A stretch of 64,000 bases of DNA from the IMG/VR virus record IMGVR_UViG_3300044539_000240; one strand, written 5' to 3'. Origin of the DNA: a virus. Below are positions 1-64,000 of this stretch, in pieces. Positions within the stretch are counted from its first letter, which is position 1. Each line of letters begins with the position of its first letter. Under the pieces are notes generated by a model. That model saw only the letters and a list, made by a program, of their open reading frames with translations. It made no database searches and was not told the origin of the DNA. The translations under genes were made by a program, and so were the position numbers.

Positions 1-49
1 ATCCTTTAGATTTTCAGTCTAACGTACAGACCACTTATACCAGAGAGCC
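1..49 (-). tRNA. tRNA-Phe (anticodon GAA), 5' portion only; 3' part lies beyond the window start
   Basis: Reverse complement gives GGCTCTC acceptor 5' strand and anticodon stem TTAGA/TCTAA with loop CTGAAAA (U33, GAA, A37). T-arm is outside the window. Confidence 0.45.
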
Positions 50-193
50 AAGTAATGATAATGTTGAAGTGCCGTCTCGCTCCAATACTTAACTGCCTTC
101 CCAAGTTTTACGGTGCACCGGCAGATGGCTTAAATTTCCTTGACCCAAGAAAGGTGTCGACTCCTTTTCTCTTGGAGAAACTCATTATCATTG

Positions 194-274
194 TGGGCAG
201 TAGTGGACTCGAACCACTCCCGAAAGGACCAGATTTACAGTCTGGCTGCCGTATCCGAACGACTTTTACTACCC
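194..274 (-). tRNA. tRNA-Tyr (anticodon GTA), bacterial type with long variable arm
   Basis: Acceptor GGGTAGT/ACTGCCC; anticodon stem CCAGA/TCTGG with loop CTGTAAA; variable arm TCCTTTCGGGA; T-arm AGTGG-TTCGAGT-CCACT; discriminator A. No encoded CCA. Confidence 0.7.
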
Positions 275-330
275 AATTTTTTGTATTGCTCAAATTTAAG
301 ACATTTTACTGCTCAAATTTTAGATTTTTG

Positions 331-401
331 TACCTCGAGAGGGAATTGAACCCCCACCATTTGTATGTAAGACAAATACGCTCCCGTTACGCCATCGAGG
401 C
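331..401 (-). tRNA. tRNA-Val (anticodon TAC)
   Basis: Acceptor GCCTCGA/TCGAGGT; D-stem GCGT/GCGT with wobbles; anticodon stem TTTGT/ACAAA, loop CTTACAT; T-arm GGGGG-TTCAATT-CCCTC; discriminator A. Confidence 0.75.
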
Positions 402-578
402 AAAATGTATGTTTCTGAACTTCCCACTTATAAACATACAAACTAAGTGCATCCGTACCGAGAAATGGTATCGAGCCATTCTAGAAATAGATATGAGCCA
501 TCTCCGGTCACCTGACCCCTCGGCATTTTGGTGGACATAGATTCATCATCTATTCTTGGGTTTCCACCGAACCCGTTG

Positions 579-650
579 AGGTGATAGTAGGAATCGAACC
601 CACCTAGCTGAGTTTGCAATCCAGCGCCTAAACCACTCGACCATATCACC
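579..650 (-). tRNA. tRNA-Cys (anticodon GCA) candidate; D-stem and anticodon stem imperfect
   Basis: Perfect acceptor GGTGATA/TATCACC; T-arm GTGGG-TTCGATT-CCTAC; anticodon loop TTGCAAA closed by a 4 bp stem plus an A-C mismatch; D-arm irregular. Confidence 0.5.
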
Positions 651-657
651 ATTTTTG

Positions 658-729
658 TTACCCCTGAGAGAATCGAACTCCCCCCGCATGGACCAAAACC
701 ATGTGTACTAACCGATATACGAAGGGGCA
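658..729 (-). tRNA. tRNA-Gln (anticodon TTG)
   Basis: Acceptor TGCCCCT/AGGGGTA; D-stem GTAT/GTAC; anticodon stem CATGG/CCATG, loop TTTTGGT; T-arm GGGAG-TTCGATT-CTCTC. Confidence 0.75.
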
Positions 730-735
730 AAATTG

Positions 736-819
736 AGGAAGACATGGGAATCGAACCCACAACGGTGTTACCCGCTACTTGTTTTCAAGACAAGCTCCTC
801 GTCCATTCGGCCGCCTTCC
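736..819 (-). tRNA. tRNA-Ser (anticodon TGA), type II with long variable arm; D-arm irregular
   Basis: Acceptor GGAAGGC/GTCTTCC; anticodon stem CTTGT/ACAAG, loop CTTGAAA; variable arm AGCGG..CCGTT hairpin; T-arm GTGGG-TTCGATT-CCCAT. Confidence 0.55.
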
Positions 820-905
820 ATTTTGTTTACCAATATTTCAAATAACATATCCTTTATTTTGACGGGACAAAGGTAATCCTTTTTTTCTTACTTCCTAATT
901 TTTAA

Positions 906-941
906 CCAAAAAAAAATCCTGAACTTTTTGAGTTCAGGATT
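906..941 (-). terminator. Intrinsic terminator between gene 1175..1885 and the tRNA array
   Basis: Perfect 11 bp stem aatcctgaact/agttcaggatt (915-925/931-941) with 5 nt loop. On the minus strand it is followed by a run of 9 U (plus A-run 908-916). Confidence 0.7.
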
Positions 942-1174
942 CTTATTATATGTTATGATTATTTTTTATTCAAAAATAATATCACTTAATAAATCAACTG
1001 AACTTGTATGCGAGATACGCGGATACGAACAATTACTAAATTGTTGTTTCCAAATTGAGACGTTCATATGTTTATTAGTGTTTTTCATTTTTCTTTTTTT
1101 TGTGGTATTTTTACCTGTGTTCTTAATAACTATTACAAACTTACGAAAAGTTTATCAAAAGTCAAATATTTTTT

Positions 1175-1885
1175 TTAAAAATCTATTTCAAATAAAGTAT
1201 CCTTTTCATTTTCCTCTATATTCTCAGTGTGATATAAAGTGATAGTACCATCAGTAAAGTTAAATATAAAATATCCTTCACCACCTTCATTATTTTCCCA
1301 ACCACTATAATTACTTGATAGTTGATTATAACAGAAATCTTCCATAGAACCTGGTAATTGTTGATTAATCTCATCAAAACCTCCATCCAAAGAACCATCA
1401 TCACCACCACCACTATAACGAGCGGTTAAAATCCCATCACTTGGAATTTCAGCTCCGTTAGATTCTAATTGGTCCATCCATTCAACCATCAATTCTTTTT
1501 CATCTTCAAATTCAAGTTCACCTTCACCACCCGCAGCGTAATAACCATAAATGTTACTTACCGTTATTGATTTACCTGCAGCGTCAATATCAATTAAAAA
1601 ATCATGATAATTTAAACCATCAATATCAGGAAATGAATAACGACCTGACTCATCGATATAGTTAAAAATCTTTTGTAAAATTTCTATAAAACCTGATGGT
1701 ATTTCCAAACTACTATTCCAATCAAAATGGGTCACATCTTCCCACTCAATATCAGATATTTCAGTTTTACCATCCCATTCATTAGCTTCGATTCTAATCT
1801 CTACTTGTTTTTCTCCCATGGATTGGATATATCGGGCAACCCTCTCCAAATATTTTTTCTCTTCCGGTGTTAATATTTCATTCAT
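1175..1885 (-). CDS. hypothetical acidic protein (236 aa)
   Basis: Long ORF with uniform composition, terminator hairpin immediately downstream. No recognisable domain. Confidence 0.6.
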   Translation of the reverse strand: MNEILTPEEKKYLERVARYIQSMGEKQVEIRIEANEWDGKTEISDIEWEDVTHFDWNSSLEIPSGFIEILQKIFNYIDESGRYSFPDIDGLNYHDFLIDIDAAGKSITVSNIYGYYAAGGEGELEFEDEKELMVEWMDQLESNGAEIPSDGILTARYSGGGDDGSLDGGFDEINQQLPGSMEDFCYNQLSSNYSGWENNEGGEGYFIFNFTDGTITLYHTENIEENEKDTLFEIDF

Positions 1886-1896
1886 ACTAATAAATA

Positions 1897-2244
1897 TCAG
1901 TCTTCTATTTTAAGTGTCTTTAACATCCATAATGGACGATTTTTTTCCCTAATATTATCAACCCATTCTTTTGCGGTTGGAATGTAATTATTACAATCCT
2001 CCCTAACGTGTTGTTCTCCAATATATCGGGTATAAACTATTTTACCATCACTATTTACGAATTCCGTACCGAATCTTTTTTCCATTTCAAAGATTCCTTC
2101 TGAGTGATGTCTCCACATTCTATGTAATGAATCCCCATACCATGATTTGGTTTCATCTAACCATTCATGTAAGTGGATATAATCTTCTGGCTTACCTCCG
2201 TATTTTTTTACGGAGGATTTTGCATGTAAATTAGGGTGTGCCAT
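1897..2244 (-). CDS. hypothetical protein (115 aa), His/Trp-rich
   Basis: ORF whose start overlaps the stop of the upstream GH73 gene (translational coupling). Confidence 0.55.
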   Translation of the reverse strand: MAHPNLHAKSSVKKYGGKPEDYIHLHEWLDETKSWYGDSLHRMWRHHSEGIFEMEKRFGTEFVNSDGKIVYTRYIGEQHVREDCNNYIPTAKEWVDNIREKNRPLWMLKTLKIED

Positions 2245-2705
2245 TAATTTAAAATTTCTTGATGTTCACTAATCACTCTCTTCAATGAGGTGATATATCT
2301 TTTGTCTGAGGCATAAACTCTACCTAATAGAGCGAAGTACTGACTTCTTGTTAAATTACCTTTGTTTTTTAAGGTAAATTCTTGCCATAATAGGTAATCC
2401 TCAATACTACTGTCCCAATCGTTGTACAGTGCGTATTCCTTTTTCCCCTTATTGATAGCTGTTGTTTCCCGTTTCTTTGGAGCTCTCATACCAAACAAAT
2501 TATTTTGATTGATAAAAAGAGGGGATTTAAAGTGTCCTGACTCTAACACCGCTTGGGCGAAAACTATGTCAGGAAATTTGATGTTCTTTTGGTTTATCTG
2601 TTCGTATAATAACACATGGGTTAATGATACGGACTCTGTCTCTTTTCTTGTTGTAAATGACATTAGCACCAACAACAAAGCGAATAAAATTGTTTTTAAT
2701 TTCAT
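2244..2705 (-). CDS. secreted peptidoglycan hydrolase, GH73-type N-acetylglucosaminidase (FlgJ/glucosaminidase domain)
   Basis: N-terminal signal peptide MKLKTILFALLLVLMSF; catalytic-Glu motif FAQAVLESGHF (cf. AQAxLESGWG) followed by NNLFGM and YASD (cf. YATD). Confidence 0.65.
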   Translation of the reverse strand: MKLKTILFALLLVLMSFTTRKETESVSLTHVLLYEQINQKNIKFPDIVFAQAVLESGHFKSPLFINQNNLFGMRAPKKRETTAINKGKKEYALYNDWDSSIEDYLLWQEFTLKNKGNLTRSQYFALLGRVYASDKRYITSLKRVISEHQEILN

Positions 2706-2885
2706 ACTCTCTTTTTTACAGTTTATGAGTCCGGAATACTCCTCGCTCGTGACTTTAACAAGTGGATTTTGAAAAAGCCAATACGATAATTTAATACCAT
2801 CGTATTGTTTGGTTACACTTAAATTTACGATAAAATTACCATAAATTCAAGACACCTCTATTCTATAAGTACCTCAAAAAACGTC

Positions 2886-3140
2886 TTAAAACCTATTTGC
2901 AATGTTTTTGATAATCATTTCCTCCTCGTTAGATAAGAATAATCGGGACTTCATTAACTTACCAATTGTCTTCGCCCACTCCTCATCTAATAGGTTGTGG
3001 TGAATAGGAGATGTGACTGGTTCTCCGTCTAAATGTCCCTCCTCAAGAAGGATATCAACTAATTCTTTAATTTCTCGACTCGAGCAATTTTCAATAAATT
3101 CTCCCGGTCCGATGTCAACATATGTACTAAAATCTGGCAT
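2886..3140 (-). CDS. hypothetical protein (84 aa)
   Basis: ORF diverging from the 3395 gene across a 250 nt AT-rich intergenic region. Confidence 0.45.
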   Translation of the reverse strand: MPDFSTYVDIGPGEFIENCSSREIKELVDILLEEGHLDGEPVTSPIHHNLLDEEWAKTIGKLMKSRLFLSNEEEMIIKNIANRF

Positions 3141-3394
3141 AATAATTTAATTTAATTTTGACAAAAATATAAAATAAAATTGACACTCCAAACTTTTTTG
3201 AAGATATTTATTAGTATGATTATGACCAATTAATAATTGGGGCTTTTGGAAATCATACAGATGTGAGAATGATGGTGTTGTAAGGCTCGGAAAAACCTTA
3301 AACCATAAACAATCAAATAACAAATTAATATTAAAGGGGTTCTTACCCCTTTTTTTATTGAAAAAATTTACTAAATTTATAAAAAACTTATTAT

Positions 3395-3730
3395 ATGGAA
3401 AATTATACAAACCCTGAACCAGGGGACATGAAACAAGACGTTCAAGATTTATTGAACGCATCTTTAATCTTTGCAAGAGCATTAGGTTTAATCTTTCAAC
3501 AAGGAGAAGGAATTGTTGTTGATATAAAAGGAGATGTTATTTTAAAAGAGGACACAAAAAAAGTTATTGTATTTCAACATAACAATCAAATTCATATCTA
3601 TAAATGTGAAGAAGATTTGGAAGAAGGAACTGCGGTTAACATGAATAATGAAGAAAATCAAGAAAATGTTGACTCTTCAGATATTGAAGTAAGCGGAGCT
3701 GAAGTTGTAACACCAACTGACGAACAATAA
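3395..3730 (+). CDS. hypothetical acidic protein (111 aa)
   Basis: ORF directly upstream of the carbamoyltransferase pair on the same strand. Confidence 0.5.
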   Translation: MENYTNPEPGDMKQDVQDLLNASLIFARALGLIFQQGEGIVVDIKGDVILKEDTKKVIVFQHNNQIHIYKCEEDLEEGTAVNMNNEENQENVDSSDIEVSGAEVVTPTDEQ

Positions 3731-3749
3731 AAAACAAACAAAAACTTAA

Positions 3750-5414
3750 ATGAGAGTATTAGGATTTTCGGTAGGACACGATAAAGGTGCGGTTATCATA
3801 GAAAATGGAAAAGTTGTGGTGGGTATCACCCAAGAAAGATTATCTAGGATAAAACACGATGGTGCATATCAAGGGGGATTAATTCCTTTTGAATCCATAA
3901 ACTATTGTTTAAATTATTTGAGTATTACTCATAGGGATATAGACTTATTTGTTTATAGTACCACTGAAATAACCGATGATGTTGATTTTCAGTTTTTTAA
4001 CAAATATCATGATTTAAAGAGGGAAAAACTTAAATTTTTACCTCACCATTTGGCACACGCATACTCAACATTTTTTAGTTCAGGTTTTGAAGAATCTGCA
4101 ATAATCGTTGCGGACGCATCCGGAAGTATTTTAAGTTATAAAAACAAATTACACGAATGGTATGATGTTGATAGAACTGATTTAGACCCCGAAGAAGATT
4201 GGACCGAAGGAATTTCATTATTTCATTTTACAAAAAACGGATATAATGAAGTTTATAAAAAATGGATAAAATATCCTGTACCTATTGACACCAATGAAGG
4301 TGTTTCCGTTGGAACTGTTTATTCAACAGGTTCTTTACAATTAATTTATGAACCAAATGAACACACTTGGCCCGCAGGTAAATTAATGGGATTGGCGTCA
4401 TACGCTGATAAATCAATTGTGGATGAGGCACCTGAATACGCTCAAGAATTAGAGAATGATATATTCATACCAAATAATACAATTTACCCAAAAGTAACTT
4501 GGCAATCCGATTTTTTCTCAAGAGCGTGTGTTGCCGGAATTTACCAAAAAGAACAAGAAAGGTCTTCTTTAATTTTAGCTAAAATTGCAAAAAACTTAAC
4601 AAAATCTTCAAATGTTTGTGTTGCCGGTGGGTCATTCTTAAATTGTAATTCAAATGAGGTTATATTAAAATCAGGATTATACGAAAATTCTTATTTCTTG
4701 GCGCCAAGTGATGATAGTGGAATACCGTTAGGATGTGCTTGGTATGCGTATCAACAATTGATAGATATTACATCAGTTGAACCTATGTCACCTTATTTTG
4801 GTAAAACATATTCAAAACAAGAAATCATAACGGCAATTAATAACTACCCTGGATTAAATGTAGTTGAACACACTAAAGAAAGTGATTTAATTAAAGAAGT
4901 TACACATTGGTTAACCCAAAATAGAGTTATTGGATGGTTCCAAGGTGGTTCAGAAATTGGACCGAGAGCATTAGGTAATCGTTCAATATTGGCATCCCCA
5001 ATTCAAAAATGGATGTCAGGTCATATTAATGGAGATATCAAACATAGAGAATGGTATCGTCCGTTTGCCCCGGCAGTTTTATTTGAACATCAATCTGAAG
5101 TCTTTGAATCAGATGTTTATTCACCTCATATGTTGGTGACCACATCAGTTAAAGAAGAATGGAGAGAGAAAATACCTGCAGTTACTCACATTGATTATTC
5201 TGCTAGACATCAATCCGTAACCAAAGAAAATAACCCAAAATTTTATTCACTAATCAATTCGTTTTATGATGAAACCGGTGTTCCTGTTTTACTTAACACA
5301 AGTTTTAATGGTCCACACGAACCAATTGTTGAAACTCCTGAAGAAGCAATTAAAACATTTATTTCAAACAAACTTGACATATTAGTAATCGATAATTTTA
5401 TTATAAGTAGATAA
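3750..5414 (+). CDS. carbamoyltransferase, NodU/CmcH/TobZ family (copy 1)
   Basis: N-domain motifs GITQERLSRIKHDG and HHLAHAYSTFFSSGF..AIIVADASG (Kae1/HypF-like fold); C-domain GWFQGGSEIGPRALGNRSILASP (carbamoyltransferase C signature). Confidence 0.8.
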   Translation: MRVLGFSVGHDKGAVIIENGKVVVGITQERLSRIKHDGAYQGGLIPFESINYCLNYLSITHRDIDLFVYSTTEITDDVDFQFFNKYHDLKREKLKFLPHHLAHAYSTFFSSGFEESAIIVADASGSILSYKNKLHEWYDVDRTDLDPEEDWTEGISLFHFTKNGYNEVYKKWIKYPVPIDTNEGVSVGTVYSTGSLQLIYEPNEHTWPAGKLMGLASYADKSIVDEAPEYAQELENDIFIPNNTIYPKVTWQSDFFSRACVAGIYQKEQERSSLILAKIAKNLTKSSNVCVAGGSFLNCNSNEVILKSGLYENSYFLAPSDDSGIPLGCAWYAYQQLIDITSVEPMSPYFGKTYSKQEIITAINNYPGLNVVEHTKESDLIKEVTHWLTQNRVIGWFQGGSEIGPRALGNRSILASPIQKWMSGHINGDIKHREWYRPFAPAVLFEHQSEVFESDVYSPHMLVTTSVKEEWREKIPAVTHIDYSARHQSVTKENNPKFYSLINSFYDETGVPVLLNTSFNGPHEPIVETPEEAIKTFISNKLDILVIDNFIISR

Positions 5415-5417
5415 TTT

Positions 5418-7007
5418 ATGAGTTCAATTTATGGATTCTTTACCGGGTCGCATAGTCCATCTATTGCATTAATTAGAGACGGTAAAATAACATTTTGTAT
5501 CGAGGAAGAGAGATTAACCCGAATAAAATCCGGTGATAATTACGATATTAATTGTGAATTATCATGTATTGAGGCGGAAAAATATACAGGTCTAAAAATA
5601 ACAGATGCCGATTACCGAATCTTTGCAAATCCAACACCGGACGAATTTGCCCGTAAAATTACCAACAATAATTATGAAAAAGTTAGTCACCATACCGCAC
5701 ACGCATATGGGGCTTACTACACCAGTGGAATGAAAGGTAAATCAATTACCATCACATACGATGGTGGAGGTGAAAGTACCGTAATGAAAGTTTATCTATG
5801 TAATAATGGAAAAATGACTTTAATCCAAAGTCATCCATTGGCTTCATTTGGTAGTCTTTCTCACGTTTGGGGATTCAGTACATCCTCGATGAGAGGATAT
5901 GACGAACATGGTGAGGGAATATGGAAAATGTGTAAAGATGAAGGTAAATTAATGGGTATGGGTCCAAATGGTCATTACGATGAGACAATTTATAATATGT
6001 TGTCCACTGTAATTAATTATAAGGATTTTAGATTTTACCCATCCGGGTCATCAAGTAAAACCATGTTTTTAGGTGACATGATGAAATCCAATGGATATTT
6101 CGATACTCAAGAAAAAATGGAAATCTATTCATTTAATTTACAAAAACGAACAGAAGACCTATTCCTAAAATTTATTGACGACTTACATAATTTATATCCT
6201 GAATATAAGCAATTATGCTTATCCGGAGGACTATTTGCCAATGTAAAATTAAATCAAAAACTCAACGAATTAGAATGGATTGACGAAATTTATATTTACC
6301 CACCAATGGGTGATGAAGGTTTGTCATTAGGAGCCTGTATCTATAAAGCTGTCGAATTGGGTGAGATTACTGAACCAATTGAACTAACTAATGTTTATTT
6401 TGGGAAGTCATACAATAATGATGAAATACAGGAAATCTCAAAAGATTATAGTTTTAAGAGAGAACCATATAATCCGAAAGATATCGCAAATTATATCAAT
6501 CAAGGAGGAATCGTTGGATGGTTTCAAAATGGTTCCGAATTCGGTCCAAGGTCTTTAGGAGCTCGAAGTATTTTAGTTAGACCAACCGAAATCTCAACAC
6601 ACAAATTATTAAATAAAAGATTAAATCGATATGATACAATGCCATTTGCACCAATTATATTAGAAGAATCATTTGACAATATTTTTATACCATCAAAATC
6701 AAAATACACATCTGAGTTTATGACATTATGTTACAACACAAAAGATGAGTGGATTGATAAGATACCTGCAGTTATACAAAAGTCAGATAAAACTGCTCGA
6801 CCCCAAATAGTTAAAAGGTCTAAAACACCTAAATTTTGGGAAATATTAAATGAATATTATATGTTATCAGGAATACCATTATTATTGAATACATCATTTA
6901 ATTCACACAATCAACCAATCATTGAAAACCCGGAACAAGCATTTGAGTCATTAAAACTTGGGGTCATTGATAAATTAATAATAGAAGATTATGTTTATTT
7001 CCCTTAA
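5418..7007 (+). CDS. carbamoyltransferase, NodU/CmcH family (copy 2, divergent paralog of 3750..5414)
   Basis: Same motifs: EEERLTRIKSGD, HHTAHAYGAYYTSG, GWFQNGSEFGPRSLGARSILVRP, LLNTSFN. Starts 4 nt after copy 1. Confidence 0.8.
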   Translation: MSSIYGFFTGSHSPSIALIRDGKITFCIEEERLTRIKSGDNYDINCELSCIEAEKYTGLKITDADYRIFANPTPDEFARKITNNNYEKVSHHTAHAYGAYYTSGMKGKSITITYDGGGESTVMKVYLCNNGKMTLIQSHPLASFGSLSHVWGFSTSSMRGYDEHGEGIWKMCKDEGKLMGMGPNGHYDETIYNMLSTVINYKDFRFYPSGSSSKTMFLGDMMKSNGYFDTQEKMEIYSFNLQKRTEDLFLKFIDDLHNLYPEYKQLCLSGGLFANVKLNQKLNELEWIDEIYIYPPMGDEGLSLGACIYKAVELGEITEPIELTNVYFGKSYNNDEIQEISKDYSFKREPYNPKDIANYINQGGIVGWFQNGSEFGPRSLGARSILVRPTEISTHKLLNKRLNRYDTMPFAPIILEESFDNIFIPSKSKYTSEFMTLCYNTKDEWIDKIPAVIQKSDKTARPQIVKRSKTPKFWEILNEYYMLSGIPLLLNTSFNSHNQPIIENPEQAFESLKLGVIDKLIIEDYVYFP

Positions 7008-7620
7008 TGAAGAAAAAATAGTGATGAATTTTACACCATCACCTTATCTACGAATATCAGGTCCTGACGAACTCTATTATGTTGAATTGAGAGAGTATCC
7101 AAAAAATGATGACCAATCTCTTTATGTTGAAGGTCGTAGGATATCCGGTAATGGTGGTGAGTTTCATGTCCCAATTGAATTTTATTTTGATTTTGAAATT
7201 TCAGTTTCAAAATACATTCCTGAATATGGATTAAAAAAAATATTCACACATCGTTTTAATGATTATGGTAAACAAGTATTATTTAATTTAGATACTAACG
7301 ACCATAATGAATGTTTATTATGGGTATCTCGAATTGAGGAATATCAAAAAGTACACGGGTGTAAGATTTTTTTAAATACTAAATTTGACGACATTAATAC
7401 AAAGTATGCTTCATATTATCAGGTGGATGGGATTGATTATTATAAAACATATAATATCGGTAGATTCCCTAAAAATAGTCATGATTGGAGAACAATTGAC
7501 CCAAGACAAGAAGGGGTTATTTGGTACGGGAATTGGAAAACATTTTGGTCATATCAACATCCAAGATTATACTCCAACTTATCAAGCAAAGAAATTATTG
7601 ATGATATTTTGGCACTTTAA
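6991..7620 (+). CDS. hypothetical protein (about 200 aa). Start may be the Met at 7024.
   Basis: ORF on the same strand following the carbamoyltransferases. The overlapping alternative-frame ORF 7385..7708 is rejected. Confidence 0.5.
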   Translation: MFISLNEEKIVMNFTPSPYLRISGPDELYYVELREYPKNDDQSLYVEGRRISGNGGEFHVPIEFYFDFEISVSKYIPEYGLKKIFTHRFNDYGKQVLFNLDTNDHNECLLWVSRIEEYQKVHGCKIFLNTKFDDINTKYASYYQVDGIDYYKTYNIGRFPKNSHDWRTIDPRQEGVIWYGNWKTFWSYQHPRLYSNLSSKEIIDDILAL

Positions 7621-7655
7621 TTATTTTTGTATATCTTTGTTGAAAATTAAAACAT

Positions 7656-8402
7656 ATGATGAACGTAGGACAAGAATTTCAAAGTTATTACACAAAACAT
7701 TTAGGTAAACCATCTTTGGATTTACACAACTTCAACAACCACATTCAAAATTCAATGACTCCTTACATTTTGGAGGAAAGAGAAATGAGAGTAACCCAAA
7801 TGGATATTTTCTCTCGTTTAATGATGGATAGAATATTATGGGCTTCAGGTCCGGTTGACGACAGAATGGGTGATATCATCCAATCACAACTTATTTTCTT
7901 AGACAACTTAGATAAGAAAAAAGATATTAATTTATATCTACAAACTCCGGGTGGAAGTGTTTTAAGTGGATTAGGTATTAGAGACACGATGAACTTTATT
8001 AACGCGGATGTTGCGACCACTAATATTGGTATGTGTGCATCTATGGGTTCAGTATTATTATCTTCAGGGACAAAAGGTAAGAGGTCATCTTTAATTTTCT
8101 CAAAAGTAATGACTCACATGGTTTCTCACGGAACACAAGGTAATGTTCAAGACACAAGAATTAATCAACTTGAGGCCGAAAAATACAATTATTTGTTATT
8201 TAAAATATTGGCGGAGAATTGTGGTAAGACATTTGAAGAAATGTTAGAATCATCAAGAAATGATAAATGGTTCAATTCTGATGAAGCGTTACAATTTGGT
8301 CTAATTGATAAAATTGTTGGTGTGGAGAAAAATCAATCAATGTCAGATATGATGGTTGGATTTGACGATTATTATGAAAAAGAAATTCTTAAAAGAAAAT
8401 AA
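7656..8402 (+). CDS. ClpP-family serine protease (S14), possible prohead/maturation protease
   Basis: Aligns to ClpP: Ser in IGMCASMGSVLLSSG (cf. GQAASMGAFLL), His in KVMTHMVSHG (cf. RVMIHQP), Asp in WFNSDEALQFGLIDK (cf. SAPEAVEYGLVD). Triad complete. Confidence 0.8.
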   Translation: MMNVGQEFQSYYTKHLGKPSLDLHNFNNHIQNSMTPYILEEREMRVTQMDIFSRLMMDRILWASGPVDDRMGDIIQSQLIFLDNLDKKKDINLYLQTPGGSVLSGLGIRDTMNFINADVATTNIGMCASMGSVLLSSGTKGKRSSLIFSKVMTHMVSHGTQGNVQDTRINQLEAEKYNYLLFKILAENCGKTFEEMLESSRNDKWFNSDEALQFGLIDKIVGVEKNQSMSDMMVGFDDYYEKEILKRK

Positions 8403-8423
8403 GAATTGTTATTAAATGAAAAA

Positions 8424-8452
8424 AGAAGGTATTACTACCTTCTTTTTTTTTT
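8424..8452 (+). terminator. intrinsic terminator after the ClpP-like gene
   Basis: agaaggta-ttac-taccttct hairpin followed by T10. Confidence 0.65.
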
Positions 8453-8515
8453 AGATAAGATAAACACCCCCCTTGTTTTAAAAATCTAATTTATATAATA
8501 GAGTTTTTAATTCTA

Positions 8516-9169
8516 TTATGTTGCAACTTCAGGTTTTAATTTATCATAAACACTTGAAGCTTTTTTATTAAAATTGTTGTACACTCCACAGACAGTACTT
8601 TCTAATTTGTCTTGTAATTCAATCACAACTTTAGTATCTTGAATTGCACCTAATAATGTATTTCTTAATATTGTATATCCGGTACCTTGCATCCCTTGTT
8701 GTTCTTGTACCATCATCACTAATGCCTCAACTAACGCCTCAGAAACTAACGCAGTTAGTTCGTTACAACTTTTTAAGGCTTTTGCAAGTCTCCTTGGGTC
8801 TTTAAGTATAAAAGACATTAAAGCATTTTTAAAAAATCCTGACAATCCAAGTCCTCCTAAAATTGAATTAACAATTGGTTCAACCGCAGTTTGAACAATA
8901 CCACTTAAACTATTCCCGAACATCTTACCCAAGAAATCCATTAATTGCTCATTCAAAATATTGTTTTCGTCTAAAAATCTAATTTCCTCAATTAAATTTT
9001 TAGCAATTTTCATTTTCTTACCCTCAGGTAGAAATTCAAAATTATCTATAACTTCTTTAGATTCAACTATTGCAAAAATTCTACTTTTAACTAAATTTTC
9101 TTCAATTAAAATTTTTTCTTTTTGTTCTTTAGTCTCTTTAATTACCTTTTTTATTTTTTTCTCAATCAT
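8516..9169 (-). CDS. hypothetical protein, K/E-rich coiled-coil N-term and hydrophobic C-term (217 aa)
   Basis: ORF at the end of a minus-strand run of large genes. Confidence 0.5.
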   Translation of the reverse strand: MIEKKIKKVIKETKEQKEKILIEENLVKSRIFAIVESKEVIDNFEFLPEGKKMKIAKNLIEEIRFLDENNILNEQLMDFLGKMFGNSLSGIVQTAVEPIVNSILGGLGLSGFFKNALMSFILKDPRRLAKALKSCNELTALVSEALVEALVMMVQEQQGMQGTGYTILRNTLLGAIQDTKVVIELQDKLESTVCGVYNNFNKKASSVYDKLKPEVAT

Positions 9170-9176
9170 TACTTAA

Positions 9177-10220
9177 TTAATTTAATAACCATTTAGAATT
9201 ATCACCATATGGTAATGGACCACCTGAACCTCCACGTAGAGTTTCAACATAATTATCAATTTTACTTAGTGCACCACCCCATTTACCATCAAATTCATTC
9301 ACACATGCTTGAACTTTTTCTTTCATTGGTGCAAATGTGTTTGGTTCAACTCGTTTTTTAGTTCTCCAAGCCTCATAGTAAGCTCTAATTGTATCTCTAC
9401 AGTCACTTTTACTTGTTGGAGTTTGACTCGTAACCGCTTTACTAAATTGGTCGGCGATTTTATCTCCTGATGACCCTACGACTAAATTAGGTGAAAAATA
9501 CATGATTAAATCTTGAGAGAATATACCTTCACTAGCAGGACTGACAACTTTTGAAGTCCAAGTTTTAACTTGTTCAGAATCTAATTGATTTCTTAATTTA
9601 TACCCTAAATCAGTATATTTTTTAATAAGTTTTGTTTGTTCATCGTTTAGTCCACCAGCGATTCCACTACTTGCAACACTTCTATATAGTGTAACTCCGT
9701 TAACAACTTTTTTCTCAAACATTTTTGGGTTTTCTAAGTTTTCACGAGTTGTTTGAATTTCACTCGCCTCTTTCCATCCACCTTCTGTTTTAACTAAATT
9801 AGTATCTTTAGTGTTTGCATCTTGTTGAGCCTTTAATGCCGCTTGTTGTGTTTTTATTTGTTCGGCTTTTGAACATTTCCATTTTCCTTTTTCACCTGTT
9901 GCAGGTAATAGATAAGTCATATCTGGATAAAAAATAAGAACTTGGTTAGATTTTAGAGTAGTTGTTTGATAAGCGGGTTTTTTAGTCCCTTTTATGTATT
10001 TAATTACCCCATTTTTAAAACATCCTGCCGCCTCAGAATCCTTAAGAAATTTTCTATCAATTTCATCTTGATTCACAACAACTTCCTCTTTTTTAGGTTC
10101 CTCTTTTTTAGGTTCCTCTATTTTAGGTTCTTCTGTTTGTTCTAATAACCCTTTTTTTCTCAACTTAGAATGCATTTCTAAGATTTGTTTTACTTCGTTT
10201 GAGTCTACATTAAATTTCAT
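9177..10220 (-). CDS. hypothetical protein with EEPKKEEPK repeats. Start corrected to MKFNVDSNE.
   Basis: The longest ORF overlaps the upstream gene by 119 nt. The Met at 10220 lies 7 nt after that gene's stop. Tandem 15 nt repeats at 10081-10130 encode (EEPKx)3. Confidence 0.55.
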   Translation of the reverse strand: MKFNVDSNEVKQILEMHSKLRKKGLLEQTEEPKIEEPKKEEPKKEEVVVNQDEIDRKFLKDSEAAGCFKNGVIKYIKGTKKPAYQTTTLKSNQVLIFYPDMTYLLPATGEKGKWKCSKAEQIKTQQAALKAQQDANTKDTNLVKTEGGWKEASEIQTTRENLENPKMFEKKVVNGVTLYRSVASSGIAGGLNDEQTKLIKKYTDLGYKLRNQLDSEQVKTWTSKVVSPASEGIFSQDLIMYFSPNLVVGSSGDKIADQFSKAVTSQTPTSKSDCRDTIRAYYEAWRTKKRVEPNTFAPMKEKVQACVNEFDGKWGGALSKIDNYVETLRGGSGGPLPYGDNSKWLLN

Positions 10221-10227
10221 CTTGTAA

Positions 10228-11397
10228 TTATTTATCTTGAATATTATTTGATTCTTCTGAGTCACTCTCACCATCTTCAAGTCCATAATCATCCGTCTTA
10301 GCTGGTGGTAATTTTTCTTCAGTCGGTTTATTTGCCGTTCTAACACCAGGGTGTCTTGTATCTAAAATACCGGTTGCGGTTGGATTATTCTCTAATGAAA
10401 CCCAATCTTTAATTATTTTACCTTTATTTTTCCAACTTTTAGTAAACCATTGTCCATTAACTACTTTATACTGATATGGGTCTCCAGGAAACGTATAAGC
10501 TCCATCTTCTTTTGGTTGATATTCTCCACCTCCAGTATTTCCACCTCCGGTATTTCCACCTCCGGTATTTCCATCTTCTATAGGGGCTTCTTTAGGGGTA
10601 CCTTCAGGGTTTTCGGTAAGTGTACCTTCCGCTTTCATAGTTTGAACGATAGCATATACACCAGCACCACCAATCAACAATCCTACCCCCCATTTTAACC
10701 AACGAGTAAATGGCCATTTTGATGCCCCTTGAGTTAAAACTTGTTTGTTCGCATCTGCCAAGATTGCTTTAATTTGAGTTGATGTTGCCGGTTTACCTCC
10801 AACAGTTACTTGTTGAATCAATTTTTCTCTAGTAAATTGACCTAAATTTTTAGTACCTAATCTAGCTTTTTCAGCTTGAGCTAATTTTTGATATTGGGCC
10901 TTTTCAGCGGCTGTGAGTCCTTGAGTACTACCAGCAGAACGATTTGCAATTTTATTAGCAATTTCATCAGCGACATCATCAGGGTATCCTCCTTTTTTAA
11001 ACGCTTTTGCAATATCTGATTGACTTTTACCTCGATATAAATTGATAACATCATCACTATTTGTAATTGATTTAATCAATGACGATTTATCTGAGAAACT
11101 AATTGAAGGGTTTTTCAAAAATGTGTTTGTTAATAAAGTACCACTAGCATCATCCAAAGCTGTTGTTGAACCTTTCTTTAAGATGTTTTTTAAGTCATCC
11201 GCACTTGTTACTGCAATACCTGTTTTTGTTTTTAAAGTACCTTTCTTAAAAATATCATCTAAAGCCTTACCCCCTTTACTTATCAAATTCTTCCAAACTT
11301 GTGGTTGTTCTAATAGTGGTTCTAAGTTTTCGGTTAATGTTTTCTTAACATCATAACCCATTAGTAGTTTAATTCTACTTGTTTCGTTTATATTCAT
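10228..11397 (-). CDS. hypothetical protein with N-terminal KLLMGYDVKKTLTEN propeptide-like motif, GGNTGGG repeats and one TM segment (389 aa)
   Basis: Shares its N-terminal approximately 25 aa with 12655..13170. Tandem 15 nt repeat at about 10525-10573. Possible virion internal protein. Confidence 0.55.
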   Translation of the reverse strand: MNINETSRIKLLMGYDVKKTLTENLEPLLEQPQVWKNLISKGGKALDDIFKKGTLKTKTGIAVTSADDLKNILKKGSTTALDDASGTLLTNTFLKNPSISFSDKSSLIKSITNSDDVINLYRGKSQSDIAKAFKKGGYPDDVADEIANKIANRSAGSTQGLTAAEKAQYQKLAQAEKARLGTKNLGQFTREKLIQQVTVGGKPATSTQIKAILADANKQVLTQGASKWPFTRWLKWGVGLLIGGAGVYAIVQTMKAEGTLTENPEGTPKEAPIEDGNTGGGNTGGGNTGGGEYQPKEDGAYTFPGDPYQYKVVNGQWFTKSWKNKGKIIKDWVSLENNPTATGILDTRHPGVRTANKPTEEKLPPAKTDDYGLEDGESDSEESNNIQDK

Positions 11398-11417
11398 GAT
11401 TTTTATTTATAATGTTT

Positions 11418-12665
11418 TTATTGAGGAAATTGACTTGTATCATATTTTATATTCATTGAAGCCAACTGACTTCCCATATCTAAATCGTCATTTCCGAATG
11501 AACCCGCAAATGCCCTATTATCCGCACCAAATGCGGTATTTAACCCGGCAGTTAATCCGGCAGCAGTTGCAACTTTCCCCGTTCTACTCGACAATACCTT
11601 TCCAACCGGAGCTAATTTAGTTTTTAAAGATGTACCAGTATTGGTCACCTTTTGTTTTAGATTTTTCGCAGATTTACCTACAGTTTGTTTTAAATTTCCA
11701 GACGCTTTTGCAACATCATCAATAACACCGGTTAATTTAGTTTTTAATTGACTTGAAACTTTTTCTAAAGATTTAATTCCAAGTTTTTTCCCTAACCAAC
11801 TAACCCCTTGGAGCATATACGCCCCAATTTGTGAAAGACCTGATACTATTTTTGATAGTATAGATGAAAACCATTTTACTGTTGAAGACCCTGATGTTGC
11901 CATTTTTTTAATAATCCCACTTAACGGTAATTTAGTCCCTAAAATACCTAATTGTTTAAATATTCCAGCAACAATCTTAGCGCCTGGACCTGTCGTTACA
12001 ACCCCTATTAAATCGATAATAATATTAACCCAATCCCAACTTCCATTAATCCCCTGTAATATATCCCAAGCTAACATCGCACCCCATACAACTACTAAAA
12101 TAACATTTCCAACACCTGAGGTTGAAGTTGCTAAAAAAGCTTGTACCGCGGCACCGCCCCAACTAAATAAAGCCTTTCTTAGATTTTCAAAAAACCAACC
12201 AAGACCTTTATTCACTAACCAATCAGTTCCGGCATTGACCTTATCTTTTAATTTACTAAAAAATCCTTTATCTTCTGATTGTTCGTTTATTGTTAAAAAA
12301 TTAGACAATGATTCTATAATATAATCCCAAGATGATGAAATAATGTCATTATCTTTACCTTCAGTTATTAAATTATTAGAATATTTTTGTTCAAATTCTA
12401 ATATAAATAAATCTTTAGTTTTTCCATCAAATATTTCAGAAATACCATACACAGTTTCTCTGATAATTTTTTGAATACTTAAAAAATCAGTTATTTTATT
12501 ATTATATGATTTTTGTGAATTTTCTTTTAAAAAGTTTAACCAAAAATTAATGTCGGTATTTTTAATATTAAACGATTTGTCACTAGCAATATCATATAAT
12601 GTATTTTCATACATAATGTATTGTCCGTTATGGGATAACGATAATAAATTTAAATTAAATACCAT
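11418..12665 (-). CDS. hypothetical membrane-active protein with Gly/Ala-rich glycine-zipper helices (415 aa)
   Basis: The C-terminal half contains several G/A-rich hydrophobic segments (GAAVQAFLATSTSGVGNVILVVVWGAMLAW; AGLTAGLNTAFGADN). Confidence 0.5.
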   Translation of the reverse strand: MVFNLNLLSLSHNGQYIMYENTLYDIASDKSFNIKNTDINFWLNFLKENSQKSYNNKITDFLSIQKIIRETVYGISEIFDGKTKDLFILEFEQKYSNNLITEGKDNDIISSSWDYIIESLSNFLTINEQSEDKGFFSKLKDKVNAGTDWLVNKGLGWFFENLRKALFSWGGAAVQAFLATSTSGVGNVILVVVWGAMLAWDILQGINGSWDWVNIIIDLIGVVTTGPGAKIVAGIFKQLGILGTKLPLSGIIKKMATSGSSTVKWFSSILSKIVSGLSQIGAYMLQGVSWLGKKLGIKSLEKVSSQLKTKLTGVIDDVAKASGNLKQTVGKSAKNLKQKVTNTGTSLKTKLAPVGKVLSSRTGKVATAAGLTAGLNTAFGADNRAFAGSFGNDDLDMGSQLASMNIKYDTSQFPQ

Positions 12666-13170
12666 ATTTCATTTCTTCTTTTGATTTAACTTTACAAATT
12701 TCTTGTTTTGAATTAACCGGTACTGTACACCAAGATTTAAGTTGTGATGATATTTTACCGACAATTGTTTTCATTAAATTCCCTGAAAACCACTCACCAT
12801 CAATCGCATCATATAAATTCTCACCATTAACTTCAGGATAAGTCTTAATTATTGCCATACTATTAGATATGTTATTAAATACTTTATTAATAACATAATC
12901 TATATCTCCTTGTCGTCCAATCCCCTCAATAGCCTTTAAGAATGCTGCTGCATTTTTTTTAGGGTCTCCCGTTGGATTTCCGTAATTTATTGTCATTTTC
13001 TCAGGATATTTCATATATCCTTTTACAATACTCTTAAAATATTCGTCAGGACTTGCTGTCTGCTCAAAAATAACACTTTTATTTTCATTTAATGTTTTTG
13101 ATGAATCATAACCCATCATTAACTTAACTCTATTTAACGCCTCTTCAGGACTATATTGTGGTTGTACCAT
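12655..13170 (-). CDS. hypothetical protein with N-terminal RVKLMMGYDSSKTLNEN motif (171 aa)
   Basis: N-terminus is paralogous to 10228..11397. Overlaps the next gene by 11 nt. Confidence 0.55.
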   Translation of the reverse strand: MVQPQYSPEEALNRVKLMMGYDSSKTLNENKSVIFEQTASPDEYFKSIVKGYMKYPEKMTINYGNPTGDPKKNAAAFLKAIEGIGRQGDIDYVINKVFNNISNSMAIIKTYPEVNGENLYDAIDGEWFSGNLMKTIVGKISSQLKSWCTVPVNSKQEICKVKSKEEMKYGI

Positions 13171-13204
13171 ATCTCAAGTATTTTATTTTATAAATATATC
13201 ATTA

Positions 13205-13456
13205 TTACCAAATTTGATTAGCCGCTCCTCTATTTAATCCTGTTTGCCATTTTTCCCCCGCTTTTCCCAACATATTCGCTTTACCTCGTGTTAATGTATA
13301 AAAATCTGACCATTTAGGGACTGACCCTCCACCACCTCCTGAAGATGGTGCAGATGAGGCAGGTGCAGCGTCTTGCTCACCAATTTCATCTTTCGATTCA
13401 GTTGATGGAGTGTATTTTTTGAAGAAATCAATAAGTGCGTTAATATCTGTAACCAT
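13205..13456 (-). CDS. hypothetical Gly/Ser-rich protein (83 aa)
   Basis: ORF between the head-like block and the divergent lipoprotein gene. Confidence 0.45.
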   Translation of the reverse strand: MVTDINALIDFFKKYTPSTESKDEIGEQDAAPASSAPSSGGGGGSVPKWSDFYTLTRGKANMLGKAGEKWQTGLNRGAANQIW

Positions 13457-13490
13457 TTTTAATATTTTTTTTTGTTATTTAAATAAATAG

Positions 13491-14042
13491 TTGTACTTTA
13501 GCCGTATGAAAAAAATAATCTTAATATTATCGGTATGTTTCTTACTTTTTTCCTGTGAAGCGTATGTAACAGAAAAAAGTGATGTAACACTTAGTGGGAA
13601 ATATGTGGTTTCCAAATTAGACATTACTAACGTTGACCAAAATCAAACAAGAGATTCTTTATATCTTCTTGGGACAACGTATAACAACTCATCACTACCA
13701 AAACCATTTGATGTAATACCAATTAATCATTTTTACATTCATATGGATTATGCATCAATTAGAATGAAATTAGTAGGAGTTACTCAAGGTGGTCAAGACA
13801 TTTGGGGTTATGGTAATGCACCCAATGAAATTTTTTACAGAATCTTAAATAATAACTCTTATGACCTTGGATACCTACAATTTGATTACATCACGGACAA
13901 TGGTTCTTCTCGAAGAATTACATTTCACATTGAACATGACGGATATGAAAGTCTTCAGTTAAAGAGTGTTGGTGGTTGGTTTAATGGTAAGTACGGTGAA
14001 AAACAAGTTATGACAATGTTTTTAACAAGAGTGGGTCCTTAA
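13491..14042 (+). CDS. lipoprotein (183 aa)
   Basis: Signal peptide MKKIILILSVCFLLFSC with lipobox L-F-S-C. Confidence 0.55.
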   Translation: MYFSRMKKIILILSVCFLLFSCEAYVTEKSDVTLSGKYVVSKLDITNVDQNQTRDSLYLLGTTYNNSSLPKPFDVIPINHFYIHMDYASIRMKLVGVTQGGQDIWGYGNAPNEIFYRILNNNSYDLGYLQFDYITDNGSSRRITFHIEHDGYESLQLKSVGGWFNGKYGEKQVMTMFLTRVGP

Positions 14043-14362
14043 TAAAACTCACTCTTTGGTAATTGAGATGGGTTAATCAAATAATATTCATTTAAGAATA
14101 CGATTAACTCATCTTCATCCAATTCAATTGTTTCTTCTTCAAAAATACCTCCTTCATAATCCTCATCGTCCCCAAAAAAGTCAAATGACTCAGTAACAAG
14201 GTCAAATCCGTATTCCTCAACAATAGTATAATCAATTGTGTCGTTTCTTAACACATCTTCTTCATCTTCAATAGTTCTAAATGAAACCTCAATAATATTT
14301 GTGTCGCCATTTAGATAATATGATATAATTTCTTTAATTTCCATAATTAGTTTTATAAACAA
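14039..14362 (-). CDS. hypothetical highly acidic protein (107 aa)
   Basis: D/E-rich ORF convergent with 13491..14042. Confidence 0.45.
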   Translation of the reverse strand: MFIKLIMEIKEIISYYLNGDTNIIEVSFRTIEDEEDVLRNDTIDYTIVEEYGFDLVTESFDFFGDDEDYEGGIFEEETIELDEDELIVFLNEYYLINPSQLPKSEFY

Positions 14363-14458
14363 ATATTCTAAAACATATCAAAAGACAAAATTTTATCAAG
14401 AAATACAATGTTTTTATCAATATTTATTCTTATATTTTTATCATAAAAACATAATAAA

Positions 14459-15040
14459 ATGAGATTCAATTCATTAACTATCGACGACTTTTATGCCGAC
14501 CCAATGCAGGTTAGAGAATTTGCACTTAAACAAGAATTTAAAGTTAGAGGTAATTATCCGGGACAAAGAACCGTATCGTTTTTAAACGACCCAATTAAAA
14601 AGAAATTAAGAGATATATTATACCCATTTGCTGGTGAAATCACAGATTGGGGAGGAGAATACACAGGTTCTTTCCAATATACCACAGCTGCGGACAGGTC
14701 ATGGATTCATGCTGACTCAACAACTGATTGGGCAGCGGTTTGTTATTTAACACCTGACGCACCCGTAACTGCAGGGACAGGTATTTTTAGACATAAAGAA
14801 ACCGGATGGATGAATTTTGATTATAAAAGACAAAATGACCCTGAGTATATGAAACAATCTCCTCCGGGACATGATATGCAGGATTATACAAAATGGGAAA
14901 TGGTGGACCGAGTTGGTAATGTGTTTAATCGACTAATAATGTATAGAGCCGACAACTATCACGTATCTTTAGATTATTTTGGGAAAGACCTTAACGACGG
15001 AAGATTATTTCAAGTATTCTTTTTCAATACAGAACGTTAA
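14459..15040 (+). CDS. putative Fe(II)/2-oxoglutarate-dependent oxygenase (PhyH-like)
   Basis: H-x-D in SWIHADS and a distal His in ADNYHVSLDY; size and spacing typical of a facial-triad oxygenase. Assignment tentative. Confidence 0.35.
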   Translation: MRFNSLTIDDFYADPMQVREFALKQEFKVRGNYPGQRTVSFLNDPIKKKLRDILYPFAGEITDWGGEYTGSFQYTTAADRSWIHADSTTDWAAVCYLTPDAPVTAGTGIFRHKETGWMNFDYKRQNDPEYMKQSPPGHDMQDYTKWEMVDRVGNVFNRLIMYRADNYHVSLDYFGKDLNDGRLFQVFFFNTER

Positions 15041-15471
15041 CATTTATGGTTTAAGATTAAATCCGGATTAAGTTCTCCAATAATTTTTAAAACTCCATCA
15101 ATACAATAACAAAGCTCCAAAGTTGTTATTGTTTTTTCAAACTTTTTAAATCCAATAACAACAGGGTGAAAACAAGTATTTTTACTTTTAGGGGTAAAGT
15201 TAAAATTTGGGTTCCATAAATTACTATATGGAATCCCTAATTCATGTAAAAAATCTATTGAGTCTTCGGTATACGACTCAAAATATGGTACACCTATTTC
15301 TTTTAACAGTATATTCAGATGTAATTTACTGACTTTATTATTACCCTCTTCAATTGAACGAAGAGTTAAATCTCCATTGTTTTGATTTTTTTGTAAAAAA
15401 TGCCAAAGAAAGATATCGTTTTCTTTGGCAATCCTATAAAAATCTTTATAAGAAACTTTCACACTATCCAT
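15037..15471 (-). CDS. hypothetical protein (144 aa)
   Basis: ORF between the two oxygenase genes; its start overlaps the stop of the P4H gene (15471). Confidence 0.45.
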   Translation of the reverse strand: MDSVKVSYKDFYRIAKENDIFLWHFLQKNQNNGDLTLRSIEEGNNKVSKLHLNILLKEIGVPYFESYTEDSIDFLHELGIPYSNLWNPNFNFTPKSKNTCFHPVVIGFKKFEKTITTLELCYCIDGVLKIIGELNPDLILNHKC

Positions 15472-16070
15472 TATCTAAAATTTGCACCACATAACCAAGT
15501 CACTAATGACTTTCTTGTACCCGAAGTTAATGGGGTCACCCTATGTAATAAAAATGACGGGAAAAAACAAATTGTCCCTAACCCTTTAGGGACTTCAATA
15601 ATATTACCACCAGGATTCATTTGTAGAATACCTCCTTCATATTCTTCAGGTGATGATAATTGTAAAACACAAGATAATTTTCTATTTGAAATGCCTGGTC
15701 CTAAATCAACATGCCAATCATAGTGACCACCATCACCGTAGTACTTAGTAAATTGTAACAGGTCTTGATAATCCCAAATATCAAAATTCCACATTTCTTT
15801 ATTTGCAATTTTTGCATAATTAGCAATTTTCTCATATATCCATGAAGTTTCTTCTGTTTCATTAATCCAAGAAATATCACTTACTCGATATTCTGAAACA
15901 CCTACTTCATTATCATGACCAACAGTGGTTCCGGGTGTTATTGGTAAATTTTCACCAATTTCAATTATTTTAAGAATTTCTTCTTGTGTGAACGCGTTAG
16001 TAAAATAATAATAATTCATGTGATTAATATTAGTCCTATGTTCCGGTAAAAAATGATTTGTTAATGACAT
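15471..16070 (-). CDS. prolyl 4-hydroxylase-like 2OG-Fe(II) oxygenase (P4Hc)
   Basis: HYDWHVD (H-x-D) ... GGILQMNPGG ... FFPSFLLHRVTPLTSGTRKS (distal His and R-x-S 2OG site). Start moved to MSLTNHF (16070) to remove a 12 nt head-on overlap with 16128 and a poly-Ile/Leu artefact. Confidence 0.65.
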   Translation of the reverse strand: MSLTNHFLPEHRTNINHMNYYYFTNAFTQEEILKIIEIGENLPITPGTTVGHDNEVGVSEYRVSDISWINETEETSWIYEKIANYAKIANKEMWNFDIWDYQDLLQFTKYYGDGGHYDWHVDLGPGISNRKLSCVLQLSSPEEYEGGILQMNPGGNIIEVPKGLGTICFFPSFLLHRVTPLTSGTRKSLVTWLCGANFR

Positions 16071-16127
16071 TTGTGTTTTTTTTATTAAATTAATTATAAT
16101 TAATATTATTAATAATTTCAACACAAT

Positions 16128-17381
16128 ATGAGAAAACATAAAATAATTGATACCATTTTTTTTTACGATGAAATAGAAATGTTGTATTTTAGGTTATCAG
16201 AGTTAGATGAGTATGTCGATGAATTCGTTATTATGGAATGTGAAATGGATTTTAAAGGTAATCCTAAACCATTAAATTATCTTGAAAATATTGATTTATT
16301 TAAAAAATGGAAGGATAAAATCACCTATTTACCAACTCCAAGTATAACGTTTAATGAAATCAACACAATTTACGAATCAATATCATTCACAAAAAAATTC
16401 AATAAAACAAATGATAAGATTGTTGGTAAAGACGACATTAGATTTTTTCAAATAATTACACTTATTGGAATTTTATTAGAAAAACCGATAGGTCTTGATG
16501 ATTTAATTTTAATTTCAGATGTTGATGAAATCCCGGACTTATCAAAAGTATCATCATTTAAATCCCAACTTAAATTTGGTGTGATTGTTTTAAGACAAAC
16601 TAATTTTACGTGGACAACAAAATATTTTGATATAATACCTAATATGGGAACAATTGGATTTCAATTTAACCGATTAGTAACTAACCCTGAAATTGTTTAT
16701 AAAGCATATTTTAACAAATCATTACCTTCCAATTTGGACTTTGAGATTATTGATAATGGTTATCATTTATCTCATTTTTATGATTTAGAAAAAACAATAT
16801 CCAAATTAAAATTACTTCACGATGAAAATTGTGAATATGATTTAAGTGAGTTAGATAGTAAGGTAAGATATTCATATGAGAATTTAACATCAATCAAAAC
16901 CAATTCTAATGAAAAAATTTATAATTTAATTGATTATAATGGTGAATTACCTAAAAATATTGAACTATTAAAGAATCAAACTATTGGAAGGTTGTGGGAC
17001 AAAAAAAGTTTAATTGTACTTAATCATATTGGAGAATACAATGATTTTGAGATGGAGGAAATGTTTGACAATATTTGTGTAATTAATTTTACTGATAACA
17101 CACAACTACCATACGAAACCGAATTGTCCGAAAAAACAACTTATTATAACATATTAAAACCCTTTGAGGTTTATTATAAAACAGATGATGTTTTGGATTT
17201 AAAGACTTTTCAAAAAATATTTTGTATTAATGACGTAAAAAAAATTGTTCGAGAATTATTACCAATAGACCAAGATTTAATTGTTTTTTCTAATAGTGAA
17301 AATCCAACAAATAACGTCGTACACCCGTGGAAAGAAGTTAAAAATAATTTTATTTACGATTTAGTTAAAGATATTCTATAA
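16128..17381 (+). CDS. putative glycosyltransferase, GT17 (GnT-III-like) family N-terminal domain (417 aa)
   Basis: N-terminus IIDTIFFYDEIEMLYFRLSELDEYVDEFVIMECEMDFKGNPKPLNY closely resembles the conserved start of GT17 proteins (FNxELDLLExRL..VDxFVIxE..F.GxPKPL). Confidence 0.45.
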   Translation: MRKHKIIDTIFFYDEIEMLYFRLSELDEYVDEFVIMECEMDFKGNPKPLNYLENIDLFKKWKDKITYLPTPSITFNEINTIYESISFTKKFNKTNDKIVGKDDIRFFQIITLIGILLEKPIGLDDLILISDVDEIPDLSKVSSFKSQLKFGVIVLRQTNFTWTTKYFDIIPNMGTIGFQFNRLVTNPEIVYKAYFNKSLPSNLDFEIIDNGYHLSHFYDLEKTISKLKLLHDENCEYDLSELDSKVRYSYENLTSIKTNSNEKIYNLIDYNGELPKNIELLKNQTIGRLWDKKSLIVLNHIGEYNDFEMEEMFDNICVINFTDNTQLPYETELSEKTTYYNILKPFEVYYKTDDVLDLKTFQKIFCINDVKKIVRELLPIDQDLIVFSNSENPTNNVVHPWKEVKNNFIYDLVKDIL

Positions 17382-17386
17382 AAAAA

Positions 17387-17404
17387 CCCCTCATTATTGA
17401 GGGG
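17387..17404. terminator. bidirectional intrinsic terminator
   Basis: cccctca-ttat-tgagggg hairpin flanked by an A-run upstream and T-rich sequence downstream, between convergent genes. Confidence 0.65.
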
Positions 17405-17410
17405 TTAGTT

Positions 17411-18445
17411 TTAATTATATCTGCTCATTCTGTTAAACATCTCTGAGATTTTATTTTTTTGAGTTTTGAAATCTTCTTGAAGGTCGGTGTCAATTTCTTC
17501 CCACTCATCCTCAGAATCATCTCCGTCAAAATCTCCATTGTGAGTTGCAAATCCAAAATCATTTTCTTCTTCATCCTCATCCTCATTATAACTGAATCTT
17601 TGGTATGGTCCGGCACTACCAGGTCCATCACTATCAAAATCGTAAGCTGGGTCCATATCTCCGTAAATTCCTTGAGAACCTGAAACATCAACTTCCCCTA
17701 TTTCTCCTTCATTACTCAATTTGTCAATTGCATAATCAATTACGATTGGAGCTGCGATTCTTGCAACAGTTCCCCATCCTTGTTCTTTTATTTCATCATC
17801 CGCCCACGCAGATTCCATTCTCTCATATTCAACTTCTTCGTCATCATATTCATTAACCGGATAAACACCACCAGGCCCTTCTGATTCAAAATCATACGCT
17901 GGTTCAACAGAATCAGTATCCATATCATCGACATTTCCACCTTGTTCGCCAAGTTCGTCAGTCGATAATTCAATATCTTCAAAACCATCATCATCAATTA
18001 TATCATCTTCTTTATAAAGATTTTTATGCATTCCTTCAAATGTTCCGTAATCGTTTCCTCCACCTTCAACATAATCAAAATCTCCATGTGATAGGTTTAA
18101 ATCTCTTTCTTTATAGATATCGTCTAGATGTCCTGTTTCTTCTTCCATTTGTCCGTAACCACATTCCATGCATTCACCTTCGGTCATTTGACCTCCACAT
18201 TGTTCACACATAGATTTTTCTTCAACTTGTTCGTTGATTCCAAAGTTTGTATATTTCTTAACTTCACCTTTATTATTAACAACAAGTCCTTCTTTATCAC
18301 CTGCCGGGTCATATACGTATAATGGTTGGGTATTTGATACTTGAGGTTGCATTGTTTGGTAACCGTTGTATAAACTTCTGTGTTGGTCTAATATATCCGA
18401 CTTTTCCGCCGCTGACAATTGACCTATTCCATAATTTGTTCTCAT
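17411..18445 (-). CDS. highly acidic protein with a double CxxC zinc ribbon and repeated DPAYDF(D/E)S(D/E)GPG motifs (344 aa)
   Basis: CEQCGGQMTEGECMECGYGQ; repeats MDPAYDFDSDGPGSAGPY and VEPAYDFESEGPGGVYPV; long D/E tracts. Several embedded short ORFs on both strands are rejected. Confidence 0.6.
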   Translation of the reverse strand: MRTNYGIGQLSAAEKSDILDQHRSLYNGYQTMQPQVSNTQPLYVYDPAGDKEGLVVNNKGEVKKYTNFGINEQVEEKSMCEQCGGQMTEGECMECGYGQMEEETGHLDDIYKERDLNLSHGDFDYVEGGGNDYGTFEGMHKNLYKEDDIIDDDGFEDIELSTDELGEQGGNVDDMDTDSVEPAYDFESEGPGGVYPVNEYDDEEVEYERMESAWADDEIKEQGWGTVARIAAPIVIDYAIDKLSNEGEIGEVDVSGSQGIYGDMDPAYDFDSDGPGSAGPYQRFSYNEDEDEEENDFGFATHNGDFDGDDSEDEWEEIDTDLQEDFKTQKNKISEMFNRMSRYN

Positions 18446-18641
18446 AAATAAGTTTTATTATAAATACACACGATTTACCCTTTTTATGTTTGACATATCG
18501 AAAATACCTGATTATATTTAATTAAGACAAGTGAAAGGTTGATAATTCATTTGATAGTATCTTGGTAATTTACTCTTCGCCTAATATCAACCCCACTTGT
18601 TTTTTTTTTCTTCACTATTTTTTTATTCCAATTTAATTTAA

Positions 18642-18649
18642 TATCTTTG
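18642..18649 (+). promoter_or_regulatory. Bacteroidetes sigma-A -7 element TATCTTTG (TAnnTTTG), 4 nt before ATG (leaderless or near-leaderless mRNA)
   Basis: Exact match to TAnnTTTG directly upstream of 18654. Confidence 0.5.
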
Positions 18650-18653
18650 TCCT

Positions 18654-19316
18654 ATGATTAAGATAGAAAAAGACAGAAAAGTTTTTGTAACGTCTGATAC
18701 ACACTACGGACATAAAAACATTTGCCGTGGGGTGACAAATTGGAGATTACCGGATGGTAGTATTCCAATAGACCAAACAAGAGATTTCAAAACAATAGAA
18801 CAAATGAACGAATCTATTGTTAGTGGAATCAATAGTGTTGTTGGTGAAGATGATGTATTAATTCACTTGGGTGACTGGTCTTTTGGTGGGTTTGAAAACA
18901 TCCAAAAGTTTAGAGATAGAATTGTGTGTAAAGAGATTCACCTTATATTAGGTAATCACGACCACCACATTCAAAATAACCGAGGTGAGTGTCAGGAACT
19001 ATTTGCAAGCGTTACTCGTTCAACAACAATGACATACAAATTCAAAACATTTGAATTATTTCACTACCCTATTGCGTCTTGGGAAAACCTAAACAGAGGA
19101 GTTATTCACCTTCACGGGCACGTTCACTTACCAACAAACTTAAGATTTGGTAAAGGTAAAAAAATGGATGTTGGTATAGATGGTCACCCAACTTTTGGAG
19201 TATATGATATGGACGATATCATAAGAATTATGGATAAACGTGATATTGTGTCAGATATGTTATTTGACCACCACACGGATGAGGTTGAAACCGAAGATGG
19301 AAAAAAAAGAAAATAA
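18654..19316 (+). CDS. calcineurin-like metallophosphoesterase (220 aa)
   Basis: Motifs VTSDTHYGH, LGDWSFGG, LGNHDHH, HLHGHVH. Confidence 0.7.
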   Translation: MIKIEKDRKVFVTSDTHYGHKNICRGVTNWRLPDGSIPIDQTRDFKTIEQMNESIVSGINSVVGEDDVLIHLGDWSFGGFENIQKFRDRIVCKEIHLILGNHDHHIQNNRGECQELFASVTRSTTMTYKFKTFELFHYPIASWENLNRGVIHLHGHVHLPTNLRFGKGKKMDVGIDGHPTFGVYDMDDIIRIMDKRDIVSDMLFDHHTDEVETEDGKKRK

Positions 19317-19342
19317 AATTAGGATAGTAAATTTTAATTACT

Positions 19343-19350
19343 TACCTTTG
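19343..19350 (+). promoter_or_regulatory. Bacteroidetes -7 promoter element TACCTTTG
   Basis: TAnnTTTG 20 nt upstream of ATG 19371. Confidence 0.45.
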
Positions 19351-19370
19351 TCAAACAAAAATATAAAAAT

Positions 19371-19592
19371 ATGCAAACATTGATTTTTAACACAACAACA
19401 AAAAAAGTTCAGTTGTTGTCGGGTTCAAAAGGGGACTCAAAAGTATTAGAGGCATTTGATAATGTGTCTACCGTAAAATGTTCAGAACTTGGATATTACG
19501 AAATTATGCAGAAATCAGATGCTAGAGAGGCAACTGCAATTCCTGTGATGAGATTACCAATTTCAAATACCAATATGTTAATTGAAAAATAG
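19371..19592 (+). CDS. hypothetical protein (73 aa)
   Basis: ORF with a -7 promoter box upstream. Confidence 0.45.
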   Translation: MQTLIFNTTTKKVQLLSGSKGDSKVLEAFDNVSTVKCSELGYYEIMQKSDAREATAIPVMRLPISNTNMLIEK

Positions 19593-19875
19593 TATGAAGA
19601 AAATTGCGATTGTTATTGGGATTTTATTAGTAACGATTGGTTTAGTCGAAACAATTGATTTATCATTTTATCTGATGAATCGTCCGGACACATATCTATT
19701 CAATTTAGGTCTTGTATTGTTTGGATTACAATTATTAGGGTTTGCTGCTATAGGTGGTTTTATGTATGATTTAGTATCGAGATGGTCTAAAGATAAGGAA
19801 CCGGAAATAACAACCAAAGAACCTCAAAAACCAAAGAAGAAAAATAAAAATAACTTAAAACAAGAAAAAAAATGA
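19582..19875 (+). CDS. small membrane protein (2 TM) with Lys-rich tail; possible NfeD-like partner of the SPFH protein
   Basis: Two hydrophobic helices; stop overlaps start of 19872 (ATGA). Confidence 0.5.
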   Translation: MKNSMKKIAIVIGILLVTIGLVETIDLSFYLMNRPDTYLFNLGLVLFGLQLLGFAAIGGFMYDLVSRWSKDKEPEITTKEPQKPKKKNKNNLKQEKK

Positions 19876-20699
19876 GAAGAATTTTAGTAGCAGTAGGAAT
19901 TGTTGTATTACTTTTTACAATGGTAATGTCGTGTGAGAGAATCGATGCGGGTCACGTAGGTGTAAAAGTCGATATGTATGGAAGTGGTAAAGGGGTAAAC
20001 GATGTCACAGAATGTACGGGAGTAGTGTTTTATAACCCTATCACAACAAAAATTTATGAGTTCCCAACATTTATTCAACACAAAGAGTACAAAGATGAAA
20101 ATTCATTTGTCGTGAATAGTAAGGATGGTTCAGAATTTAGTGTTTCTCCAATTATGAACTATTCAGTTCAAAGAGAAAAAGTCCCTACAATATTCGCTAA
20201 ATACAGAAGAAGTTTGGAAGAAATTGAAGAAGGATTCTTAAAAACTGCTGTGTATGACGCATTCCGTTTAGCAACTAATAAGTATACCGCAGATGGATTA
20301 ATCGGAAATAGAGAAATTTTTGAGATTGAAGTTAGACGTTTGTTAGAAGCTCAATTACTTAAAGAAGGATTCGTAATCAATCAGTTCACATCTAATTTAG
20401 TTTATCCGGATTCATTCAAGAAAGCAATTAATGCTAAGAACAACGCGGTACAGTCGGCATTGATGGCGGAGAACAAAGTAAAACAGGCCGAGGCTGAGGC
20501 TAAAATTAAAGTGGCAACTGCTAATGGTAACGCAGAAGCATTATTGGCGAACGCAAGAGCCGAGGCGGAATCTAACAGATTAAGACAACAAACATTAACA
20601 CCAATGTTATTACAACAACAATGGATTGAGAAATGGAAAGGTAATGTTCCAACCACTCAGTTGGGAGCAAACACTCAAGTGTTGTACGGTCTAAAATAA
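19872..20699 (+). CDS. SPFH/band-7 (stomatin/prohibitin-like) membrane protein
   Basis: N-terminal TM helix then an SPFH-like domain and an Ala/Glu-rich coiled-coil tail (AEAEAKIKVATANGNAEALLANARAEAE). Confidence 0.55.
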   Translation: MRRILVAVGIVVLLFTMVMSCERIDAGHVGVKVDMYGSGKGVNDVTECTGVVFYNPITTKIYEFPTFIQHKEYKDENSFVVNSKDGSEFSVSPIMNYSVQREKVPTIFAKYRRSLEEIEEGFLKTAVYDAFRLATNKYTADGLIGNREIFEIEVRRLLEAQLLKEGFVINQFTSNLVYPDSFKKAINAKNNAVQSALMAENKVKQAEAEAKIKVATANGNAEALLANARAEAESNRLRQQTLTPMLLQQQWIEKWKGNVPTTQLGANTQVLYGLK

Positions 20700-20721
20700 T
20701 AAAAAAATAAAATATTTAAAA

Positions 20722-20749
20722 AATCCTCATTTATTGAGGATTTTTTTTT
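20722..20749 (+). terminator. intrinsic terminator after the SPFH gene
   Basis: aatcctca-tttat-tgaggatt hairpin plus T9. Confidence 0.7.
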
Positions 20750-20756
20750 ATCTTTG
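20749..20756 (+). promoter_or_regulatory. Bacteroidetes -7 promoter element TATCTTTG, 4 nt before ATG 20761
   Basis: TAnnTTTG overlapping the terminator T-run; implies a leaderless transcript for the RNA ligase gene. Confidence 0.45.
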
Positions 20757-20760
20757 CATT

Positions 20761-21840
20761 ATGAAAATTGATATAGAAATAATAAACAGATACGTTAGTG
20801 AAGGATTGATTGAGAAAAACTCTCACCCAACTCTTCCGATTGCAATTTACAATTACTCAAGAAAAGTTCAATATGAAGGTCTTTGGGATACTATGACCAG
20901 AAATTGTCGAGGTCTTGTGTTAGACAATGATGGTAATGTTCTTGCAAAACCATTTGGTAAATTTTTCAACATGGAAGAACACGACCCAAGTGAAATCCCA
21001 AATGAAACTTTTGAAGTGTTTGAAAAAATGGATGGTTCTTTAGGTATATTGTTTTGGTATCAGGGTAAATGGATTTTTGCAAGTAAAGGTTCATTCACTT
21101 CAGACCAAGCGATTAAAGGTCAAGAAATGTTATCAAAATATGATATACAACCAATCCCAAAAGGTTACACTACTTTGATGGAGATTATCTATCCTGAGAA
21201 TCGTATTGTTTGTGATTATGGCGACGAAGAAAGTTTGGTTGTACTTACAATGATTAGTAATGTTTCAGGAAAAGAATTCGACTACCCTTCTTTACTTCAA
21301 GTTTGTGAAGTTGTGGGAATGCCGGTGGTTAAACGATATGATGGGGTGGAAGATTATAAGACCCTTAAATCAATTATTAAGAACAATCAAGAAGGATTTG
21401 TTATTAGATTTAGAAATGGGTTTAGAATGAAGATAAAAGGGGAAGAATACGTTCGTCTCCACAGAATCTTAACCGGATTTTCTAATATAAACATTTGGGA
21501 AGTATTAAAAAATGGGGAAGACATAAACACATATTTGGATAAAGTCCCGGATGAATTTGACAAATGGGTTAAAAATGTGGTTAAAGATTTGAGATATGGG
21601 TATTTTCAAATTAGTGAAAGAGCTGGAAAAACGTTTGATTACTATATGTATGGTAAGTACAACGATAAAGAACCGGTTACAGACAGAAAAGTTTTTGCTG
21701 AATGGGTTATGACTCAAGAACAATATCTTCAACCAATATTATTTAAAATGTTTGATAAAAGGGATTATTCTTCATACATTTGGGAGAAAATAAGACCAAC
21801 ATACAGTAAACCATTTTGGCAAAAAGAAAGTGAGTCATGA
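20761..21840 (+). CDS. RNA ligase, T4 RnlA (Rnl1) family
   Basis: NCRGLVLDNDGNVLAKPFGKFFN (cf. T4 Rnl1 ECRGIMF..RPMEKFFN); nucleotidyltransferase motif I KMDGS (KxDG), motif IV EGFVIR, motif V KIKG. Start corrected to MKIDIEII. Confidence 0.75.
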   Translation: MKIDIEIINRYVSEGLIEKNSHPTLPIAIYNYSRKVQYEGLWDTMTRNCRGLVLDNDGNVLAKPFGKFFNMEEHDPSEIPNETFEVFEKMDGSLGILFWYQGKWIFASKGSFTSDQAIKGQEMLSKYDIQPIPKGYTTLMEIIYPENRIVCDYGDEESLVVLTMISNVSGKEFDYPSLLQVCEVVGMPVVKRYDGVEDYKTLKSIIKNNQEGFVIRFRNGFRMKIKGEEYVRLHRILTGFSNINIWEVLKNGEDINTYLDKVPDEFDKWVKNVVKDLRYGYFQISERAGKTFDYYMYGKYNDKEPVTDRKVFAEWVMTQEQYLQPILFKMFDKRDYSSYIWEKIRPTYSKPFWQKESES

Positions 21841-22046
21841 AACAAAAATTAGAAACGATTTACGAGACAAATATTGTCCATAATTCATTTTTGGATAAAG
21901 ATTCCATCATTCAAGCAATGGTGGAATCTTATAATTTAGGTAAACAGGAATTAATTAACTGGTTATCCGAAAAAGATTACTTATCGGATGATAAACAAAC
22001 TTTATTAAAAGAGTACAATAACCTCATTAACAACATAAAAAAATGA
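21837..22046 (+). CDS. hypothetical small protein (69 aa)
   Basis: First of four small genes with overlapping or adjacent stops and starts (ATGA junctions). Confidence 0.45.
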   Translation: MKQKLETIYETNIVHNSFLDKDSIIQAMVESYNLGKQELINWLSEKDYLSDDKQTLLKEYNNLINNIKK

Positions 22047-22225
22047 CAAACGAAGAATTCACTTTAGAAATACTAATGGAAGCCGAATCTTTAGGTATTC
22101 GTAAAGAAGTATTAGAATTATCTAATAAAATCAAACAGGAAAATGAATTTATGGATATTAACTCATCCATTGAAAAAGCATTTCAACACATGAAAGCCAA
22201 ATTACAAGAATATAATAATGTTTAA
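22043..22225 (+). CDS. hypothetical small protein (60 aa)
   Basis: Translationally coupled small ORF. Confidence 0.45.
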   Translation: MTNEEFTLEILMEAESLGIRKEVLELSNKIKQENEFMDINSSIEKAFQHMKAKLQEYNNV

Positions 22226-22228
22226 ATT

Positions 22229-22444
22229 ATGACAGAAGATGAATTAGAATATTGGCAATCAGTTCAATACAGAATGGATGCAGAAGGTTTTGACTACTGC
22301 TTTGTAAGTTATAGTGATTGGGATGAAATCAAAGATGAAGAATTCCATCGATTAAGATTGGGATTCTTACAACATATGAAAGAACTTCGTCAATACATTG
22401 ATAGTAAAGTTGAAGAAGGCGAAAACCTTGAATTAGAAAATTAA
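22229..22444 (+). CDS. hypothetical small acidic protein (71 aa)
   Basis: Translationally coupled small ORF. Confidence 0.45.
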   Translation: MTEDELEYWQSVQYRMDAEGFDYCFVSYSDWDEIKDEEFHRLRLGFLQHMKELRQYIDSKVEEGENLELEN

Positions 22445-22446
22445 TT

Positions 22447-22641
22447 ATGGGCGGATTATACGATTTAATGGACCAAGTAGTTGCGGTAAGTTTAGGAGTT
22501 CCAATGGAAACTTACATTAACATAATTGAAACCAAATGTACTGAAGAAGAGGCCACTTTCATCATCATGACCATTATAGATGAGGATGAAGATAATTTAG
22601 ATAAGGCGAAAGAAACATTTAACAAATATTTGAATGAGTAA
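22447..22641 (+). CDS. hypothetical small acidic protein (64 aa)
   Basis: Translationally coupled small ORF. Confidence 0.45.
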   Translation: MGGLYDLMDQVVAVSLGVPMETYINIIETKCTEEEATFIIMTIIDEDEDNLDKAKETFNKYLNE

Positions 22642-22777
22642 TACACAATCAACCGACGATGAATTGTGGGACTATTACAGCGGATTACCAAATCCAATGT
22701 GGTATCAACATATTGAAGAAATAGGTGAAGAAGAAAATACAAGTGATGGTAATGATACTGAAGTTACTACTGAATAA
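22634..22777 (+). CDS. possible small acidic protein (47 aa, MSNTQSTDDELWDYYSGLPNPMWYQ...)
   Basis: ATG overlapping the stop of the preceding gene; fills the gap before thyA. Below the size cutoff of the ORF track. Confidence 0.3.
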   Translation: MSNTQSTDDELWDYYSGLPNPMWYQHIEEIGEEENTSDGNDTEVTTE

Positions 22778-22801
22778 AATAAAACGAAAAAGAAAAAGTA
22801 T

Positions 22802-24004
22802 TTGGGATTTATGAATAACATAGACAAACAATATCAGGACTTACTACAAGACATTCTTGATAATGGTGTGGAGAAAAAAGACAGAACCGGGACGGGAACA
22901 ATCTCAGTATTCGGAAGACAAATCAGACATAAAATGTCAGAAGGATTCCCATTACTTACGACCAAAAAGATGCCGTGGAAATCAATCGTCACAGAACTTC
23001 TTTGGTTCCTTCAAGGGGATACAAACATCAAATGGTTGGTCGATAATGGATGTAACATTTGGAATGGTGATGCTTATAAAAATTATCTACTATTAATGAT
23101 TGGTAATGAACCTGAAAAGATTTTATCAATGGATGATTTTATTGATAAGATAAAGAACGATGATAAGTTTGCCAAGAAGTGGGGTGATTTAGGTCCAATT
23201 TACGGTAAGCAATGGAGGAAATGGGCACCTGAATCGGGTGAGATTAATAAAGGTGGTGTAGACCAAATCGCAAACCTAATCAACGACCTTAAATCAAATC
23301 CAGACTCAAGACGATTAATGGTTAATGCTTGGAATGTTGGAGAATTAGACCAAATGGTTCTTCCACCTTGTCATTATGGATTTCAAGTTTATACAAGAGA
23401 GTTGAGTTTGGAAAGAAGATATAACATATGGTTTAATAACAATTATGAAACTGGTATGGAAAGGTTTTTTGACCCTAATAATTTACCTGATTTTGATAAT
23501 GATTATTATACACCAACACCGACAAGAGCAATATCTCTAATGTGGAATCAACGAAGTGTAGATACATTCTTAGGATTACCATTTAATATCGCATCTTATG
23601 GATTGTTATTAGAAATCATTGCAAAAGAAGTTAATATGGTTCCGGATGAATTGATTGGAAATCTTGGTGATGTTCACCTTTATTTAAATCATATTGAACA
23701 AGCAAAAGAACAACTTGGTAGAAAATTAACATTTGACGAAAGAACGGAAATGTTGAAAGACAAGATGGGTATTGATAAGTATAATAAAGAACTTTCAGAA
23801 CTTGTTCCGTTTGGTGGGGGTATGAGTGAATTTTACAAATATTATAAAATTCCATATGAAACAAGAGAACCTTATGATTTACCTACATTGAAATTCTCAC
23901 CTTGTCCAATAACCGGAATTGATATGGAATATCAATCAATTGCCCAATTTCAAATTGAGAACTATGAATCACATCCGGTAATTAAAGCTCCTTTGAGTAA
24001 TTAA
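22802..24004 (+). CDS. thyA: thymidylate synthase (ThyA family) with three insertions (400 aa)
   Basis: DRTGTGT, GFPLLTTKK, ELLWFLQGDTN, GPIYGKQWR, RRLMVNAWN, catalytic Cys in LPPCHYGFQV, DTFLGLPFNIASYGLL, HPVIKAP. Three insertions relative to the ~264 aa enzyme: about 30 aa after NIW, and about 30 and 50 aa in the C-terminal half. Confidence 0.85.
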   Translation: MGFMNNIDKQYQDLLQDILDNGVEKKDRTGTGTISVFGRQIRHKMSEGFPLLTTKKMPWKSIVTELLWFLQGDTNIKWLVDNGCNIWNGDAYKNYLLLMIGNEPEKILSMDDFIDKIKNDDKFAKKWGDLGPIYGKQWRKWAPESGEINKGGVDQIANLINDLKSNPDSRRLMVNAWNVGELDQMVLPPCHYGFQVYTRELSLERRYNIWFNNNYETGMERFFDPNNLPDFDNDYYTPTPTRAISLMWNQRSVDTFLGLPFNIASYGLLLEIIAKEVNMVPDELIGNLGDVHLYLNHIEQAKEQLGRKLTFDERTEMLKDKMGIDKYNKELSELVPFGGGMSEFYKYYKIPYETREPYDLPTLKFSPCPITGIDMEYQSIAQFQIENYESHPVIKAPLSN

Positions 24005-24606
24005 TAAAATTTCATGTATAATTCAACAATTTTTTGGGATAGTCTTTTAATAGTTCGATTGACATCATCTAAATCAATTTCTTTACCTTGTGATTCCATC
24101 CATTTTAAAGTACCTTGAATCATTATGTCTTTAGCCTCTTCAGAGCTGTCCAACATTTCTTGGAAATCTTCATTGTCTTCATTATTTTCACCATAATATC
24201 GGTCAATCCATTTTTTACCTGAGTACAATAACGGTCCTGCTTGAAACATATTCACAGGACCTGCTTTTTGAACTTTCTTAAGATATTCTTTTAGGAATCT
24301 ATAATTAAAGTTTTCAAAAATGTCAGGATTTTTTTTGAAGAAGTCATACTCTTTACTACCGGTTTGTTCCTCGATTCTTTTTTCAGAAATTTTCTTCCAA
24401 GCGTCAGTGGCACTAACTAAAGATAATTTACTACCATTTTCCCAATTAACACTAATAATGACATCATCCTCGTTTGGTTCAAATGGGTCTCTTTGAACTT
24501 TGGTTACAACACCTTTTGTCCCCGGTGGAACGGTTGTTTCGTGTTCCATATGGAAACACATTATATTATCACCAACTTTTAATGGCGGATTTAATTGTCC
24601 TTTCAT
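24001..24606 (-). CDS. hypothetical protein. Start corrected to MKGQLNPPLK.
   Basis: Longest ORF would overlap the divergent 24638 gene; the internal Met at 24606 is preceded by a TATTTATA box. Confidence 0.5.
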   Translation of the reverse strand: MKGQLNPPLKVGDNIMCFHMEHETTVPPGTKGVVTKVQRDPFEPNEDDVIISVNWENGSKLSLVSATDAWKKISEKRIEEQTGSKEYDFFKKNPDIFENFNYRFLKEYLKKVQKAGPVNMFQAGPLLYSGKKWIDRYYGENNEDNEDFQEMLDSSEEAKDIMIQGTLKWMESQGKEIDLDDVNRTIKRLSQKIVELYMKFY

Positions 24607-24637
24607 ACTTATAAATATAATCAATATATTTATTATT

Positions 24638-25258
24638 ATGGAATTTTTAATCACAGAGACACAACTAAAGTCAATTTTAACGGAACAGGACAAATCTAAG
24701 ATGACCGAATACATGAAAGAATTATATTCGTTCACTGAAAATATTGTTAATCGGGTTAAATCAATATATGGTTTAAACCTTAAAATGTTATTAACATGGG
24801 GTACTTCAGTTGGTGGATTAATGATGCCATTAGATAATTTTATTAAATCCGGAAACTTCGATTTAAACGAACAACAAGAATCTTTAATTCTTGTTGCCGT
24901 TGCCGCAACACTATTTTTTGAGAATAAAAGAGGGATGACTAAATTAATGGAAAAAATTAAAGAGGAAGGAATTCTACCTCAATTTGAACAAATTTTATCT
25001 AAAGGGCAAGAATTGAAATCAGCATTTATTGGATTTCTATCATCTGTCAACATTACAGTTGGGTCTTTAATTGAGATTGCCGCCTATAGTTTTTTAGTAC
25101 CAATTATTTTTGATATTTACTCACTTGGCGAATCATCAACAAATTTACGTCAAACAGCATTACAAATTACCGAAAGATTATTAGCGTCAGGTGTTATTGC
25201 GTTAAGTGGTCAAGCACTAACAGTAACAATTAGAAAAATACTTAAAAAATTTAGGTAA
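24638..25258 (+). CDS. N-terminal motif family member (MEFLITETQL...). Start corrected.
   Basis: The internal Met restores the family N-terminus (L-I-T-E-T-Q-L). Predicted hydrophobic segments suggest membrane association. Confidence 0.55.
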   Translation: MEFLITETQLKSILTEQDKSKMTEYMKELYSFTENIVNRVKSIYGLNLKMLLTWGTSVGGLMMPLDNFIKSGNFDLNEQQESLILVAVAATLFFENKRGMTKLMEKIKEEGILPQFEQILSKGQELKSAFIGFLSSVNITVGSLIEIAAYSFLVPIIFDIYSLGESSTNLRQTALQITERLLASGVIALSGQALTVTIRKILKKFR

Positions 25259-25259
25259 T

Positions 25260-26234
25260 TTATTTTTCAGAAAGAATTTTTTGGATAACTCTCTCTTGTT
25301 GTTCAGGATTTAAAGTGTGTTTGTGAGGATATTTTTTAAACCAATTTCTCACCAAAGTTTCCATATTATTTTTTTCCCTTCTTGCTCTTCTTTTGAATCC
25401 GGCTTTTTGCGCCCCCAATTCATATTTGTGGGTATAATATTTATATTTGTCTGATACTTCCTTTCTAGCTCTTCTACCTCCTTGATATTGTAATATATGT
25501 TCAATTTCATGTCTAACAACTTCATTCAATTCATTAACTAAATCATTTAATATTTCATTACCTGAATTAGGGTTCACTAAAATTTCAATATCAATTACAT
25601 CATCTTTATAATATAAATCACCCTCTACTTCAAAAGTTTCAACATCTTCATTTTCTTTAATTGACAAGTTTAAACTATATCCTTTACCTAATTCAGAATA
25701 ATCATAATAAGATTCCGTCTCTCTCAAATCATCAGGTAGCTGGTAATTTCCAACTTTTTTAGTTTTAAACACACTTAAGATATCATTAACAATTTGTCTA
25801 ACAATTCTATCATATTTTCCTTCCATAATTAAACTTTCGTTTATGTTATTATTAGTTTCATTAATTACTTTTGTACAAATCACCGGGTTTTCAATACCCC
25901 AATATAATAAAAACCTTTGTAATTGGTCACTTATTCGATTATTTAAAACATAAAAAGTTAAATCTTGATTATCAAGTTCAAGTTCTTTGTGACCTCTCAT
26001 TAATAAATCTGTAAGAGTATTCATCATCGGGCTAGAAGGTTGTATAAATGTTGTGTAAGTGATAAATGTCATTTTATCACCAGCACGATACATCTCTTTA
26101 ATACCTGTAAGTTCAACTTTAACAACCGCGTACATTTCTCGAGGGGCAACATCACCCAAAGGGTCGTCCACCTTAAACTCATGTTGAGATAAAAAGTTAT
26201 TAAGTCTCTCTATTGGTAAATTTAAATCTTCCAT
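25260..26234 (-). CDS. hypothetical protein with HExxH motif (VRHEIEHILQY) and basic C-terminal tail (324 aa)
   Basis: Possible zinc metallopeptidase, supported only by the short motif. Confidence 0.45.
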   Translation of the reverse strand: MEDLNLPIERLNNFLSQHEFKVDDPLGDVAPREMYAVVKVELTGIKEMYRAGDKMTFITYTTFIQPSSPMMNTLTDLLMRGHKELELDNQDLTFYVLNNRISDQLQRFLLYWGIENPVICTKVINETNNNINESLIMEGKYDRIVRQIVNDILSVFKTKKVGNYQLPDDLRETESYYDYSELGKGYSLNLSIKENEDVETFEVEGDLYYKDDVIDIEILVNPNSGNEILNDLVNELNEVVRHEIEHILQYQGGRRARKEVSDKYKYYTHKYELGAQKAGFKRRARREKNNMETLVRNWFKKYPHKHTLNPEQQERVIQKILSEK

Positions 26235-26246
26235 TATCGATAAATA

Positions 26247-26672
26247 CTATCGAAATGGAATTACAACACCGACTCCGTATCTAAAACCTTCCATGTAATT
26301 TACACCAACAGTGAAATCAAACCCTTTTTCAGTATTTGTAATAATTCTCAATGGGTAAATTTTAACCCATACATCCGGTTTAGTTTTAATTTCATCAATA
26401 TAAGTTTCAATAAATACACCCCCCATAACACTAACTTTGTGATTGGTTAAACTAATCCCAACACGATTCAAAATCGACATCGGTGTTGTGTAGATGTAAG
26501 GTTGTGGACGGGTCGTTGTGACATACCCACCAACATAATACCCAATTGGAGAGTAATTGCTGTTATAAGTTGCTACAATCGTGTTTTGGTCCGGTACATA
26601 CATTAAGTCCGCATCCTGAGAGAATCCCATAAATGGAATCAATAAAAATAAAAGTGAGGTTATTGTTTTCAT
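26247..26672 (-). CDS. small secreted protein, possibly an 8-strand outer-membrane beta-barrel (141 aa)
   Basis: Signal peptide MKTITSLLFLLIPFMGFSQ; alternating hydrophobic pattern; C-terminal ...VVIPFR. Confidence 0.45.
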   Translation of the reverse strand: MKTITSLLFLLIPFMGFSQDADLMYVPDQNTIVATYNSNYSPIGYYVGGYVTTTRPQPYIYTTPMSILNRVGISLTNHKVSVMGGVFIETYIDEIKTKPDVWVKIYPLRIITNTEKGFDFTVGVNYMEGFRYGVGVVIPFR

Positions 26673-26784
26673 AATGCAAATATACTACATTTAATCATAC
26701 TATAAAAATTAAAATGTTAAAATTTACATTTGTATTTGACCCATTTAATTAAAAAAATTATAATTTAATCAAACTAAATAACTT

Positions 26785-27972
26785 ATGTCAAAAATCTCAG
26801 AAATTAAAAACCAGTATCCTGAGTTAAACATATCGATAATCGATTTGTTTTCAAAAATGGATAGTACCAAAACAAACAAATACTTACCTTTAATGTGTAA
26901 ATTACTTTCATCAAGATTCCAAGTGAATAAATTATGGCACAAACGTGACGAAGAAAGTGAAATGAATCATATTAAAGAAAGATTGGACCTTATGGGTTTA
27001 AATTATAATGGTATGTCAAATAATGAAATTTACGCTCATTATTGTTTATCAGACCATTTTAGTAATGAAGATATGCAGCTTTTAGCCTCATTTCGAAAAT
27101 ATAATGAAAGAGGTTTAATACCAAATAATGATGTCACTTCTTACCAAAATTTTGAACAAATCATGTCGTCTGTTGGATTAGCCTCTCTAAAAGAAGATGA
27201 GAAAGAATTAAGGTCTCAAATCATTAGAGAACACGATGACGAAACTTGGTTAGCGTTAAGACCATTAACATTTGGAGCATCATCCAAATACGGAGCGGCA
27301 ACTAAATGGTGTACAACTTACCAAAATGATAAACAGTATTTTGAAAGATATTGGAAAAGAGGTATTTTAGTTTATTTTATTAATAAAATCACCGGATTAA
27401 AATTTGCCGTATTCAAAGCTCTTGATGGAGATAAAGAATTAAGTTTTTGGAATGCTGCGGACCAAAGAGTCGATTTCTTGGAATTAGATATAGATGATTA
27501 TATGTTCCCAATTATTAAACAAATTTTGAAATCGGAAGAAACCAATAGAGATTTGTCTTCAACTAAAATTAGAGCACAAGTTCGTAAAGAATGTGGTCGT
27601 CCAGTTGAGAAACAATTAGTTAGGCAAGACACGTACTACGAAGAAGAGGTAGAAAGACCAATGTATGAGGTGGAAACACCAATGATGGAAGAGGCAATTC
27701 CACAAATTAATTTTAACATGGAAGAAAGACGTGTTGAACCTCGAGTTGTTCAATTAAGACCTTTAGGTAGAGAAATTAGAGAAGAAATGAACAATATCAT
27801 GGAAGAAATTGGTGAAGATATTACTGAAGAAACTATATCACCTCTTAGAAGAAGAATTTCGAATCTTAGAGAATCAATGGGAATTAGATTACAAAACATT
27901 GAAATCGGAGGAGCTCATCAAGTTGGTGAAGAAATCGGTTATGAAGAAGATTGTACACAAAGTCCAGAATAA
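26785..27972 (+). CDS. hypothetical protein with C-terminal E/R-rich repeats (395 aa)
   Basis: Candidate -7 box TACATTTG at 26725-26732 upstream. Confidence 0.5.
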   Translation: MSKISEIKNQYPELNISIIDLFSKMDSTKTNKYLPLMCKLLSSRFQVNKLWHKRDEESEMNHIKERLDLMGLNYNGMSNNEIYAHYCLSDHFSNEDMQLLASFRKYNERGLIPNNDVTSYQNFEQIMSSVGLASLKEDEKELRSQIIREHDDETWLALRPLTFGASSKYGAATKWCTTYQNDKQYFERYWKRGILVYFINKITGLKFAVFKALDGDKELSFWNAADQRVDFLELDIDDYMFPIIKQILKSEETNRDLSSTKIRAQVRKECGRPVEKQLVRQDTYYEEEVERPMYEVETPMMEEAIPQINFNMEERRVEPRVVQLRPLGREIREEMNNIMEEIGEDITEETISPLRRRISNLRESMGIRLQNIEIGGAHQVGEEIGYEEDCTQSPE

Positions 27973-27978
27973 AAAAAA

Positions 27979-28005
27979 ATACCCCAATTACGGGGTATTT
28001 TTTTA
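27979..28005. terminator. bidirectional intrinsic terminator
   Basis: A9 then ataccccaatt/acggggtat hairpin then T7, between convergent genes. Confidence 0.7.
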
Positions 28006-28006
28006 T

Positions 28007-28279
28007 TTAAAATTCTTCTATTTCAACAACTAATTTACCATCACCTTTAATTACTCGGTGCCAAGAAAGTTTTGGAATAATAAGTTTATCGGCAATTGAC
28101 AACTTATTCGGCAATTCATCTTCCATTTGAAATTGCCACCCACCATCTTCAATTATGGTTACTCGTCTATCTTTCAAGTCCTGATGCCACTTTAATTCTT
28201 CATCTTCAACATCCGGATAAAAAGTTCTTACTAGTTTACCATTTTCAATTATTTGTTCAAATGGGAAATCCATTACCAA
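28007..28279 (-). CDS. hypothetical protein (90 aa)
   Basis: Its start overlaps the stop of 28273..28899. Confidence 0.45.
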   Translation of the reverse strand: MVMDFPFEQIIENGKLVRTFYPDVEDEELKWHQDLKDRRVTIIEDGGWQFQMEDELPNKLSIADKLIIPKLSWHRVIKGDGKLVVEIEEF

Positions 28280-28899
28280 GAGTTTGAAGAAGAAAGCCCT
28301 AATTGTTTTGCGTATCGTCCAACATTACAAGACCAATATCCTGCAGTTGTTCTATCTTTCTTTTGGTCACATTTATGACGTGCTCTGAATGATTTGGCAG
28401 CCCCTTTATTTTTATTTTTGATTTTTAAGTTAGGGTCTCCGAAAGTCACCTTTTTAACCCCACCTCCTGGTGTTTTAACATAAACGGCGAATTTCTTAGG
28501 ACCTCCGGGAGTTCTTTTAGGTTTATTTAATTGAACCTTTTTTCCTCTGTGCATTGCCTCTTGTAAAATATCTTCTTCAGTTTCAGTTTCATAGATGTAA
28601 GGAGCGTCCAAATAAACATACTCATTACCTATTTTAACTTTAATACCCAAATCAGACTCAACCATCATTTTATCTTCTTCATTTAGGTCTATTTTACCTT
28701 CATTCCATAGTTTTCTAACTTCGTTAACCAAATCAAAATATTTTTGAGAGTACGCTCTAAAAACATTATCAGTTAACGACATACCTTCATTAATATGGTA
28801 AGATAGTGATTCTGATACTTCAACGTCTTCTTTTAATATTAAAGTCTTATCTAAGTGGGACTCTAATGTCTCTTTAATTATTTGTCTTAAATTATTCAT
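28273..28899 (-). CDS. N-terminal motif family member (MNNLRQIIKETLESHL), basic Cys-containing C-terminus
   Basis: I-I-K-E-T-L matches the family [ILV]-x-E motif. TATATTCTATTT upstream. Confidence 0.5.
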   Translation of the reverse strand: MNNLRQIIKETLESHLDKTLILKEDVEVSESLSYHINEGMSLTDNVFRAYSQKYFDLVNEVRKLWNEGKIDLNEEDKMMVESDLGIKVKIGNEYVYLDAPYIYETETEEDILQEAMHRGKKVQLNKPKRTPGGPKKFAVYVKTPGGGVKKVTFGDPNLKIKNKNKGAAKSFRARHKCDQKKDRTTAGYWSCNVGRYAKQLGLSSSNSW

Positions 28900-28927
28900 A
28901 TATTCTATTTTATAATAAATACTTCAA

Positions 28928-29386
28928 TTATTGTTGTTTTAAACCACGATAATAGTTAATCATATTTTCACAATGTTTAATCAACCAATTTTCAACTAAA
29001 GGTATTTTTTTAAGGAAATCCAATTCATATTGATAACATAAAATTTCTTCATCCCTCTCATCTAAAAATATGTTATTATTCCTATAATATAAATGTTTTG
29101 ATTCATGAATTATTATGGCAGATAAATTATTGATATTACCTGATTGAATGTCTTGTTTAGATATCAATATAACATCATTACCTTCAGTGGTTGAGAACTT
29201 ATTATTCCAAAACCCTATTCGTTTACATTGTTTAATCACTATGTCGTACTTGGGTGAATCCACTTTTTTAATCACTTCCAAACTTTTCTCCACATTTTTT
29301 TTCCACCCTTCTCCAACATCATCAATGACTATTTGTGAAAACGATTGAGTGGTAAAAAACAACATTAATAATATGATAATTCTCAT
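28928..29386 (-). CDS. small secreted protein with HExxH motif (IIHESKHLYY); possible zinc metallopeptidase (152 aa)
   Basis: Signal peptide MRIIILLMLFFTTQSFSQ and HESKH motif. Confidence 0.4.
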   Translation of the reverse strand: MRIIILLMLFFTTQSFSQIVIDDVGEGWKKNVEKSLEVIKKVDSPKYDIVIKQCKRIGFWNNKFSTTEGNDVILISKQDIQSGNINNLSAIIIHESKHLYYRNNNIFLDERDEEILCYQYELDFLKKIPLVENWLIKHCENMINYYRGLKQQ

Positions 29387-29475
29387 GTTTTTTTTCTAAA
29401 TAAATAGTGGGTTTAGGGTGTCAAACTTTTATACGAATATTTATAGGTAATAAATTACCAAGATATTATTAAACT

Positions 29476-31359
29476 ATGAAAAAACTTTTTATGGTGCTGT
29501 CATTCCTTGTGATGACTTCACTGGGTTATTCCCAAATTTGTCCGACACCGACAACTACCGGAGTTTTTGTTACATTAGACGCAACTTATCAATTAGCACC
29601 GGCATCTGCTGGTAATACTGAAGTAGGTTTATGTTTTTTTAACAATACTACCGAATTGATTACGGCTGTTCAGTTTCGAGTGTTTTATGATACCTCAGCA
29701 TTCACATCAGTGTCTTCTGTCGTATCGTCAAATACATCGTTCCCCCAATATATTCAATTTCAGGATAGTCCTGCAAATGGATATGTTACGATTACTCTAA
29801 CTTATACAGGTAATGACTCGAATTTTGAATTATCAAATGGGTCATTTGTAAAATTAAATTTAGTACACTCAGCGAATTTTGCGAGTTTGTCGTCTGTTCA
29901 ACCCATGACATTTAGTGGTGTTCAAACATTCCCACAAACCGCAACAAAACAAAATGGTTCTGACTATACTTTAAATTTACAAAACTTTGGTGGAGCATTT
30001 TTACCTCAACTATTTTCGTTTAGTGGTACATTCACTAACGTAACAGGAACGGGGTCAAAACTAATTCCGGTTATTTTAGAGAAAAAATTAATGACATCTT
30101 CAACTTGGATTCAAGCGTCAACAACACAAACAAATAACGCTGGTGTTTTCACATTTACAGATGTACCACTAGACGTTACAAGTTATGACGTTCGTATTAG
30201 AGTAGATGGTGAATCACTATCAATAGCAAATATCATTTCAACATCTGACTCACAAAAAATCAACAGATTTGTTTTAGGTCAAGATACTCCGACAGGATTT
30301 GATTTTTATTCATCTGATGTTAATGGTGACAACAACATATCAATTTCTGATGTGTATGGTGTGTTTGGTAGAGTATCAGGAAGATTTAGTTCTTGGCCTA
30401 ACTCGGTTAAAGATGTTAAATTCTTCTCAGATTCAGAATACACTTCTATTAATGGTTCAACATCATCTTTACAATCTACAATTCCGGGTGTAACGAATCT
30501 TGTTTACAACATTTTACCGGGTACAACAACAGTTACTTTCTATGTGTTAGTTAAAGGAGATGCTAATGGTACAGGTTTTAATATGGCTCGTATGACACCA
30601 ATTGAAATTGTAAACCCGTTAAACGCACCATCAAATATTATTGATGTTACAACAACTTATGACAACCCAACATTACAAACCATCGAATTAAACTATCCAA
30701 GTTTAACGGTAAATGAAAATAGTAGAGTTGAGGTTCCTGTTCTTGTAAAAACAAATGGAATTCAATTAGGTTCTTTACAACTGGCATTAAATTACAATAG
30801 TAATCTATTAGATTTTACAGGTGTTAGAGCTGAGAATAAAGTTAGTGGATGGATAACTTATGTTAATACAAATGATAATATTGTTGAGTGGGGTGGCTAT
30901 GACCCAACAAAAAATACAAAATTATTAAATGACAACGAATTAGCTTTCACACTACAATTCACATCGAAAGAAATTCAAAGTCAATGGGGTGTAAGTCCTT
31001 TATATGTTACAAAAAAATTCTCAGGAAATTCAATCGCTCGAGATTTGAAAATAATACCTACAAATGGGATTATTCAAATCATGAGAGTTATGAAACCAAC
31101 CGATTTAGAATATATGGTGACATACCCTAATCCAACTGATAATGACATCACTGTCAAATTTACTGTAGAAAAAGAAGGTAATGTTTGGTTATCTTTATAT
31201 GATTTGGGTGGTAGAGAAATTCAAACAATCGTTAACACTGATTTACATTCAGGTGAACACAGATATAGTACAAATGTTGGTTACCTTCCTTCAGGAACTT
31301 ACATAGTTACTCTTAAAAAAGGTACGGAAATAGAATCTAATAAGATAATCCGTAAATAA
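29476..31359 (+). CDS. secreted protein with Por/T9SS C-terminal sorting domain (627 aa)
   Basis: Signal peptide; C-terminal approximately 80 aa YPNPTDNDITVKFTVEKEGNVWLSLYDLGGREIQTIVN...GTYIVTLKKGTEIESNKIIRK fits the type-A CTD pattern (TIGR04183-like); internal dockerin-like DVNGDNNISISD; TATTTATAGG box 37 nt upstream. Confidence 0.6.
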   Translation: MKKLFMVLSFLVMTSLGYSQICPTPTTTGVFVTLDATYQLAPASAGNTEVGLCFFNNTTELITAVQFRVFYDTSAFTSVSSVVSSNTSFPQYIQFQDSPANGYVTITLTYTGNDSNFELSNGSFVKLNLVHSANFASLSSVQPMTFSGVQTFPQTATKQNGSDYTLNLQNFGGAFLPQLFSFSGTFTNVTGTGSKLIPVILEKKLMTSSTWIQASTTQTNNAGVFTFTDVPLDVTSYDVRIRVDGESLSIANIISTSDSQKINRFVLGQDTPTGFDFYSSDVNGDNNISISDVYGVFGRVSGRFSSWPNSVKDVKFFSDSEYTSINGSTSSLQSTIPGVTNLVYNILPGTTTVTFYVLVKGDANGTGFNMARMTPIEIVNPLNAPSNIIDVTTTYDNPTLQTIELNYPSLTVNENSRVEVPVLVKTNGIQLGSLQLALNYNSNLLDFTGVRAENKVSGWITYVNTNDNIVEWGGYDPTKNTKLLNDNELAFTLQFTSKEIQSQWGVSPLYVTKKFSGNSIARDLKIIPTNGIIQIMRVMKPTDLEYMVTYPNPTDNDITVKFTVEKEGNVWLSLYDLGGREIQTIVNTDLHSGEHRYSTNVGYLPSGTYIVTLKKGTEIESNKIIRK

Positions 31360-31427
31360 TTTATGGTGTCACAATTTGTGACACCAAAGCCTATAAGAAG
31401 GAAATAAACAATTAAAATTAAATTAAA

Positions 31428-31769
31428 ATGTCAGAAGAAACACAAGAAACACAAAATGATGGTACTTGGTCAGGATTAAAGAAAACAATAATAGGTACTT
31501 TAACTACTGTTATTGGTGGTGGTGGTATATGGTTATCAACACAATTGTTTGGAGGTCATGGTGACGATAAAGAAGAAACAAAAACAGAACAAGTTGCACA
31601 ACCTGCAGCCGCACCTGTAGTTATCAATCTACAAAACAACAACACAAACCAACAAAAACAACAAAACAATGGTGGTGGTACTAACACAATTATCAGAGAA
31701 AAAGTTGTGGAAAAACCAGCAGCACAACCAGCACCTGCTAAACCAAAAACGGAAGAAGACCCTTGGTAA
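31428..31769 (+). CDS. membrane-anchored Pro/Ala/Gln-rich protein (113 aa)
   Basis: One TM helix IIGTLTTVIGGGGIWLSTQLFGG then low-complexity PAAAP/Q-N-rich region. Confidence 0.5.
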   Translation: MSEETQETQNDGTWSGLKKTIIGTLTTVIGGGGIWLSTQLFGGHGDDKEETKTEQVAQPAAAPVVINLQNNNTNQQKQQNNGGGTNTIIREKVVEKPAAQPAPAKPKTEEDPW

Positions 31770-31770
31770 T

Positions 31771-32487
31771 ATGAAAAAAATAGTATTACTATTACCTTTT
31801 TTACTTTTTTCGTGTATTGGATTATCCCAAACTATTGGAACCATAAAAACTGAGGACTATAAAGCAGATTTTGAAAAAAAACAATCTTTAGATGTTGTCA
31901 GTGATTATAATGGTGACATTGTAATACCAATCCAAATATTAAAAATTGGTATCAACGATGAGGTATATGAGATGTATCCTGAACTAAAAGATAAACGAGT
32001 AGGTCTTGGGGTTGCGAATATTGTATTAGAGTATTTAGAATCAACAGATAGATTTAAATTCACTGAGGATAAAGCGGAAATCAAAAACAAAATGATTGCC
32101 CAAGATAAGGCGTCTGATAAAGGAATTTCAAGTAATAAAATAGAAGTTAAAGGTAATGTAATTTTAGCTAACTATTTTGTTTACATAGAAGTTTACGATT
32201 TCAGTGTCTCAGAAGACGAAGTGATTAAAGGAAGTGAAGGTGCTAAAATAACTCAAACAACTCGTTTAGGTTTACAGATTAGATTTGTCGATGCCCAAAC
32301 CGGTGAAGTTATAACTGGTAGTGGGTTAGGTGAGTCTAACACAGTGAAAACATCATCGTTATTAGATGATGTTGATGAAATTAAATTTAACCAATCAACA
32401 ATTGGTATATCAACAAAAAAATCGTTAGAAACCGCATCTTCAAGAGTTGTTTCTAAATTAATTAAAAAAGGGGTTTTTAAAGAATAA
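31771..32487 (+). CDS. lipoprotein. Start corrected to MKKIVLLLPFLLFSC.
   Basis: Lipobox L-F-S-C. ATG lies 2 nt after the stop of the preceding gene. The longer ORF upstream overlaps that gene. Confidence 0.55.
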   Translation: MKKIVLLLPFLLFSCIGLSQTIGTIKTEDYKADFEKKQSLDVVSDYNGDIVIPIQILKIGINDEVYEMYPELKDKRVGLGVANIVLEYLESTDRFKFTEDKAEIKNKMIAQDKASDKGISSNKIEVKGNVILANYFVYIEVYDFSVSEDEVIKGSEGAKITQTTRLGLQIRFVDAQTGEVITGSGLGESNTVKTSSLLDDVDEIKFNQSTIGISTKKSLETASSRVVSKLIKKGVFKE

Positions 32488-33944
32488 TGAAGACGATATT
32501 CTCATTTTTATTTCTTATATTTACAACCATGGTATTAGGTCAAGGGTTTACATATTCGTATGCAGACCCTTGCACTTCCAAAACCAAGGAAATTTTTATT
32601 CCAAATCCATCACAAAGTGTGGTGTTATCATATAATGGGTCAGTACAAAGTTTTACATATGCTCAACTTCAATCAGGTGCAATGGAACAATGGATAAATG
32701 AGGTAAATTCTCAAAATCCTTCAGGTCCTTGTAGTGGTGTAGGTCTTCAACTGAACACATCGGTTAACGCAACAATTGCTGCCAATAACATACAAGTATT
32801 AACTACTGTATTAACCTCAATGTCTTCAATATCATCCGCAGGTATGTCAAATGTGGAAGGTATTATTCAAGCAGATGAAAAAGTATCATCTAATAATGAA
32901 AGACAGAAGGATAAAACCAAAATAGAAAATAATGCAACAATTAATATTAACGGAGGAAGTACAACAACTACTAACACAAATTCAGGAACTTCGCAAAGCG
33001 GGGGAAATCAAAACAATGGTTCAGGAGTTGGAAATGGAACTAATCCGCAAGGAGGAACGACTTCAAATCCAAATAACCCAACTACAACAGGAGGTCAGTC
33101 GTCTCAGTCACCTGTAACTTCCGGTAATAACACATCACCAAATACTAATAACTCCACAACACAAAATACTAATAACTCCTCGGGTGTAAGTAATATCACA
33201 GGAGGGATTAATTCTGTCAAATTAGACAATACTGAAAAATCAGATAAAGAAAAACTTGATGACGCACAATCCTCATCATCAACAACCTCTTCATCAACTA
33301 AAAGTAAAGTCGCTGCAGTTAAAAAAGGTAGTTTAATGATGACAGGAGATATTGTAGTAATAGGAAGCGCCGCAGGAACTGACCCTTCTCAAATAAGAGT
33401 AAATACGAGTATCATTTCATCAAACACAAAAAACACATTTGCAAAAGGAGCGTTGGTTAATTATACAAGTCAAGTTAACAACACGAATATCACATTATTT
33501 GCATCATATCGTTATAAAAAATTAACAACTATTATTGCAAATTCATCTATGATGAATTTTGATAAAGATTTTTTTAACACAACCTCTGTAATGGAGTCGT
33601 ACCAAATAAAAAAAATCACCACAACCGTGGGGGTTAACTACACAACAGGGAATTTAGGGGAATCTAAATTTCAAAGTATCTCTACATTAGGTGGAGCATT
33701 TGGTAGTTTTAATGTTAATAAAAAAATGGGTATGACAACAATGTTTGTTATTGTATATTCCCCTTTTGTATATTATTACGAGGGAATATGGTATCAATCA
33801 GGTCTATTAGCAGTTCCATTTGTTGCTGTCGATTATAAATTAACTAAAAAATTTAAACTAAACCTAAGTTTTAGTGGGGTACAACAAATAAACGACCAAC
33901 CACTAAACTACCAAGTATTACTTGGAGCTAAAGCATTTTTATAA
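32487..33944 (+). CDS. secreted protein with long S/T/N/G-rich low-complexity linker and C-terminal beta-rich domain (485 aa)
   Basis: Signal peptide MKTIFSFLFLIFTTMVLGQ. The C-terminal approximately 180 aa has alternating hydrophobic residues and ends ...LGAKAFL (outer-membrane-barrel-like). Confidence 0.5.
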   Translation: MKTIFSFLFLIFTTMVLGQGFTYSYADPCTSKTKEIFIPNPSQSVVLSYNGSVQSFTYAQLQSGAMEQWINEVNSQNPSGPCSGVGLQLNTSVNATIAANNIQVLTTVLTSMSSISSAGMSNVEGIIQADEKVSSNNERQKDKTKIENNATININGGSTTTTNTNSGTSQSGGNQNNGSGVGNGTNPQGGTTSNPNNPTTTGGQSSQSPVTSGNNTSPNTNNSTTQNTNNSSGVSNITGGINSVKLDNTEKSDKEKLDDAQSSSSTTSSSTKSKVAAVKKGSLMMTGDIVVIGSAAGTDPSQIRVNTSIISSNTKNTFAKGALVNYTSQVNNTNITLFASYRYKKLTTIIANSSMMNFDKDFFNTTSVMESYQIKKITTTVGVNYTTGNLGESKFQSISTLGGAFGSFNVNKKMGMTTMFVIVYSPFVYYYEGIWYQSGLLAVPFVAVDYKLTKKFKLNLSFSGVQQINDQPLNYQVLLGAKAFL

Positions 33945-33946
33945 CT

Positions 33947-34732
33947 ATGAAAAAATTATTAATACTAATACCTTTATTAATTTGTGGGAATTTATTCGGT
34001 CAACCCGCACCTCCTCCATCTAGTTCAACACCAAGTTCTACTGAACTATTTGGAAATTCCCAAAATAATATAATTGGAACTCAATCTAAATCATTTGGGG
34101 GTGGTTCTATAATTAAACCTAACCCTATGTTAACATCTGCCGATTTCGCATTAATTCAAAATCCAACATATGAAGATGGATGGAGACATGGTACAAGTTT
34201 AGGATGGAGTAAAATAAATGAAGGTAAAGGGTTTGGGGTTAATGCGGTTTTAACATTTGATTTAACACAACAATCCTATTCTTCTTACTATAAAAATAAA
34301 AACTTGTATTACCATTTTAATTTTGGTAAGATGGGTACTACGATTAATTTAGGGGGTAGTGTTACTAAAATGTTTTTAACTGATAAAATAAATTTTGGAG
34401 TTCAAATAGGTTCTACAGTGCTTGAAGACCATAAATACGTTTATTTTATATTAGTCCCTTATACGGTATTAATGGCAAATAAAGAAATTAAAATATCCAA
34501 CAAAATTAAATGGACTCCAGAAACATTTATAACAATATGTTCACCATATTACGATTTAGGTTTGGGAACATTAGGAACTTCAACAACATTCAATTCAGTG
34601 GTCGGAAATTCTTTATCGGTAAACATATCAAAATCGTTTAAAATGAATACTAATTGGAGAATGAACATAAACACAACACCGAAATTTGGTATTATGAATA
34701 ATATCTTAATAGGTGGAAATTTAGATTTTTAA
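33947..34732 (+). CDS. secreted putative outer-membrane beta-barrel protein (PorP/SprF-like?) (261 aa)
   Basis: Signal peptide MKKLLILIPLLICGNLFGQ; terminal Phe (…GGNLDF), typical of OMP barrels. The PorP/SprF assignment is speculative. Confidence 0.4.
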   Translation: MKKLLILIPLLICGNLFGQPAPPPSSSTPSSTELFGNSQNNIIGTQSKSFGGGSIIKPNPMLTSADFALIQNPTYEDGWRHGTSLGWSKINEGKGFGVNAVLTFDLTQQSYSSYYKNKNLYYHFNFGKMGTTINLGGSVTKMFLTDKINFGVQIGSTVLEDHKYVYFILVPYTVLMANKEIKISNKIKWTPETFITICSPYYDLGLGTLGTSTTFNSVVGNSLSVNISKSFKMNTNWRMNINTTPKFGIMNNILIGGNLDF

Positions 34733-34734
34733 AT

Positions 34735-35181
34735 ATGAAAAAATTATTAATTACATTATTGATGTTAGGTTCACTAACATCTTTCTCTCAAAATTGTTAT
34801 ACAGTTAAAGAAGTTAAAAACAATGGAGATATCGAAGGTGTTAACCCAAAAAGATTCACTTTAGGAGTTAAACAAATTACTGAAGAAATATTATCAGTTA
34901 ACAATACAATATGCGAAGACGGTAAACCTGTTTCAGTATTAATAGAAAGTATTGAAGCTCCGTCAACCGGTATATCATTAGGGCCATTTGAAAGAAAAAG
35001 AAAAAAAACAATAGTTACTTTAATTATCACTAAAGATGGTAAAGAATATAAAGGTGTTGGTGATTCAAATACTGATGTAAAATCAACATTTATAGAATTA
35101 CAGGATGAAAATCTCCCTTTTGAAAAATCGGCATTTTCTTCGGCATTAAAAAAAGCAATACAAAACGCATTAGAACTATAA
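34735..35181 (+). CDS. small secreted protein (148 aa)
   Basis: Signal peptide MKKLLITLLMLGSLTSFSQ. Confidence 0.5.
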   Translation: MKKLLITLLMLGSLTSFSQNCYTVKEVKNNGDIEGVNPKRFTLGVKQITEEILSVNNTICEDGKPVSVLIESIEAPSTGISLGPFERKRKKTIVTLIITKDGKEYKGVGDSNTDVKSTFIELQDENLPFEKSAFSSALKKAIQNALEL

Positions 35182-36156
35182 ATGACAAAGTTATTCTACA
35201 TATTACTTTTATTTTCAACAATCTCTTGGAGTCAAAATTTTACTTACTCGGGTTATATCTATAACTCGGTAGGTGGTGGTATTCAAAATATGGAAGTAAA
35301 GTTGTATAAAAGAACAACACCAACTTTAAATGGGTTTACCTCTCAAAATAATTATAACGGACATTCATATTATCGTTCAACCGGTTCTATGACTTGGACG
35401 GATGCAAGACAGGCGTGTTTAAACATGGGAGGTCATTTAGTTACTGTAACTTCACCCGCTGAGAATAACTTTATATTTAATCTATGGCCAAATGGTTGGA
35501 TTGGATTAACAGATGAAGTGTCAGAAGGTACTTGGAGATGGGTTACAAATGAACCCTTTTCTTGGTCTAATTGGAATGGTGGGGAACCAAATAACGCAGG
35601 TAATGAAGATTATATTCAATTTGTTGGTGGTGGTAAATGGAATGATTTACCTAATATTTCATTACCATATGTTTTGGAGTTTGAGTATATTGTAACATTT
35701 ACGGAATGGGCATACGTAAAAAGTGTTTACACAGATTCCAATGGGAGATACTCAATTAATGAAGCTTCAAACCCTTCAGTTGAATGGTATTTACAAATTA
35801 GTACCCCATCCACTCCACCTTCATTAGAAAATATTGACGCACAACAATCAAACACCAAATCAATATCAAGAACATTAACATCATTAGATTATTATAGATA
35901 TGATGTTAATAATGATGGTAGAATTAATATATCAGATTCATATTACATTTTTATGAAAAAATCAGGTAGATTTTCTTCTTGGACAAATTCAATTCCTGAC
36001 TCAAGAATTTTAATACCATCTCAATATTCAATACTAAATTCTTCAACTAATGATTTGAGAAATTCTTATCCCGGTGTTCAAAGTTTTACCATTAATTCCC
36101 CAATAAATGGTGGGTCCTCAAATTTTTATTTAATAAGAACGGGTAAAAAGGACTAA
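35182..36156 (+). CDS. secreted C-type lectin domain protein (EPN/WND, mannose-type) with dockerin-like C-terminal module
   Basis: WTDARQACLNMGGHLVTVTSPAENNFIF..WIGLTD..GTWRWV..WSNWNGGEPNN..EDYIQF..GKWNDL is a canonical CTLD with an EPN sugar/Ca site and WND. C-terminal DVNNDGRINISDSYYIF...SGRFSSWTNS module shared with 29476. Confidence 0.75.
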   Translation: MTKLFYILLLFSTISWSQNFTYSGYIYNSVGGGIQNMEVKLYKRTTPTLNGFTSQNNYNGHSYYRSTGSMTWTDARQACLNMGGHLVTVTSPAENNFIFNLWPNGWIGLTDEVSEGTWRWVTNEPFSWSNWNGGEPNNAGNEDYIQFVGGGKWNDLPNISLPYVLEFEYIVTFTEWAYVKSVYTDSNGRYSINEASNPSVEWYLQISTPSTPPSLENIDAQQSNTKSISRTLTSLDYYRYDVNNDGRINISDSYYIFMKKSGRFSSWTNSIPDSRILIPSQYSILNSSTNDLRNSYPGVQSFTINSPINGGSSNFYLIRTGKKD

Positions 36157-36193
36157 AGTTAAAGTATTTATAGTAATAAAAACGTAAATTACT

Positions 36194-37015
36194 ATGATAC
36201 TAAAAAATGGCTCAAAAGGCGAAGAAGTTAAAAAACTTCAATCAAAATTAGGAACAACACCCGATGGTGTTTTTGGACCTGGAACTGAGAAATTGGTTAA
36301 AGAATGGCAAACTAAAAATGGATTAACATCTGACGGGATTGTTGGTGATGGAACTTGGAAAAAGATGTTTCCGGGGGAAATCATTAAAGAAGATGTAGTT
36401 ATTCCATCGGGAGGACCATTCAAATTAGAAAAATTAAAAGGACACATTCCGGAATCAGTAATTGCTCAAATACCTGACACTGCAAAAAAATTCAACATCA
36501 CTAATCCATTAAGATTAGCTCATTTCTTGGCACAATGTGGTCATGAATCAGGTGGATTTAAAGCAGTTTCTGAAAATGTAAATTATTCTGCGGATGGTCT
36601 TAAAAAAATCTTCCCAAAATACTTTCCGGGCAACTTAGCAGAATCTTACGCAAGAAACCCTGAAAAAATTGCATCAAAAGTATATGGTGGAAGAATGGGT
36701 AATGGTGATGAATCAACAAAAGATGGGTTTAAATTCAGAGGTAGAGGTTATATTCAATTAACAGGAAAACAAAACTATACAAACTTCGCGAAATTTATCG
36801 GTGAAGATACTGTATCAAATCCTGATTTGGTTGCAACAAAATATCCATTAGCATCTGCGGCATTCTTCTTTGACTCAAACAAACTTTGGTCTATTTGTGA
36901 TAAAGGAGCTGACGACGCAACAGTAACGGCAGTAACTAAAAGAGTGAATGGTGGAACTATTGGTTTACCTGATAGAATTAAACATTTTAAAGAATATTAT
37001 AATTTATTAAAATAA
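36194..37015 (+). CDS. endolysin-like peptidoglycan hydrolase: PG_binding_1 domain plus GH19 (chitinase/lysozyme-like) catalytic domain
   Basis: N-term GSKGEEVKKLQSKLGTTPDGVFGPGTEKLVKEWQTKNGLTSDGIVGDGTWKKM; GH19 motifs LAHFLAQCGHESGG, FRGRGYIQLTGKQNY. GTATTTATAG box 30 nt upstream. Confidence 0.8.
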   Translation: MILKNGSKGEEVKKLQSKLGTTPDGVFGPGTEKLVKEWQTKNGLTSDGIVGDGTWKKMFPGEIIKEDVVIPSGGPFKLEKLKGHIPESVIAQIPDTAKKFNITNPLRLAHFLAQCGHESGGFKAVSENVNYSADGLKKIFPKYFPGNLAESYARNPEKIASKVYGGRMGNGDESTKDGFKFRGRGYIQLTGKQNYTNFAKFIGEDTVSNPDLVATKYPLASAAFFFDSNKLWSICDKGADDATVTAVTKRVNGGTIGLPDRIKHFKEYYNLLK

Positions 37016-37040
37016 TTTTTTGATATTTTATTTTTTTCAT

Positions 37041-37048
37041 TACCTTTG
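37041..37048 (+). promoter_or_regulatory. Bacteroidetes -7 promoter element TACCTTTG
   Basis: TAnnTTTG 18 nt upstream of ATG 37067. Confidence 0.45.
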
Positions 37049-37066
37049 TAAAAAAAAAATAAAACT

Positions 37067-37330
37067 ATGGCAATATCTACTAACTTAAAAGTGGCACTTA
37101 CCAACTATAAATGGACGGTAAAAGTTTTAGAATCTTCTCAAACAAGAGAACATTTAGACTGTGCAGAAAAATGTTTTAATCTTTGGGTTATTAATCATTT
37201 GGATACCGGAGTTAATAGTATTGAATCAAAATTCTTAAGAAGATTGAGAAATAATTTTTGGAGTAGTTTTCATCAAAAAAGAATTTCTATAACATTCAAA
37301 AAAAAGTTCGTTCACAATACGACTAACTGA
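37067..37330 (+). CDS. hypothetical protein (87 aa)
   Basis: ORF following a -7 box. Confidence 0.45.
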   Translation: MAISTNLKVALTNYKWTVKVLESSQTREHLDCAEKCFNLWVINHLDTGVNSIESKFLRRLRNNFWSSFHQKRISITFKKKFVHNTTN

Positions 37331-37444
37331 ACTTTTTTAGAATATTAGTGTATTTATTCATACACACCACTCCTTTGAGAGTGTTCTCATATATCTTTTT
37401 CCAAAAGACCCGTAAATTTATTTTGACGGGTCTTATTTTTTTAC

Positions 37445-37452
37445 TATCTTTG
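37445..37452 (+). promoter_or_regulatory. Bacteroidetes -7 promoter element TATCTTTG
   Basis: TAnnTTTG 16 nt upstream of ATG 37469; TTTG (possible -33) about 30 nt further upstream. Confidence 0.5.
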
Positions 37453-37468
37453 TAAAAAATATTAAAAA

Positions 37469-38104
37469 ATGGAACCAGAAAAAGACATATTTGAACAATG
37501 GGCGGAAAAACGTGAAAAACAACCATGGATTGTAAGAAAATTACGGTTTATTCCATTATGGTGGGACCACGAAGGGAAATATTTACATCTTGAATTCAAA
37601 AGAGGTGTAAAAAACCTAATTTATTGGTTCCCAATCATATGGAAAGACCGAAATTGGGATAGTCATTACATTTTTGAGATAATGAAACACAAATTATCGT
37701 CTCAATCCGACTATATTGGTCGTAGAGATTTACATACTCGAGCTCAGTTAGACGCAAAAAGAATGAAATTGTGTGTTAAACTAATGAAATTGGTTCAAGA
37801 TGAGTTTTATTCGTCAGAATACTCAGATTATCATAAAACAAAACATTGGTTTGAGCCAATTCCGGGTGACGAAAGATTATCATCTTGGGAATCAAGAACA
37901 TTGGAAGAGAATTTTGATGATTATTTCAAAAAATACCCATTAATTTACAAAAGAGTGTTAAATGGTGAAGGTCCTATTGATAGAGAAGGACGTGAGGATG
38001 ATAAACAATTAATTGCTATGAATATCGGATACATCAATCACGATAGAGTTAGAAAATTGTTGTTTAAAATAATGGAAGAAAACATCGAAGGATGGTGGGA
38101 TTAA
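37469..38104 (+). CDS. hypothetical protein (211 aa)
   Basis: ORF following a -7 box. Confidence 0.5.
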   Translation: MEPEKDIFEQWAEKREKQPWIVRKLRFIPLWWDHEGKYLHLEFKRGVKNLIYWFPIIWKDRNWDSHYIFEIMKHKLSSQSDYIGRRDLHTRAQLDAKRMKLCVKLMKLVQDEFYSSEYSDYHKTKHWFEPIPGDERLSSWESRTLEENFDDYFKKYPLIYKRVLNGEGPIDREGREDDKQLIAMNIGYINHDRVRKLLFKIMEENIEGWWD

Positions 38105-38235
38105 TCTGACCACCATATTTATCAGTAAATTGTAAATATGGAATCAGAATCTTACATTGGTTTAGTTATTATGGGGTCATTAATTGCAACCATGGTTATA
38201 GCCTTAATTGTAGACGAAATTAAAAAGAAATAGTT

Positions 38236-38430
38236 ATGTGGAAAGTTTATTTATTGATGTTTATTGTTGTTCTTGTTATATCCATTTTATGGGTTAACGC
38301 AATTACAAATATGCAAAAAAATCACCCTGATTATAAAGGAGAAGATTGGTTAGATTGGAATGAAGATGACAAATTAGATATTAATCTTTGGGATAAAGAT
38401 GAAGATAGGAAAGATTATGATGAAGATTAA
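38236..38430 (+). CDS. small membrane protein with acidic tail (64 aa). A 31-aa TM mini-ORF at 38138..38233 precedes it.
   Basis: Hydrophobic helix LLMFIVVLVISILWVNAI. Confidence 0.4.
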   Translation: MWKVYLLMFIVVLVISILWVNAITNMQKNHPDYKGEDWLDWNEDDKLDINLWDKDEDRKDYDED

Positions 38431-38442
38431 AAATCTTTTTAT

Positions 38443-38450
38443 TATCTTTG
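38443..38450 (+). promoter_or_regulatory. Bacteroidetes -7 promoter element TATCTTTG
   Basis: Context ttattatctttgtaaaaaatta is nearly identical to the 37445 box; 16 nt upstream of ATG 38467. Confidence 0.5.
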
Positions 38451-38466
38451 TAAAAAATTAGAACTA

Positions 38467-39171
38467 ATGAGAGTAACACTTATTTCAGACACACACAACA
38501 AACACAAACAAATTACCGGTGATTTACCGGGTGGTGATTTATTGGTACATAGTGGTGATATATCATCTATGGGTTACGAACACGAAATTAGAGAGTTCTG
38601 TAAATGGTTTAACAACATTGAAGGTTATACTCACAAGGTATTCATCGCAGGGAACCACGATTGGGGTTTCCAAGACAATGTTGAGAAGGTAAAAGAGATT
38701 TTAGATTTCTACACCGGAATTACATACCTTCAAGATAGTGAATTGGTAATCAAAGTTGGTGATGAAAGAGAAGTAAAAATCTACGGTAGTCCTTGGCAAC
38801 CTTGGTTTCACGATTGGGCTTTCAATTTACAAAAAAATGGTATTGCTTTGTCAGGTAAATGGGAAGGAATTCCTGATGATACTGATATCTTACTTACTCA
38901 CGGACCTGCGTTTGGTATATTAGACACTGTTGAAGGTAGAAGACACAATAATTTAGGTTGTGAACTATTGGCAGAAAGATTAGAAAGATTGAATGTTAAA
39001 CTTCACAATGTTGGTCATATCCACACAGGATATGGTTATGTTATGAAAAATAATACTCATCATTTTAATTCTGCAGTATTAGATGAAAGATATAATTACG
39101 CACAAAGACCAATGACTATTGATTGGAATCCGGACACAAACGAAGTAAATTTTATTGAAGATGGAAAATAA
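38467..39171 (+). CDS. calcineurin-like metallophosphoesterase (second copy, 234 aa)
   Basis: LISDTHNKH, HSGDISSMGY, AGNHDW, THGPAFG, GHIHTGYG. Confidence 0.7.
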   Translation: MRVTLISDTHNKHKQITGDLPGGDLLVHSGDISSMGYEHEIREFCKWFNNIEGYTHKVFIAGNHDWGFQDNVEKVKEILDFYTGITYLQDSELVIKVGDEREVKIYGSPWQPWFHDWAFNLQKNGIALSGKWEGIPDDTDILLTHGPAFGILDTVEGRRHNNLGCELLAERLERLNVKLHNVGHIHTGYGYVMKNNTHHFNSAVLDERYNYAQRPMTIDWNPDTNEVNFIEDGK

Positions 39172-39454
39172 AAAAGATTTATTAATTTGTAGTTGTCATT
39201 CAACTGAACATCAATTAGTCATTCTTTATGAAGAAGATGAATTAGATAATGGGTTAGCACACCCTATGTGTTATTTTCACATTCATTTAAACAAACGACC
39301 TTTTTGGGAACGAGTTGCTTATGGTTTGAGATATATCTTTGGGAGGCAATGTAAATACGGAGCTTTTGATGAATTTATCTTTAACCCGGAAGATTCGGAC
39401 AAATTACAAGAATTAGTTGATTATTTAAAAAGAGAACATAAAGGTGGTGAATAA
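39155..39454 (+). CDS. hypothetical protein (99 aa)
   Basis: Overlaps the preceding gene by 17 nt. Confidence 0.45.
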   Translation: MKMENKKDLLICSCHSTEHQLVILYEEDELDNGLAHPMCYFHIHLNKRPFWERVAYGLRYIFGRQCKYGAFDEFIFNPEDSDKLQELVDYLKREHKGGE

Positions 39455-39478
39455 CCACCTTTTGTTGTATTTATTAGT

Positions 39479-40114
39479 ATGGCAGACCAAAGTACTTTTT
39501 CAAGATTCCCAAAAAAACAATTAGTTTTTATTGCGAATAAACTTATCGAAGACGGATTTGAATGGGATGATATTACTCATAATTATGAGGACATATACGA
39601 CTCTAATGAAGATATACTTAAACAAGTATCCACGTATTTTAACGAATCAGTGGTCGAAGAAGATGTTCAGTTTTTTATTAAATTTTTAGAAATTAATAGT
39701 GGTTTACTTTCTCGAATATCTAATGGAGATAAGTCAATTATAGAACAACTTATAATTCCACAACCCAAAGATTATTTGGTTAAATACACTTCTCAAGGTA
39801 GTTGTACATATATCGAATATTATGAAACTCTTTTCTCATGTTATGATAAAGATTGGGTGAGAGATTCTTTATATTTACAAAGAAACAACGATGATTGGGA
39901 TATTTATTCCGGTGTTTTAAAAGATACCGAATATGATAATTTTGAAATGAATGATTGGGAAATTGATATAGTTAAAGACGCACCAAATAATCTACGAGAA
40001 TCTCGTAATCCAAGAAAATTATTAGAAAACACTGAAAAACTCATACCTAAATTAGACAAAGACACTCTTGTTAGTCTAAAATTCCTTATAGACAAACAAT
40101 TAAGAAACCTTTGA
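39479..40114 (+). CDS. hypothetical protein (211 aa)
   Basis: ORF; no recognisable domain. Confidence 0.5.
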   Translation: MADQSTFSRFPKKQLVFIANKLIEDGFEWDDITHNYEDIYDSNEDILKQVSTYFNESVVEEDVQFFIKFLEINSGLLSRISNGDKSIIEQLIIPQPKDYLVKYTSQGSCTYIEYYETLFSCYDKDWVRDSLYLQRNNDDWDIYSGVLKDTEYDNFEMNDWEIDIVKDAPNNLRESRNPRKLLENTEKLIPKLDKDTLVSLKFLIDKQLRNL

Positions 40115-40327
40115 TTTCCTTGTAGTTCTTTTTTTATCTTCTTTAGCTAATTCGCCTAAAGTTTTTTTCTTCGATGGGTCAGACCATTCATACCCCTTTT
40201 TATACCGAATTTCGACCTCTACGGGTCCAAAAGTTGTTACAGATGAGTCATACTTCCAAATGGTAGTTGTTTGTTCATCCTCGTAAACTACTTGTCTTTT
40301 TGTGTTTTTAGTAACTTCTATTGCCAT
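40100..40327 (-). CDS. hypothetical basic protein (75 aa)
   Basis: ORF convergent with 39479..40114. Confidence 0.4.
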   Translation of the reverse strand: MAIEVTKNTKRQVVYEDEQTTTIWKYDSSVTTFGPVEVEIRYKKGYEWSDPSKKKTLGELAKEDKKRTTRKSKVS

Positions 40328-40345
40328 AGGTGCAAAGATATAAAA

Positions 40346-41326
40346 TTATATTAAATCTTTCAATCTGTCACCATATAAATTTATAACTCTTTTTAAGAAA
40401 GCGTCAGGATTTTTTCTAATATACTCCAAAACATCATAACGAATATTTTTTGAATATTTTCCAAATAATTCAGCAATTTTATCAACTTTTTGACCTCTTT
40501 CTTTGTTATACCTAAAGTTATTTATTTTATTTACATCTATAATCGGAAAAGTAATAGTTTTTCTATTTCCTGATAGAGCATCATTATGAGATAATGATAT
40601 CGAAGAACTAACTTTACCTGAATTTGCTTTTCTCAACAACATATCCATAACTTCTTCGTTATTTTTTACAGTGTATTCAATAACATTTCCCGTTTTAGGT
40701 AATACTCCAAATATCCAATTTACATTATTAAAAGAAACTTGCATCATTTGATTTTTATAAAAATCATATTCAGGTCCTTTTTTCATTAAATCATATGGTT
40801 TTTTAATACCTTCAACTGATAATGTATCATCTTCTGAAATACCTTGTAACGCAACTTTTAAACCTTTATTTAATGACCCTAGTGAATATCTTTCCCCGGG
40901 AATTGTGAGTTTAACAGAATAAGGAACCCCTTCAATCATAATGTCAGCCATAGTACCTTCTCGATTACCTTCAGTTGTTGGTATTGCAACTCCACCGGTA
41001 AATAACCCAGCCATCAAACCTTCAAAGAAGAACCCACGACCATCAGTTTCCTCTTGTAAACTAATAAAATATTGATAAAATCGAATTCTATCAACCATTT
41101 TTTTAACATCTAAATTTAAATTAACGTCAGTCCCGTCAGTAGAAAAATCATAAGTACCAATACCCTCAGAATTTAATATTTTTGGTATAACCTTAGCCGC
41201 TTGTGTTTTACTTTTTGGAATTGGGGAAATTGTCGGCATAACAACCTCTAAAGATTTTGCAACATCTACAATATTTTGTTCCTTTAAGTATAAATTAAAT
41301 TGAGATTCGGTAATTTTAATTTTCAT
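40346..41326 (-). CDS. N-terminal motif family member (MKIKITESQFNLYL), 326 aa
   Basis: K-I-T-E-S-Q; TATTTATAAAT immediately 5' of ATG on the coding strand. Confidence 0.6.
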   Translation of the reverse strand: MKIKITESQFNLYLKEQNIVDVAKSLEVVMPTISPIPKSKTQAAKVIPKILNSEGIGTYDFSTDGTDVNLNLDVKKMVDRIRFYQYFISLQEETDGRGFFFEGLMAGLFTGGVAIPTTEGNREGTMADIMIEGVPYSVKLTIPGERYSLGSLNKGLKVALQGISEDDTLSVEGIKKPYDLMKKGPEYDFYKNQMMQVSFNNVNWIFGVLPKTGNVIEYTVKNNEEVMDMLLRKANSGKVSSSISLSHNDALSGNRKTITFPIIDVNKINNFRYNKERGQKVDKIAELFGKYSKNIRYDVLEYIRKNPDAFLKRVINLYGDRLKDLI

Positions 41327-41346
41327 ATTTATAAATACCTCAATAA

Positions 41347-41374
41347 ATAAAAAACCCCTCGATTAGGAGGGGTT
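41347..41374 (-). terminator. intrinsic terminator downstream of 41382..41657
   Basis: cccctc-gattag-gagggg hairpin; on the minus strand it is followed by a U-run (plus A8). Confidence 0.65.
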
Positions 41375-41381
41375 AGTTAAT

Positions 41382-41657
41382 TTACTCTTCAGTTTCTTCA
41401 CCTTTACCTTTGTTAATCCATTTGTCTACCGAACCGATACCAAATGAACCTAAAACTAACCACATAAAGGCGTTGAAGATAAACTCGTTTATTACTAGGT
41501 CTTGACCTAAATAACCTGTGACAATATCCGCAATTGCGAATACAGTCATCATGATGAAGGCTAAAAAGCCAACAACACTTTTCTCATTAATTGAGTTACT
41601 ATCATTGAATAACTCGCTAAAAAATTTTTTCATAGTATTTGGTAATTTACTTAACAA
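41382..41657 (-). CDS. small membrane protein, 2 TM (91 aa)
   Basis: Two hydrophobic helices (VVGFLAFIMMTVFAIADIV; FIFNAFMWLVLGSFGIGSV). Confidence 0.5.
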   Translation of the reverse strand: MLSKLPNTMKKFFSELFNDSNSINEKSVVGFLAFIMMTVFAIADIVTGYLGQDLVINEFIFNAFMWLVLGSFGIGSVDKWINKGKGEETEE

Positions 41658-41884
41658 TAAATATCAAAAAAACACTATTTATCTAAAAAACTTATAACAT
41701 GGCAAAAGTTAATACAGGTTCAAACTCATCAGTTAAATTAGAGACTTCAAAAGTTAGTCGTCCGGGTGTTCATTCAAAAACTAAGACATCTAAGTTAAAA
41801 CAATCTAAAAACTACAAGAAGTCATACAAAGGACAAGGTAAATAGTTTGTTTTCAAATCAAAAAAATTAACTATATTTCTTATT

Positions 41885-42172
41885 ATGTTAGATAAGAAAC
41901 GAAGATTCTTTCGCCTAATCGAAAGTTACATTAACGATTTCCGTGGAGACGCGGTTAGAGAATTCTATGGGGATAAGGCACGAATTATCGTTCACTCGAT
42001 GAAAACCGGAGTAACAGATAATTCTATTATGTTGGAGGTTGTTATCTATTTAGGTGATATCATCAATGAAGATGTGATGAATGATACACTTGCTCATGTT
42101 TTAATTCAAGATTCCATTGTGTATTTTTTCCCGGATTCTAAAATTAGTACCTATGTTAGATTTGACGTTTAA
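41885..42172 (+). CDS. hypothetical protein (95 aa)
   Basis: A 48-aa Lys-rich mini-ORF (41699..41845, MAKVNTGSNSSVK...) lies upstream. Confidence 0.4.
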   Translation: MLDKKRRFFRLIESYINDFRGDAVREFYGDKARIIVHSMKTGVTDNSIMLEVVIYLGDIINEDVMNDTLAHVLIQDSIVYFFPDSKISTYVRFDV

Positions 42173-42480
42173 GCTATTCTAGATTTTTTTAAAGAGTCAT
42201 GAAGTTCATTATTCTCTTTTTGTAAGAACTCAACTTTTATTGCTAATTGAGCAACGGATTCGGTTAATTTTAAGATAGTTTCTCTCATAATATCCTTCTC
42301 TTTACTACTTTCTTGTAATAAAACTTCTAATTTCCCAATTCTATCTCTACAATCATGTCTGATAAAATCTTCATCTTTTTCTTTTCTTAACGCTCTTTTT
42401 TCGTAAAATCTCCAAGCACTTGCGGAACCTAATACTGTCAATGCGGTAATTAAGACGGTCCAAACTGATTCGTTTTGCAT
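42169..42480 (-). CDS. hypothetical protein with N-terminal TM helix and coiled coil (103 aa)
   Basis: ORF convergent with 41885..42172. Confidence 0.45.
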   Translation of the reverse strand: MQNESVWTVLITALTVLGSASAWRFYEKRALRKEKDEDFIRHDCRDRIGKLEVLLQESSKEKDIMRETILKLTESVAQLAIKVEFLQKENNELHDSLKKSRIA

Positions 42481-42635
42481 ATTCTAAACTATTTCTAAAT
42501 AAATATACCATTGTTAATAAAAAAATGGTACTTTGGTCGAGAAGCGAATAATTATTATTCTTAAAAGAATAATAATATAACAATAAAATATAATAAAAAA
42601 CTAAAAAAAAAAATAAGCACTAGTACTAGAACTAG

Positions 42636-42887
42636 TTAGGCGAAATCTACACAACATTCAAAACCTAACACACCCTCCAAAGTTTCTTGGACATTTGTTG
42701 GTCTATAAGATTCTCTCGGTAATGGTGATTTAATTTGGACAAACAATGCAAATGAATCCGGAACCCATTTACTTAAATTTTTATCATACTTAAACGTGGG
42801 TGTCATATCAAAATCACATATTGTAACCCCGCTATATGAAATCCCTAAAACCGTTTCACATAATCGTTTTACTCTATCTTTGTCCAT
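42636..42887 (-). CDS. hypothetical protein (about 84 aa, MDKDRVKRLCETVLG...)
   Basis: Track ORF begins at a GTG inside the upstream gene. The first ATG (42887) overlaps the upstream stop by 19 nt (coupled genes, not a frameshift). Confidence 0.45.
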   Translation of the reverse strand: MDKDRVKRLCETVLGISYSGVTICDFDMTPTFKYDKNLSKWVPDSFALFVQIKSPLPRESYRPTNVQETLEGVLGFECCVDFA

Positions 42888-43252
42888 GTCATATCTGAAT
42901 TTAAAATGACAGAATAAACGTGTTTCTGTCTCCACGTATTGGGTTCAATGAGAGATAAGAACTTATTACCTTTAACATCTTCATAGAGGTGGTAAATTTG
43001 ACCAATAATGGGTTCAAAACGATAAGATGACTCATAGACCTCTTGGTTAAGAATAAATGAATTATAAAGGTTCTCTGCGTCTCTCATGAGTTCTTTATAT
43101 TTTGTGTCATAAATTTTGTTCACCCGGTCGGTCCCGTTTTTCTTAAATGATGTTAAGTCGGGGACATCTATCTTTGGTGCACCAACATGAGATGGGTACG
43201 AAAGTAAATTCGCCTTTAACTCTACCTTGTCGATGTGTGATTGTGTTGACAT
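42869..43252 (-). CDS. hypothetical protein (127 aa)
   Basis: ORF upstream of and overlapping 42636..42887. Confidence 0.45.
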   Translation of the reverse strand: MSTQSHIDKVELKANLLSYPSHVGAPKIDVPDLTSFKKNGTDRVNKIYDTKYKELMRDAENLYNSFILNQEVYESSYRFEPIIGQIYHLYEDVKGNKFLSLIEPNTWRQKHVYSVILNSDMTWTKIE

Positions 43253-43312
43253 AAAAAAAAAGTGTCCCTAATTGGAACACTAATTATAAATTATATTTTT
43301 TGAAAGTTCAAC

Positions 43313-43813
43313 TTATTGACCTTTAATCATTGAGATTCCATGTTTTAAGAATTCTTTAGCTCTTGCAGATACATGATTCATCATATAAACCTTTTCGATG
43401 TCTTTAACTAACTCTTCACCATGTTCATTCTCCTTGTAAAGTTCAATGATTTTATCCATGGCTTTATTACACTCTTTCTTTGTTTCATCAAAATAGTTGT
43501 AAGGTTTGAAACCCTTTAAATGATTCATAATTTCAGACGCTAAATGTTCTCCACCATCCGAAACTTTTGGGTGTAATCTAAGAGTTTTCAATAACTCAAG
43601 TTTATCAACTAATCCGTTAACACCATTTCTTCTAATTGTAACACCATCAATATAATCTTCTGACTCATCGTCACCCATTATATCATCCAATGTTTTAACA
43701 TTTCCACCGTGGCAGAATTTTCTATCTTCTTTTTCTTCAGATTGTTCAATCATATAAAGTTTTTTGATTGAGTCAATTTCTGATTCCGTAATTGTAAATC
43801 TTTTAGTTCCCAT
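43313..43813 (-). CDS. N-terminal motif family member (MGTKRFTITESEIDSI), 166 aa
   Basis: T-I-T-E-S-E; GATATATTTATAGAC immediately upstream of ATG. Confidence 0.55.
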   Translation of the reverse strand: MGTKRFTITESEIDSIKKLYMIEQSEEKEDRKFCHGGNVKTLDDIMGDDESEDYIDGVTIRRNGVNGLVDKLELLKTLRLHPKVSDGGEHLASEIMNHLKGFKPYNYFDETKKECNKAMDKIIELYKENEHGEELVKDIEKVYMMNHVSARAKEFLKHGISMIKGQ

Positions 43814-43833
43814 GTCTATAAATATATCAATAA

Positions 43834-44559
43834 TTATATTATTTCATGAAGAAACCTCATTTTTTCTTCGTTAGTTAGTTCTTCTGTTGTAAAAGAGAAT
43901 GGGTCATACCCTAAAGTTAGGAAAAATTGTTTATGATATTCATAAACTTTTTTAGCGGTTTCCATAGTATAAAGTGAATTAAATTTATATGGTCGAGAAC
44001 TAATATAGTTATTTTTGGATAAAAAATTATCAATATACCCTGAAGATAATAGGGCACTATCTTTAATAAAATCAATTTTACTAATATCTTCTATAATGTT
44101 TTCCATTCTAATAAAATCAGATGGAATAGTTACATCAAAATTATATTTTGAAATGTAACTGTCAAGAATTACTTTATCCCTTTTAGACTCAATCCCAAAT
44201 TTTGGTTTTATTTCTTTATAAGAAAATAATTCATTTATGAAAATTGTAAAATTATCAACCATTAAGTTATGTTTATCTTTAAAATAAACCAATGATTTAC
44301 CTGAACCAACAAAATACAAAAAAACACCTAACATTCTATCATAAGGGTTCCGAATACTACAAATCACTTTATAATCAGAATATTCATTTGTTGGTAATGT
44401 TAACACATGAGATTGGTATTGAGCACTTTTAGGTAAATCTTTGTTACCCAACACTCCTGTGTAGTCAAAATCAAAATGTCTAAAAATATGGGCAGTTGCT
44501 TTAGTCCCACACCTTTCAGGTGCCCACCAAATTGTTTTATGTTTGTGAGAAATGTTCAT
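43834..44559 (-). CDS. putative PAPS-dependent sulfotransferase-like protein (241 aa)
   Basis: 5'-PSB-like WWAPERCGTKA and 3'-PB-like IRNPYDRMLGVFLYF (R-N-P-x-D-R). Assignment tentative. Confidence 0.4.
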   Translation of the reverse strand: MNISHKHKTIWWAPERCGTKATAHIFRHFDFDYTGVLGNKDLPKSAQYQSHVLTLPTNEYSDYKVICSIRNPYDRMLGVFLYFVGSGKSLVYFKDKHNLMVDNFTIFINELFSYKEIKPKFGIESKRDKVILDSYISKYNFDVTIPSDFIRMENIIEDISKIDFIKDSALLSSGYIDNFLSKNNYISSRPYKFNSLYTMETAKKVYEYHKQFFLTLGYDPFSFTTEELTNEEKMRFLHEII

Positions 44560-44576
44560 ATTAAGTATTTATTGGT

Positions 44577-45218
44577 ATGAAAAACATTATTTTAACTTTA
44601 GGATTTATTCTGATGTCTTCACTATTATTTAGCCAAGATACTATTAGAATTAAACACACTAATTATACAACCGTATTTAGTAAAACTAAACATTACCCGG
44701 TCTTAGTTGAATGGTGGACAACAAAGTCTATGGTGACTTGTAAAACACCTCTCAAACGAAAAGATAACTTTAAACCGGACCCTCAATTACCAAAAGAAAC
44801 AGATTTATTAAAAGATTATATTGGTAGTGGTACCGACCGAGGTCATATGATGCCAGCAGCAGATAATCTTTGTCAAACACCACAAGTTCAAGATGAGTGT
44901 TTCTACTTTTCAAATATGTCGGCACAATATCATTCGTTAAATGCTGGTGATTGGAAATCATTAGAAACATTAACTCGTAAGTTAGCTACCGAACAAGATA
45001 GTATTAAAGTTTGGTGTGGGAATGTTGGTGAGATTAAGAGAATTGGTAGAGTATCGGTTCCTAAACAATGTTGGAAAGTTGTTTACATAAAAAAAAGTAA
45101 CACATACTACTCATATCTTTTTGATAACACTACAAATAAACCAGATGGTATTGAAAATAATTTAGTTAAAATTGAAGTCATTGAGAAGTTAACCGGATTT
45201 AAATTTAATGTAAAATAA
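44577..45218 (+). CDS. secreted DNA/RNA non-specific endonuclease (Serratia NucA/NUC1 family)
   Basis: Signal peptide MKNIILTLGFILMSSLLFSQ; active-site motif TDRGHMMPAADN (DRGH with catalytic His) and downstream Asn/Glu residues. Confidence 0.7.
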   Translation: MKNIILTLGFILMSSLLFSQDTIRIKHTNYTTVFSKTKHYPVLVEWWTTKSMVTCKTPLKRKDNFKPDPQLPKETDLLKDYIGSGTDRGHMMPAADNLCQTPQVQDECFYFSNMSAQYHSLNAGDWKSLETLTRKLATEQDSIKVWCGNVGEIKRIGRVSVPKQCWKVVYIKKSNTYYSYLFDNTTNKPDGIENNLVKIEVIEKLTGFKFNVK

Positions 45219-45221
45219 AAT

Positions 45222-45248
45222 AACCCCTCTTCGGAGGGGTTATTTATT
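45222..45248. terminator. bidirectional intrinsic terminator
   Basis: aacccctc-ttcg-gaggggtt hairpin with tetraloop, T-rich 3' flank, between convergent genes. Confidence 0.7.
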
Positions 45249-45438
45249 AATATAATTTTTGTGAATCGTTAAAGAGTCTTTTCATTTTAGCTTCGATTAA
45301 ATTGATTTTTTGTTGGTCAACATCTGAAACCTCAAAATTTTCAGCTTTAATTTGTCTTACTTCTTCTTGCATTCTTTGATATCTCATTATCATATCATTA
45401 TACAATCTTGCTTTTTCGTCTTGGGTTAAATTCGCCAT
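45247..45438 (-). CDS. hypothetical coiled-coil protein (63 aa)
   Basis: Small ORF after the terminator. Confidence 0.4.
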   Translation of the reverse strand: MANLTQDEKARLYNDMIMRYQRMQEEVRQIKAENFEVSDVDQQKINLIEAKMKRLFNDSQKLY

Positions 45439-45483
45439 ATTTTTGTCTTTTTATTAAATGTATTATTTTTTTTTAGATTGTAA

Positions 45484-45681
45484 CTACTCTTTTGTTTCTT
45501 TTTTATGTTTTTTCCATTCCAACCAAAAAGCCATCAGTACCAAAATATTCATTCCGAATGATGCAATTATTTCATGGATATCCTCATAGACATTCACAGT
45601 TAAATGAACATGACCAACAACCCAAAATGGAACCGCTAAATTGGAACCCATCCAAACTATTGCAAATTTTAAAAAATCCAT
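45484..45681 (-). CDS. small membrane protein, 2 TM (65 aa)
   Basis: Hydrophobic helices. The opposite-strand ORF 45492..45686 is rejected. Confidence 0.45.
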   Translation of the reverse strand: MDFLKFAIVWMGSNLAVPFWVVGHVHLTVNVYEDIHEIIASFGMNILVLMAFWLEWKKHKKETKE

Positions 45682-45682
45682 A

Positions 45683-46024
45683 TTAAAAATCGTTAGTTTT
45701 AATCATATCCATATTAGCATCGTATACACTAAATCTTATTGATGTTTTATCATTATCAATACCAAGATAAGGTAATAATCTCCTAATATGGTGGTCAACC
45801 ATCCAATGTTCATCAAAATTAAATTTATCCCATAAATCATCTTCTTCTTTTGGTTCATTCAAATAAATGTTCAAATAAATGTTAAGGTGTAAAGTATCTT
45901 CAAGAACATCAAAAGGGTTATCACTATTGTGGACTTCAATTTCACCAACAATAGGGTAGATGCTTTTAATAACATCACTATTAACTAATTTTTCAAGTCC
46001 TTTAATTTGAAAATCGTTTATCAT
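45683..46024 (-). CDS. hypothetical protein (113 aa)
   Basis: ATGA overlap with both neighbours; internal 12 nt direct repeat (NIYLNIYLN). Confidence 0.5.
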   Translation of the reverse strand: MINDFQIKGLEKLVNSDVIKSIYPIVGEIEVHNSDNPFDVLEDTLHLNIYLNIYLNEPKEEDDLWDKFNFDEHWMVDHHIRRLLPYLGIDNDKTSIRFSVYDANMDMIKTNDF

Positions 46025-46386
46025 AAGTAATAATCTATTGTGTTAACGGGAATTTTAAACGTTTCAACAAACCACTCTTTAAACCCTTCTTTCCAATTAT
46101 CGTTAAAATAACCTTCTAATGAGTTAAGAAGTCCTTGGTCTTCAACATACAACATTGGACTTAATGGTTTTCGGTAATCTGAAGCTCCGGTCCAATAGTC
46201 TTCACCATATAACCTGAACAATGTTTCATCATCCATATAATCACCTAAATAAAATTCAATTGCGTCTTGTTCCTGACCCCAATCATCAGTTAAATGAGTC
46301 CAATTAATATTCTCAACATCCAAAGTGTTGTTTAGGTAATTTTTAACCGTTTGATTTAATTTACTTTCCGTTATTATGTATTTCAT
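46021..46386 (-). CDS. N-terminal motif family member (MKYIITESKLNQTVKNYLNNTLDVENINWTHL), paralog of 58537..58908
   Basis: Roughly 30 identical N-terminal residues shared with 58537..58908. Confidence 0.6.
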   Translation of the reverse strand: MKYIITESKLNQTVKNYLNNTLDVENINWTHLTDDWGQEQDAIEFYLGDYMDDETLFRLYGEDYWTGASDYRKPLSPMLYVEDQGLLNSLEGYFNDNWKEGFKEWFVETFKIPVNTIDYYL

Positions 46387-46387
46387 T

Positions 46388-46657
46388 TTAAACTTCTAAA
46401 TATTGCCAAGTCACACCTAACCAATAGTCACGACCTTCTCTTAATCCGGTATATCCGGTAACAGACTCAATTAACTTATCCATTTCATTTCCGTTGTTGT
46501 AATTACTGGCATCATAAACCAATTCAAAATAAGGGTAATCACCATCATAAGTTGACCTCATTTCTTTTATGATATTAAGAACTGGTTGTGGGTGAACAGT
46601 ACTATGAGCAAAAAAAGCGTCTAATAATTTTTCAACTTTTTTACTATCCTTTTTCAT
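46388..46657 (-). CDS. hypothetical protein (89 aa)
   Basis: One nt after the stop of 46659 (TAA-N-ATG junction). Confidence 0.5.
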   Translation of the reverse strand: MKKDSKKVEKLLDAFFAHSTVHPQPVLNIIKEMRSTYDGDYPYFELVYDASNYNNGNEMDKLIESVTGYTGLREGRDYWLGVTWQYLEV

Positions 46658-46658
46658 G

Positions 46659-47267
46659 TTATGCGATATATGGTGGTTTTGGACTACTTCCTTTTAAATA
46701 ACCATCTGCAACTTTGGCCAATAAATCACCTGTACCCCAAGTTTTAAGTCCTTTCATTCTAGATAATTCAAATAGACCTACATCATTTTTAAGTCCATCA
46801 ATAATATCATTATATCTTCCATTTTTTAATGTCTTACAAGTAGATTGAATACCATCTCCCTGTGTTTGGTAATTTTTTACACCAACACTATTATAATTTG
46901 TTGCACCAGCCATTTTTTGTGTAGTGTTAAATGGATTATTAGTGGCCTTACCACCTTCCGCTTGTCTCCAAGCATACATAAATGACATATTATCTTTAGT
47001 AGGTTTTGCACCAACACATGATAAAACTTCTTTATAGAAATCATCATCTGTTGTTGTTATTGATTTTATATCACTTTCTTTATCACCTAACATTGACGGA
47101 TTGTCCTTAATTTTATCAGTTGAATCTGTAGAAGTGGATGATTTAGGATTCAATATTTTACCTACATAATCTTTAATGATGTCAGCAGCACCTTTACCTG
47201 TTACTTGTTTTGAAATCATATCAATTAAATCTTGTTCAGTTAACCTAACTTTATATTTTTTTCCCAT
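46659..47267 (-). CDS. N-terminal motif family member (MGKKYKVRLTEQDLIDMI), 202 aa
   Basis: R-L-T-E-Q; CTATTTATAGAT immediately upstream. Confidence 0.55.
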   Translation of the reverse strand: MGKKYKVRLTEQDLIDMISKQVTGKGAADIIKDYVGKILNPKSSTSTDSTDKIKDNPSMLGDKESDIKSITTTDDDFYKEVLSCVGAKPTKDNMSFMYAWRQAEGGKATNNPFNTTQKMAGATNYNSVGVKNYQTQGDGIQSTCKTLKNGRYNDIIDGLKNDVGLFELSRMKGLKTWGTGDLLAKVADGYLKGSSPKPPYIA

Positions 47268-47300
47268 ATCTATAAATAGTTTTATTATATAAATATAACA

Positions 47301-47324
47301 AAACCCCCATACGGGGGTTTTTTT
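47301..47324. terminator. intrinsic terminator (ccccc-atac-ggggg plus T7)
   Basis: Hairpin directly after the cyclophilin stop codon. Confidence 0.6.
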
Positions 47325-47757
47325 AATTTAATATGGTAATTGAGTTGATTTTATCACCTTGTTGAATTGAATCAACAATTTCTAAACCTTCAGTTACTCT
47401 CCCAAAACAAGTATGGTTACCATCTAAATGTTGAGTACCTTGTCTACTATGACAAATGAAGAATTGTGAACCACCTGTATTTCTTCCGGCATGTGCCATA
47501 GATAATACTCCTCTATCGTGGAATTGGTTTGATGAAGTAACCTCACAAGGGATGTTATATCCCGGACCACCGGTACCTGTACCATTAGGACATCCACCTT
47601 GGATTACGAAATTAGGAATAACTCTATGGAAATTTAATCCATCATAGAATTTTTTACCAATTAAATCTTTGAAGTTGTTTACTGTGATTGGAGTTTCATT
47701 GTCGTATAGTTCGGCAATCATATCTCCTTTGTCTGTAGAAATTTTTACTTTAGTCAT
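47323..47757 (-). CDS. cyclophilin-type peptidyl-prolyl cis-trans isomerase
   Basis: FHRVIPNFVIQGGCPNGTGTGGPGY, GVLSMAHAGRNTGGSQFFI, HLDGNHTCFGRV: canonical cyclophilin signatures. Confidence 0.85.
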   Translation of the reverse strand: MTKVKISTDKGDMIAELYDNETPITVNNFKDLIGKKFYDGLNFHRVIPNFVIQGGCPNGTGTGGPGYNIPCEVTSSNQFHDRGVLSMAHAGRNTGGSQFFICHSRQGTQHLDGNHTCFGRVTEGLEIVDSIQQGDKINSITILN

Positions 47758-47801
47758 ATTTTATCTTTTTAGAAATATATGAAAAGTATTTTATTTTGTC
47801 A

Positions 47802-47859
47802 ATTAAGAATCAATGTCTGAGTTCTCAATTATTAAGAATCAATGTCTGAGTTCTCAATC
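47802..47859. repeat. perfect tandem duplication of a 29 nt unit (attaagaatcaatgtctgagttctcaat[tc]) that includes the last 9 codons and stop of gene 47832..48098
   Basis: Copy 1 is 47802-47830 and copy 2 is 47831-47859, identical except for the final nucleotide. Confidence 0.8.
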
Positions 47860-48098
47860 ATTATAACTTCAACATCTAAACCAACATAATTTTTTATTTT
47901 ATCACGAATTAATAATTGGTATTTTGTTTTTGATTTACTCATTAAATAATTTTTCAATTTAATTAAAACATATATGGAACCGTTATCCGTCATTTCAACA
48001 CCAACTTTTATTGACAATGGAACCTTAATATCCTCAACGATTTCTTTAATTGTGGATTTTATCCTTTCTTTTTGTTTTTCACTAATAATAACATCCAT
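47832..48098 (-). CDS. hypothetical protein (88 aa)
   Basis: One nt after the stop of 48100 (TAA-N-ATG junction); its 3' end is tandemly duplicated. Confidence 0.5.
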   Translation of the reverse strand: MDVIISEKQKERIKSTIKEIVEDIKVPLSIKVGVEMTDNGSIYVLIKLKNYLMSKSKTKYQLLIRDKIKNYVGLDVEVIMIENSDIDS

Positions 48099-48099
48099 A

Positions 48100-49131
48100 C
48101 TATTCAGGATTTAACGAATATAACCTAATGAAATTTCTTCTTAACTTTTCACCCATCTTATTTATTGTTGGTTGGAAATATTTCATTAAATCCAAGATAT
48201 TTTCGGTGTTCATTATTTTTTTATCCAAAGGATTGTTATATCCCGTCTTTTTACTAAATTCATAGTAAGCAATAAAATACGTGTGAAGTGTTTTTAAAAG
48301 GGTATTTTGTTCTTCTTGAGGTAAATCTTCAATAAGTTCCAAAATATATTCATAATAATCGCTAGCATCAAAGTTAATCATCCCCTGACAATATTGCCAA
48401 TATTTGGTAGTTTTGAATTGTTCAAATGGCATTCTCAATCTTTTACTATACGCTTCTTGAGACATCGCTCTTACTTCATAAGGTTCAGACATATACAATA
48501 AAGATAAAAATTGTTTCCAAACAGAAAGAACTTCTTCGTTTAGTCCGGTGTCAAACATCTCAAAAGGTTTTTTCATAAATGATAAAGTGGTATCCAAACC
48601 TTTTTCACCTTTTAATGCTCTGTTGTAATATTCATACATATGATTGAGTTCATGTAATACAGAATCCCTAAAATCATACATCATCTCATCAATATCTTCA
48701 AAATCTTTATTGATTATAAATTGAAACTCAAAACCTGCAACCAATGACATATGAATCTCATCCGAAAAACTTTTTGGTAAATATTTGCTAGGTTCTTTTA
48801 TATAAGAACCATTATCAATCATATCTGCATAAGCTAAAACTTGGAATCCTTCAGGGATTGGATTCTCATCCAATCTTTCAAAAGAAAATTTGATTATAAT
48901 TTCTTCAATTGGTAGTTCAATAAAATCTTCCAAATTAGATTTATAAATTGGGAAAATATCTTTTAGAGATAATTTAAGTGTTTCCTCTATTTTTTTATCT
49001 GAATTAAATAAACTCTTAACTTTTCCACTAACAAAGTCGTAAATTAGATTTGTAAATGGGATAGACGCACGGGAAACCCCTAAGTCTTCGGTTAGTAATT
49101 TGTATTGTGATTCTGTAATGATATATTTCAT
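48100..49131 (-). CDS. N-terminal motif family member (MKYIITESQYKLLTE) with HExxH motif (VLHELNHMYEYY); possible metallopeptidase effector, 343 aa
   Basis: Family N-terminus; HELNH; GTATTTATAAAAT upstream. Confidence 0.55.
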   Translation of the reverse strand: MKYIITESQYKLLTEDLGVSRASIPFTNLIYDFVSGKVKSLFNSDKKIEETLKLSLKDIFPIYKSNLEDFIELPIEEIIIKFSFERLDENPIPEGFQVLAYADMIDNGSYIKEPSKYLPKSFSDEIHMSLVAGFEFQFIINKDFEDIDEMMYDFRDSVLHELNHMYEYYNRALKGEKGLDTTLSFMKKPFEMFDTGLNEEVLSVWKQFLSLLYMSEPYEVRAMSQEAYSKRLRMPFEQFKTTKYWQYCQGMINFDASDYYEYILELIEDLPQEEQNTLLKTLHTYFIAYYEFSKKTGYNNPLDKKIMNTENILDLMKYFQPTINKMGEKLRRNFIRLYSLNPE

Positions 49132-49203
49132 ATTTTATAAATACCTAAATAACCATATTTGACTTATTAATCATTATTTAATATTATTCTAAAAAAAAAA
49201 ACT

Positions 49204-49413
49204 ATGATATACTTAAATGTAATTTTAACCGTCCTTTGTCTTATTTTAATTTCTTTTCTTATATTAGCCATTTATTTAGTGAAGGAGTATAAAAATAAAT
49301 TTAAACAATTCCCATCTCAAATGAATCCAACTTGGGGTAATATTCCAAACTCTCCTGAAGATTTAAATGAAATGACCACTAAATTAATGAAAGAATTATT
49401 TAAAGGTAAATAA
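49204..49413 (+). CDS. small membrane protein (69 aa)
   Basis: N-terminal TM helix ILTVLCLILISFLILAIYL. Stop lies 4 nt before the kinase gene. Confidence 0.45.
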   Translation: MIYLNVILTVLCLILISFLILAIYLVKEYKNKFKQFPSQMNPTWGNIPNSPEDLNEMTTKLMKELFKGK

Positions 49414-49417
49414 CATT

Positions 49418-49867
49418 ATGAGAAACATAAATAATCACTTATCGGAGGCCATAACGGATATTGAAACAACTAAAGGGACAACTAAAGAATTATTTCTATT
49501 AAGAGGATTACCGGGAAGTGGTAAGTCAACATTGGCAAAATCAATAAGTGGTATTCATTTTGAAGCGGATATGTATTTTATGAAAGATAATAAATATCAG
49601 TTTGATATTACTAGATTAAAAGATGCACATCAATGGTGTCAAGAAGGTGTTGAAAAAGGTATGACAGTTTTAAACCAGTCTCGTATTGTAGTGTCAAACA
49701 CATTTACACAGGAGTGGGAAATGAAACCATATTTTGACTTAGCTGAAAAATACGGATATAGAGTTTATTCTTTAATCGTTGAAAATAGACACGATGGTGT
49801 TAATGAACATGGGGTTCCGGAAGATAAATTGAAAATAATGAAGAATCGTTTTGAGGTAAAACTTTAA
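49418..49867 (+). CDS. P-loop kinase, polynucleotide-kinase (PNK/AAA_33)-like, kinase domain only (149 aa)
   Basis: Walker A LLRGLPGSGKSTLAKSI near the N-terminus and a downstream Asp (FEADMYF), as in T4 PNK and 5-hmdU DNA kinase-like proteins. Confidence 0.5.
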   Translation: MRNINNHLSEAITDIETTKGTTKELFLLRGLPGSGKSTLAKSISGIHFEADMYFMKDNKYQFDITRLKDAHQWCQEGVEKGMTVLNQSRIVVSNTFTQEWEMKPYFDLAEKYGYRVYSLIVENRHDGVNEHGVPEDKLKIMKNRFEVKL

Positions 49868-49871
49868 TTCA

Positions 49872-50189
49872 TTACATTATTGCAATCCCTACTTGAGAAC
49901 TAAAACCAAAATATGGAAGATATTGTTCTAAGTCTTTTTCAATATCTTTCTTTTTTGGAACATCTTTCCATTTTATCATAACATTAGAATCAAACGGATG
50001 ACCAACTTCAATAAAAATGTTATATTTCCCTGAAGGATATAAAGTATCCCTAACTCCGGTAATTGTTTGGATATCATCTAATTTAAACCAAATATCATCA
50101 GAATATCTATGAGCAATTTCAAGACCTTTTTCAGATTCTAAAAATTTCTCAAACATTTTGAGTGACTGATTTACTTCTTCTCTTGTCAT
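49872..50189 (-). CDS. hypothetical protein (105 aa)
   Basis: CATCGTATTTATAACAT upstream of ATG. Confidence 0.5.
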   Translation of the reverse strand: MTREEVNQSLKMFEKFLESEKGLEIAHRYSDDIWFKLDDIQTITGVRDTLYPSGKYNIFIEVGHPFDSNVMIKWKDVPKKKDIEKDLEQYLPYFGFSSQVGIAIM

Positions 50190-50216
50190 ATGTTATAAAT
50201 ACGATGATAAATAAAA

Positions 50217-50249
50217 AACCCACCTATTGGTGGGTTCTATTATTTTTTT
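50217..50249. terminator. intrinsic terminator (aacccacc-tatt-ggtgggtt plus T-run)
   Basis: Hairpin between 49872..50189 and a 53-aa mini-ORF at about 50245..50406 on the minus strand. Confidence 0.6.
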
Positions 50250-50450
50250 GGATAATACTTTTTACCTTCAAAAAAGATAAATTTTGTCCCGACTGTGTTG
50301 ATTAACGCTTTGGACGCTTCCCAAGTTTCTTCGGGGCCTTCAAAAGGTTTTAAGATAATTTCATTTTCTTCTACTTGGATTGTTCCTATTGTATCACTCA
50401 TATTTAATTATAATCATTTTATGAAAATAAGGAATAATGAATTGAGCATT

Positions 50451-50828
50451 TTATATTTTATCAAATGTTAATTCAATGTCACCACCTTGCTCAAACTCAT
50501 CCCAAGATAAAAGGGTTTCCCCACCATTAGAAGTTTGGCTCCAACTTTTTCCATTTGCAACTGCCGTCATAGAAATTGTTTGGTCATCACTTGCCATCCA
50601 TCCTCTATCAACATAAACACCTGCCTCAGGTCCAAAACTAACTCCGCCTTGCATATACCATTGATTTGGTACTTTCCAAAATCTAATTGATGTTGAATTG
50701 TTTGGTTCAGTTGTATTCCAACTGAATTCACCACCATTAGGTTGTATTACCTCTTGAGGTGAATAATTATTTACCGTAGTTATTGTATAATCGGTATTAT
50801 TCTTAATTGTTACATTTACGTTCCACAT
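50451..50828 (-). CDS. hypothetical protein. Start corrected to MWNVNVTIKNN.
   Basis: The corrected start gives a TAA-N-ATG junction with 50830..51018. Confidence 0.45.
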   Translation of the reverse strand: MWNVNVTIKNNTDYTITTVNNYSPQEVIQPNGGEFSWNTTEPNNSTSIRFWKVPNQWYMQGGVSFGPEAGVYVDRGWMASDDQTISMTAVANGKSWSQTSNGGETLLSWDEFEQGGDIELTFDKI

Positions 50829-50829
50829 A

Positions 50830-51018
50830 TTAATCACATTTACAAATGCCGTCACCACCTTTTTTAGGGTTACAAACACATTCTTTTTTTTCTTTTTGAG
50901 GCCCGGTTAAAAGTGTATATCCCTTAAACGTTTCCATTATTGCTTTAATTTCTTCCACATTACCACCTTCACTAAAAATGGTTATTGTTTTGTCTTGACT
51001 GTTGATTTTATATTCCAT
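50830..51018 (-). CDS. small protein with Cys-rich C-terminus (CVCNPKKGGDGICKCD), 62 aa
   Basis: One nt after the stop of 51020. Confidence 0.45.
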   Translation of the reverse strand: MEYKINSQDKTITIFSEGGNVEEIKAIMETFKGYTLLTGPQKEKKECVCNPKKGGDGICKCD

Positions 51019-51019
51019 G

Positions 51020-51880
51020 TTAATTACCTACTCTTAATATGTCCGTATTGTATCCTAAATTACCTAATAATTCACGAACATCTTTAGTAAAATCACTCGA
51101 GTATCTCCATCCGTTACTTTTATAAGTTAATGTGATATACCCTCCAGCACTACCACCTGATAATACAAATTTTACTGAGTGTAATACATGGGAATTAGGG
51201 AGTGCTCTAATTTTCTTTTTTATTTCTTTATTTAATGTATTTTTAATCCATTCATCAACACCATCATATTCAAATGAACCTCTTATATTTAAATCCAATC
51301 TTCCATGAGCTGGACTACCAAGTTCTATACCGGTAAAATTAGTTAATCCATCAATAAATTCTTGTGATAAATTTGATGCGTTATAACTTTCTTCAGATTT
51401 GTCACGAATTGCTTTATCCCAATCAACTTTAAAATAACCACGTACAATATAAGGAGACTCTTCAGTTAAATTAAGAGTTATCCATTCAGGTAGTTTTAAC
51501 CTTTCAATAAAAAAAGTAATCGACTTTTTATATTTTTCAAGAAAAAGCCCTTTGTTTCTAAGATTTGGCATTTGGTGAATGCCTTTTTCAGCCAATGACC
51601 TCCCAAGAATACTCATATTACGATAAGAACTATAATATCTAGGGGTAAAATCTTCAAGAGCATAATCTTTAGCAAATTCTTCAATATGAGTTTTAATCAA
51701 TAAAGAAAGCGGATATTGACCTATTTCATCTCCATGTGTTTTTTTAACCCACGGCCTAAAATAACTAAGAAAAACCTCAATAAAGTCTTCATCCTCGTAT
51801 TCACTTGCATTAAAATTTTCCAAAACGGTTTTTACAATTCTATTAAGGTCAGATTCGGTAAGTGTGTGTATTCTTTTCAT
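51020..51880 (-). CDS. N-terminal motif family member (MKRIHTLTESDLNRIVKTVL), 286 aa
   Basis: T-L-T-E-S-D; AAATCTATTTATAGGTA upstream. Confidence 0.55.
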   Translation of the reverse strand: MKRIHTLTESDLNRIVKTVLENFNASEYEDEDFIEVFLSYFRPWVKKTHGDEIGQYPLSLLIKTHIEEFAKDYALEDFTPRYYSSYRNMSILGRSLAEKGIHQMPNLRNKGLFLEKYKKSITFFIERLKLPEWITLNLTEESPYIVRGYFKVDWDKAIRDKSEESYNASNLSQEFIDGLTNFTGIELGSPAHGRLDLNIRGSFEYDGVDEWIKNTLNKEIKKKIRALPNSHVLHSVKFVLSGGSAGGYITLTYKSNGWRYSSDFTKDVRELLGNLGYNTDILRVGN

Positions 51881-51925
51881 TACCTATAAATAGATTTATA
51901 ATTAAAAAACCCTTGTAGTTAAGAA

Positions 51926-52129
51926 TTATTTTTTGGTTTGATTAAATCTTGGTTTTTCTGATTTCTTTTCTTTCGGTAATTCTATTTCACAACAAGGATT
52001 ACTATTCCCCTGAAATGAATTGATTTCTCTAATTAATGCGTCACTTAGAAGATTACCCCAAACATTATTGTAATGGGATAGTAAGTCACTATATGCGTTT
52101 TCCGTTTCCATGTCTCTAAATGTTATCAA
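51926..52129 (-). CDS. hypothetical protein (67 aa)
   Basis: Overlaps the upstream gene by 14 nt. Confidence 0.4.
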   Translation of the reverse strand: MITFRDMETENAYSDLLSHYNNVWGNLLSDALIREINSFQGNSNPCCEIELPKEKKSEKPRFNQTKK

Positions 52130-52559
52130 TTAAAACAAATCCAACAAGACCTTCAATGTATTTTATAACTTCATCTTCTGAACAAGAAATAAGAGGTTTA
52201 AAATCGATTGTGTTCTCATCCTCACTCGAGAATGTAATGAATTGTAAATCATCTAACACCTTTCTACAATTGATTTCAACTCGGTCTTTCTCCATGGTCG
52301 GGTCCAAGATGACATCAATTCCATTTGACAATTTTTTTCTAAAATCATCGTATTGGTCAGGGTGTAATAATATCTCAAGTTCCGGATGCATTATTATTGT
52401 ATCCGCACCAACTCGTCTTGATGATTGATGTATCTTATTTGACACCATCATTATTTTGTTGATAAGTGTTTTATTCCACTCTCGTTGAGCGTGTGGGGTT
52501 GGTTCTTCAACACCCATCCAACCTCTTAAGTCCCATTCTTCTATGTGTGAGTTTTCCAT
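52116..52559 (-). CDS. hypothetical protein. Start corrected to MENSHIEEWDL.
   Basis: The first 18 codons of the longest ORF are a translation of the terminator hairpin at 52600-52625. Confidence 0.5.
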   Translation of the reverse strand: MENSHIEEWDLRGWMGVEEPTPHAQREWNKTLINKIMMVSNKIHQSSRRVGADTIIMHPELEILLHPDQYDDFRKKLSNGIDVILDPTMEKDRVEINCRKVLDDLQFITFSSEDENTIDFKPLISCSEDEVIKYIEGLVGFVLIDNI

Positions 52560-52599
52560 GAATATTATTTTGGGTAAAGATATGAAATATTTTCTAAAT

Positions 52600-52625
52600 A
52601 AAAAACCCTTCAAGGTGAAGGGTTG
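52600..52625 (-). terminator. intrinsic terminator downstream of 52632..53003
   Basis: cccttca-agg-tgaaggg hairpin; U-run on the minus strand (plus A7). Confidence 0.65.
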
Positions 52626-52631
52626 TGTATT

Positions 52632-53003
52632 TTAACGTTTTGTCGGAATTCTTCGAATTGAAACCGGGACATCGAACATATTGACAATCTCGTCCCAAGT
52701 ATTATCAACCAATCCATCATATTCATCTCTATTAAGAGGTCTTTCAGTATTAACCCAAATTGTGATGGCATATTCATCTCTATCAGTTAACCTATAAACC
52801 TTTGCATCATGTATCAATTCATTTTGTGGTGTTAATACATTATCCAAATATTTTTGGATTAGTTTCAATTTTCTTTCTTCAGGAGAATATTTGGATTCGG
52901 TTTCAATAATATTTGGGGTTTTGTTAATCTTATGATGTAACTCCCAATTAATAATTGATTCCCGTAATACTTTCTTTATGATTTTGTTAAGTTCCATATA
53001 CAA
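52632..53003 (-). CDS. hypothetical protein (123 aa)
   Basis: ORF followed by a terminator. Confidence 0.5.
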   Translation of the reverse strand: MYMELNKIIKKVLRESIINWELHHKINKTPNIIETESKYSPEERKLKLIQKYLDNVLTPQNELIHDAKVYRLTDRDEYAITIWVNTERPLNRDEYDGLVDNTWDEIVNMFDVPVSIRRIPTKR

Positions 53004-53009
53004 TAAATA

Positions 53010-53273
53010 CTACACAACGTGCTTCACATCATATTTATTACTCATCTTAAACCATTTCGATATTAAATTAAAATAATTGTTCTCGATATATTTGGTTCCA
53101 AATCGTTTTGATAAATAAAGTTTAACATTGTCGGAACTATAAATTGTTTCACTTTTAATATCATATAGAAAATAATTATTAGTCCAAGTTTGTTCTGCCT
53201 TGTCATAAGTCATATAAGGATAACCAAATTTTTCCTCAATGAGTTTTACAATCTCTTTTTCAATTTTTGTCAT
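53010..53273 (-). CDS. hypothetical protein (87 aa)
   Basis: ORF abutting 53274..53741. Confidence 0.45.
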   Translation of the reverse strand: MTKIEKEIVKLIEEKFGYPYMTYDKAEQTWTNNYFLYDIKSETIYSSDNVKLYLSKRFGTKYIENNYFNLISKWFKMSNKYDVKHVV

Positions 53274-53741
53274 CTAATCTAAATGTTCTAATATTGTCTC
53301 CGAACGTTCACTTCCAAAATATATCTCCAGTCCAAACCCCGTACTAATTTCATACATAGTTTTTAGTAAGGGGATTAATTTCTTACGAATATGGTTTTTA
53401 ACTTTATCTTCAATATCCTCACTATAAAGTTCTGCCCTATGGGTGGGAGATACAATTAATTTTATTTGAGGATTATCAAGTATTCTTCTCCCATCCGTAT
53501 ATTTCGATTCATTAACTTTTAAGAATGATACATCAATAACAAATGGAAACATCCTCTTAACAAATTTATTTAAAGGTGTTATATCCAATTCAAATTCATT
53601 ACGGACATAACTTCTTTCCAATCCAACAGTAGATAAAACCGGACTAATATTACAAGGGTTGTTAGTAATCCAACCTCCCAACTGTTGTTGTTCCATCAAT
53701 TCTTGATATCTATCTATGATACTACTCTGTCTTGCCGCCAT
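53274..53741 (-). CDS. hypothetical protein (155 aa)
   Basis: Two short Lys-rich mini-ORFs (53754..53867 and 53976..54092, minus) lie upstream. Confidence 0.5.
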   Translation of the reverse strand: MAARQSSIIDRYQELMEQQQLGGWITNNPCNISPVLSTVGLERSYVRNEFELDITPLNKFVKRMFPFVIDVSFLKVNESKYTDGRRILDNPQIKLIVSPTHRAELYSEDIEDKVKNHIRKKLIPLLKTMYEISTGFGLEIYFGSERSETILEHLD

Positions 53742-54136
53742 ATCTTATTTCTTTTTTTTCTTTTTACTTTTTTTAACAGGTCTTTCCGGTCTTGTTGACA
53801 TTAGATGTCTTGGAGGTGTTGGCAATAATCTTCCTCCCCGAGAACTATCACTCATCATTAACATATACCAAATAAACCAACCAAACATAATTCTCTAAAA
53901 TTTACTTCACAAATATATGAAACTTATTTCTTATAAACAAAAAAAAACCCCGCCAATTGACGAGGTCGATATTTTAAAGTTCTTTTTTCAAACGACTAAG
54001 AATTTCGTTGTTCTTATCCATTCGTTTTAAATCTTTTAGAGTGTTTGCTCTGTTCTTTTTTGGTTTCCCGGGTTTTTTCGATTTTGACATGTTAAGTATT
54101 TCACAATAAATACTCACTACGAAATAATTAATTTTT

Positions 54137-54391
54137 TTATCTTGGGTCGTAATAAAAAGTCTGTTCTATCATACCCCTGTTATCCAAAATGTATTTTGAT
54201 AATTCTTTGACTCTTGATTTAAGTTGAATATCTTCTTTAAGTTCAGGTAAGTCACCGTACTCTAAACCAATTCCAACCCGATATAGAATAGCATAACCCA
54301 TATCAGTTGATGAAATACGAATATCTTTAATTTTGGGATATTCATCCTTCAACATTGTAAGTAATAATTTTTTTAAAGAGGTTTCAACCAT
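54137..54391 (-). CDS. hypothetical protein (84 aa)
   Basis: ORF downstream of 54400..54696. Confidence 0.45.
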   Translation of the reverse strand: MVETSLKKLLLTMLKDEYPKIKDIRISSTDMGYAILYRVGIGLEYGDLPELKEDIQLKSRVKELSKYILDNRGMIEQTFYYDPR

Positions 54392-54399
54392 AATAATTT

Positions 54400-54696
54400 T
54401 TAATTGTAGAATCCTTCTCCAACCGGATATCCGTCAAATATATGCCAAACCGCACTATAATCGGTATTAACAGGGTCAATGTAATGATAGTATCCATTTC
54501 CAACCTCAATGGTTAATGCAGGGTCTGAATATACCACTTGACTTGTTTGTAAACATGGATAACAATTACCGACAATTTGATTACAAGAATCACATAATCC
54601 CAAATCCTCAGCGTATATTGTGAAAGTTGGTTCTAAAGTATTAAAAGCATCTTCTTCAGTACTGGCAGATGAAACCACAAAACTTATTGTTGACAT
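54400..54696 (-). CDS. hypothetical Cys-containing protein (98 aa)
   Basis: ORF; a 55-aa mini-ORF at about 54743..54907 (minus) lies upstream. Confidence 0.45.
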   Translation of the reverse strand: MSTISFVVSSASTEEDAFNTLEPTFTIYAEDLGLCDSCNQIVGNCYPCLQTSQVVYSDPALTIEVGNGYYHYIDPVNTDYSAVWHIFDGYPVGEGFYN

Positions 54697-54990
54697 AATA
54701 TTATATTTTAATAATAAATATCAAACATAAATCATTTCTTATTCTAAAATTTTCTTTCCTAAAATAAGTGGAGATGAGGTTTTATGATTAGCAACCGTGA
54801 AATGAGAATCATACTCTTTAATAATCATTGTCGAATCCGGAGTGAATGTTTGTTTGTAACGTGCCAATACATACTCTCTAACTTTGTTCTGAATTTCTTG
54901 TGTCATTTTATTTTTCTTTTAGGTTATAAATTATTCCACAAAGATATAAAAAGTTTTCATATAAAAAAACCTCAATCAATATTTATTAAT

Positions 54991-55383
54991 ATGGGAACAC
55001 ACAGAGTAAATTTTATAAAAAGTAATAAATTTTGGTTTGCGGATTTTACTGAAACCGAACTTACACCTAACATAAATGGAGTTAATCAAAGAAAACTATT
55101 ACCATTAACTCGTAATGGTTGGGATGAGTGGGTAGAAATAGTTTCCGAAAGTGATGATAATTTTTGGATGATTGTCTCCAATTCTGAACTTGTAGGGGGG
55201 ACCGAACTTAAATACCTTAATTTAACTACGGGAAACCCAAATCCAAACCAATGTGGGAATTGTTACGAATTCAAATCTTACAAAGGGGTTGAATATAATA
55301 TTAAATTTTTTATTTGTTCAAATGGGTTGGATTTTGTATTTGATGAAACTCCTTCTTCATGGTTTTTTAAAAGAGAATATTAA
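54991..55383 (+). CDS. hypothetical protein. Start corrected to MGTHRVNFIK (about 130 aa).
   Basis: The upstream part of the track ORF is low-complexity and overlaps a minus-strand mini-gene. Confidence 0.45.
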   Translation: MGTHRVNFIKSNKFWFADFTETELTPNINGVNQRKLLPLTRNGWDEWVEIVSESDDNFWMIVSNSELVGGTELKYLNLTTGNPNPNQCGNCYEFKSYKGVEYNIKFFICSNGLDFVFDETPSSWFFKREY

Positions 55384-55688
55384 GACTGAGTAAATTTTAC
55401 ATCGACACCATACTTCCATTCAAACCATTCAGAGATAAATTTATATGCCTCTTCATCGTTAGGGAAAAATAAATCCGAGAATCCACGACCAAACGAACTA
55501 TTAACATATAGTCTTCCATCAGTATGGTCATATTCCATCATAACCTCATCTTCAATATCATCTACTTCACCAGGATGATAGATAATAATAAACTCTTCGA
55601 AGTCAGATTCATACCCAATCCTATTTTCAATATATTCTTTTCTTAGGTCGTTTAATTTACTTTCTTTTATAATGTATTTCATATTCAA
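55380..55688 (-). CDS. N-terminal motif family member (MNMKYIIKESKLNDL), 102 aa
   Basis: I-I-K-E-S-K-L; GTATTTATTGAAT upstream. Confidence 0.55.
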   Translation of the reverse strand: MNMKYIIKESKLNDLRKEYIENRIGYESDFEEFIIIYHPGEVDDIEDEVMMEYDHTDGRLYVNSSFGRGFSDLFFPNDEEAYKFISEWFEWKYGVDVKFTQS

Positions 55689-55709
55689 TAAATACCACGG
55701 CTATTTTAA

Positions 55710-56576
55710 TTATATTTGTGATTCAGCAACTACCACAACATTTGATAATTCCCAACCTGCATTACATAATTTGTCATTATAACAATCTCCGGTAAACCAT
55801 GGGCTATTATAAGGACCTTTAGGTGAGTACCCTTCCCAATATGATGGGGTTATCCACCATCCAACTGACATACTTGATTTTAATGAAGACATATTAATAG
55901 TAGTTCCATCTGCACCACCATTATTTAACACATCGTATATTACAGTACTTTTTCCATTTTGGGAAACGGTGATTGTCATATTAGTATAATCGGAGTTAAA
56001 ATCAATCTCCATATCAAATGGAATAGTTACATCAATAATATCAACTAAACTATGAGTTCCGTTAGATGAGTTATTAGATAAATTATTTTGAGTGTAACAA
56101 TCATCATCCATTAATGCCTCAGTATATGAATATTCAAATCTTTGTTGATTGTTTAAATGAATCGTTTGTTGGAATATTCTATTTCCATTGGTTTCTAAAA
56201 AGTCAATCTCATTACAATACGGTGCACCATTATTACCGGCATCACAATAGTTAGTTCCTTTAGGTTGAGTTGAACTATTCACCATGTAAAACGATGCGTT
56301 TAACCAATTATTTTTTTGAACCTCAGTTGGTACTAAACCTGATAAATCAATTGTCGCGGTAATTTTAGAAATGTTTTTAAACCCATGAGTTGAAACAACT
56401 CTACCGGCATTAAAGGTAACAGTTGAATTTTCAATTATTGGAGTTGCGTTACACCAATCACTGGTCCAATCTTCTTCAAATGTAACATTGTAAGTTGTTA
56501 ATGATGATAATGACGATTTTTTATTACAACCGAATAGTTTTTTAATTTGTTCGTAAATTTTAAAAATTTTTTCCAT
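55710..56576 (-). CDS. putative GH16-like (concanavalin-fold) glycoside hydrolase, 288 aa
   Basis: NEIDFLETNGN matches the GH16 catalytic motif E-[IL]-D-x-x-E (beta-bulge laminarinase type); N/S/T-rich beta-rich sequence. Assignment tentative. Confidence 0.35.
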   Translation of the reverse strand: MEKIFKIYEQIKKLFGCNKKSSLSSLTTYNVTFEEDWTSDWCNATPIIENSTVTFNAGRVVSTHGFKNISKITATIDLSGLVPTEVQKNNWLNASFYMVNSSTQPKGTNYCDAGNNGAPYCNEIDFLETNGNRIFQQTIHLNNQQRFEYSYTEALMDDDCYTQNNLSNNSSNGTHSLVDIIDVTIPFDMEIDFNSDYTNMTITVSQNGKSTVIYDVLNNGGADGTTINMSSLKSSMSVGWWITPSYWEGYSPKGPYNSPWFTGDCYNDKLCNAGWELSNVVVVAESQI

Positions 56577-56611
56577 TTTTTTTTTAGTTTATAATAAGTA
56601 GTTTCTTTAAT

Positions 56612-56646
56612 AAAAAAACCCACCGATTAGGGTGGGTTTGTTTTTA
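56612..56646. terminator. intrinsic terminator (cccacc-gattag-ggtggg, A-run upstream, T-rich downstream)
   Basis: Between 55710..56576 and 56644..57453. Confidence 0.6.
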
Positions 56647-57453
56647 TTTTAACATTTCGTAAGCCCTAGCTAATCGTGTTAGTCCAATTCCCGCACCAAA
56701 TCTTGGGAAGAAATCATGAGATAAAAACTCTTCAAGTTCTTTTTCAACCCTTTCTTTACCAAATAGTTCAAACAACTTGGATGAATAACCTCCACCTTCA
56801 ATGGTATAAAACATTTCTCTCATCTTTTCAACATCACAACTTCTCTCAGCAGAACCAATTGTTTCTTGCCCAAACATAATAACATCAACTTTATTAAAAA
56901 TGTTATCTTCCCCGTGTTTCATATTCCAAAAGGGATTAGTTCTTATTGGAAAATTTTGAAGTGATACAATAGGTCCTTTTTCTTTCCACATTCTTGATTC
57001 GTGTTCATCTTCCAATATTCTAACACCACCATATTCCTCACACACATCTTCATAATTAACCTCAACCGGTGTTTCAAATCCAAGATGTTCAAGTAAGTCT
57101 TGTTCTAATTTCAACATTGTGTTCATGTCACCTTTAGATTCAAATTCAAACATTGGGAAAATTAATTCATGACGACCCGGGATAGGATTTTTCTCTTCTC
57201 TATATGAAGTTGAGATACAAAATACTCCGTCCCATTCAGGGTTTTTTAATAATTCATACTCCAACCACATCTGTCCGGTTTGTGGTAATGGCCATATTTC
57301 ACCACTATATTCGAATGTTTTTACCGAATGTGGATTTTCACATGCTGCCAAGATTGATAATCTACTTTGCGTAGGGACTTCCTTAAAGTTTCTTTCAAGG
57401 AAAAAAGTTCTCATTTTTTGTACCAGTTCGTGGTAAGTTTCTGTGTTTCTCAT
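56644..57453 (-). CDS. class II aminoacyl-tRNA-synthetase-like catalytic core without anticodon-binding domain (AsnA / EpmA / archaeal AS-AR-like), 269 aa
   Basis: Motif 2-like STSYREEKNPIPGRHELIFPMFEFE (cf. fRNE..RHnPEFTmlE) and motif 3-like GAGIGLTRLARA (cf. GGGIGxxRL). Confidence 0.6.
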   Translation of the reverse strand: MRNTETYHELVQKMRTFFLERNFKEVPTQSRLSILAACENPHSVKTFEYSGEIWPLPQTGQMWLEYELLKNPEWDGVFCISTSYREEKNPIPGRHELIFPMFEFESKGDMNTMLKLEQDLLEHLGFETPVEVNYEDVCEEYGGVRILEDEHESRMWKEKGPIVSLQNFPIRTNPFWNMKHGEDNIFNKVDVIMFGQETIGSAERSCDVEKMREMFYTIEGGGYSSKLFELFGKERVEKELEEFLSHDFFPRFGAGIGLTRLARAYEMLK

Positions 57454-57496
57454 TTTTTGTTTGATTTTTATTTATTTATTTATGTTCACATATCGG

Positions 57497-57528
57497 CAAA
57501 AAAAATCCCTTCAAATAATGAAGGGATT
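57497..57528 (-). terminator. intrinsic terminator (aatcccttca-aataa-tgaagggatt)
   Basis: 10 bp stem; U-run on the minus strand. Downstream of a 51-aa mini-ORF (about 57641..57793, MKHILNNLSEEEKNAIREQ...). Confidence 0.6.
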
Positions 57529-57904
57529 AAAGACAACCAATATCGGTTGTAATATTATTTGTATTTCTATTTTTTTTCTTTTTATACATCGATAATAAGT
57601 ATATGTAAGTTGTCTAAAAATACAATACTTTTTTTATTTTTTATTTTCTTCTTTTACTAATGGTTTTGAGTCACCAAGTTTAGAATTAATTAATTTTGAG
57701 AAATTCTCAGTCATAACTTTCATTCCTCCTGTGTGTTGTTCACGGATGGCATTTTTTTCTTCTTCAGATAAATTATTCAATATGTGTTTCATATGTTCGT
57801 TTTATTATAAATAGTTTGTTATGATGGAAAATAATTGTCAAACACCCTATTATAGTGGAAAATAAAGGACAATTAACCTTATTTTTTACTTTTTAATGGA
57901 AAAT

Positions 57905-58213
57905 TTAGTAAATTTTGTGAACTTTAATCCCATAATTCTCCAAAAACCACTCCTCCATTGTTGTTTTGGTTCTAACCCAACCTAAATCAAAAACATTTTC
58001 AAGGTGATTTACAATATGTTTTTTAAGTCCCGGTATTTCAATATACAAATTACCTGAATCCGTGGAATAATAAAAAATCACTTTATTATTTTCATTAACA
58101 AAATGTTTTAAATGAAGTCTTGGTTCATCAATTTCTTTTAATCCACCAAAAAAACCTCCAATATATTTGGAAATAAATTTATCTAATTGGTTTTCTGTTA
58201 TAACATATTTCAT
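57905..58213 (-). CDS. N-terminal motif family member (MKYVITENQLDKFI). Start corrected.
   Basis: The internal Met restores the family N-terminus and gives a TAA-N-ATG junction with the upstream gene. Confidence 0.55.
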   Translation of the reverse strand: MKYVITENQLDKFISKYIGGFFGGLKEIDEPRLHLKHFVNENNKVIFYYSTDSGNLYIEIPGLKKHIVNHLENVFDLGWVRTKTTMEEWFLENYGIKVHKIY

Positions 58214-58214
58214 A

Positions 58215-58535
58215 TTAAGCACATTTGTTCTTATGATATTTAACCAAGTAATCACCAAACTTGTCTACAAAATAATAGTAGAGAGAATCATTTTCTTCAG
58301 GTTTTAAAACGTAATCAAAGTCATTAACAAAGTAATCGTGATACATTTCAACCAAAGAATCACAGGCATTACTAACAAATTCACCAATATCATCATATTC
58401 ACATATGTCCATTTCATCAAGGATTCCCCACTCCAAATCATTCATCATGTTTTTAAATGGTAATCTTCTTCGTACTTCCGGTGATAACGATTCTGTTAAT
58501 AAAACGTATTGAGATTCAGTTATAACATATTTCAT
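58215..58535 (-). CDS. N-terminal motif family member (MKYVITESQYVLLTESL). Start corrected.
   Basis: N-terminus nearly identical to 48100..49131; TAA-N-ATG junction. Confidence 0.55.
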   Translation of the reverse strand: MKYVITESQYVLLTESLSPEVRRRLPFKNMMNDLEWGILDEMDICEYDDIGEFVSNACDSLVEMYHDYFVNDFDYVLKPEENDSLYYYFVDKFGDYLVKYHKNKCA

Positions 58536-58536
58536 C

Positions 58537-58908
58537 TTAGTTGATTGTTTTAACTGGCAAATCAAAATTCTTCATAAACCAATTTTTAAATGGTTCGTGC
58601 CACATATCACCAAAATAACCGTTTAATTTTATCTCATAATCATACTCAATACTGACCATAGGACAAATCTCTCTAGCAAGACTTTCCGGATTAAAGTAAT
58701 CACATTCGTGCCAATAAAAACAACCTTCATCTTCTCCTTCATAGTCCCCTATGTAAAACACAACCCGATTAACATCATCCCATTCTTCACCTGTCTCTAA
58801 ATCATAATCTAATGGATGTGTCCAATTAATATCATCTATATCAAAAAGACTATCCAAGTAATTGGTGATTGTTTCGTCCAGTTTACTTTCAGTTATTATG
58901 TATTTCAT
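58537..58908 (-). CDS. N-terminal motif family member (MKYIITESKLDETITNYLDSLFDIDDINWTHP), paralog of 46021..46386
   Basis: GTATTTATAATT upstream; first of a three-gene tandem array. Confidence 0.6.
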   Translation of the reverse strand: MKYIITESKLDETITNYLDSLFDIDDINWTHPLDYDLETGEEWDDVNRVVFYIGDYEGEDEGCFYWHECDYFNPESLAREICPMVSIEYDYEIKLNGYFGDMWHEPFKNWFMKNFDLPVKTIN

Positions 58909-58927
58909 AATTATAAATACTCAACAA

Positions 58928-58953
58928 TAAAAAAACCCACCTCAATGGGTGGG
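58928..58953 (-). terminator. intrinsic terminator (cccacc-tcaat-gggtggg; U-run on the minus strand)
   Basis: Downstream of 58962..59450. Confidence 0.6.
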
Positions 58954-58961
58954 ATAATTTA

Positions 58962-59450
58962 TTAACCTCGTCTTCCTGATGATGTTCCTCGTCCACCACT
59001 TTGTGGTCTAACTGAAGGTGTCTCAGGTCTATATTCTCTTTGTGGTCTAACTGAAGGAGTTTCGGTTCTTGTTGATGGTTGTCTAACAGATTCAGTTCTC
59101 ACTTGGGGACTTCCTCGATATCCATTACTTCTCGCAACTCTATGTCCACGGTTATAATACACCGGATGTGAATAATAATAGTTATGAATTCTTGGTCTCC
59201 AATATGGGTCATCAAAATAAAACCACCAAGTATTACCGTAGTACCAATTATTTCCCCAATAAAATCTCCAATTATCGTAATAATATGGGTCTAATTGGTT
59301 TGAAAATGTAGATAATGGGACTTGAACTTGCTGTCCCAATTCATTAACAGCCAAGATATGTGTTATTCTTGGTTGAGATGACACGTTTTGATAATTACCA
59401 CAGGATGATAATGTTAAAATCAAAAACAATAATAATATAAATTTTTTCAT
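58962..59450 (-). CDS. lipoprotein with Tyr/Trp/Asn-rich core and R/S/P-rich repetitive tail (162 aa)
   Basis: MKKFILLLFLILTLSSC lipobox; repeats TETPSVRPQ. Confidence 0.55.
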   Translation of the reverse strand: MKKFILLLFLILTLSSCGNYQNVSSQPRITHILAVNELGQQVQVPLSTFSNQLDPYYYDNWRFYWGNNWYYGNTWWFYFDDPYWRPRIHNYYYSHPVYYNRGHRVARSNGYRGSPQVRTESVRQPSTRTETPSVRPQREYRPETPSVRPQSGGRGTSSGRRG

Positions 59451-59495
59451 AATATATTTTTTTCAAAAATTATGCCAAAAAATAGTTACCTATCT

Positions 59496-60182
59496 TTATT
59501 TTATACCCTCAAAACCTCCACCCTTTGTGTCAATTTTTTCGATAATCTTATTTATTAAATTACCATTTTGTAATAAATGGCGACCAAGCTGAGGGATTGG
59601 AGAATCCACATATTCAATATTCACATTAGGATATTGTTGAATATATTGACTTTGTTTTACGTGTGTTGGTGTATTTTGGTCTACAATAGAATATATTTGA
59701 GTATTATAATTTATATTGGATAAATGATTCCTTAAATTAAGTTTAGAAATATTTTGGTCCAAAAAGCTTACTTTAGACTCTCTCCCATCTCCTTGTTCAA
59801 ATAAAGTATTTTGGTCCAAATAAGTTATTGTGTTTATCCCTATAACTTTATCAACATTTAACATTGTGCCTAAAAGGATGGCCACGTAAGCTCCCACACA
59901 ATTACCCATAAAAATAGTCGTATCATAATTCGTCATGTATTGTGATAACATATCTAATGTTTTCTCAGGTGTATTTCTATCGGAATCAATTCCTTGAAAA
60001 AAGAAAGAATCATTTGTGTCATCAACTTTTAATACATCATATCCCATTGATGCCAAAGAATTCAACATTACCTTAACGTCTTCAACCGGACTTGCAAATA
60101 TTTTATCAGCATGTGCTTGAAACGTTACAATTAAGGTACGATTATTATTAAAATTTTCGTATAAGACTTCTCTTGGTGGCAT
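59496..60182 (-). CDS. hypothetical protein, paralog of 60583..61224 (228 aa)
   Basis: Roughly 45 percent identity across its length to 60583..61224, including IFMGNCxGxxAILxGTMLNVDKVIG and THVKQS. Confidence 0.55.
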   Translation of the reverse strand: MPPREVLYENFNNNRTLIVTFQAHADKIFASPVEDVKVMLNSLASMGYDVLKVDDTNDSFFFQGIDSDRNTPEKTLDMLSQYMTNYDTTIFMGNCVGAYVAILLGTMLNVDKVIGINTITYLDQNTLFEQGDGRESKVSFLDQNISKLNLRNHLSNINYNTQIYSIVDQNTPTHVKQSQYIQQYPNVNIEYVDSPIPQLGRHLLQNGNLINKIIEKIDTKGGGFEGIK

Positions 60183-60215
60183 ATTATCATTTTTAAGTTA
60201 ATGATAAATATAAAG

Positions 60216-60566
60216 TTATTTTGATTTCACAATACTCGCTCCACCACAAATAATAATTTGTTGACCATCTTTAATCCTGTCAAAATAAACACATCCATCT
60301 TTCACCTCAAATTTATTGGTAGTATAAACAACACCGGATGATGTTGTTATTTCGTAAACACCCGTTGGCTCAATAGCAACTACGTAAGTACCTACTTTAA
60401 ATAAAATGAAAATTAATATAATACCGTATAATAATTTTTTGTTCTTAGAGAAAAAGGTTATCATACGACTAATCCATCCCACCATTTTAAACATAACTGA
60501 TGTTGCCATGTCACTAAACTTTTCCAAATCATTCATTTGGTCTTTATCTAATTTAAAATTTTTCAT
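60216..60566 (-). CDS. membrane protein (116 aa)
   Basis: TM helix LYGIILIFILFKVGTYVVAI; sits between the two paralogs. Confidence 0.5.
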   Translation of the reverse strand: MKNFKLDKDQMNDLEKFSDMATSVMFKMVGWISRMITFFSKNKKLLYGIILIFILFKVGTYVVAIEPTGVYEITTSSGVVYTTNKFEVKDGCVYFDRIKDGQQIIICGGASIVKSK

Positions 60567-60582
60567 ATTAATAACGTTTTAT

Positions 60583-61224
60583 TTAATTTTCAATAATCTC
60601 TTCAATTTTAGAGATTAATTTATTTTTTTCTTTAAGATAAGCGGCAACCATTGAACTATTACAATCAACAAACTCTATGTTCACATTAGGACAAGTTAAA
60701 ATATTATTACTTTGTTTTACGTGTGTATCAGTATTTTGAGAAACAATAGAATAAATTTTAGTGTCATAAATTTTATTATCCAAATATGGTTTTAGATTTA
60801 AATATTCTATTGATTGGTCCAAAGAAATAAGTCTGTCTTCTCTACCGTCCTCATTTAACAATAATGTTTTTTGGTCCAAATATGTTGCGGGATTAAATCC
60901 AATAACCTTATCAACATTTAACATAGTACCATACAGAATAGCCGCATGACCTCCACCACAATTTCCCATAAAAATAGTTTTGGTATATCCCGAAATATAT
61001 TCTGATAACTTACCCAAAACTTTTTCCATTGAATCATACGTCCCATCAATACCATTAAAAAAATAATATCCGGTTGTATCGTTAATTTTTAATGTATCGT
61101 AACTTAATTCAGACAAAGTTTTTTTAAACTCATCGACTGTGGTACCAAATACCGTTTTTTCATGAGCTTGAAAGGCAACAACTAAAGTATCACTACCTTT
61201 TATGTCCTCATAAATTGATTCCAT
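60583..61224 (-). CDS. hypothetical protein, paralog of 59496..60182 (213 aa)
   Basis: See 59496..60182. Confidence 0.55.
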   Translation of the reverse strand: MESIYEDIKGSDTLVVAFQAHEKTVFGTTVDEFKKTLSELSYDTLKINDTTGYYFFNGIDGTYDSMEKVLGKLSEYISGYTKTIFMGNCGGGHAAILYGTMLNVDKVIGFNPATYLDQKTLLLNEDGREDRLISLDQSIEYLNLKPYLDNKIYDTKIYSIVSQNTDTHVKQSNNILTCPNVNIEFVDCNSSMVAAYLKEKNKLISKIEEIIEN

Positions 61225-61228
61225 GTAT

Positions 61229-61819
61229 TTAACGAGGTTTGTAAATTGGTTTGATTTTTTCCAAGTCTGATATTAGATTATTTAAAGATGCTGTTTCAGT
61301 ATAAAATTTATTATACAAATCACCCATTTGTTTTTTGTAGTTTGGGTTTTTATTTAATACACCACCTTGTTTCGGTACAGGAATAGCAGATTTAATATTC
61401 TCCAATTCTTTTTTCAATATATGGGCATTAGAATAAATATTTTTTAAATCTACAACACCACCTTTAGCCGCGGATATATCTTTAGCCAATAATCTTGCAT
61501 AGGTGTTAGCAATTCCACTTCCACCTTGGCTTTTTAAATAGTGTTCCAAACTTTTTATATTAGAAGAATGGGTGTTAAATACATTTTTTAACTTATCACC
61601 AACTTTAACTTTTTTTGGGAATGATTGAATTAACATTTGGACCTTACTTGGTAATTGACCCATTAATGGTACACCCACCTTGGCGGCAGGTTTTGAACCA
61701 AATTTAAAAATCTTTTGTAAGATGTTTCTTAATATTTGTTCATTCATCTCAGGCTTATCAGTAACCCTTTTAATAACATTGGCCAATTCTGATTCGGTTA
61801 ACCTTATAATTTTCCCCAT
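61229..61819 (-). CDS. N-terminal motif family member (MGKIIRLTESELANVIKRV), 196 aa
   Basis: R-L-T-E-S-E-L; GTATTTATAATT 15 nt upstream. Confidence 0.55.
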   Translation of the reverse strand: MGKIIRLTESELANVIKRVTDKPEMNEQILRNILQKIFKFGSKPAAKVGVPLMGQLPSKVQMLIQSFPKKVKVGDKLKNVFNTHSSNIKSLEHYLKSQGGSGIANTYARLLAKDISAAKGGVVDLKNIYSNAHILKKELENIKSAIPVPKQGGVLNKNPNYKKQMGDLYNKFYTETASLNNLISDLEKIKPIYKPR

Positions 61820-61848
61820 AATTTAGTCATTTAATTATAAATACTTCA

Positions 61849-62940
61849 CTAACCAATATTTTCTTTCACACCAAATTTAATTGTTTCCTCAAGATAATTA
61901 TAAAACGCTTTTGTTCTATCTTCTTTACCGTGATAATAATTACCATAACCTATTAGTTCTCCACTTTGGTCAGGTAATGGTTGGGTTTCTTTAATACCGG
62001 TTTCAATAATAGTATCAACATTACCATCAGTAATGTTTTGTCTCAAAATAGTTTTCTTAATGCCATTTTGTATAGTGTCTTCAACCATTACCTGTGGCAT
62101 ATACTCGGTGTTGAGAGTTTCCTTAACTCCATTCTCAATAACATCATCAATCATTTTTGGGTAACTAGTTGAGTTATTTTCTTTCATCCATTCATCGGTT
62201 GACGCAATATCACCATTACCGGGTGTCTTTGTTTCTTTAATACCATTTTCAATAAGATATTCAACTACTTTAGTATAATCTTTATGAATGCGTCCGGTAA
62301 GTTTTATACCCTCTTCAAGTGTATCTTCAATAAAAAAAGAACGGTCGTTTTCTATACCTCGTATGTTTTTCACCCCATTTTCGATTATTTCTTCAACTTG
62401 CCAATCAGTATATTGTGTCATTGGGGAAATATCTCTCACCCCATTTTCAATTATATTTTTAACTGTGAGTTGTTTATGTCCTCGATTAAACATAGTTTCC
62501 TTCACCCCATTCTCAATAACATTTTCACAATCTACCTTCATTCTAACAAAAGAGAATGAGTTTTCTTTCACCGCCATTTCAATGATTCCTTCAACTTCAC
62601 CTTCCGTAATGTTTTGTTCCAAAATGGTGTCTTTAACCTTATTGATTATATTATCTTCCACCCATTGGGTAATGTAATGTTGATTCTCCACAACATCCAT
62701 TGAGGCATAAGCAAACATCCCTTTGAAAAAGTTATAGTTATACCACAGAGTTTTGCTCTCGGTTAATTCAATCACCCATTGTTTGGACTCCGTGAATATT
62801 AACCAAGTGGAGCCATTATGGGTATAAGTGTCCACACCTTTAACAGATTCATCAATTAATTTATTAACTATTTTTTTCATCAACTTTCTTTTTAAATAAT
62901 TCGAAAAACTTATCTTGGTTTGTTTTCTCAGGTGGGACAA
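61849..62940 (-). CDS. repeat protein with about 8 degenerate approximately 27-aa repeats (hxxxIENG[VI]KET). Start possibly at 62880.
   Basis: Repeats visible in both protein and DNA (ccattttcaata... recurring on the plus strand). Confidence 0.55.
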   Translation of the reverse strand: MSHLRKQTKISFSNYLKRKLMKKIVNKLIDESVKGVDTYTHNGSTWLIFTESKQWVIELTESKTLWYNYNFFKGMFAYASMDVVENQHYITQWVEDNIINKVKDTILEQNITEGEVEGIIEMAVKENSFSFVRMKVDCENVIENGVKETMFNRGHKQLTVKNIIENGVRDISPMTQYTDWQVEEIIENGVKNIRGIENDRSFFIEDTLEEGIKLTGRIHKDYTKVVEYLIENGIKETKTPGNGDIASTDEWMKENNSTSYPKMIDDVIENGVKETLNTEYMPQVMVEDTIQNGIKKTILRQNITDGNVDTIIETGIKETQPLPDQSGELIGYGNYYHGKEDRTKAFYNYLEETIKFGVKENIG

Positions 62941-63262
62941 TTAACGATTCAACTTTAAATGAAATGAAATCCATTTCACTACCATAGGTCATTTTGAAAT
63001 AATCATTAAACAATCCTTCATAATGGTCTTTACCACCTTTTGGTACATCGTTCTCATTAAAAAATAAATTAATTGCAACCAAAAAATTAAAAGTTGGTTC
63101 AAAATTAATTGGGTTATAAACACTTTTACTTTTATAACCAATGGTAACAACCTCCCTAATCTCGGGGCACAATTTTAAAACAACCGTATTGAAACTTTCA
63201 GGTATATCAATATCGCATACATACTCATATGTTGTTGTTTCGTGTTCATTCTCTTCTCCCAT
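62864..63262 (-). CDS. hypothetical protein (132 aa)
   Basis: ORF; weak hairpin terminator upstream at about 63317-63355. Confidence 0.45.
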   Translation of the reverse strand: MGEENEHETTTYEYVCDIDIPESFNTVVLKLCPEIREVVTIGYKSKSVYNPINFEPTFNFLVAINLFFNENDVPKGGKDHYEGLFNDYFKMTYGSEMDFISFKVESLIVPPEKTNQDKFFELFKKKVDEKNS

Positions 63263-63353
63263 AATATCTAATTTTTTACAAAGATAAGAAATTATTTTAT
63301 TAGAAAAAAGTGGGCATAAAAAACCCCACTACTAAGAGCGGGGTTATATTTTA

Positions 63354-64000
63354 TTAACGGATAATTTGAATTTTACCATCTTTAACATATTTCACATTAT
63401 AGATAGATTTGTTATTTTCATCCCTTCCCGGCCAAATAACTAAATCAACTGCTTTGTTTTTTGATTTATTATTAATAAAGTTCGTTACTTGACTTTCATT
63501 TGATTTTACTTGAATTGTGTTTACCGTTCCGTTTGGAAATTTGACAATTAAATCTATTGAAAATTTCATATCAATAAAATCTCCACTTCCACCTTGATAT
63601 AATATTTCCGCCGAATACGGAGGGGACATTAATTTATCTCTAACTTCATTTTCAAGTTGTTCACCAATTTCAGATTTTTCAATGGAGTTACCAATATACC
63701 CCAATAATTCTTTAGGAGATTTAGAATAATTTTCAATAAATTTTTTAAATAACAAACCTTGATTGTTTTTTAAAATATCTTTTATTTCATTTTTATTACC
63801 TTTATTGATTGTTTCTAAAATTTGTTTTGAAGCGACACCACCTTTTTCTAATGAATCAAATAAAAAATCTGTTAATAACACGGATAAATCAGTATAGTTT
63901 GTACATAATTTATTTACCGGGTGCCACTCCTTATTTTCATCATAAACTAATTCTTCATTTTTAAGATTGTTAACAAAATTATCATATGACCACTTATCAA
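63354..64000 (-). CDS. hypothetical protein, 5' partial (reading frame stays open to the window end)
   Basis: The track start is a GTG; the frame continues without a stop for 40 more codons to position 64000. Confidence 0.45.
   Translation of the reverse strand, partial: DKWSYDNFVNNLKNEELVYDENKEWHPVNKLCTNYTDLSVLLTDFLFDSLEKGGVASKQILETINKGNKNEIKDILKNNQGLLFKKFIENYSKSPKELLGYIGNSIEKSEIGEQLENEVRDKLMSPPYSAEILYQGGSGDFIDMKFSIDLIVKFPNGTVNTIQVKSNESQVTNFINNKSKNKAVDLVIWPGRDENNKSIYNVKYVKDGKIQIIR

What the first reader, a model, noticed from the sequence alone, without database searches (positions are those of the whole stretch)
28928..37015. 7.5 kb secretome block: T9SS-sorted protein, lipoproteins, beta-barrel-like proteins, a canonical EPN/WND C-type lectin and a GH19 peptidoglycan hydrolase
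Eight consecutive plus-strand genes between 29476 and 36156 have a Sec signal peptide or a TM anchor (31428). 29476 ends in a Por/T9SS C-terminal sorting domain. 33947 (…LDF) ends with a terminal Phe like outer-membrane barrels, and 32487 (…AFL) is similar but ends in Leu, so its barrel assignment is weaker. 35182 is a textbook Ca-dependent C-type lectin (EPN plus WND, predicting mannose- or glucose-type specificity), which is rare outside eukaryotes. The block ends with a PG-binding GH19 endolysin-like enzyme, and a small secreted HExxH protein lies just upstream on the minus strand. For a virus this is unexpected. These could be host-surface remodelling or superinfection-exclusion factors routed through the host type IX secretion system, or lectin-bearing receptor-binding proteins.
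Basis: partly seen in the sequence, partly recalled or inferred. Interest (0 to 1): 0.65.

Follow-up and report, generated by a model that had tools for sequence, protein, structure and literature searches.

The report
Phage-encoded envelope and surface-display operon
A large virus of Flavobacterium-type bacteria carries a tightly packed, widely conserved set of genes that send about eight proteins into its host's cell envelope, including a secretion-tagged scaffold and a sugar-binding lectin that probably docks on it, so the virus appears to rebuild the surface of the cell it infects.

Summary
Seven consecutive plus-strand genes (29476-36156), plus one on the minus strand, start with a signal peptide or a membrane anchor. 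Gene 29476 ends in a type A T9SS sorting domain above the curated cutoff. Gene 35182 is a C-type lectin with EPN/WND. Gene 36194 is a PG-binding GH19 endolysin.

- The core B-C-D-E-G-H is a conserved operon, found in at least 582 viral contigs but in only one cultured phage species (Flavobacterium phage immuto, where it is unannotated).
- B also carries a cohesin domain and a dockerin-like module. The lectin H shares that module, and its sugar-binding head is swapped between relatives.
- C is an inner-membrane anchor with a proline-rich spacer and an invariant terminal Trp.

Three claims weaken. At most one protein is a lipoprotein. The barrel claim for E and F could not be tested. F, the endolysin and the HExxH protein are not core.

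Best reading: a non-structural module that displays lectins on the infected cell through the host T9SS and a cohesin-dockerin contact, alongside an envelope sub-complex of unknown role. Phage T9SS cargo and phage CsgG genes are already published. This combination is not.

The parts
28928..29386 (-). A: small secreted HExxH...E protein (152 aa), a candidate mini zinc metallopeptidase. Accessory, mobile member of the module.
   Evidence: Signal peptide followed by Q. H94, E95, H98 and E121 are invariant in 17 relatives. No Pfam family; the best PDB match is a neutral metalloprotease at E 0.5. Present in 50 of 87 loci, on either side of the core.
29476..31359 (+). B: 627-aa scaffold. Signal peptide, N-domain, beta-sandwich, dockerin-like module, cohesin, T9SS type A C-terminal domain.
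   Evidence: The gene is fused in 62 loci and split into two signal-peptide-bearing proteins in 22.
30196..30399 (+). Dockerin-like segment of B (residues 241-308), including the Ca-loop-like DVNGDNNISISD.
   Evidence: B-family profile against ScaB dockerin 4uyp_B: E 5e-4, covering 3-71 of 75 residues. Homologous to H residues 161-324 (BLASTP 4e-20; hhalign 99.9%). Below the Pfam Dockerin_1 cutoff.
30661..31074 (+). Cohesin domain of B (residues 396-533).
   Evidence: Pfam Cohesin 29.7 bits against a cutoff of 24.1. Family profile against cohesin structures 6kg8 and 6kgc: E 1.8e-5.
31123..31356 (+). T9SS type A C-terminal sorting domain of B (residues 550-627).
   Evidence: TIGR04183 38.4 bits (cutoff 23); PF18962 39.9 bits (cutoff 27). 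17 of 17 family representatives match. The family profile hits CTD structures 8glk, 8glj and 5jvk.
31364..31386 (.). Perfect 10-bp hairpin between B and C. It may set B apart from the downstream genes in transcription.
   Evidence: There is no U tract on the + strand, so the function is not shown.
31428..31769 (+). C: 113-aa type II inner-membrane protein. Conserved N-terminus, Gly-rich TM segment, Pro/Ala/Glu/Lys-rich TonB-like spacer, invariant C-terminal Trp.
   Evidence: 35 representatives all end in E-[DES]-[PS]-W or similar. Present in 85 of 87 loci.
31771..32487 (+). D: 238-aa CsgG-fold protein, the most conserved gene of the module. A possible lipoprotein (LFSC) in this genome.
32487..33944 (+). 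E: 485-aa orphan protein. Signal peptide, Cys-pair N-domain (FxYxYxDPCT...PC), N/S/T/G/Q-rich spacer of variable length, all-beta C-domain.
   Evidence: invariant D27, P28, C29, T30, C82. No Pfam or PDB family. AlphaFold failed. Present in 86 of 87 loci.
33947..34732 (+). F: 261-aa secreted orphan protein ending in ...NLDF. A rare accessory gene.
   Evidence: 6 of 87 loci. Present or absent among near-identical genomes. No family hit.
34735..35181 (+). G: 148-aa secreted protein, a small paralogue of D with a CsgG/LpoB-type fold.
   Evidence: hhalign G family against D family: 95.5%, E 1.4e-8, 117 columns. Present in 77 of 87 loci.
35182..36156 (+). H: 324-aa secreted lectin adaptor. CTLD (residues 56-165; EPN 135-137, WND 153-155) followed by the beta-sandwich and dockerin-like module shared with B (161-324; Ca loop 241-252).
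   Evidence: The head is exchanged for LamG, PA14, GEVED or other domains in relatives.
36194..37015 (+). I: cytoplasmic PG_binding_1 + GH19 endolysin. A neighbour, not a core member.
   Evidence: Its immuto orthologue lies elsewhere, next to a holin.

Best explanation
The block is a conserved, non-structural operon of large T4-like or jumbo phages of Flavobacteriia. It sends its products into the envelope of the infected cell.

SHOWN
- All products carry Bacteroidetes-style signal peptides or a membrane anchor.
- The genes from C to H abut or overlap.
- B-C-D-E-G-H stay together, in nearly the same order, across lineages that share as little as 25-45% identity in most of these proteins.
- B carries a cohesin domain and a type A T9SS sorting domain.
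- B and H share a roughly 160-residue module containing a dockerin-like Ca-loop segment.
- The head of H is a glycan-binding domain that is swapped between relatives.
- D has a CsgG fold, and G is its smaller paralogue.

INFERRED MECHANISM
- After Sec export, the host T9SS moves B across the outer membrane by its C-terminal domain and keeps it at the cell surface.
- The B cohesin binds the dockerin-like module of H, and possibly that of another B molecule.
- The infected cell therefore becomes coated with Ca-dependent lectins whose specificity differs between phage lineages.
- C (inner-membrane rod with a terminal Trp), D and G (CsgG/LptE-like ring or plug proteins) and E (disulfide-bonded N-domain, spacer, all-beta C-domain) form an envelope-spanning partner complex. 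It would anchor or assemble this coat, or help H, which has no T9SS tag, reach it.

LIKELY PAYOFF
Masking of surface glycans, so that other phages or the phage's own progeny do not adsorb to an already infected cell. Less likely: sticking infected cells to neighbouring cells or particles.
For: EXPORT SIGNALS
- Signal peptides and Q-rule pattern: with PMC5837995 and PMC10653852.
- T9SS domain above the curated cutoffs, and present in 17 of 17 family representatives.

COHESIN AND DOCKERIN-LIKE MODULE
- Cohesin: Pfam above cutoff, plus profile hits to solved cohesins at E 1.8e-5.
- Dockerin-like segment: B-family profile against ScaB dockerin at E 5e-4 over the whole 75-residue chain. Pfam Dockerin_1 at about 0.004 in 2 of 20 H representatives.
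- The B and H modules are homologous: 4e-20 and hhalign 99.9%.
- Gene fusion versus split. In 22 immuto-like loci the cohesin+CTD half is a separate protein with its own signal peptide, while the N-domain+dockerin-like half and the lectin are two further proteins. This is the layout of an anchoring scaffoldin with two docking subunits.

LECTIN HEAD
- Heads found in 20 representatives: Lectin_C 13, Laminin_G_3 4, GEVED 2, PA14 1, Ig_7 1.
- EPN/WND kept in 60 of 60 lectin-bearing orthologues.

D AND G
- D has the CsgG fold.
- G is related to D.

LINKAGE AND CONTEXT
- Co-occurrence and synteny in 87 loci, out of at least 582 viral contigs.
- Location among replication and nucleotide genes, not structural genes, in immuto.
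- Tight gene spacing.
Against: - No experiment or structure shows any of the proposed contacts.
- The dockerin assignment is borderline. Pfam scores 14.3 bits against a cutoff of 22.9 in H. The combined B+H module profile reaches only E 0.09 against the dockerin structure. The first Ca loop is degenerate.
- H has no T9SS tag, so its route across the outer membrane is unknown.
- The hairpins of D are short and acidic, so D is unlikely to be a CsgG-type pore.
- The topology of E is unknown because the model failed.
- The biological payoff is a guess from analogy.
- The endolysin lies next to the module in most loci, which leaves room for a role in lysis.
Confidence: 0.45

Rival explanations
1. 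Lysis accessory complex. C (inner-membrane anchor) and D (outer-membrane lipoprotein), perhaps with E and G, act as a spanin-like or pore-like device. It would breach or depolarise the envelope at the end of infection, working with the neighbouring endolysin. A similar role has been proposed for the CsgG/CsgF genes of phage Melnitz.
For: - A type II membrane protein gene is followed directly by a gene with a lipobox (LFSC).
- An endolysin lies within 10 kb in 55 of 87 loci, and immediately downstream here.
- In the distant locus L092 the C slot holds a TM protein with a coiled-coil, like an i-spanin, followed by a D protein with the lipobox LLTAC.
- A lysis-timing role has been proposed for phage CsgG (PMC9004378).
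- Spanins are poorly known in Bacteroidota phages (own knowledge).
Against: - The periplasmic part of C here is Pro/Ala/Gln-rich and has no coiled-coil.
- Many D orthologues, including immuto's, have no Cys and cannot be lipid-anchored.
- D is 238 aa with a CsgG fold, unlike o-spanins.
- In immuto the orthologous endolysin and holin sit 30 kb away.
- The idea does not explain the T9SS scaffold or the swappable lectin heads, which are always linked to C-D-E.
Confidence: 0.17
2. Curli-like (type VIII) export of a fibre or sticky coat. D would be a CsgG-type outer-membrane channel that secretes unfolded substrates: the N/Q/S/T/G-rich region of E and/or the disulfide-free lectin H. The result would be an adhesive layer that holds host cells together ('sibling capture').
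For: - CsgG is the best structural match for D.
- D is remotely homologous to the CsgG of pelagimyophage HTVC008M.
- E has a roughly 170-residue N/Q/S/T/G-rich segment.
- The CTLD of H has a single Cys, so it lacks disulfides that would block passage through a narrow pore.
- The sibling-capture idea is published for pelagimyophages (PMC7029224).
Against: - The regions of D equivalent to the CsgG transmembrane hairpins are short and acidic (SVSEDEVIKGSEGAK; LLDDVDE), and the second hairpin is missing from the model.
- D itself does not reach Pfam CsgG.
- No gene resembles CsgF, CsgE or curlin repeats.
- The spacer of E is not conserved in composition. It is short and acidic in L092.
- D-like domains are also fused to kinases and caspases in bacteria, which points to a general periplasmic module.
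Confidence: 0.12
3. Virion proteins. B and H are lectin-bearing receptor-binding or decoration proteins of the phage particle.
For: - Carbohydrate-binding heads that vary between relatives are typical of receptor-binding proteins.
- Ig-like and beta-sandwich domains are common on virions (own knowledge).
Against: - The proteins have cleavable Sec signal peptides of the host's Q-rule type, and B has a T9SS sorting domain. Tailed-phage particles assemble in the cytoplasm.
- In immuto the block lies among replication and nucleotide genes, far from the structural modules at 80-160 kb.
- No PHROG structural family is hit.
Confidence: 0.04
4. No unit at all: a chance pile-up of unrelated 'moron' genes for secreted proteins.
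For: - A, F and I do come and go or move around.
- The phage encodes other secreted proteins elsewhere in the window.
Against: - B, C, D and E co-occur in about 85 of 87 loci, with G in 77 and H-type proteins in 85. The order is kept down to 25-45% identity.
- Start and stop codons abut from C to H.
- B and H share a module, and D and G are paralogues.
- The chance of such a run is 1e-4 or less.
Confidence: 0.02

Closest known systems
Phage-encoded T9SS cargo proteins ('Cryophage', Bellas et al. 2020, PMC7468147)
   Same: A phage of a Bacteroidota host encodes proteins with a type A T9SS C-terminal domain. The cargoes include carbohydrate-related domains (PA14, glycoside hydrolases) that vary between phage variants. 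Host-surface change or superinfection effects were proposed.
   Different: There the cargoes are separate enzymes, each with its own CTD. Here only one protein (B) has the CTD. It carries a cohesin rather than an enzyme, and the variable glycan-binding protein (H) has no CTD but shares a dockerin-like module with B. The whole set is locked to a C-D-E-G gene group.
Partial curli (CsgG/CsgF) operon of T4-like marine myophages (pelagimyophages HTVC008M, PMC7029224; Methylophilales phage Melnitz, PMC9004378)
   Same: A T4-like aquatic myophage carries a CsgG-fold gene in a small operon of exported proteins, placed outside the structural module. The function is unknown. The D family is remotely homologous to HTVC008M CsgG (hhalign 93.8%).
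   Different: HTVC008M CsgG is a bona fide CsgG, 40% identical to the E. coli protein, and comes with CsgF and curlin-like repeat proteins. D does not reach Pfam CsgG, lacks amphipathic transmembrane hairpins, and has no CsgF or curlin partner. It comes instead with a second small paralogue (G), a TonB-like anchor (C) and the T9SS/lectin pair.
Cellulosome-type cohesin-dockerin assembly (anchoring scaffoldin plus dockerin-bearing subunits, e.g. Acetivibrio/Clostridium Sca proteins)
   Same: One cohesin-bearing protein has a cell-surface anchoring signal, and other secreted proteins carry a dockerin-like Ca-loop module with variable functional heads. The split and fused forms of B mirror the adaptor/anchor scaffoldin logic.
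   Different: The host is Gram-negative. Anchoring is by a T9SS C-terminal domain instead of SLH or sortase. The heads are lectins, not enzymes. The dockerin is atypical, with a degenerate first loop and a score below the Pfam cutoff. The genes are encoded by a virus. Binding is not shown.
Outer-membrane partners with a CsgG/LptE-type fold (LptE-LptD, PelC-PelB, PqiC, TraT)
Phage receptor-masking and superinfection-exclusion envelope proteins (T5 Llp, lambda-like Cor, TraT-like proteins; own knowledge)
   Same: Early, non-structural, signal-peptide-bearing phage proteins that act at the host outer membrane to block further adsorption.
   Different: Those are single small proteins that bind one receptor. 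This is a module of six or more genes with a secretion-system tag and lectin domains. An exclusion phenotype has not been tested.

Membership tests
T9SS type A cargo (TIGR04183 / PF18962) | C-terminal sorting domain scoring above the curated cutoff | tested here: met
   B scores 38.4 bits (cutoff 23) and 39.9 bits (cutoff 27). 17 of 17 family representatives match. The family profile hits solved CTDs 8glk, 8glj and 5jvk.
T9SS type A cargo (TIGR04183 / PF18962) | N-terminal Sec signal peptide for the first export step | tested here: met
   MKKLFMVLSFLVMTSLGYS|Q, found with a heuristic scan and showing the Q-rule pattern. SignalP itself was not available.
T9SS type A cargo (TIGR04183 / PF18962) | Secretion depends on a host T9SS | not testable with these tools
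   The only cultured relative infects Flavobacterium sp. LMO8. That Flavobacterium has a T9SS is established knowledge, not tested here.
C-type lectin domain (PF00059) | Domain HMM above the gathering score | tested here: met
   60.4 bits against 22.6. PDB hits down to 1.8e-23 against DEC-205, mannose receptor, DC-SIGN and langerin.
C-type lectin domain (PF00059) | Ca2+/sugar site: EPN, a downstream E/N, and WND | tested here: met
   GGEPNNAGNEDY...KWND. EPN and WND are kept in 60 of 60 orthologues.
C-type lectin domain (PF00059) | Two conserved disulfides (four Cys) of the canonical CTLD | tested here: not met
   There is one Cys in the domain, here and in most orthologues.
C-type lectin domain (PF00059) | Ca-dependent binding of mannose/glucose-type sugars | not testable with these tools
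   Needs recombinant protein and a glycan array.
Cohesin (PF00963) | Domain HMM above the gathering score, and similarity to solved cohesins | tested here: met
   29.7 bits against 24.1. B-family profile against 6kg8 and 6kgc: E 1.8e-5 over 138 positions.
Dockerin type I (PF00404) | Domain HMM above the gathering score | tested here: not met
   H scores 14.3 bits against 22.9. Only 2 of 20 H representatives reach E about 0.004.
Dockerin type I (PF00404) | Duplicated Ca-binding loop-helix segments | tested here: inconclusive
   The second loop, DVN[GN]D.xIxISD plus helix, is canonical. The first is reduced to ..sDAQk[iv]N..vLG. Profile hits to ScaB dockerin 4uyp_B: E 5e-4 with B only and 0.09 with B+H.
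Dockerin type I (PF00404) | Binds a cohesin | not testable with these tools
   Needs a pull-down or ITC experiment, or a reliable complex prediction.
CsgG / type VIII secretion channel (PF03783) | CsgG protomer fold | tested here: met
CsgG / type VIII secretion channel (PF03783) | Family HMM above the gathering score | tested here: not met
   D gives no hit at E 0.1 or better. 14 of 33 more distant relatives do hit, the best at 3.7e-23.
CsgG / type VIII secretion channel (PF03783) | Two amphipathic hairpins per protomer that build the transmembrane barrel | tested here: not met
   The model has three long strands, not four. The hairpin tips are acidic (SVSEDEVIKGSEGAK; SSLLDDVDE) across the family. 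This is judged from the sequence and a monomer model only.
CsgG / type VIII secretion channel (PF03783) | Lipoprotein anchor | tested here: inconclusive
   LFSC is present in this genome. About half of the phage orthologues have no Cys, while most bacterial relatives have a G-C lipobox.
CsgG / type VIII secretion channel (PF03783) | Partner genes csgF, csgE and csgA/B | tested here: not met
   No module gene matches the CsgF or curlin-like proteins of HTVC008M. No Pfam hits.
Two-component spanin | i-spanin: type II TM protein with a coiled-coil periplasmic domain | tested here: not met
   C has the TM anchor, but its periplasmic part is a Pro/Ala/Gln/Glu/Lys-rich spacer. Only the distant locus L092 has a coiled-coil in this slot.
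Two-component spanin | o-spanin: small outer-membrane lipoprotein encoded next to or within the i-spanin gene | tested here: not met
   D is adjacent, but it is 238 aa, has a CsgG fold, and is often without a lipobox.
Outer-membrane beta-barrel protein (E C-domain, F) | Barrel fold, or membership of an OMP family | tested here: inconclusive
   No Pfam or PDB family. The AlphaFold model of E is unusable, pLDDT 31.7. The amphipathic-strand signal (z 2.6-2.8) is no higher than for the soluble protein H.
Outer-membrane beta-barrel protein (E C-domain, F) | C-terminal beta-signal ending in an aromatic residue | tested here: inconclusive
   F ends in ...NL[DK]F in 5 of 5. E ends in L, F, I or ...VGQ depending on the lineage.
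GH19 phage endolysin | PG-binding and GH19 catalytic domains, and a phage endolysin family match | tested here: met
   PF01471 46 bits, PF00182 38.2 bits, phrog_181 5.3e-67. There is no signal peptide, so the protein is cytoplasmic until holin action.
Gluzincin-type zinc metallopeptidase (A) | HExxH plus a third-ligand Glu about 20-25 residues downstream | tested here: met
   H94, E95, H98 and E121 are invariant in 17 sequences.
Gluzincin-type zinc metallopeptidase (A) | Match to a curated peptidase family or structure | tested here: not met
   No Pfam or NCBIfam hit. The best PDB match is E 0.5.

The most novel reading that the evidence does not exclude
A virus builds its own surface organelle on a Bacteroidota cell. 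It would be a cellulosome-like, Ca-dependent cohesin-dockerin lattice, exported and anchored through the host T9SS, carrying interchangeable lectin heads. It would be tied to a phage-made trans-envelope complex: a TonB-like rod with a terminal Trp, two repurposed CsgG-fold rings, and an orphan outer-membrane protein. Lineage-specific lectin heads would then give the phage a programmable way to mask or grab particular glycans, for exclusion of competitors or capture of new hosts.
Probability: 0.3. Interest if true: 0.8.

Novelty: new variant of a known kind. Interest (0 to 1): 0.62.

Why it matters
Flavobacteriia are the main degraders of algal polysaccharides in lakes and oceans, and their large phages are almost unstudied.

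**Abundance.** This module is common. There are 5,457 D-type proteins in the 90%-identity protein collection, and at least 582 IMG/VR contigs carry it. Yet in the only cultured carrier it is annotated as hypothetical proteins.

**If the reading is right.** It would be the first case of a virus using cohesin-dockerin logic, and of one T9SS tag serving a multi-protein display. That would show how phages reprogram the glycan-facing surface of a cell during infection. Possible consequences are superinfection exclusion, aggregation and particle attachment, which bear on carbon flux.

**Link to an open question.** It also ties in with the unexplained CsgG genes of SAR11 and OM43 myophages. A CsgG-fold envelope module may be a recurrent but divergent feature of aquatic T4-like phages.

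**Testability.** Phage immuto and its Flavobacterium host are in culture, so the idea can be tested directly.

Tried and rejected
**Searches that found nothing**
1. Megablast of the 10-kb region against 50,697 phage records: no hit. Only protein-level searches found the immuto relatives.
2. D alone against the PDB by sequence, then the D-family profile against the PDB: no CsgG hit. The link came from Pfam hits of distant relatives and from fold comparison.
3. Profile or Pfam searches for E, F and A: nothing significant.
4. tblastn of a bacterial CsgG-caspase fusion against phages: no match.
5. The genome-collection scan found only two loci. Both are phage contigs binned into MAGs, so no bacterial version of the module was found. 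Look-ups of distant D homologues returned only very short contigs.
6. No paper was found that discusses the immuto lectin or cohesin genes.

The shallow alignment (at least 68% identity) gave pLDDT 31.7, which is unusable. No fold search was run on it.
8. Fold search against afdb50 was unavailable.

**Tests that were inconclusive or negative**
9. A home-made amphipathic beta-strand score did not separate E and F from soluble proteins.
10. F against the E C-domain: hhalign 14.5%, so homology is not established.
11. B N-domain against B cohesin: not significant, so a second cohesin is not shown.
12. A Bacteroidetes-type promoter motif (TTTG...TAnnTTTG) is not enriched in the window and is absent upstream of B. 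The sigma-70 scan was at chance level. Timing of expression therefore could not be inferred.

**Ideas considered and rejected**
13. Virion proteins.
14. A chance cluster.
15. A canonical spanin pair.
16. A canonical curli system.
The reasons are given under the rival explanations and the membership tests.

Full report
**1. What is in the sequence**

The region holds nine genes:
- A, 28928-29386, minus strand, 152 aa
- B, 29476-31359, 627 aa
- C, 31428-31769, 113 aa
- D, 31771-32487, 238 aa. The signal-peptide-bearing start is the internal MKKIVLLL, not the longer ORF from 31669.
- E, 32487-33944, 485 aa
- F, 33947-34732, 261 aa
- G, 34735-35181, 148 aa
- H, 35182-36156, 324 aa
- I, 36194-37015, 273 aa

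From C to H the stop and start codons abut or overlap. A 68-bp gap with a perfect 10-bp hairpin separates B from C.

A simple signal-peptide scan of all ORFs in the window picks out A, B, D, E, F, G and H. C has one N-terminal TM segment. In all seven signal peptides the hydrophobic core is followed by [S/G]-Q. This is the 'Q-rule' of signal peptidase I substrates in Bacteroidetes (PMC5837995, PMC10653852). So the proteins are adapted to export in a Bacteroidota host.

With 14-16 such proteins among 70-100 genes, a run of eight adjacent ones is expected in 1e-4 or less of shuffles.

**2. Domain assignments**

*B.* Pfam Cohesin scores 29.7 bits (cutoff 24.1). Por_Secre_tail scores 39.9 bits (cutoff 27). 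TIGR04183, the T9SS type A sorting domain, scores 38.4 bits (cutoff 23).

*H.* Lectin_C scores 60.4 bits. The domain matches the CRDs of DEC-205, mannose receptor, DC-SIGN and langerin down to E 1.8e-23. EPN is at residues 135-137 and WND at 153-155. There is only one Cys, so the canonical disulfides are missing.

*I.* PG_binding_1 plus GH19, and PHROG 181 'endolysin' at 5e-67. There is no signal peptide.

*A, C, D, E, F, G.* None hits any curated family directly.

**3. Genomic context**

The window has about 31% GC. It carries phage-type genes: RNA ligase, thymidylate synthase, carbamoyltransferases and a metallophosphoesterase.

The only annotated relatives among 50,697 phage records are the three Flavobacterium phage vB_FspM_immuto isolates. 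These are 160-kb T4-like myoviruses whose host is Flavobacterium sp. LMO8 from the Baltic Sea.

Only about 20 window genes have immuto homologues, yet the block is among them:

| Window gene | Immuto gene | Identity |
|---|---|---|
| H | gp013 | 60% |
| B | gp014 + gp015 | 34% |
| C | gp016 | 66% (N-terminal part) |
| D | gp017 | 74% |
| E | gp018 | 35% |
| G | gp019 | 48% |

In immuto these genes lie between a nuclease and thioredoxin/queuosine genes, far from the structural modules.

A and F have no immuto homologue. The immuto orthologue of endolysin I lies 30 kb away, next to a holin.

**4. How widespread and how tightly linked**

- D has 5,457 hits in the 90%-identity protein collection, many of them near-identical and on contigs up to 222 kb. 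It has only 252 cluster representatives at 50% identity.
- IMG/VR holds at least 582 contigs with a D relative.
- In the 87 loci examined the counts are: D 87, E 86, B 85, C 85, an H-type protein 85 (66 of them with a lectin head), G 77, I within the locus (up to 10 kb either side of D) 55, A 50, F 6.
- The order is B-C-D-E-(F)-G-H or B-C-D-E-H-(F)-G. A and I change side and strand.
- F is present or absent among genomes whose D proteins are identical.
- The two hits in the genome collection are phage contigs binned into MAGs.

The unit is therefore B-C-D-E-G-H. A is a frequent satellite, F is a rare one, and I is a neighbour.

**5. B and H: a scaffold and adaptor pair**

B residues 197-364 and H residues 161-324 are homologous (BLASTP 4e-20; family-level hhalign 99.9%, E 3e-33).

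A profile of 17 B representatives hits three kinds of solved structure:
- cohesins 6kg8 and 6kgc, E 1.8e-5, positions 396-533
- the ScaB dockerin 4uyp_B, E 5e-4, positions 241-308, covering residues 3-71 of 75
- T9SS C-terminal domains 5jvk, 8glk and 8glj, positions 546-626

All 17 representatives hit TIGR04183.

The dockerin call is borderline:
- It is below the Pfam cutoff.
- 2 of 20 H representatives reach about 0.004.
- The combined B+H module profile reaches only E 0.09.
- The alignment shows one canonical DVNxDxxIxISD loop-helix, preceded by a degenerate first segment.

In 22 of 84 loci B is split. The cohesin+CTD half becomes a separate 243-aa protein with its own signal peptide. The N-domain+dockerin-like half becomes another signal-peptide-bearing protein. 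That is the arrangement expected if the dockerin-like module binds the cohesin.

H heads vary among 20 representatives: Lectin_C in 13, Laminin_G_3 in 4, GEVED in 2, PA14 in 1 and Ig_7 in 1. One further head is unassigned. The C-terminal module stays constant. Wherever the lectin is present, EPN/WND is kept (60 of 60).

**6. D and G**

An alignment of 33 D relatives gave an AlphaFold model with pLDDT 80.9.
- Foldseek puts CsgG first (E 5.5e-8, TM 0.5-0.57).
- 14 of the 33 relatives hit Pfam CsgG, the best at 3.7e-23.
- JGI labels many D proteins 'CsgG'.
- The best viral structural match is a 'CsgG' of an uncultured phage.
- The D profile matches the CsgG of pelagiphage HTVC008M at 93.8% probability.

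Three points argue against a pore. D itself does not reach the Pfam model. The model has three long strands, not four. The hairpin tips are acidic across the family. I therefore do not file D as a type VIII channel.

Lipid anchoring is not conserved. This genome has LFSC, others have LLSC, GLASC or FAC, and about half have no Cys.

Bacterial D-like domains occur fused to caspase or Ser/Thr-kinase domains. That points to a general periplasmic module.

G is a smaller paralogue of D (hhalign 95.5%, E 1.4e-8).

**7. C, E, F and A**

*C.* It has a very conserved N-terminus (MSEETN..TWSGLKKT) and a Gly-rich TM segment. A Pro/Ala/Glu/Lys-rich spacer resembles the TonB rod. All 35 representatives end in ...E-[DES]-[PS]-W or similar.

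*E.* The N-domain has invariant Y23, D27, P28, C29, T30 and C82. The N/S/T/G/Q-rich spacer varies in length even between near-identical genomes. The conserved C-domain is about 200 residues. The low-confidence model predicts it as all-beta, but no reliable fold was obtained.

*F.* It has no relatives outside this module. Any link to the E C-domain is weak.

*A.* It keeps HExxH plus a Glu 23 residues downstream.

In a distant marine version (L092) the D protein is 39% identical. The C slot holds a TM protein with a coiled-coil. It is followed by D (with a lipobox), E (short acidic spacer, ending GANF) and G.

**8. Interpretation**

The data establish a host-envelope-directed, non-virion operon.

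The most economical mechanism has four steps:
1. Sec exports all products.
2. The host T9SS carries B to the cell surface.
3. The B cohesin holds the dockerin-like module of H, and possibly of other B molecules.
4. The cell is thereby decorated with lineage-specific glycan-binding heads.

C, D, G and E would form an envelope-spanning partner complex whose job is not resolved: anchoring, assembly, or a route for H. The payoff is inferred from analogy with phage exclusion proteins. It would be receptor or glycan masking against superinfection or against loss of progeny on infected cells. Adhesion is the alternative.

Two rivals remain open:
- A lysis or spanin-like role for C-D(-E-G). The nearby endolysin, the L092 coiled-coil protein and the Melnitz proposal favour it. 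The missing coiled-coil, the unconserved lipobox and the immuto arrangement count against it.
- A curli-like export of a sticky coat. The polar hairpins and the absence of CsgF or curlin partners count against it.

Virion proteins and a chance cluster are essentially excluded.

**9. Comparison with published work**

- Phage T9SS cargo has been reported once, as 'unique', in Cryophage (PMC7468147).
- Q-rule secreted proteins are known in Porphyromonas phages (PMC10367356).
- CsgG/CsgF operons of unknown function are known in pelagimyophages and Melnitz (PMC7029224, PMC9004378).
- I found no paper describing a phage cohesin/dockerin-like pair, a lectin adaptor sharing a module with a T9SS scaffold, or this six-gene module.

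It is best rated as a new variant of known kinds, namely phage-encoded secreted and envelope modules. The function is open, and a cultured system exists in which to test it.

Noticed in passing
window 44577-45218 (+); L001 9935-10513: A secreted EndoG/NUC1-type nuclease with the DRGH motif and a signal peptide ending in S|Q. Its immuto homologue gp012 (31% identity), also with a signal peptide, lies directly upstream of the lectin gene. An exported nuclease may therefore travel with the module in some lineages.
   Followed up: partly
window 2244-2705 (-): A second lysin-like gene: 153 aa, 42% identical to immuto 'endolysin' gp236, with an N-terminal hydrophobic segment that could be a signal peptide or a SAR anchor.
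   Followed up: no
window 38236-38430 (+): A 64-aa protein with one N-terminal TM segment and a very acidic, charged tail. It looks like a holin or antiholin. It lies 1.2 kb downstream of endolysin I, in the same relative position as immuto gp233, just before the metallophosphoesterase.
   Followed up: partly
window 31364-31386: A perfect 10-bp stem with a 3-nt loop (TGGTGTCACA-ATT-TGTGACACCA), immediately after the stop codon of B and 40 bp before C. There is no U tract on the coding strand. It could be a terminator, an attenuator or a processing site that sets the B : C-H ratio.
   Followed up: no
window 33947-34732; loci L005 vs L006-L008: Gene F is an insertion/deletion polymorphism among genomes whose D protein is 100% identical. 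E also varies from 471 to 514 aa in these genomes through its low-complexity spacer.
   Followed up: yes
L009 6635-6994; L010 6295-6660: Some relatives carry an extra 119-121-aa membrane protein (…MLQQMQANRW…DYWFNSEDRDKM…) inside the module, near C. It hits no Pfam family and has no counterpart in the window block.
   Followed up: partly
L092 (3-kb marine metagenome contig): A distant version of the C-D-E-G part. A 38-aa TM peptide and a TM protein with a coiled-coil (i-spanin-like) precede a lipobox-bearing D, a short-spacer E ending in GANF, and G. This is the best lead for a link to lysis.
   Followed up: partly
L009 (CAIWBA010000291.1, 254 kb) and L010 (RFPL01000028.1): Both are phage contigs carrying the module, but they are deposited inside MAGs labelled 'uncultured Bacteroidetes' and 'Sphingomonadaceae'. 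The second is probably a binning error and should not be read as a host assignment.
   Followed up: partly
window 26247-26672 (-), 13506-14042 (+), 58962-59450 (-), 19872-20699 (+): More exported proteins elsewhere in the window: one further signal-peptide-plus-Q protein and three with good lipoboxes (LLFSC, LSSC, VMSC). The phage's secretome is larger than this block.
   Followed up: no
window 3750-7007 (+): Two tandem Nol-like carbamoyltransferase genes (PHROG 1601, E 2e-104 and 6e-88).
   Followed up: no

Follow-up and report, generated by a model that had tools for sequence, protein, structure and literature searches.

The window analysed here, the whole stretch of 64,000 nucleotides, comes from an uncultured relative of a Flavobacterium phage, and about a dozen of its late-type genes begin with a peptide of 7–15 residues that ends in Ile/Leu-Thr-Glu-Ser (the tag). 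An earlier, sequence-only reading had listed 13 such genes, and all of them are present, with N-termini as described and an MKYIITES-like tag on each. Genes are named below by their lower coordinate, and an arrow marks the bond after Glu at which the tag would be cut. On the plus strand lies g24638 (24638–25258, 206 aa), which starts with MEFLITETQL and carries two [IL]xE sites 8 residues apart (MEFLITE↓TQLKSILTE↓QDK), with the heptamer TATTTAT 4 nt 5′ of its ATG. The remaining genes lie on the minus strand. One of them, g28273 (28273–28899, 208 aa; N-terminus MNNLRQIIKETLE), does have a tag, albeit a weak variant (MNNLRQIIKE↓TLE); its homolog in the related phage immuto, gp099, is without the first 19 residues, and the N-terminus of immuto gp080 (MKKSQLRQIIKEAL) resembles the g28273 start.

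The others include g40346 (40346–41326, 326 aa; MKIKITE↓SQFNLYLKE↓Q) and g43313 (43313–43813, 166 aa; MGTKRFTITE↓SEIDSIKKLYMIE↓Q, N-terminus MGTKRFTITESEI), followed by g46659 (46659–47267, 202 aa; MGKKYKVRLTE↓QDL, N-terminus MGKKYKVRLTEQDL), g48100 (48100–49131, 343 aa; MKYIITE↓SQYKLLTE↓DLGV), g51020 (51020–51880, 286 aa; MKRIHTLTE↓SDLNRIVKTVLE↓N, N-terminus MKRIHTLTESDL), g58215 (58215–58535, 106 aa; MKYVITE↓SQYVLLTE↓S) and g61229 (61229–61819, 196 aa; MGKIIRLTE↓SELANVIKRV, N-terminus MGKIIRLTESEL). Interspersed among these are four small proteins encoded by g46021 (46021–46386, 121 aa; MKYIITE↓SKL), g55380 (55380–55682, 100 aa; MKYIIKE↓SKL), g57905 (57905–58213, 102 aa; MKYVITE↓NQL) and g58537 (58537–58908, 123 aa; MKYIITE↓SKLDE). 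Two further minus-strand genes are possible extra members, one at 47832–48098 (88 aa; MDVIISE↓KQ) and one at 52632–52997 (121 aa; MELNKIIKKVLRE↓S, N-terminus MELNKIIKKVLRES), and the array runs on beyond the right end of the window. Many of the cargos, as we call the sequences downstream of the tag, are small and acidic.

The tag stands out clearly from chance. Among the 108 window genes, the core [ILV][TK]E[SNQT] starts within residues 1–12 in 14 proteins, against 1.0 expected from the remainder of the same proteins (P ~6 × 10−12), and the longer 5-mer [ILV][ILV][TK]E[SNQT] occurs in 10 against 0.08 expected (P ~2 × 10−18), with genes counted as independent in this test even though some are paralogs. 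That the 13 proteins are unrelated, as first proposed, is overstated: they amount to about nine independent families, since g46021, g58537, g57905 and g55380 form one full-length paralogous family (BLAST E 2 × 10−31 to 2 × 10−4) and g48100 and g58215 have 37 N-terminal residues in common. The tag is phage-specific: across 596 Gb of bacterial genome sequence its pattern gave 20 single matches, close to what a rough chance estimate predicts, whereas viral contigs yielded at least 118 stretches, with several frequently on the same contig.

The genes are also laid out in a recurrent manner. TATTTAT precedes 10 of the 13 tagged genes, and also stands ahead of untagged ones. In the minus-strand cassette at 41327–41374, a terminator hairpin (41353–41374) is followed by GGTATTTATAAAT and then by the ATG of g40346, and the same terminator-promoter-ATG order recurs upstream of 47267, 50189 and 58908. 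The terminators and TAA-N-ATG junctions that had been described were borne out, with 25 terminator-like hairpins against 8.2 ± 2.9 expected and with junctions at 58535 (TAA-G-ATG, joining g58215 to its upstream gene) and 58213 (TAA-T-ATG, joining g57905 to its own). Among immuto-clade loci, 34 of 43 have the heptamer ahead of the portal gene and 42 of 42 have it ahead of gp073, and 16 of the 26 strict immuto sites fall in the structural half of the genome. TATTTAT looks like a promoter-like, late-type element common to the head genes of that clade, its distance to the ATG being 4–5 nt here versus 10–21 nt for the head genes.

Rather than opening a single fold shared by all members, the tag is an N-terminal module that can be separated from its unrelated cargos. 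The opposite case, in which all members are divergent paralogs and the tag is just the most conserved part of their shared fold, its opening strand and helix, had been named beforehand as the finding that would speak against a targeting signal. It draws on the four true paralogs in the window, on a largest cluster of 58 out of 128 sequences and on the helix that starts at E7 in the small paralog fold, but it is largely refuted and now very improbable. When the first 14 residues were trimmed from those 128 distinct sequences (116 MKYIITE-type viral-contig proteins plus the 12 minus-strand window genes), the rest fell into 40 BLAST clusters, with protein lengths of 57 to 411 aa. The AlphaFold models of g48100 (pLDDT 88) and g58537 (pLDDT 89.6) are unrelated, and the tag lies outside the confident core of both, residues 1–20 of the former being of low confidence with the fold starting from about residue 21, and residues 1–6 of the latter being coil ahead of a helix at 7–21. 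In the small paralog family, which has 278 homologs in the protein database, the helix from E7 is predicted to be part of the fold, so that cleavage would have to fall at its N-terminus, a point against processing. Modularity is also seen from the cargo side, because the homologs of one cargo bear different tags in other phages. The widespread g40346 cargo domain (71 representatives) starts with MKIKITESQ-type, MKYIKSYKIFES-type or KRIIREEID-type tags, has no tag, or sits within larger proteins, and the homolog of g48100, a cargo with an invariant HExxH motif (H160, E161, H164), has the N-terminus MKYIKPYSNFSINE in a 634-kb phage. The tag is moreover conserved more than its cargo in three families (mean column entropy 0.31 versus 1.06, 0.40 versus 1.10 and 0.97 versus 1.44 bits), and 115 homologs of g51020, some with as little as 43% identity, retain its tag.

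A signal in the mRNA, either a translation-start or leaderless requirement or a shuffling cassette of promoter plus first codons as in T4 PeSL, would account for the compact terminator-promoter-ATG cassettes and for the many genes with TATTTAT only 4–5 nt from the ATG, a spacing that suggests leaderless or near-leaderless transcripts. The codons speak strongly against it. The tag is under protein-level selection, because its Ser is coded by both TCN and AGY: the window tags use AGT and TCN for Ser and all four Thr codons, and at position 8, which is free for S, T, R, C or W, Ser is found in 108 of 124 distinct viral-contig starts, by 74 TCN and 34 AGY codons. Synonymous codons vary freely, and codons that end in G or C (for example TAC, ATC, ACC and GAG) turn up often even though the genome has only 30% GC. 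Since, in addition, the promoter-less internal operon genes g46021, g57905 and g58215 are tagged and untagged genes have the same promoter spacing, we give the mRNA explanation little credence.

The tag also resembles a protease site. T4 gp21 cleaves after L/I-X-E, and such a site is present near the N-terminus of gp21 itself (PMC9026906). The match to this consensus noted in the sequence-only reading holds, as the tag ends in L/I-x-E↓S: the 13 window tags have I or L at P3 (13/13), T (11) or K (2) at P2, E at P1 (13/13) and S at P1′ in 9. The immuto protease belongs to the T4 gp21 family, with 35% identity to the T-even protein (E 6 × 10−23), and 51 gp21-type proteases of the immuto clade have an invariant N-terminal site, with L or I at P3 and E at P1 in 51/51, mostly T at P2, and S (27) or G (15) at P1′. 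The tag matches this L/I-x-E↓S/G site residue class by residue class. Furthermore, when families are weighted by cluster, about 11 of 40 have another [ILVM]xE exactly 8 residues downstream of the first, where the background per position is about 0.8; redundant sites have been described for phiKZ propeptides (PMC9026906).

The window and immuto have about 18 proteins in common, and a small window ORF resembles a segment of a gp23-like capsid protein. The gp20/gp21/gp23 head module is present in the related immuto clade. No head module was found within the window, no head genes were detected by profile HMMs in 1 Mb of tag loci, and neither gp21, gp23 nor portal was linked to any tag-bearing contig examined; the contig names of the at least 118 tag stretches and of about 140 capsid-gene loci did not overlap, and class-A tags were found neither in immuto nor in the roughly 2 Mb that surrounds capsid genes of its clade. 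By analogy with immuto, the only relative in which it was seen, a gp21/gp22/gp23 module may be encoded by this phage as well.

Taken together, these observations point to a capsid-targeting, protease-cleaved propeptide similar to the T4 capsid-targeting sequence (CTS), a tentative reading to which we assign a probability of roughly 0.45. Tagged proteins would be made late, alongside the head proteins, and their hydrophobic start (M-K-Y-I-I or basic-x-I/L-x-L) would dock them to the prohead scaffolding core. A T4 gp21-type prohead protease would then cut after the Glu of I/L-T/K-E↓S and, in many families, probably once more at the second I/L-x-E, 8–14 residues on, and the mature cargo would stay in the head and enter the host with the DNA. 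The docking, cleavage, packaging and injection steps are inferred. The earlier proposal of capsid-targeted, processed and injected proteins is upheld in part: the modular tag, the protease motif and TATTTAT are in its favour, and the link to a head module, seen in none of the tag loci, is not. Also against it are the excess of tagged genes over the few internal proteins of T4, the small, acidic nature of many cargos, the slight sequence likeness to the CTS, and the short spacing of TATTTAT to the ATG together with its presence ahead of untagged genes. Its suggestion of anti-defence cargo gained nothing, as Pfam, PHROGs, NCBIfam, PADLOC and fold searches returned no function for any cargo.

Modularity, conservation and phage specificity would fit equally well with a docking peptide, perhaps uncleaved, for some other common partner such as an assembly factor, a chaperone, the tail or baseplate, or a phage-built compartment. 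Such a model sits easily with the missing head-module link on tag-bearing contigs, and candidate partners exist, as immuto encodes GroES/GroEL and the window encodes ClpP (7656–8402, PF00574, E 1 × 10−50) and a probable cyclophilin (47323–47757; the L287 gene at the same position is marked PF00160). It leaves unexplained why otherwise dissimilar tag types have a common end, hydrophobic-x-E then S/N/D, and why the second [ILV]xE site is phased, both of which are expected if a gp21-type protease acts on them, and we regard it as unlikely, though deserving real weight. ClpP itself, a full-length homolog, raises the idea that the tag is an N-terminal degron by which ClpP and a ClpX-type unfoldase would time the removal of tagged proteins. 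The Met-Lys-aromatic-Ile-Ile start does resemble ClpX N-motif 2, reportedly described by Flynn et al. in 2003 as Met-basic-hydrophobic x3, but that motif includes neither the conserved T-E-S nor the second I/L-x-E, and it fits neither tag class B (xxRLTESEL) nor class KIFES. With no evident reason for some 40 families to keep a degron better conserved than the protein, and with ClpP neither seen with tags in 1 Mb of tag loci nor annotated in the immuto sequence covered (150 kb), a degron is highly unlikely.

Other short peptides that direct cargo into capsids help to place the CTS-like propeptide proposed here. The Dar antirestriction proteins of phage P1 carry N-terminal packaging signals, and encapsulin cargo carries loading peptides; both are likewise short terminal peptides that bring varied cargo into an HK97-fold shell, but this is an analogy only, since their sequences are unrelated and their partners differ. 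Encapsulin cargo peptides are mostly C-terminal. In phiKZ, 201phi2-1 and SPN3US, diverged gp21 homologs process the N-terminal propeptides of head and inner-body proteins, and many proteins are likewise cut after Glu at redundant sites (PMC9026906); these phages belong to another lineage, however, and their propeptides are long, have no common tag and use S/A-X-E, whereas the tag here uses I/L-x-E. The closest parallel is T4. T-even internal proteins are diverse, with the CTS as their only common feature (PMC3012670). As in the window, the CTS of IPI, IPII and IPIII, which is removed by gp21, is a very short peptide that starts with MK, ends in the I/L-x-E motif of gp21 and sits on unrelated proteins whose cargo varies between related phages. 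In sequence, MKTYQEFIAE↓A and MKYIITE↓S are alike only in beginning with MK and closing with I-x-E; the CTS has 10 residues and the tag 7, or 15–22 with the second site. T4 has three internal proteins, while here at least 13 tagged genes occur in 64 kb, together with about 30 further viral-contig clusters, and T4 internal proteins are basic, whereas many of the cargos here are acidic. A second tag, MK[YH][IL]xx[FY]xxFE[SN], for which no description was found in the literature searched, occurs in huge uncultured phages (LR745206) and on many g40346 homologs. It differs from the window tag in sequence and length and is closer to the T4 CTS, yet it has the same architecture, with MK at the start, a hydrophobic pattern and a close in x-E-S on numerous ORFs that are unrelated, and it is found on the same cargo families.

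All 13 genes that the sequence-only reading had listed as carrying a common N-terminal tag are present with the starts it had given, including g24638 (24638-25258, + strand; genes are named by start coordinate), whose product starts MEFLITETQL. Among 108 non-overlapping window genes, the core [ILV][TK]E[SNQT] begins within the first 12 residues in 14 cases versus 1.0 expected from the remainder of the same 108 proteins (P ~6e-12), and the 5-mer [ILV][ILV][TK]E[SNQT] was observed 10 times versus 0.08 expected. The same reading had called the 13 proteins unrelated, which holds only in part. The short peptide is indeed common to several families, but g46021, g58537, g57905 and g55380 are full-length paralogs and g48100 and g58215 have 37 residues in common, leaving approximately nine independent families. 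A short N-terminal peptide common to otherwise unrelated proteins, as with the capsid-targeting sequence (CTS) of the T4 internal proteins, is found here. The g28273 tag is a weak variant, and the first 19 residues of this protein are missing from its homolog in the Flavobacterium myophage vB_FspM_immuto (hereafter immuto). The TAA-N-ATG junctions were confirmed, and the proposal that the genes carry their own terminators agrees with an enrichment of terminator-like hairpins (25 versus 8.2 ± 2.9 expected). Past the right-hand end of the window the tag array runs on, and the starts there are MRYVISENRL, MKYIITEQQY, MEYIIDESKL and MKKIIRLTESDLTRLVRRVIKEQ.

The AT-rich window (~30% GC) is part of an uncultured relative of immuto (160 kb), with which it has about 18 proteins in common (31-77% identity) and ~70% nucleotide identity in some genes. 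Two viral contigs, IMGVR_UViG_3300042562_001235 (65 kb) and IMGVR_UViG_3300032307_000723 (117.6 kb), are nearly identical to parts of it. Identity to the 117.6-kb contig (L097) is mosaic, only 53-73% at 51020-51880, 43834-44559, 59496-60182 and 60583-61224 and 93-99% in their neighbours, which suggests that genes inside the tag-gene array are locally hypervariable or have been replaced. The gene run at 29476-36156 (+) encodes proteins with signal-peptide-like N-termini, including one with cohesin and Por_Secre_tail (type IX secretion sorting) domains and a C-type lectin protein, with homologs in immuto; these phage-encoded proteins look as if they were exported by the host.

A degenerate DNA pattern for MKYIITE[S/T] detected at least 118 viral-contig stretches, often several per contig and many on contigs of 100-320 kb. 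Applied to 596 Gb of genomes from bacteria and archaea, the same pattern gave 20 sites, all of them single, close to the chance estimate of ~19 (a rough figure that assumes uniform base composition), and a general bacterial motif was therefore rejected. With the first 14 residues trimmed, 128 distinct sequences (116 viral-contig proteins and 12 minus-strand window genes) fell into 40 BLAST clusters among the matches listed, in which the viral-contig proteins were 57-411 aa long.

The possibility that all members form one family, with the tag as the opening element of their common fold, had been raised by the sequence-only reading itself and is contradicted by these clusters, by structural models and by tag swapping; full-length paralogy extends to only 4 of the 13 genes. 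The AlphaFold models of g48100 (pLDDT 88) and g58537 (pLDDT 89.6) are mutually unrelated. In the former, residues 1-5 are below 50, residues 1-20 are of low confidence and the fold begins near residue 21; in the latter, a coil at residues 1-6 is followed by a helix from E7. As for the swaps, a library of 1.84 billion proteins yielded 71 representatives of the g40346 cargo domain (the protein minus its tag), some with MKIKITESQ or MGKIIITEQQ tags, others with MKYIKSYKIFES or MKHLLGFKIFED and further ones with KRIIREEID; the domain also occurs tagless, or within larger proteins adjoining DUF4314 or PPK2 domains. The start of the window ORF 24001-24606 (-) resembles a DUF4314/SH3-like domain; in other phages, P0281 and P0285 carry this domain joined to the g40346 cargo domain. 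In an uncultured phage of 634 kb, the homolog of g48100 begins with MKYIKPYSNFSINE, and its neighbours have a common tag of their own, MK-x-L-K-x-F-N-E. At least three candidate address codes were observed (MKYIITES, xRLTESDL and MKYIKSYKIFES), all with an x-E↓S ending (↓, candidate cleavage point).

Several other N-terminal motifs were observed. In the 634-kb phage (LR745206, 232909-273967), a different tag, MK[YH][IL]xx[FY]xxFE[SN] (for example, MKHLKSFNEG and MKYIKSYKIFES), stands on many unrelated ORFs; it also heads many homologs of the g40346 cargo (P0311-P0350) and is closer to the T4 CTS, MKTYQEFIAE. A longer common motif takes the form ..R[IV]KL[LM]MGYD..KTL[TN]E↓N in the window, at 10228-11397 (-) and 12655-13170 (-), and MKKQILSEQF[KR]RMQ[KF]LAGIITE↓S in the immuto proteins gp083 and gp230 (11675-12139 in locus L003 and 25061-25456 in L001); one g40346 homolog (P0283) has a similar start, MSKIKRIQELMGL. 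This longer motif, which co-occurs with a T4-type head in immuto, may represent a longer propeptide class. The otherwise different ORFs at 17411-18445 (-) and 57634-57792 (-) have the N-terminal motif LSAAEKSDILDQH / LSEEEKNAIREQH in common.

The tag is conserved as protein and not as DNA. In the window tags, serine is encoded by both AGT and TCN and threonine by all four of its codons. Position 8, where the search pattern permitted S, T, R, C or W, is serine in 108 of 124 distinct viral-contig starts (TCN 74, AGY 34), and synonymous codons ending in G or C are frequent in these starts. Such codon variation contradicts a DNA- or mRNA-level explanation of the conservation, including a cassette as its cause, and these readings were rejected. 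Mean column entropy in three families was 0.31, 0.40 and 0.97 bits for the tag versus 1.06, 1.10 and 1.44 bits, respectively, for the cargo, and the tag is retained within families at identities as low as 36-43%.

The T4 prohead protease gp21 cleaves after L/I-X-E, and close to the N-terminus of gp21 itself there is a site of this kind (PMC9026906). The immuto protease belongs to the gp21 family (35% identity to T-even gp21, E 6e-23), and the N-terminal sites of 51 proteases from the immuto clade can be compared directly with the 13 window tags. P3 is L (38) or I (13) in the proteases and I (10) or L (3) in the tags; T is the commonest P2 residue in the former and occurs in 11 of the latter (K in 2); P1 is E in 51/51 and 13/13; and P1' is S (27) or G (15) in the proteases and S in nine tags. 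The earlier proposal that the tag ends at an L/I-X-E site is therefore borne out, in agreement with the invariant L/I-x-E↓S/G of the clade proteases. In the clade capsid proteins, the propeptide region likewise contains conserved sites, namely LLE↓S, GLLE↓G, M-I/L-LE↓N and Q-I/L-V-x-E↓A/Q. In addition, a second [ILVM]xE is found exactly 8 residues past the first in about 11 of 40 families (cluster-weighted), versus a background of ~0.8 per position; in g48100, MKYIITE↓SQYKLLTE↓DLGV, the confident fold starts right past the second site.

The T4-type head module of immuto comprises a gp20 portal, a gp21-like protease and a gp23-like capsid protein, and gp21/gp22/gp23-type genes are present in immuto and in ~140 clade loci. 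There are no head genes in the window, and contig-name comparison, a gene-specific pattern scan and neighbourhood inspection found no head module on tag-bearing contigs; the contig names of the tag stretches among the matches listed did not overlap those of the clade head-gene loci. Head-protein profile HMMs run over 1 Mb of tag loci matched nothing save a 147-aa ORF resembling a capsid segment, and class-A tags (MKYIITE type) occur neither in immuto nor in ~2 Mb around clade capsid genes. This 147-aa ORF (52116-52559, -), the sole trace of such a module in the window, sits within the tag-gene array and is conserved in seven related loci. It is similar, at 42% identity, to a 43-residue segment of immuto's gp23-like major capsid protein (residues 385-427), and could represent either a piece of that protein or a paralog of decoy type.

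The element TATTTAT precedes 10 of the 13 tagged genes, mostly 4-5 nt before the ATG and 15-17 nt before it in two (28273 and 61229); the remaining three are operon-internal. It is also found upstream of untagged window genes, and TATTTAT(A/T) stands 4-5 nt before the ATG at 1885(-), 24606(-), 24638(+), 26234(-), 39479(+), 41326(-), 43813(-), 44577(+), 47267(-), 49131(-), 50189(-), 51880(-), 52997(-), 54991(+), 55682(-) and 58908(-). The divergent pair 24001-24606 (-) and 24638-25258 (+) has the element on both strands of its 31-bp spacer. In immuto it lies ahead of the genes for TerL, portal, sheath and tube, and 16 of 26 strict sites are in the half of the genome that holds the structural genes; across the clade, 34 of 43 portal loci and 42 of 42 gp073 loci have it upstream of the gene, although at a different spacing (nearly all 10-21 nt). 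TATTTAT is probably a late promoter, and from its position before both clade structural genes and tagged genes we infer that the latter would be made along with head proteins. The short spacing to the ATG suggests transcripts that are leaderless or nearly so. Matches to sigma-70-like promoters were not enriched in the window (119 versus 118 expected).

None of Pfam, PHROGs, NCBIfam or PADLOC yielded an informative match to the tagged proteins. Fold searches of the g48100 and g58537 models gave no matches in the PDB, and that of g48100 in BFVD only uncharacterised phage proteins. In tblastn searches of 50,697 phage genomes, g48100 matched two huge uncultured phages only, g51020 and the 20-aa tag gave no match, g58537 gave chance-level matches and a class-B protein (xxRLTESEL type) a single one (E = 8). 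Searching the literature for the tag sequences as strings returned nothing relevant and, in the papers covered, no description of such tags, and a search for virion proteomics of immuto returned none. The sole functional clue among the cargos is in g48100 (48100-49131, -), where H160-E161-x-x-H164 and E167 are invariant across 29 homologs, which suggests a zinc metallopeptidase, but its confident model has no PDB fold match.

Taken together, it is likely that the tag is a functional, modular and phage-specific N-terminal address or processing peptide. The most economical reading of it, a CTS-like capsid-targeting propeptide, is more tentative, and we assign it a probability of roughly 0.45. 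The hydrophobic start of the tag would dock the protein onto the prohead core, a gp21-type protease would cleave at I/L-T/K-E↓S, frequently at the second site too, and the cargo would remain inside the head. Docking to a different partner would fit the modularity of the tag equally, but leaves the common x-E↓S ending and the phased second site unexplained. A further reading is an N-terminal degron for ClpXP, in which the start of the tag would resemble a ClpX N-terminal recognition motif; the only pointer to this is that the window has a gene for ClpP, and a search turned up no ClpX. The ClpP gene, 7656-8402 (+), encodes a full-length homolog (PF00574, E 1e-50) and adjoins two tandem carbamoyltransferase genes, 3750-5414 (+) and 5418-7007 (+); no ClpP annotation was present in the 150 kb of immuto examined.

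If the capsid-targeting reading is correct, the packaged and injected proteome of many uncultured freshwater phages could be read from sequence alone, including that of 200-320 kb genomes in which the tagged genes all lack an assigned function, and many candidate host-takeover or anti-defence proteins would come into view. The T4 CTS has been used to load foreign proteins into heads, and new short tags such as MKYIITESQYKLLTE would become available for the same purpose. If it is not correct, a phage-specific N-terminal peptide kept across ~40 families (among the matches listed) still wants explaining. A wider and rather doubtful extension is that large Bacteroidota phages sort dozens of protein families by lineage-specific N-terminal address codes to the capsid or another phage-made destination. 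The virion would then carry a large, fast-changing set of injected proteins, far greater in scale than the internal proteins of T4; should the tags lead somewhere other than the capsid, the codes would amount to a new system for sorting proteins within infected cells.

The parallel with T4 drawn by the sequence-only reading survives in architecture, a common N-terminal peptide with an L/I-x-E end, but not in sequence. In T4, the CTS corresponds to residues 1-10 of IPIII (PMC9026906), and its sequence, MKTYQEFIAE, which we confirmed in the literature, resembles the tag only in the MK start, one aromatic residue and the I-x-E end. The window tags also differ from phiKZ-type head propeptides, which have an S/A-X-E motif, since P3 is I or L in 13/13. 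Capsid loading by the tag would make CTS-type loading an old, expandable trait of T4-type heads and not a T-even peculiarity.

Follow-up and report, generated by a model that had tools for sequence, protein, structure and literature searches.

The window analysed here, which is the whole 64-kb stretch of DNA, derives from a phage with a G+C content of 31% and encodes a 269-residue protein, hereafter X, that resembles the catalytic core of asparaginyl-tRNA synthetase (AsnRS; Table 1). The translation quoted for this open reading frame in the original prediction matches the DNA. Because terminator-like hairpins follow both the stop codon of X and the upstream gene, X forms its own transcription unit and is transcribed alone, from the intervening spacer, in whose 50 nt no Shine-Dalgarno sequence is visible.

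Table 1. Features of the X gene and its flanks in the 64-kb window.
Feature	Position	Strand	Remarks
X open reading frame, 269 aa, ATG start	56644..57453	-	Stand-alone class IIb aaRS-like protein with an AsnRS-like catalytic core, without anticodon-binding domain
Residues 58-65 of X, Q-T-G-Q-M-W-L-E	57259..57282	-	Predicted counterpart of the AspRS QSPQ motif
Motif 2 of X, residues 83-105	57139..57207	-	Arg85, Glu87, Arg94-His95, Phe99, Glu103-x-Glu105
Residues 197-204 of X, E-T-I-G-S-A-E-R	56842..56865	-	Glu197 is a predicted metal/ATP site
Motif 3 of X, residues 251-264, R-F-G-A-G-I-G-L-T-R-L-A-R-A	56662..56703	-	Includes motif-3 Arg260
Terminator-like hairpin: 9-pair stem, then a T run	56616..56639	-	Begins 5 nt past the X stop codon
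Terminator-like hairpin closing the upstream gene	57504..57528	-	X start preceded by a 50-nt AT-rich spacer

The phage origin of the window is supported by relatives of X on viral contigs, by the match of X to PHROG 29758 (E = 7e-94) and by a tRNA array. Close relatives are found on viral contigs from IMG/VR, the longest of which measures 318 kb. The array begins at 193-819, where Rfam and ARAGORN place the five tRNAs of the window, and extends on a matching contig (L006), where it comprises 26 tRNAs, with a tRNA-Asn in the part just beyond the window. Among ten large open reading frames of the window, PHROG recognised just a thymidylate synthase (22802-24004) and two families of unknown function; the synthase suggests that the phage invests in pyrimidine supply. 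The 288-residue neighbour of X has no PHROG match, and no Pfam domain is on record for the phage neighbours of X.

Homologues of X, of which there are more than 8000 among the matches listed, are spread over CPR bacteria, DPANN archaea, intracellular bacteria, Bacteroidota, jumbo phages, cyanophages and giant-virus MAGs. They constitute a large, conserved family without an established name. In the literature, we found no paper that gives this family a function or describes an ATP-dependent dihydroorotase.

Fold, active site and relation to known enzymes

Pfam assigns X to the tRNA-synt_2 family (PF00152; 52 bits against a cut-off of 25, E = 7.4e-14), the match spanning profile positions 23-289 of 308 and thus the catalytic domain only, and its AlphaFold model has a mean pLDDT of 96.8. 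Alignments to AsnRS and AspRS start at around residue 140 of these enzymes, which leaves no room in X for an N-terminal OB-fold anticodon-binding domain. Both features named at the outset, class-II motifs 2 and 3 and a missing anticodon-binding domain, are therefore borne out. The same holds for the motif-2 and motif-3 arginines, on whose conservation the original prediction had made itself depend: Arg85 is kept in 58 and Arg260 in 60 of 65 diverse family members, and neither is missing from any of the 15 curated proteins from phages and cells.

Motif 2 of X reads S83-Y-R85-E-E87 ... G-R94-H95-E-L-I-F99-P-M-F-E103-F-E105, in which Arg85 is the predicted ATP/carboxylate contact. The adenylation residues (R85, E87, R94-H95, D190, E197, R260 and the Gly-rich motif 3) show no substitution in the 15 phage and cellular members and hardly vary among the 65 sequences. 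X is a subclass IIb catalytic core of class II whose ATP and amino-acid sites are intact. At 51-58% overall identity, the window protein and its cyanophage, huge-phage, operon-linked bacterial and CPR/DPANN relatives agree at all 31 signature positions, the sole exception being a Glu-to-Asp change at position 103 in one Dependentiae protein, and they are probably one isofunctional family. Specific to this family are the invariant residues Cys38, Asn177, Lys188, Tyr223 and Arg251; X also has a distinct helical segment at residues 208-244. The 65-sequence alignment is too diverse for scanning loci, for which an 11-sequence subset was used instead.

The roles of the AsnRS and AspRS pocket residues have been described (PMC7387524), and by alignment Thr59 and Gln61 of X would correspond to those that bind the alpha-amino group. 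Together with Glu39 they make up a putative alpha-amino-binding triad that is retained and fully conserved in the X family. Leu64-Glu65 represents the AsnRS signature, where AspRS has Lys-Gln; Glu103 is likewise an AsnRS-type residue, AspRS having Asp at the same place, and Arg204 is the counterpart of the side-chain-binding Arg of both enzymes. These positions align with 'QLYLE', 'hvEaE' and 'GGSMR' of the Brugia and human AsnRS, whereas the T. kodakarensis AspRS has 'QLYKQ' and 'siDsE'. An AspRS identity was rejected because the beta-carboxylate-binding Lys and Asp (E. coli K198, D233) are replaced in X by Leu64 and Glu103.

With its Leu/Glu/Arg pocket, X is closest to AsnRS itself. It has the motif 1, 2 and 3 scaffold in common with the archaeal and eukaryotic enzymes (P. 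horikoshii 1x54, human 8tc8, Brugia 2xti), as well as the Arg-His of the motif-2 loop and the side-chain pocket. However, the two are 22-23% identical, X lacks the OB-fold N-terminus, and the gene context of its relatives is pyrimidine synthesis, unlike that of AsnRS, which serves translation. A canonical AsnRS was rejected, X reaching 18.1 bits where TIGR00457 demands 342.6, and 19 bits where NF003037 demands 414.

In fact, X falls below every curated cut-off for AsnRS, AspRS, AsnA, archaeal AS-AR and EpmA. AS-AR (P. abyssi 3p8t, P. furiosus 1nnh) was rejected at 15.8 bits against a cut-off of 322 (NF005053/NF005055); its profile comparison with X gives an E-value of only 5e-8, X lies nearer AsnRS, and we know of no report of AS-AR in pyr operons. 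The original prediction had seen in X the architecture of a tRNA-independent synthetase paralog. An acyl-adenylate former is indeed the best fit, but two of the identities it had suggested did not survive. For E. coli-type AsnA (11as/12as), sequence and profile similarity is insignificant, with an hhalign probability of 3.8%, and X has no Pfam AsnA match. EpmA/PoxA/GenX proteins have the lysine pocket E-L-A-N-G-F-H-E, where X has its E-T-I-G-S-A-E-R segment with a conserved Arg; X scores 21.9 bits against the TIGR00462 cut-off of 286.9, and no EF-P context was found near it.

True members of the X family are the cyanophage proteins annotated as 'tRNA ligase' (T4-GC194/PHROG 29758; PSSM2_198 of P-SSM2 and PSSM7_129 of P-SSM7), which are 53% identical to X and have all signature residues in common with it. 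T4-GC194 has been placed under 'other functions', with no role given (PMC3037559). The cyanophages carry a tRNA-Asn with a long variable arm behind the X gene and pyrE in the genome, whereas in the window phage neither is adjacent to X.

Pyrimidine-gene context in cells and viruses

In unrelated lineages among bacteria, phages and giant viruses, X is linked through gene clusters and fusions to pyrD, pyrE and pyrF, whose products perform the final three steps on the way to UMP. One or more of these genes lie within 3 kb of X in 16-17 of 80 species-representative genomes, and X-pyr operons, which are known from at least four bacterial phyla, occur in Coxiellaceae, other Gammaproteobacteria, Bdellovibrio-like bacteria, Dependentiae and Chitinophagaceae. 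In locus L205, the genes run in the order X-pyrE-pyrF-pyrD, with stop codons that overlap start codons, an arrangement that recurs in L259 and L261-L265, and the phosphoribosyltransferase of the operon is a true PyrE (NF010382, E = 1e-66, over the cut-off). Among the fusions, P0125, found on seven contigs, joins DHODH (residues 5-307) to X (residues 374-634) and adjoins a PyrE-PyrF fusion, while P0148 joins X to OMP decarboxylase and adjoins pyrE and pyrD. On a single DPANN contig (L197), X is followed by pyrB. With this exception, the genes that flank X in the Saccharibacteria and DPANN loci encode Dus, DNA polymerase III, nucleases and similar proteins, and none is a pyr gene. A search of 2.2 Mb of X- or pyrE-centred loci with the E. 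coli type II enzyme as the only query gave no pyrC homologue, and no amidohydrolase, ATCase or CPSase gene is annotated within 8-10 kb of six operons.

Among viruses, DHODH lies within 2.5 kb in 10 of 80 pyrE-pyrF loci; X is also present at nine of these ten loci and at none of the remaining 70. On a 482-kb viral contig (L298), X is followed by DHODH on one strand. In four cyanophage-type contigs, pyrE lies within 1.5 kb of X, and these four were the only matches to pyrD, pyrE or pyrF that tblastn gave across all phage loci. Across 50,697 phage records, the X-bearing cyanophage isolates (P-SSM2, P-SSM5 and P-SSM7) are exactly the pyrE-bearing ones, and the P-SSM2 and P-SSM7 records yielded no de novo pyrimidine gene other than X and pyrE. 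In the X-carrying huge phages LR756501, LR756503 and LR756508, pyrE was undetected. Nor is X linked to pyr genes in the window phage, for tblastn found no pyrD, pyrE or pyrF in the 64-kb window and none occurs within 3 kb on either side of X in 60 close relatives.

The genes with which X shares operons and fusions, pyrD, pyrE and pyrF, point to pyrimidine chemistry rather than to asparagine, EF-P or a carrier protein. The targets considered originally are thus disfavoured, with asparagine synthesis retained as an unlikely option.

Candidate reactions of the X family

De novo UMP synthesis is a six-step pathway, in which dihydroorotase is, to our knowledge, the sole known catalyst of ring closure to dihydroorotate. 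Catalytic cores of aminoacyl-tRNA synthetases have been recruited to metabolism in AsnA, HisZ, EpmA and BirA. From the operons, fusions and co-occurrence described above, we infer that X acts immediately upstream of DHODH; its exact substrate and chemistry are speculative. In the reading that we favour, to which we assign a probability of roughly 40%, X is an AsnRS-like, tRNA-independent acyl-adenylate amide-former that most likely cyclises N-carbamoyl-L-aspartate and is an auxiliary metabolic gene in phage. Such an enzyme would bind ATP and an Asn/Asp-shaped acid, form an acyl-adenylate and make an amide bond without tRNA. A chemical precedent is AsnA, a paralog of AspRS/AsnRS that adenylates the beta-carboxyl of Asp and then amidates it (PMC5370406). 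In X, the beta-carboxylate of N-carbamoyl-L-aspartate would similarly become the adenylate, with which the ureido nitrogen would react to shut the ring; dihydroorotate, AMP and PPi would result. X would in this way be an ATP-driven, irreversible substitute for dihydroorotase, and in phages it would steer host carbon and nitrogen to UMP, dTMP and dCTP for DNA replication. Its proposed product and pathway place are those of the dihydroorotase PyrC (carbamoyl-aspartate to dihydroorotate, feeding PyrD), but PyrC is an ATP-independent, reversible zinc TIM-barrel enzyme of the amidohydrolase superfamily with an unrelated fold, so that X would be its analogue, not its homologue.

Free asparagine in canonical binding would fit the AsnRS-type pocket (Leu64, Glu103, Arg204) and the fully conserved E39, T59, Q61 triad at least as well as a flipped carbamoyl-aspartate. 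X might make Asn-AMP in the manner of AsnRS. After carboxylation of the free alpha-amine by CO2 or bicarbonate, closure of the six-membered ureide ring would fall to the nitrogen of the side-chain amide, for instance via an N-carboxyanhydride, and dihydroorotate would arise without carbamoyl phosphate, ATCase or dihydroorotase. By chemical reasoning, dihydroorotate comprises all Asn atoms plus one carbonyl carbon. The compact modules of X with pyrD, pyrE and pyrF in reduced genomes and viruses have no pyrB, pyrC or carAB nearby; such modules would be best understood with a common metabolite as their input. Skipping the feedback-controlled entry steps would suit viruses, and the tRNA-Asn link of the cyanophages likewise names asparagine. 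However, the reaction is without precedent and requires an amide nitrogen, a poor nucleophile, to attack; no CO2 site is identifiable from the X sequence, and the placement of X beside pyrB on the DPANN contig favours carbamoyl-aspartate as the substrate. On balance, we consider this route unlikely. Equally doubtful is a hitherto unrecognised pyrimidine entry in which one AsnRS-derived enzyme leads directly from asparagine (or aspartate), CO2 and ATP to dihydroorotate, bypassing carbamoyl-phosphate synthetase, ATCase and dihydroorotase, and which, with DHODH and PyrE-PyrF, makes a portable two-to-four-gene 'amino acid to UMP' module across phages, giant viruses, CPR/DPANN symbionts and intracellular bacteria. 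The cyanophage long-arm tRNA-Asn might be part of the same asparagine economy.

This tRNA-Asn module is left unaccounted for by the carbamoyl-aspartate reading. In the cyanophage clade, a tRNA starts 5-20 nt after the X stop codon in 52-55 of 56 loci; it is 83-95 nt long, with anticodon GUU, discriminator G73 and a long variable arm, and the covariation of 18 of 24 pairs supports it as real. The pair of X and tRNA-Asn is located at differing genome positions in P-SSM2 and P-SSM7. No tRNA-Asn was found near X in 60 window-clade loci, 60 cellular loci or huge phages.

So tight a linkage, the fitting Asn-type pocket and the low G+C content of X carriers would all agree with an ammonia-dependent asparagine synthetase, like AsnA or archaeal AS-AR, that feeds the Asn-hungry AT-rich genomes of this phage, cyanophages, CPR, DPANN and Dependentiae. 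The low AS-AR score and the AsnA comparisons given above speak against this assignment, and asparagine synthesis leaves the linkage to pyrD, pyrE and pyrF in operons and fusions unexplained. Moreover, E. coli AsnA presumably has an AspRS-like Lys/Asp substrate pair, as we read its sequence, where X has Leu/Glu. An asparagine synthetase is therefore improbable. The covarying GUU tRNA right behind X could also be the substrate of a minimal AsnRS that charges RNA via the acceptor stem and discriminator only, either this cyanophage tRNA or, here, a phage or host tRNA-Asn. AsnRS is closest to X in fold and profile, and the window phage has its own tRNA-Asn. Yet the anticodon, which X could not read, is the major AsnRS identity element, the tRNA is missing near X outside the cyanophage clade in the loci listed above, and the pyr-gene operons and fusions stay unexplained, which makes a minimal AsnRS distinctly improbable.

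In HisZ, a paralog of HisRS serves as activator and regulator of the short ATP-phosphoribosyltransferase HisG, a precedent for pairing a synthetase paralog with a phosphoribosyltransferase, and X could by analogy be a non-catalytic or sensor partner of PyrE or PyrD. The tightest pairing is that of X with pyrE, the two being translationally coupled in L205; locus L261 has X-pyrE without other pyr genes, and the P-SSM2 and P-SSM7 records hold the same two genes. However, viral X tracks DHODH rather than PyrE, and a HisZ-like paralog was rejected because the loss or relaxation of catalytic ATP-binding residues is not seen in X: all ATP, metal and adenylate-forming residues are strictly conserved, which would be superfluous in a purely regulatory subunit. 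We give this role very little credence. An EpmA-like protein aminoacyl-transferase or amino acid:carrier-protein ligase, the latter also suggested originally, can be dismissed, given the pocket residues, the curated scores and a lack of partner genes.

Taken together, the operons, the two kinds of fusion, the viral clusters and the phyletic co-occurrence predict that in many parasites, symbionts and viruses a step beside DHODH is performed by an AsnRS-like adenylating enzyme. If this proves correct, a core pathway would gain an enzyme that is new to it, and perhaps also a new route. Thousands of proteins now labelled 'aspartyl/asparaginyl-tRNA synthetase', 'tRNA ligase' or 'hypothetical' would be re-annotated, and the pyrimidine capabilities deduced from CPR, DPANN, Dependentiae and Legionellales genomes would be altered. 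X would then be an abundant viral auxiliary metabolic gene, and a further case of an aminoacyl-tRNA synthetase catalytic core turned to metabolism.

The AsnRS-like core and its family

The ORF described in the original prediction was recovered with its coordinates, strand, start and length unchanged (see table). [quoted passage not shown] The anticodon-binding domain is indeed missing, since every alignment begins at about residue 140 of full-length synthetases. Terminator-like hairpins lie directly past the stop codon and past the upstream gene, thus delimiting a single-gene unit. Four small paralogous ORFs (102-123 aa) flank it; they share the N-terminus M(N)MKY(I/V)IxE(S/N)(K/Q)L... and have no family match.

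Coordinates and loci of the features discussed
Feature	Sequence	Position	Strand	Remarks
AsnRS-like core ORF	window	56644-57453	-	ATG start, 269 aa
Terminator-like hairpin	window	56616-56639		directly past stop codon of core gene
Terminator-like hairpin	window	57504-57528		past gene upstream of core gene
Small paralogous ORFs	window	55380-55688, 57905-58258, 58215-58565, 58537-58908	-	
Thymidylate synthase	window	22802-24004	+	PHROG 160, E = 3e-110
NodU/CmcH-type carbamoyltransferases, tandem	window	3750-5414, 5418-7007	+	Pfam Carbam_trans_N/C on matching contig
Long-arm tRNA-Asn(GUU)	L001 (P-SSM7)	6778-6864		
Long-arm tRNA-Asn(GUU)	L002 (P-SSM2)	6786-6873		
Long-arm tRNA-Asn(GUU)	L003 (P-SSM5)	6765-6852		
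PEP carboxykinase and core gene	L190, L196, L202, L207, L211, L216, L222, L239, L244, L254			
Dus and core gene, CPR	L192, L200, L203, L212, L223, L232, L248, L256			

Against the NCBI curated equivalogs for AspRS(Asn), EpmA, AsnRS and archaeal AsnA, the protein scores 15-23 bits, with cut-offs of 264-414 bits, and therefore belongs to none of these families. Ranking PDB entries by the family profile placed AsnRS (2e-15) and archaeal AspRS (4e-14) first, with archaeal asparagine synthetase A at 5e-8 and EpmA at 2e-4. In hhalign, E. coli AsnRS reached a probability of 96.7%, EpmA 89%, AspRS 88% over a partial alignment, and AsnA 3.8%.

The family is large. Two word-indexed searches each yielded at least 8000 matches; when all 1.84 billion cluster representatives were scanned, 180 clusters fell at E < 1e-30; and with each species represented by a single genome, 408 loci at 55-73% identity were recovered. 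Cellular carriers include CPR bacteria (Saccharibacteria, Nomurabacteria and others), DPANN archaea, Dependentiae, Coxiellaceae, Simkaniaceae, Bdellovibrio-like bacteria, Weeksellaceae and Chitinophagaceae; giant-virus MAGs are also positive. Known phage carriers are P-SSM2, P-SSM5 and P-SSM7 ("tRNA ligase", T4-GC194) and three huge phages. Source databases label the homologues "aspartyl/asparaginyl-tRNA synthetase", "tRNA ligase", "hypothetical" or even "transposase", and a comparative study of cyanophages lists T4-GC194 under "other functions" without comment (PMC3037559). The fold and the recruitment of aaRS cores to metabolism are already known; full-text literature searches, of incomplete coverage, returned no description of this family, its distribution or its link to pyrD/E/F. 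One 4740-aa cluster representative (P0231) matches the family in 25 separate stretches, which may reflect a polyprotein of tandem repeats or an error in assembly or gene calling.

Across 65 diverse members, the conserved residues are Q58, T59, Q61, L64, E65, S83, R85, E87, R94, H95, F99, E103, E105, N177, K188, D190, E197, G200, S201, R204, R251 and R260, together with the family-specific C38 and Y223. The motif-2 and motif-3 arginines on which the original prediction depended (R85 and R260) are thus both preserved. E39, T59 and Q61, which we take to be counterparts of the alpha-amino binders of AspRS, are likewise retained. Among 15 curated phage, operon-linked and other cellular proteins, 31 signature positions are identical, the sole exception being a Glu-to-Asp change at 103 in one Dependentiae protein; the family therefore looks isofunctional, which would make gene context transferable between members. 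In alignments with solved enzymes, the pocket reads Q-x-x-L-E, E103-x-E and G-S-A-E-R204, where AsnRS has QLYLE, hvEaE and GGSMR, whereas AspRS has QLYKQ and siDsE. A survey of aaRS-ligand contacts gives Lys and Arg as determinants in AspRS, and Glu and Arg plus a pocket Leu with a bound water in AsnRS (PMC7387524). Judged by these motifs, the pocket is therefore of the Asn type, not the Asp or Lys type.

Pyrimidine genes beside the core gene

Clustering of the surrounding ORFs revealed phosphoribosyltransferase, OMP decarboxylase (PyrF) and DHODH (PyrD) as the commonest neighbour family (17 loci in 80 species genomes), the phosphoribosyltransferase being a genuine PyrE (NF010382, E = 1e-66). 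At one locus (L205), the core gene, pyrE, pyrF and pyrD follow each other in the same direction, and their stop and start codons overlap; at another (L215), a DHODH-PyrE-PyrF triple fusion lies beside the core gene. Six more contigs carry the core gene with pyrE-pyrF or pyrD-pyrE-pyrF, and their 8-10-kb flanks contain no annotated ATCase, dihydroorotase or CPSase genes. Longer members are themselves fusions: P0125, present on seven contigs, joins DHODH to the core and has a divergently transcribed PyrE-PyrF fusion as its neighbour, and P0148, a fusion of the core to OMP decarboxylase, neighbours pyrE and pyrD. One DPANN contig has the core gene followed by pyrB, and the 2.2 Mb of collected loci contain no homologue of E. 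coli-type pyrC.

The association extends to viruses, as DHODH, the core and PyrE-PyrF occur together on giant-virus and large phage contigs. In the reverse test, DHODH lay within 2.5 kb in 10 of 80 viral pyrE-pyrF loci; the core gene was present in nine of these ten and in none of the other 70. Four cyanophage-type contigs have pyrE no more than 1.5 kb from the core gene. The 50,697 phage records examined include three cyanophage isolates with the core gene, which are also the ones with pyrE, the two genes lying 17-116 kb apart (PMC1079782 likewise mentions pyrE in P-SSM2). Genomic evidence from operons, fusions and co-occurrence, spread over unrelated lineages, puts the family in the orotate branch, adjacent to DHODH.

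Other neighbours recur as well. An ATP-dependent PEP carboxykinase gene lies directly upstream of the core gene in ten Weeksellaceae/Flavobacteriales genomes and just past the core-pyrE-pyrF operon in Legionellales-like contigs (L262-L264); this could be coincidental, or it could connect the core to the supply of CO2 or of oxaloacetate/aspartate. In CPR (Saccharibacteria and others), a tRNA-dihydrouridine synthase gene (Dus, E up to 1e-66) precedes it. Dus, a flavoenzyme, is a homologue of DHODH, and the "DHODH" genes of three operons (L188, L215, L225) match both DHO_dh and Dus profiles.

Candidate reactions and the tRNA-Asn link

The simplest assignment suggested by this context is the dihydroorotate-making step. 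AsnA adenylates the beta-carboxyl of an aspartyl compound and then forms the amide (PMC5370406). By analogy, the core would adenylate the beta-carboxyl of N-carbamoyl-aspartate, and the amide formed would be the ring bond of dihydroorotate; we tentatively assign this reading a probability of about 40%. An unlikely route to the same product, although it would make literal use of the intact AsnRS-type site, is that the enzyme makes Asn-AMP, the alpha-amine captures CO2 and the side-chain amide closes the ring, dispensing with carbamoyl phosphate. Plain asparagine synthesis, which the Asn-type pocket brings to mind, is equally improbable.

Somewhat less probable still is a minimal AsnRS acting on tRNA, a reading that draws on the cyanophage loci. 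A tRNA-Asn(GUU) gene of 86-88 nt follows the core gene at a distance of no more than about 10 nt in P-SSM2, P-SSM5 and P-SSM7, and one of 83-94 nt occupies that place in 52 of 56 cyanophage-type viral contigs (IMG/VR loci among L095-L173); three of the remaining four have a variant call at the site, and one has no ARAGORN tRNA, with similar sequence visible. Over the cyanophage-type contigs as a whole, the tRNA measures 83-95 nt and starts 5-20 nt past the core gene. These tRNAs are class-II-shaped: the variable arm is long, the D stem has 3 bp and the discriminator base is G73; the loop segment G-U-U-U is invariant (U37), and C33 occurs in some. Of 24 pairs, 18 show covariation. The module is absent from 60 loci of the window clade, 60 cellular loci and the huge phages, so the tRNA link is specific to the cyanophage-type clade. 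RefSeq NC_006883.2 (P-SSM2) puts PSSM2_199, its tRNA-Asn feature, at 164094-164179, within a CDS; ARAGORN and Rfam locate the gene at 162082-162169, directly past PSSM2_198, and the annotated coordinates appear shifted.

The five window tRNAs (193-819) form the edge of a 26-tRNA array covering 20 amino-acid specificities on a matching 171-kb contig (L006, 11067-17874), whose part beyond the window start holds an ordinary 73-nt tRNA-Asn. The array also contains an unusually long 84-nt tRNA-Thr(UGU) (17119-17202) and a short 76-nt tRNA-Leu(UAG) (16777-16852).

A partner of PyrE, comparable to HisZ, the HisRS paralog acting on HisG, is very improbable in spite of the shared operons, and EpmA-like or carrier-protein chemistry is the least credible reading.

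Pyrimidine metabolism in the window phage and giant viruses

Neither the window nor the neighbourhood of the core gene in 60 close relatives contains pyrD, pyrE or pyrF, and for the window phage we infer the function by homology only. Thymidylate synthase, the only functional PHROG assignment among ten large window ORFs tested, shows that this phage invests in pyrimidine nucleotides. The window also encodes two tandem carbamoyltransferases, a class counted among sporadic cyanophage genes (PMC3037559). Three MAG contigs from freshwater Bacteroidota bins (L179, L180 and L181, labelled Spirosoma, Cytophagaceae and Fluviicola) encode cores 72-82% identical to the window protein. Genuinely cellular copies lie far lower, at 55-62%, so these contigs are probably of phage origin and were binned together with their host. 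These bins, the lack of a Shine-Dalgarno sequence before the core gene and the 31% G+C hint at a Bacteroidota host.

Giant-virus MAG contigs (IMG/VR GVMAG, L270-L297 and L298-L377; BFVD A0A481Z9R2 of Pithovirus LCPAC304) encode cores at 46-59% identity, often with PyrE-PyrF fusions and DHODH, and once with PyrB. Part of de novo pyrimidine synthesis is thus encoded by nucleocytoviruses.
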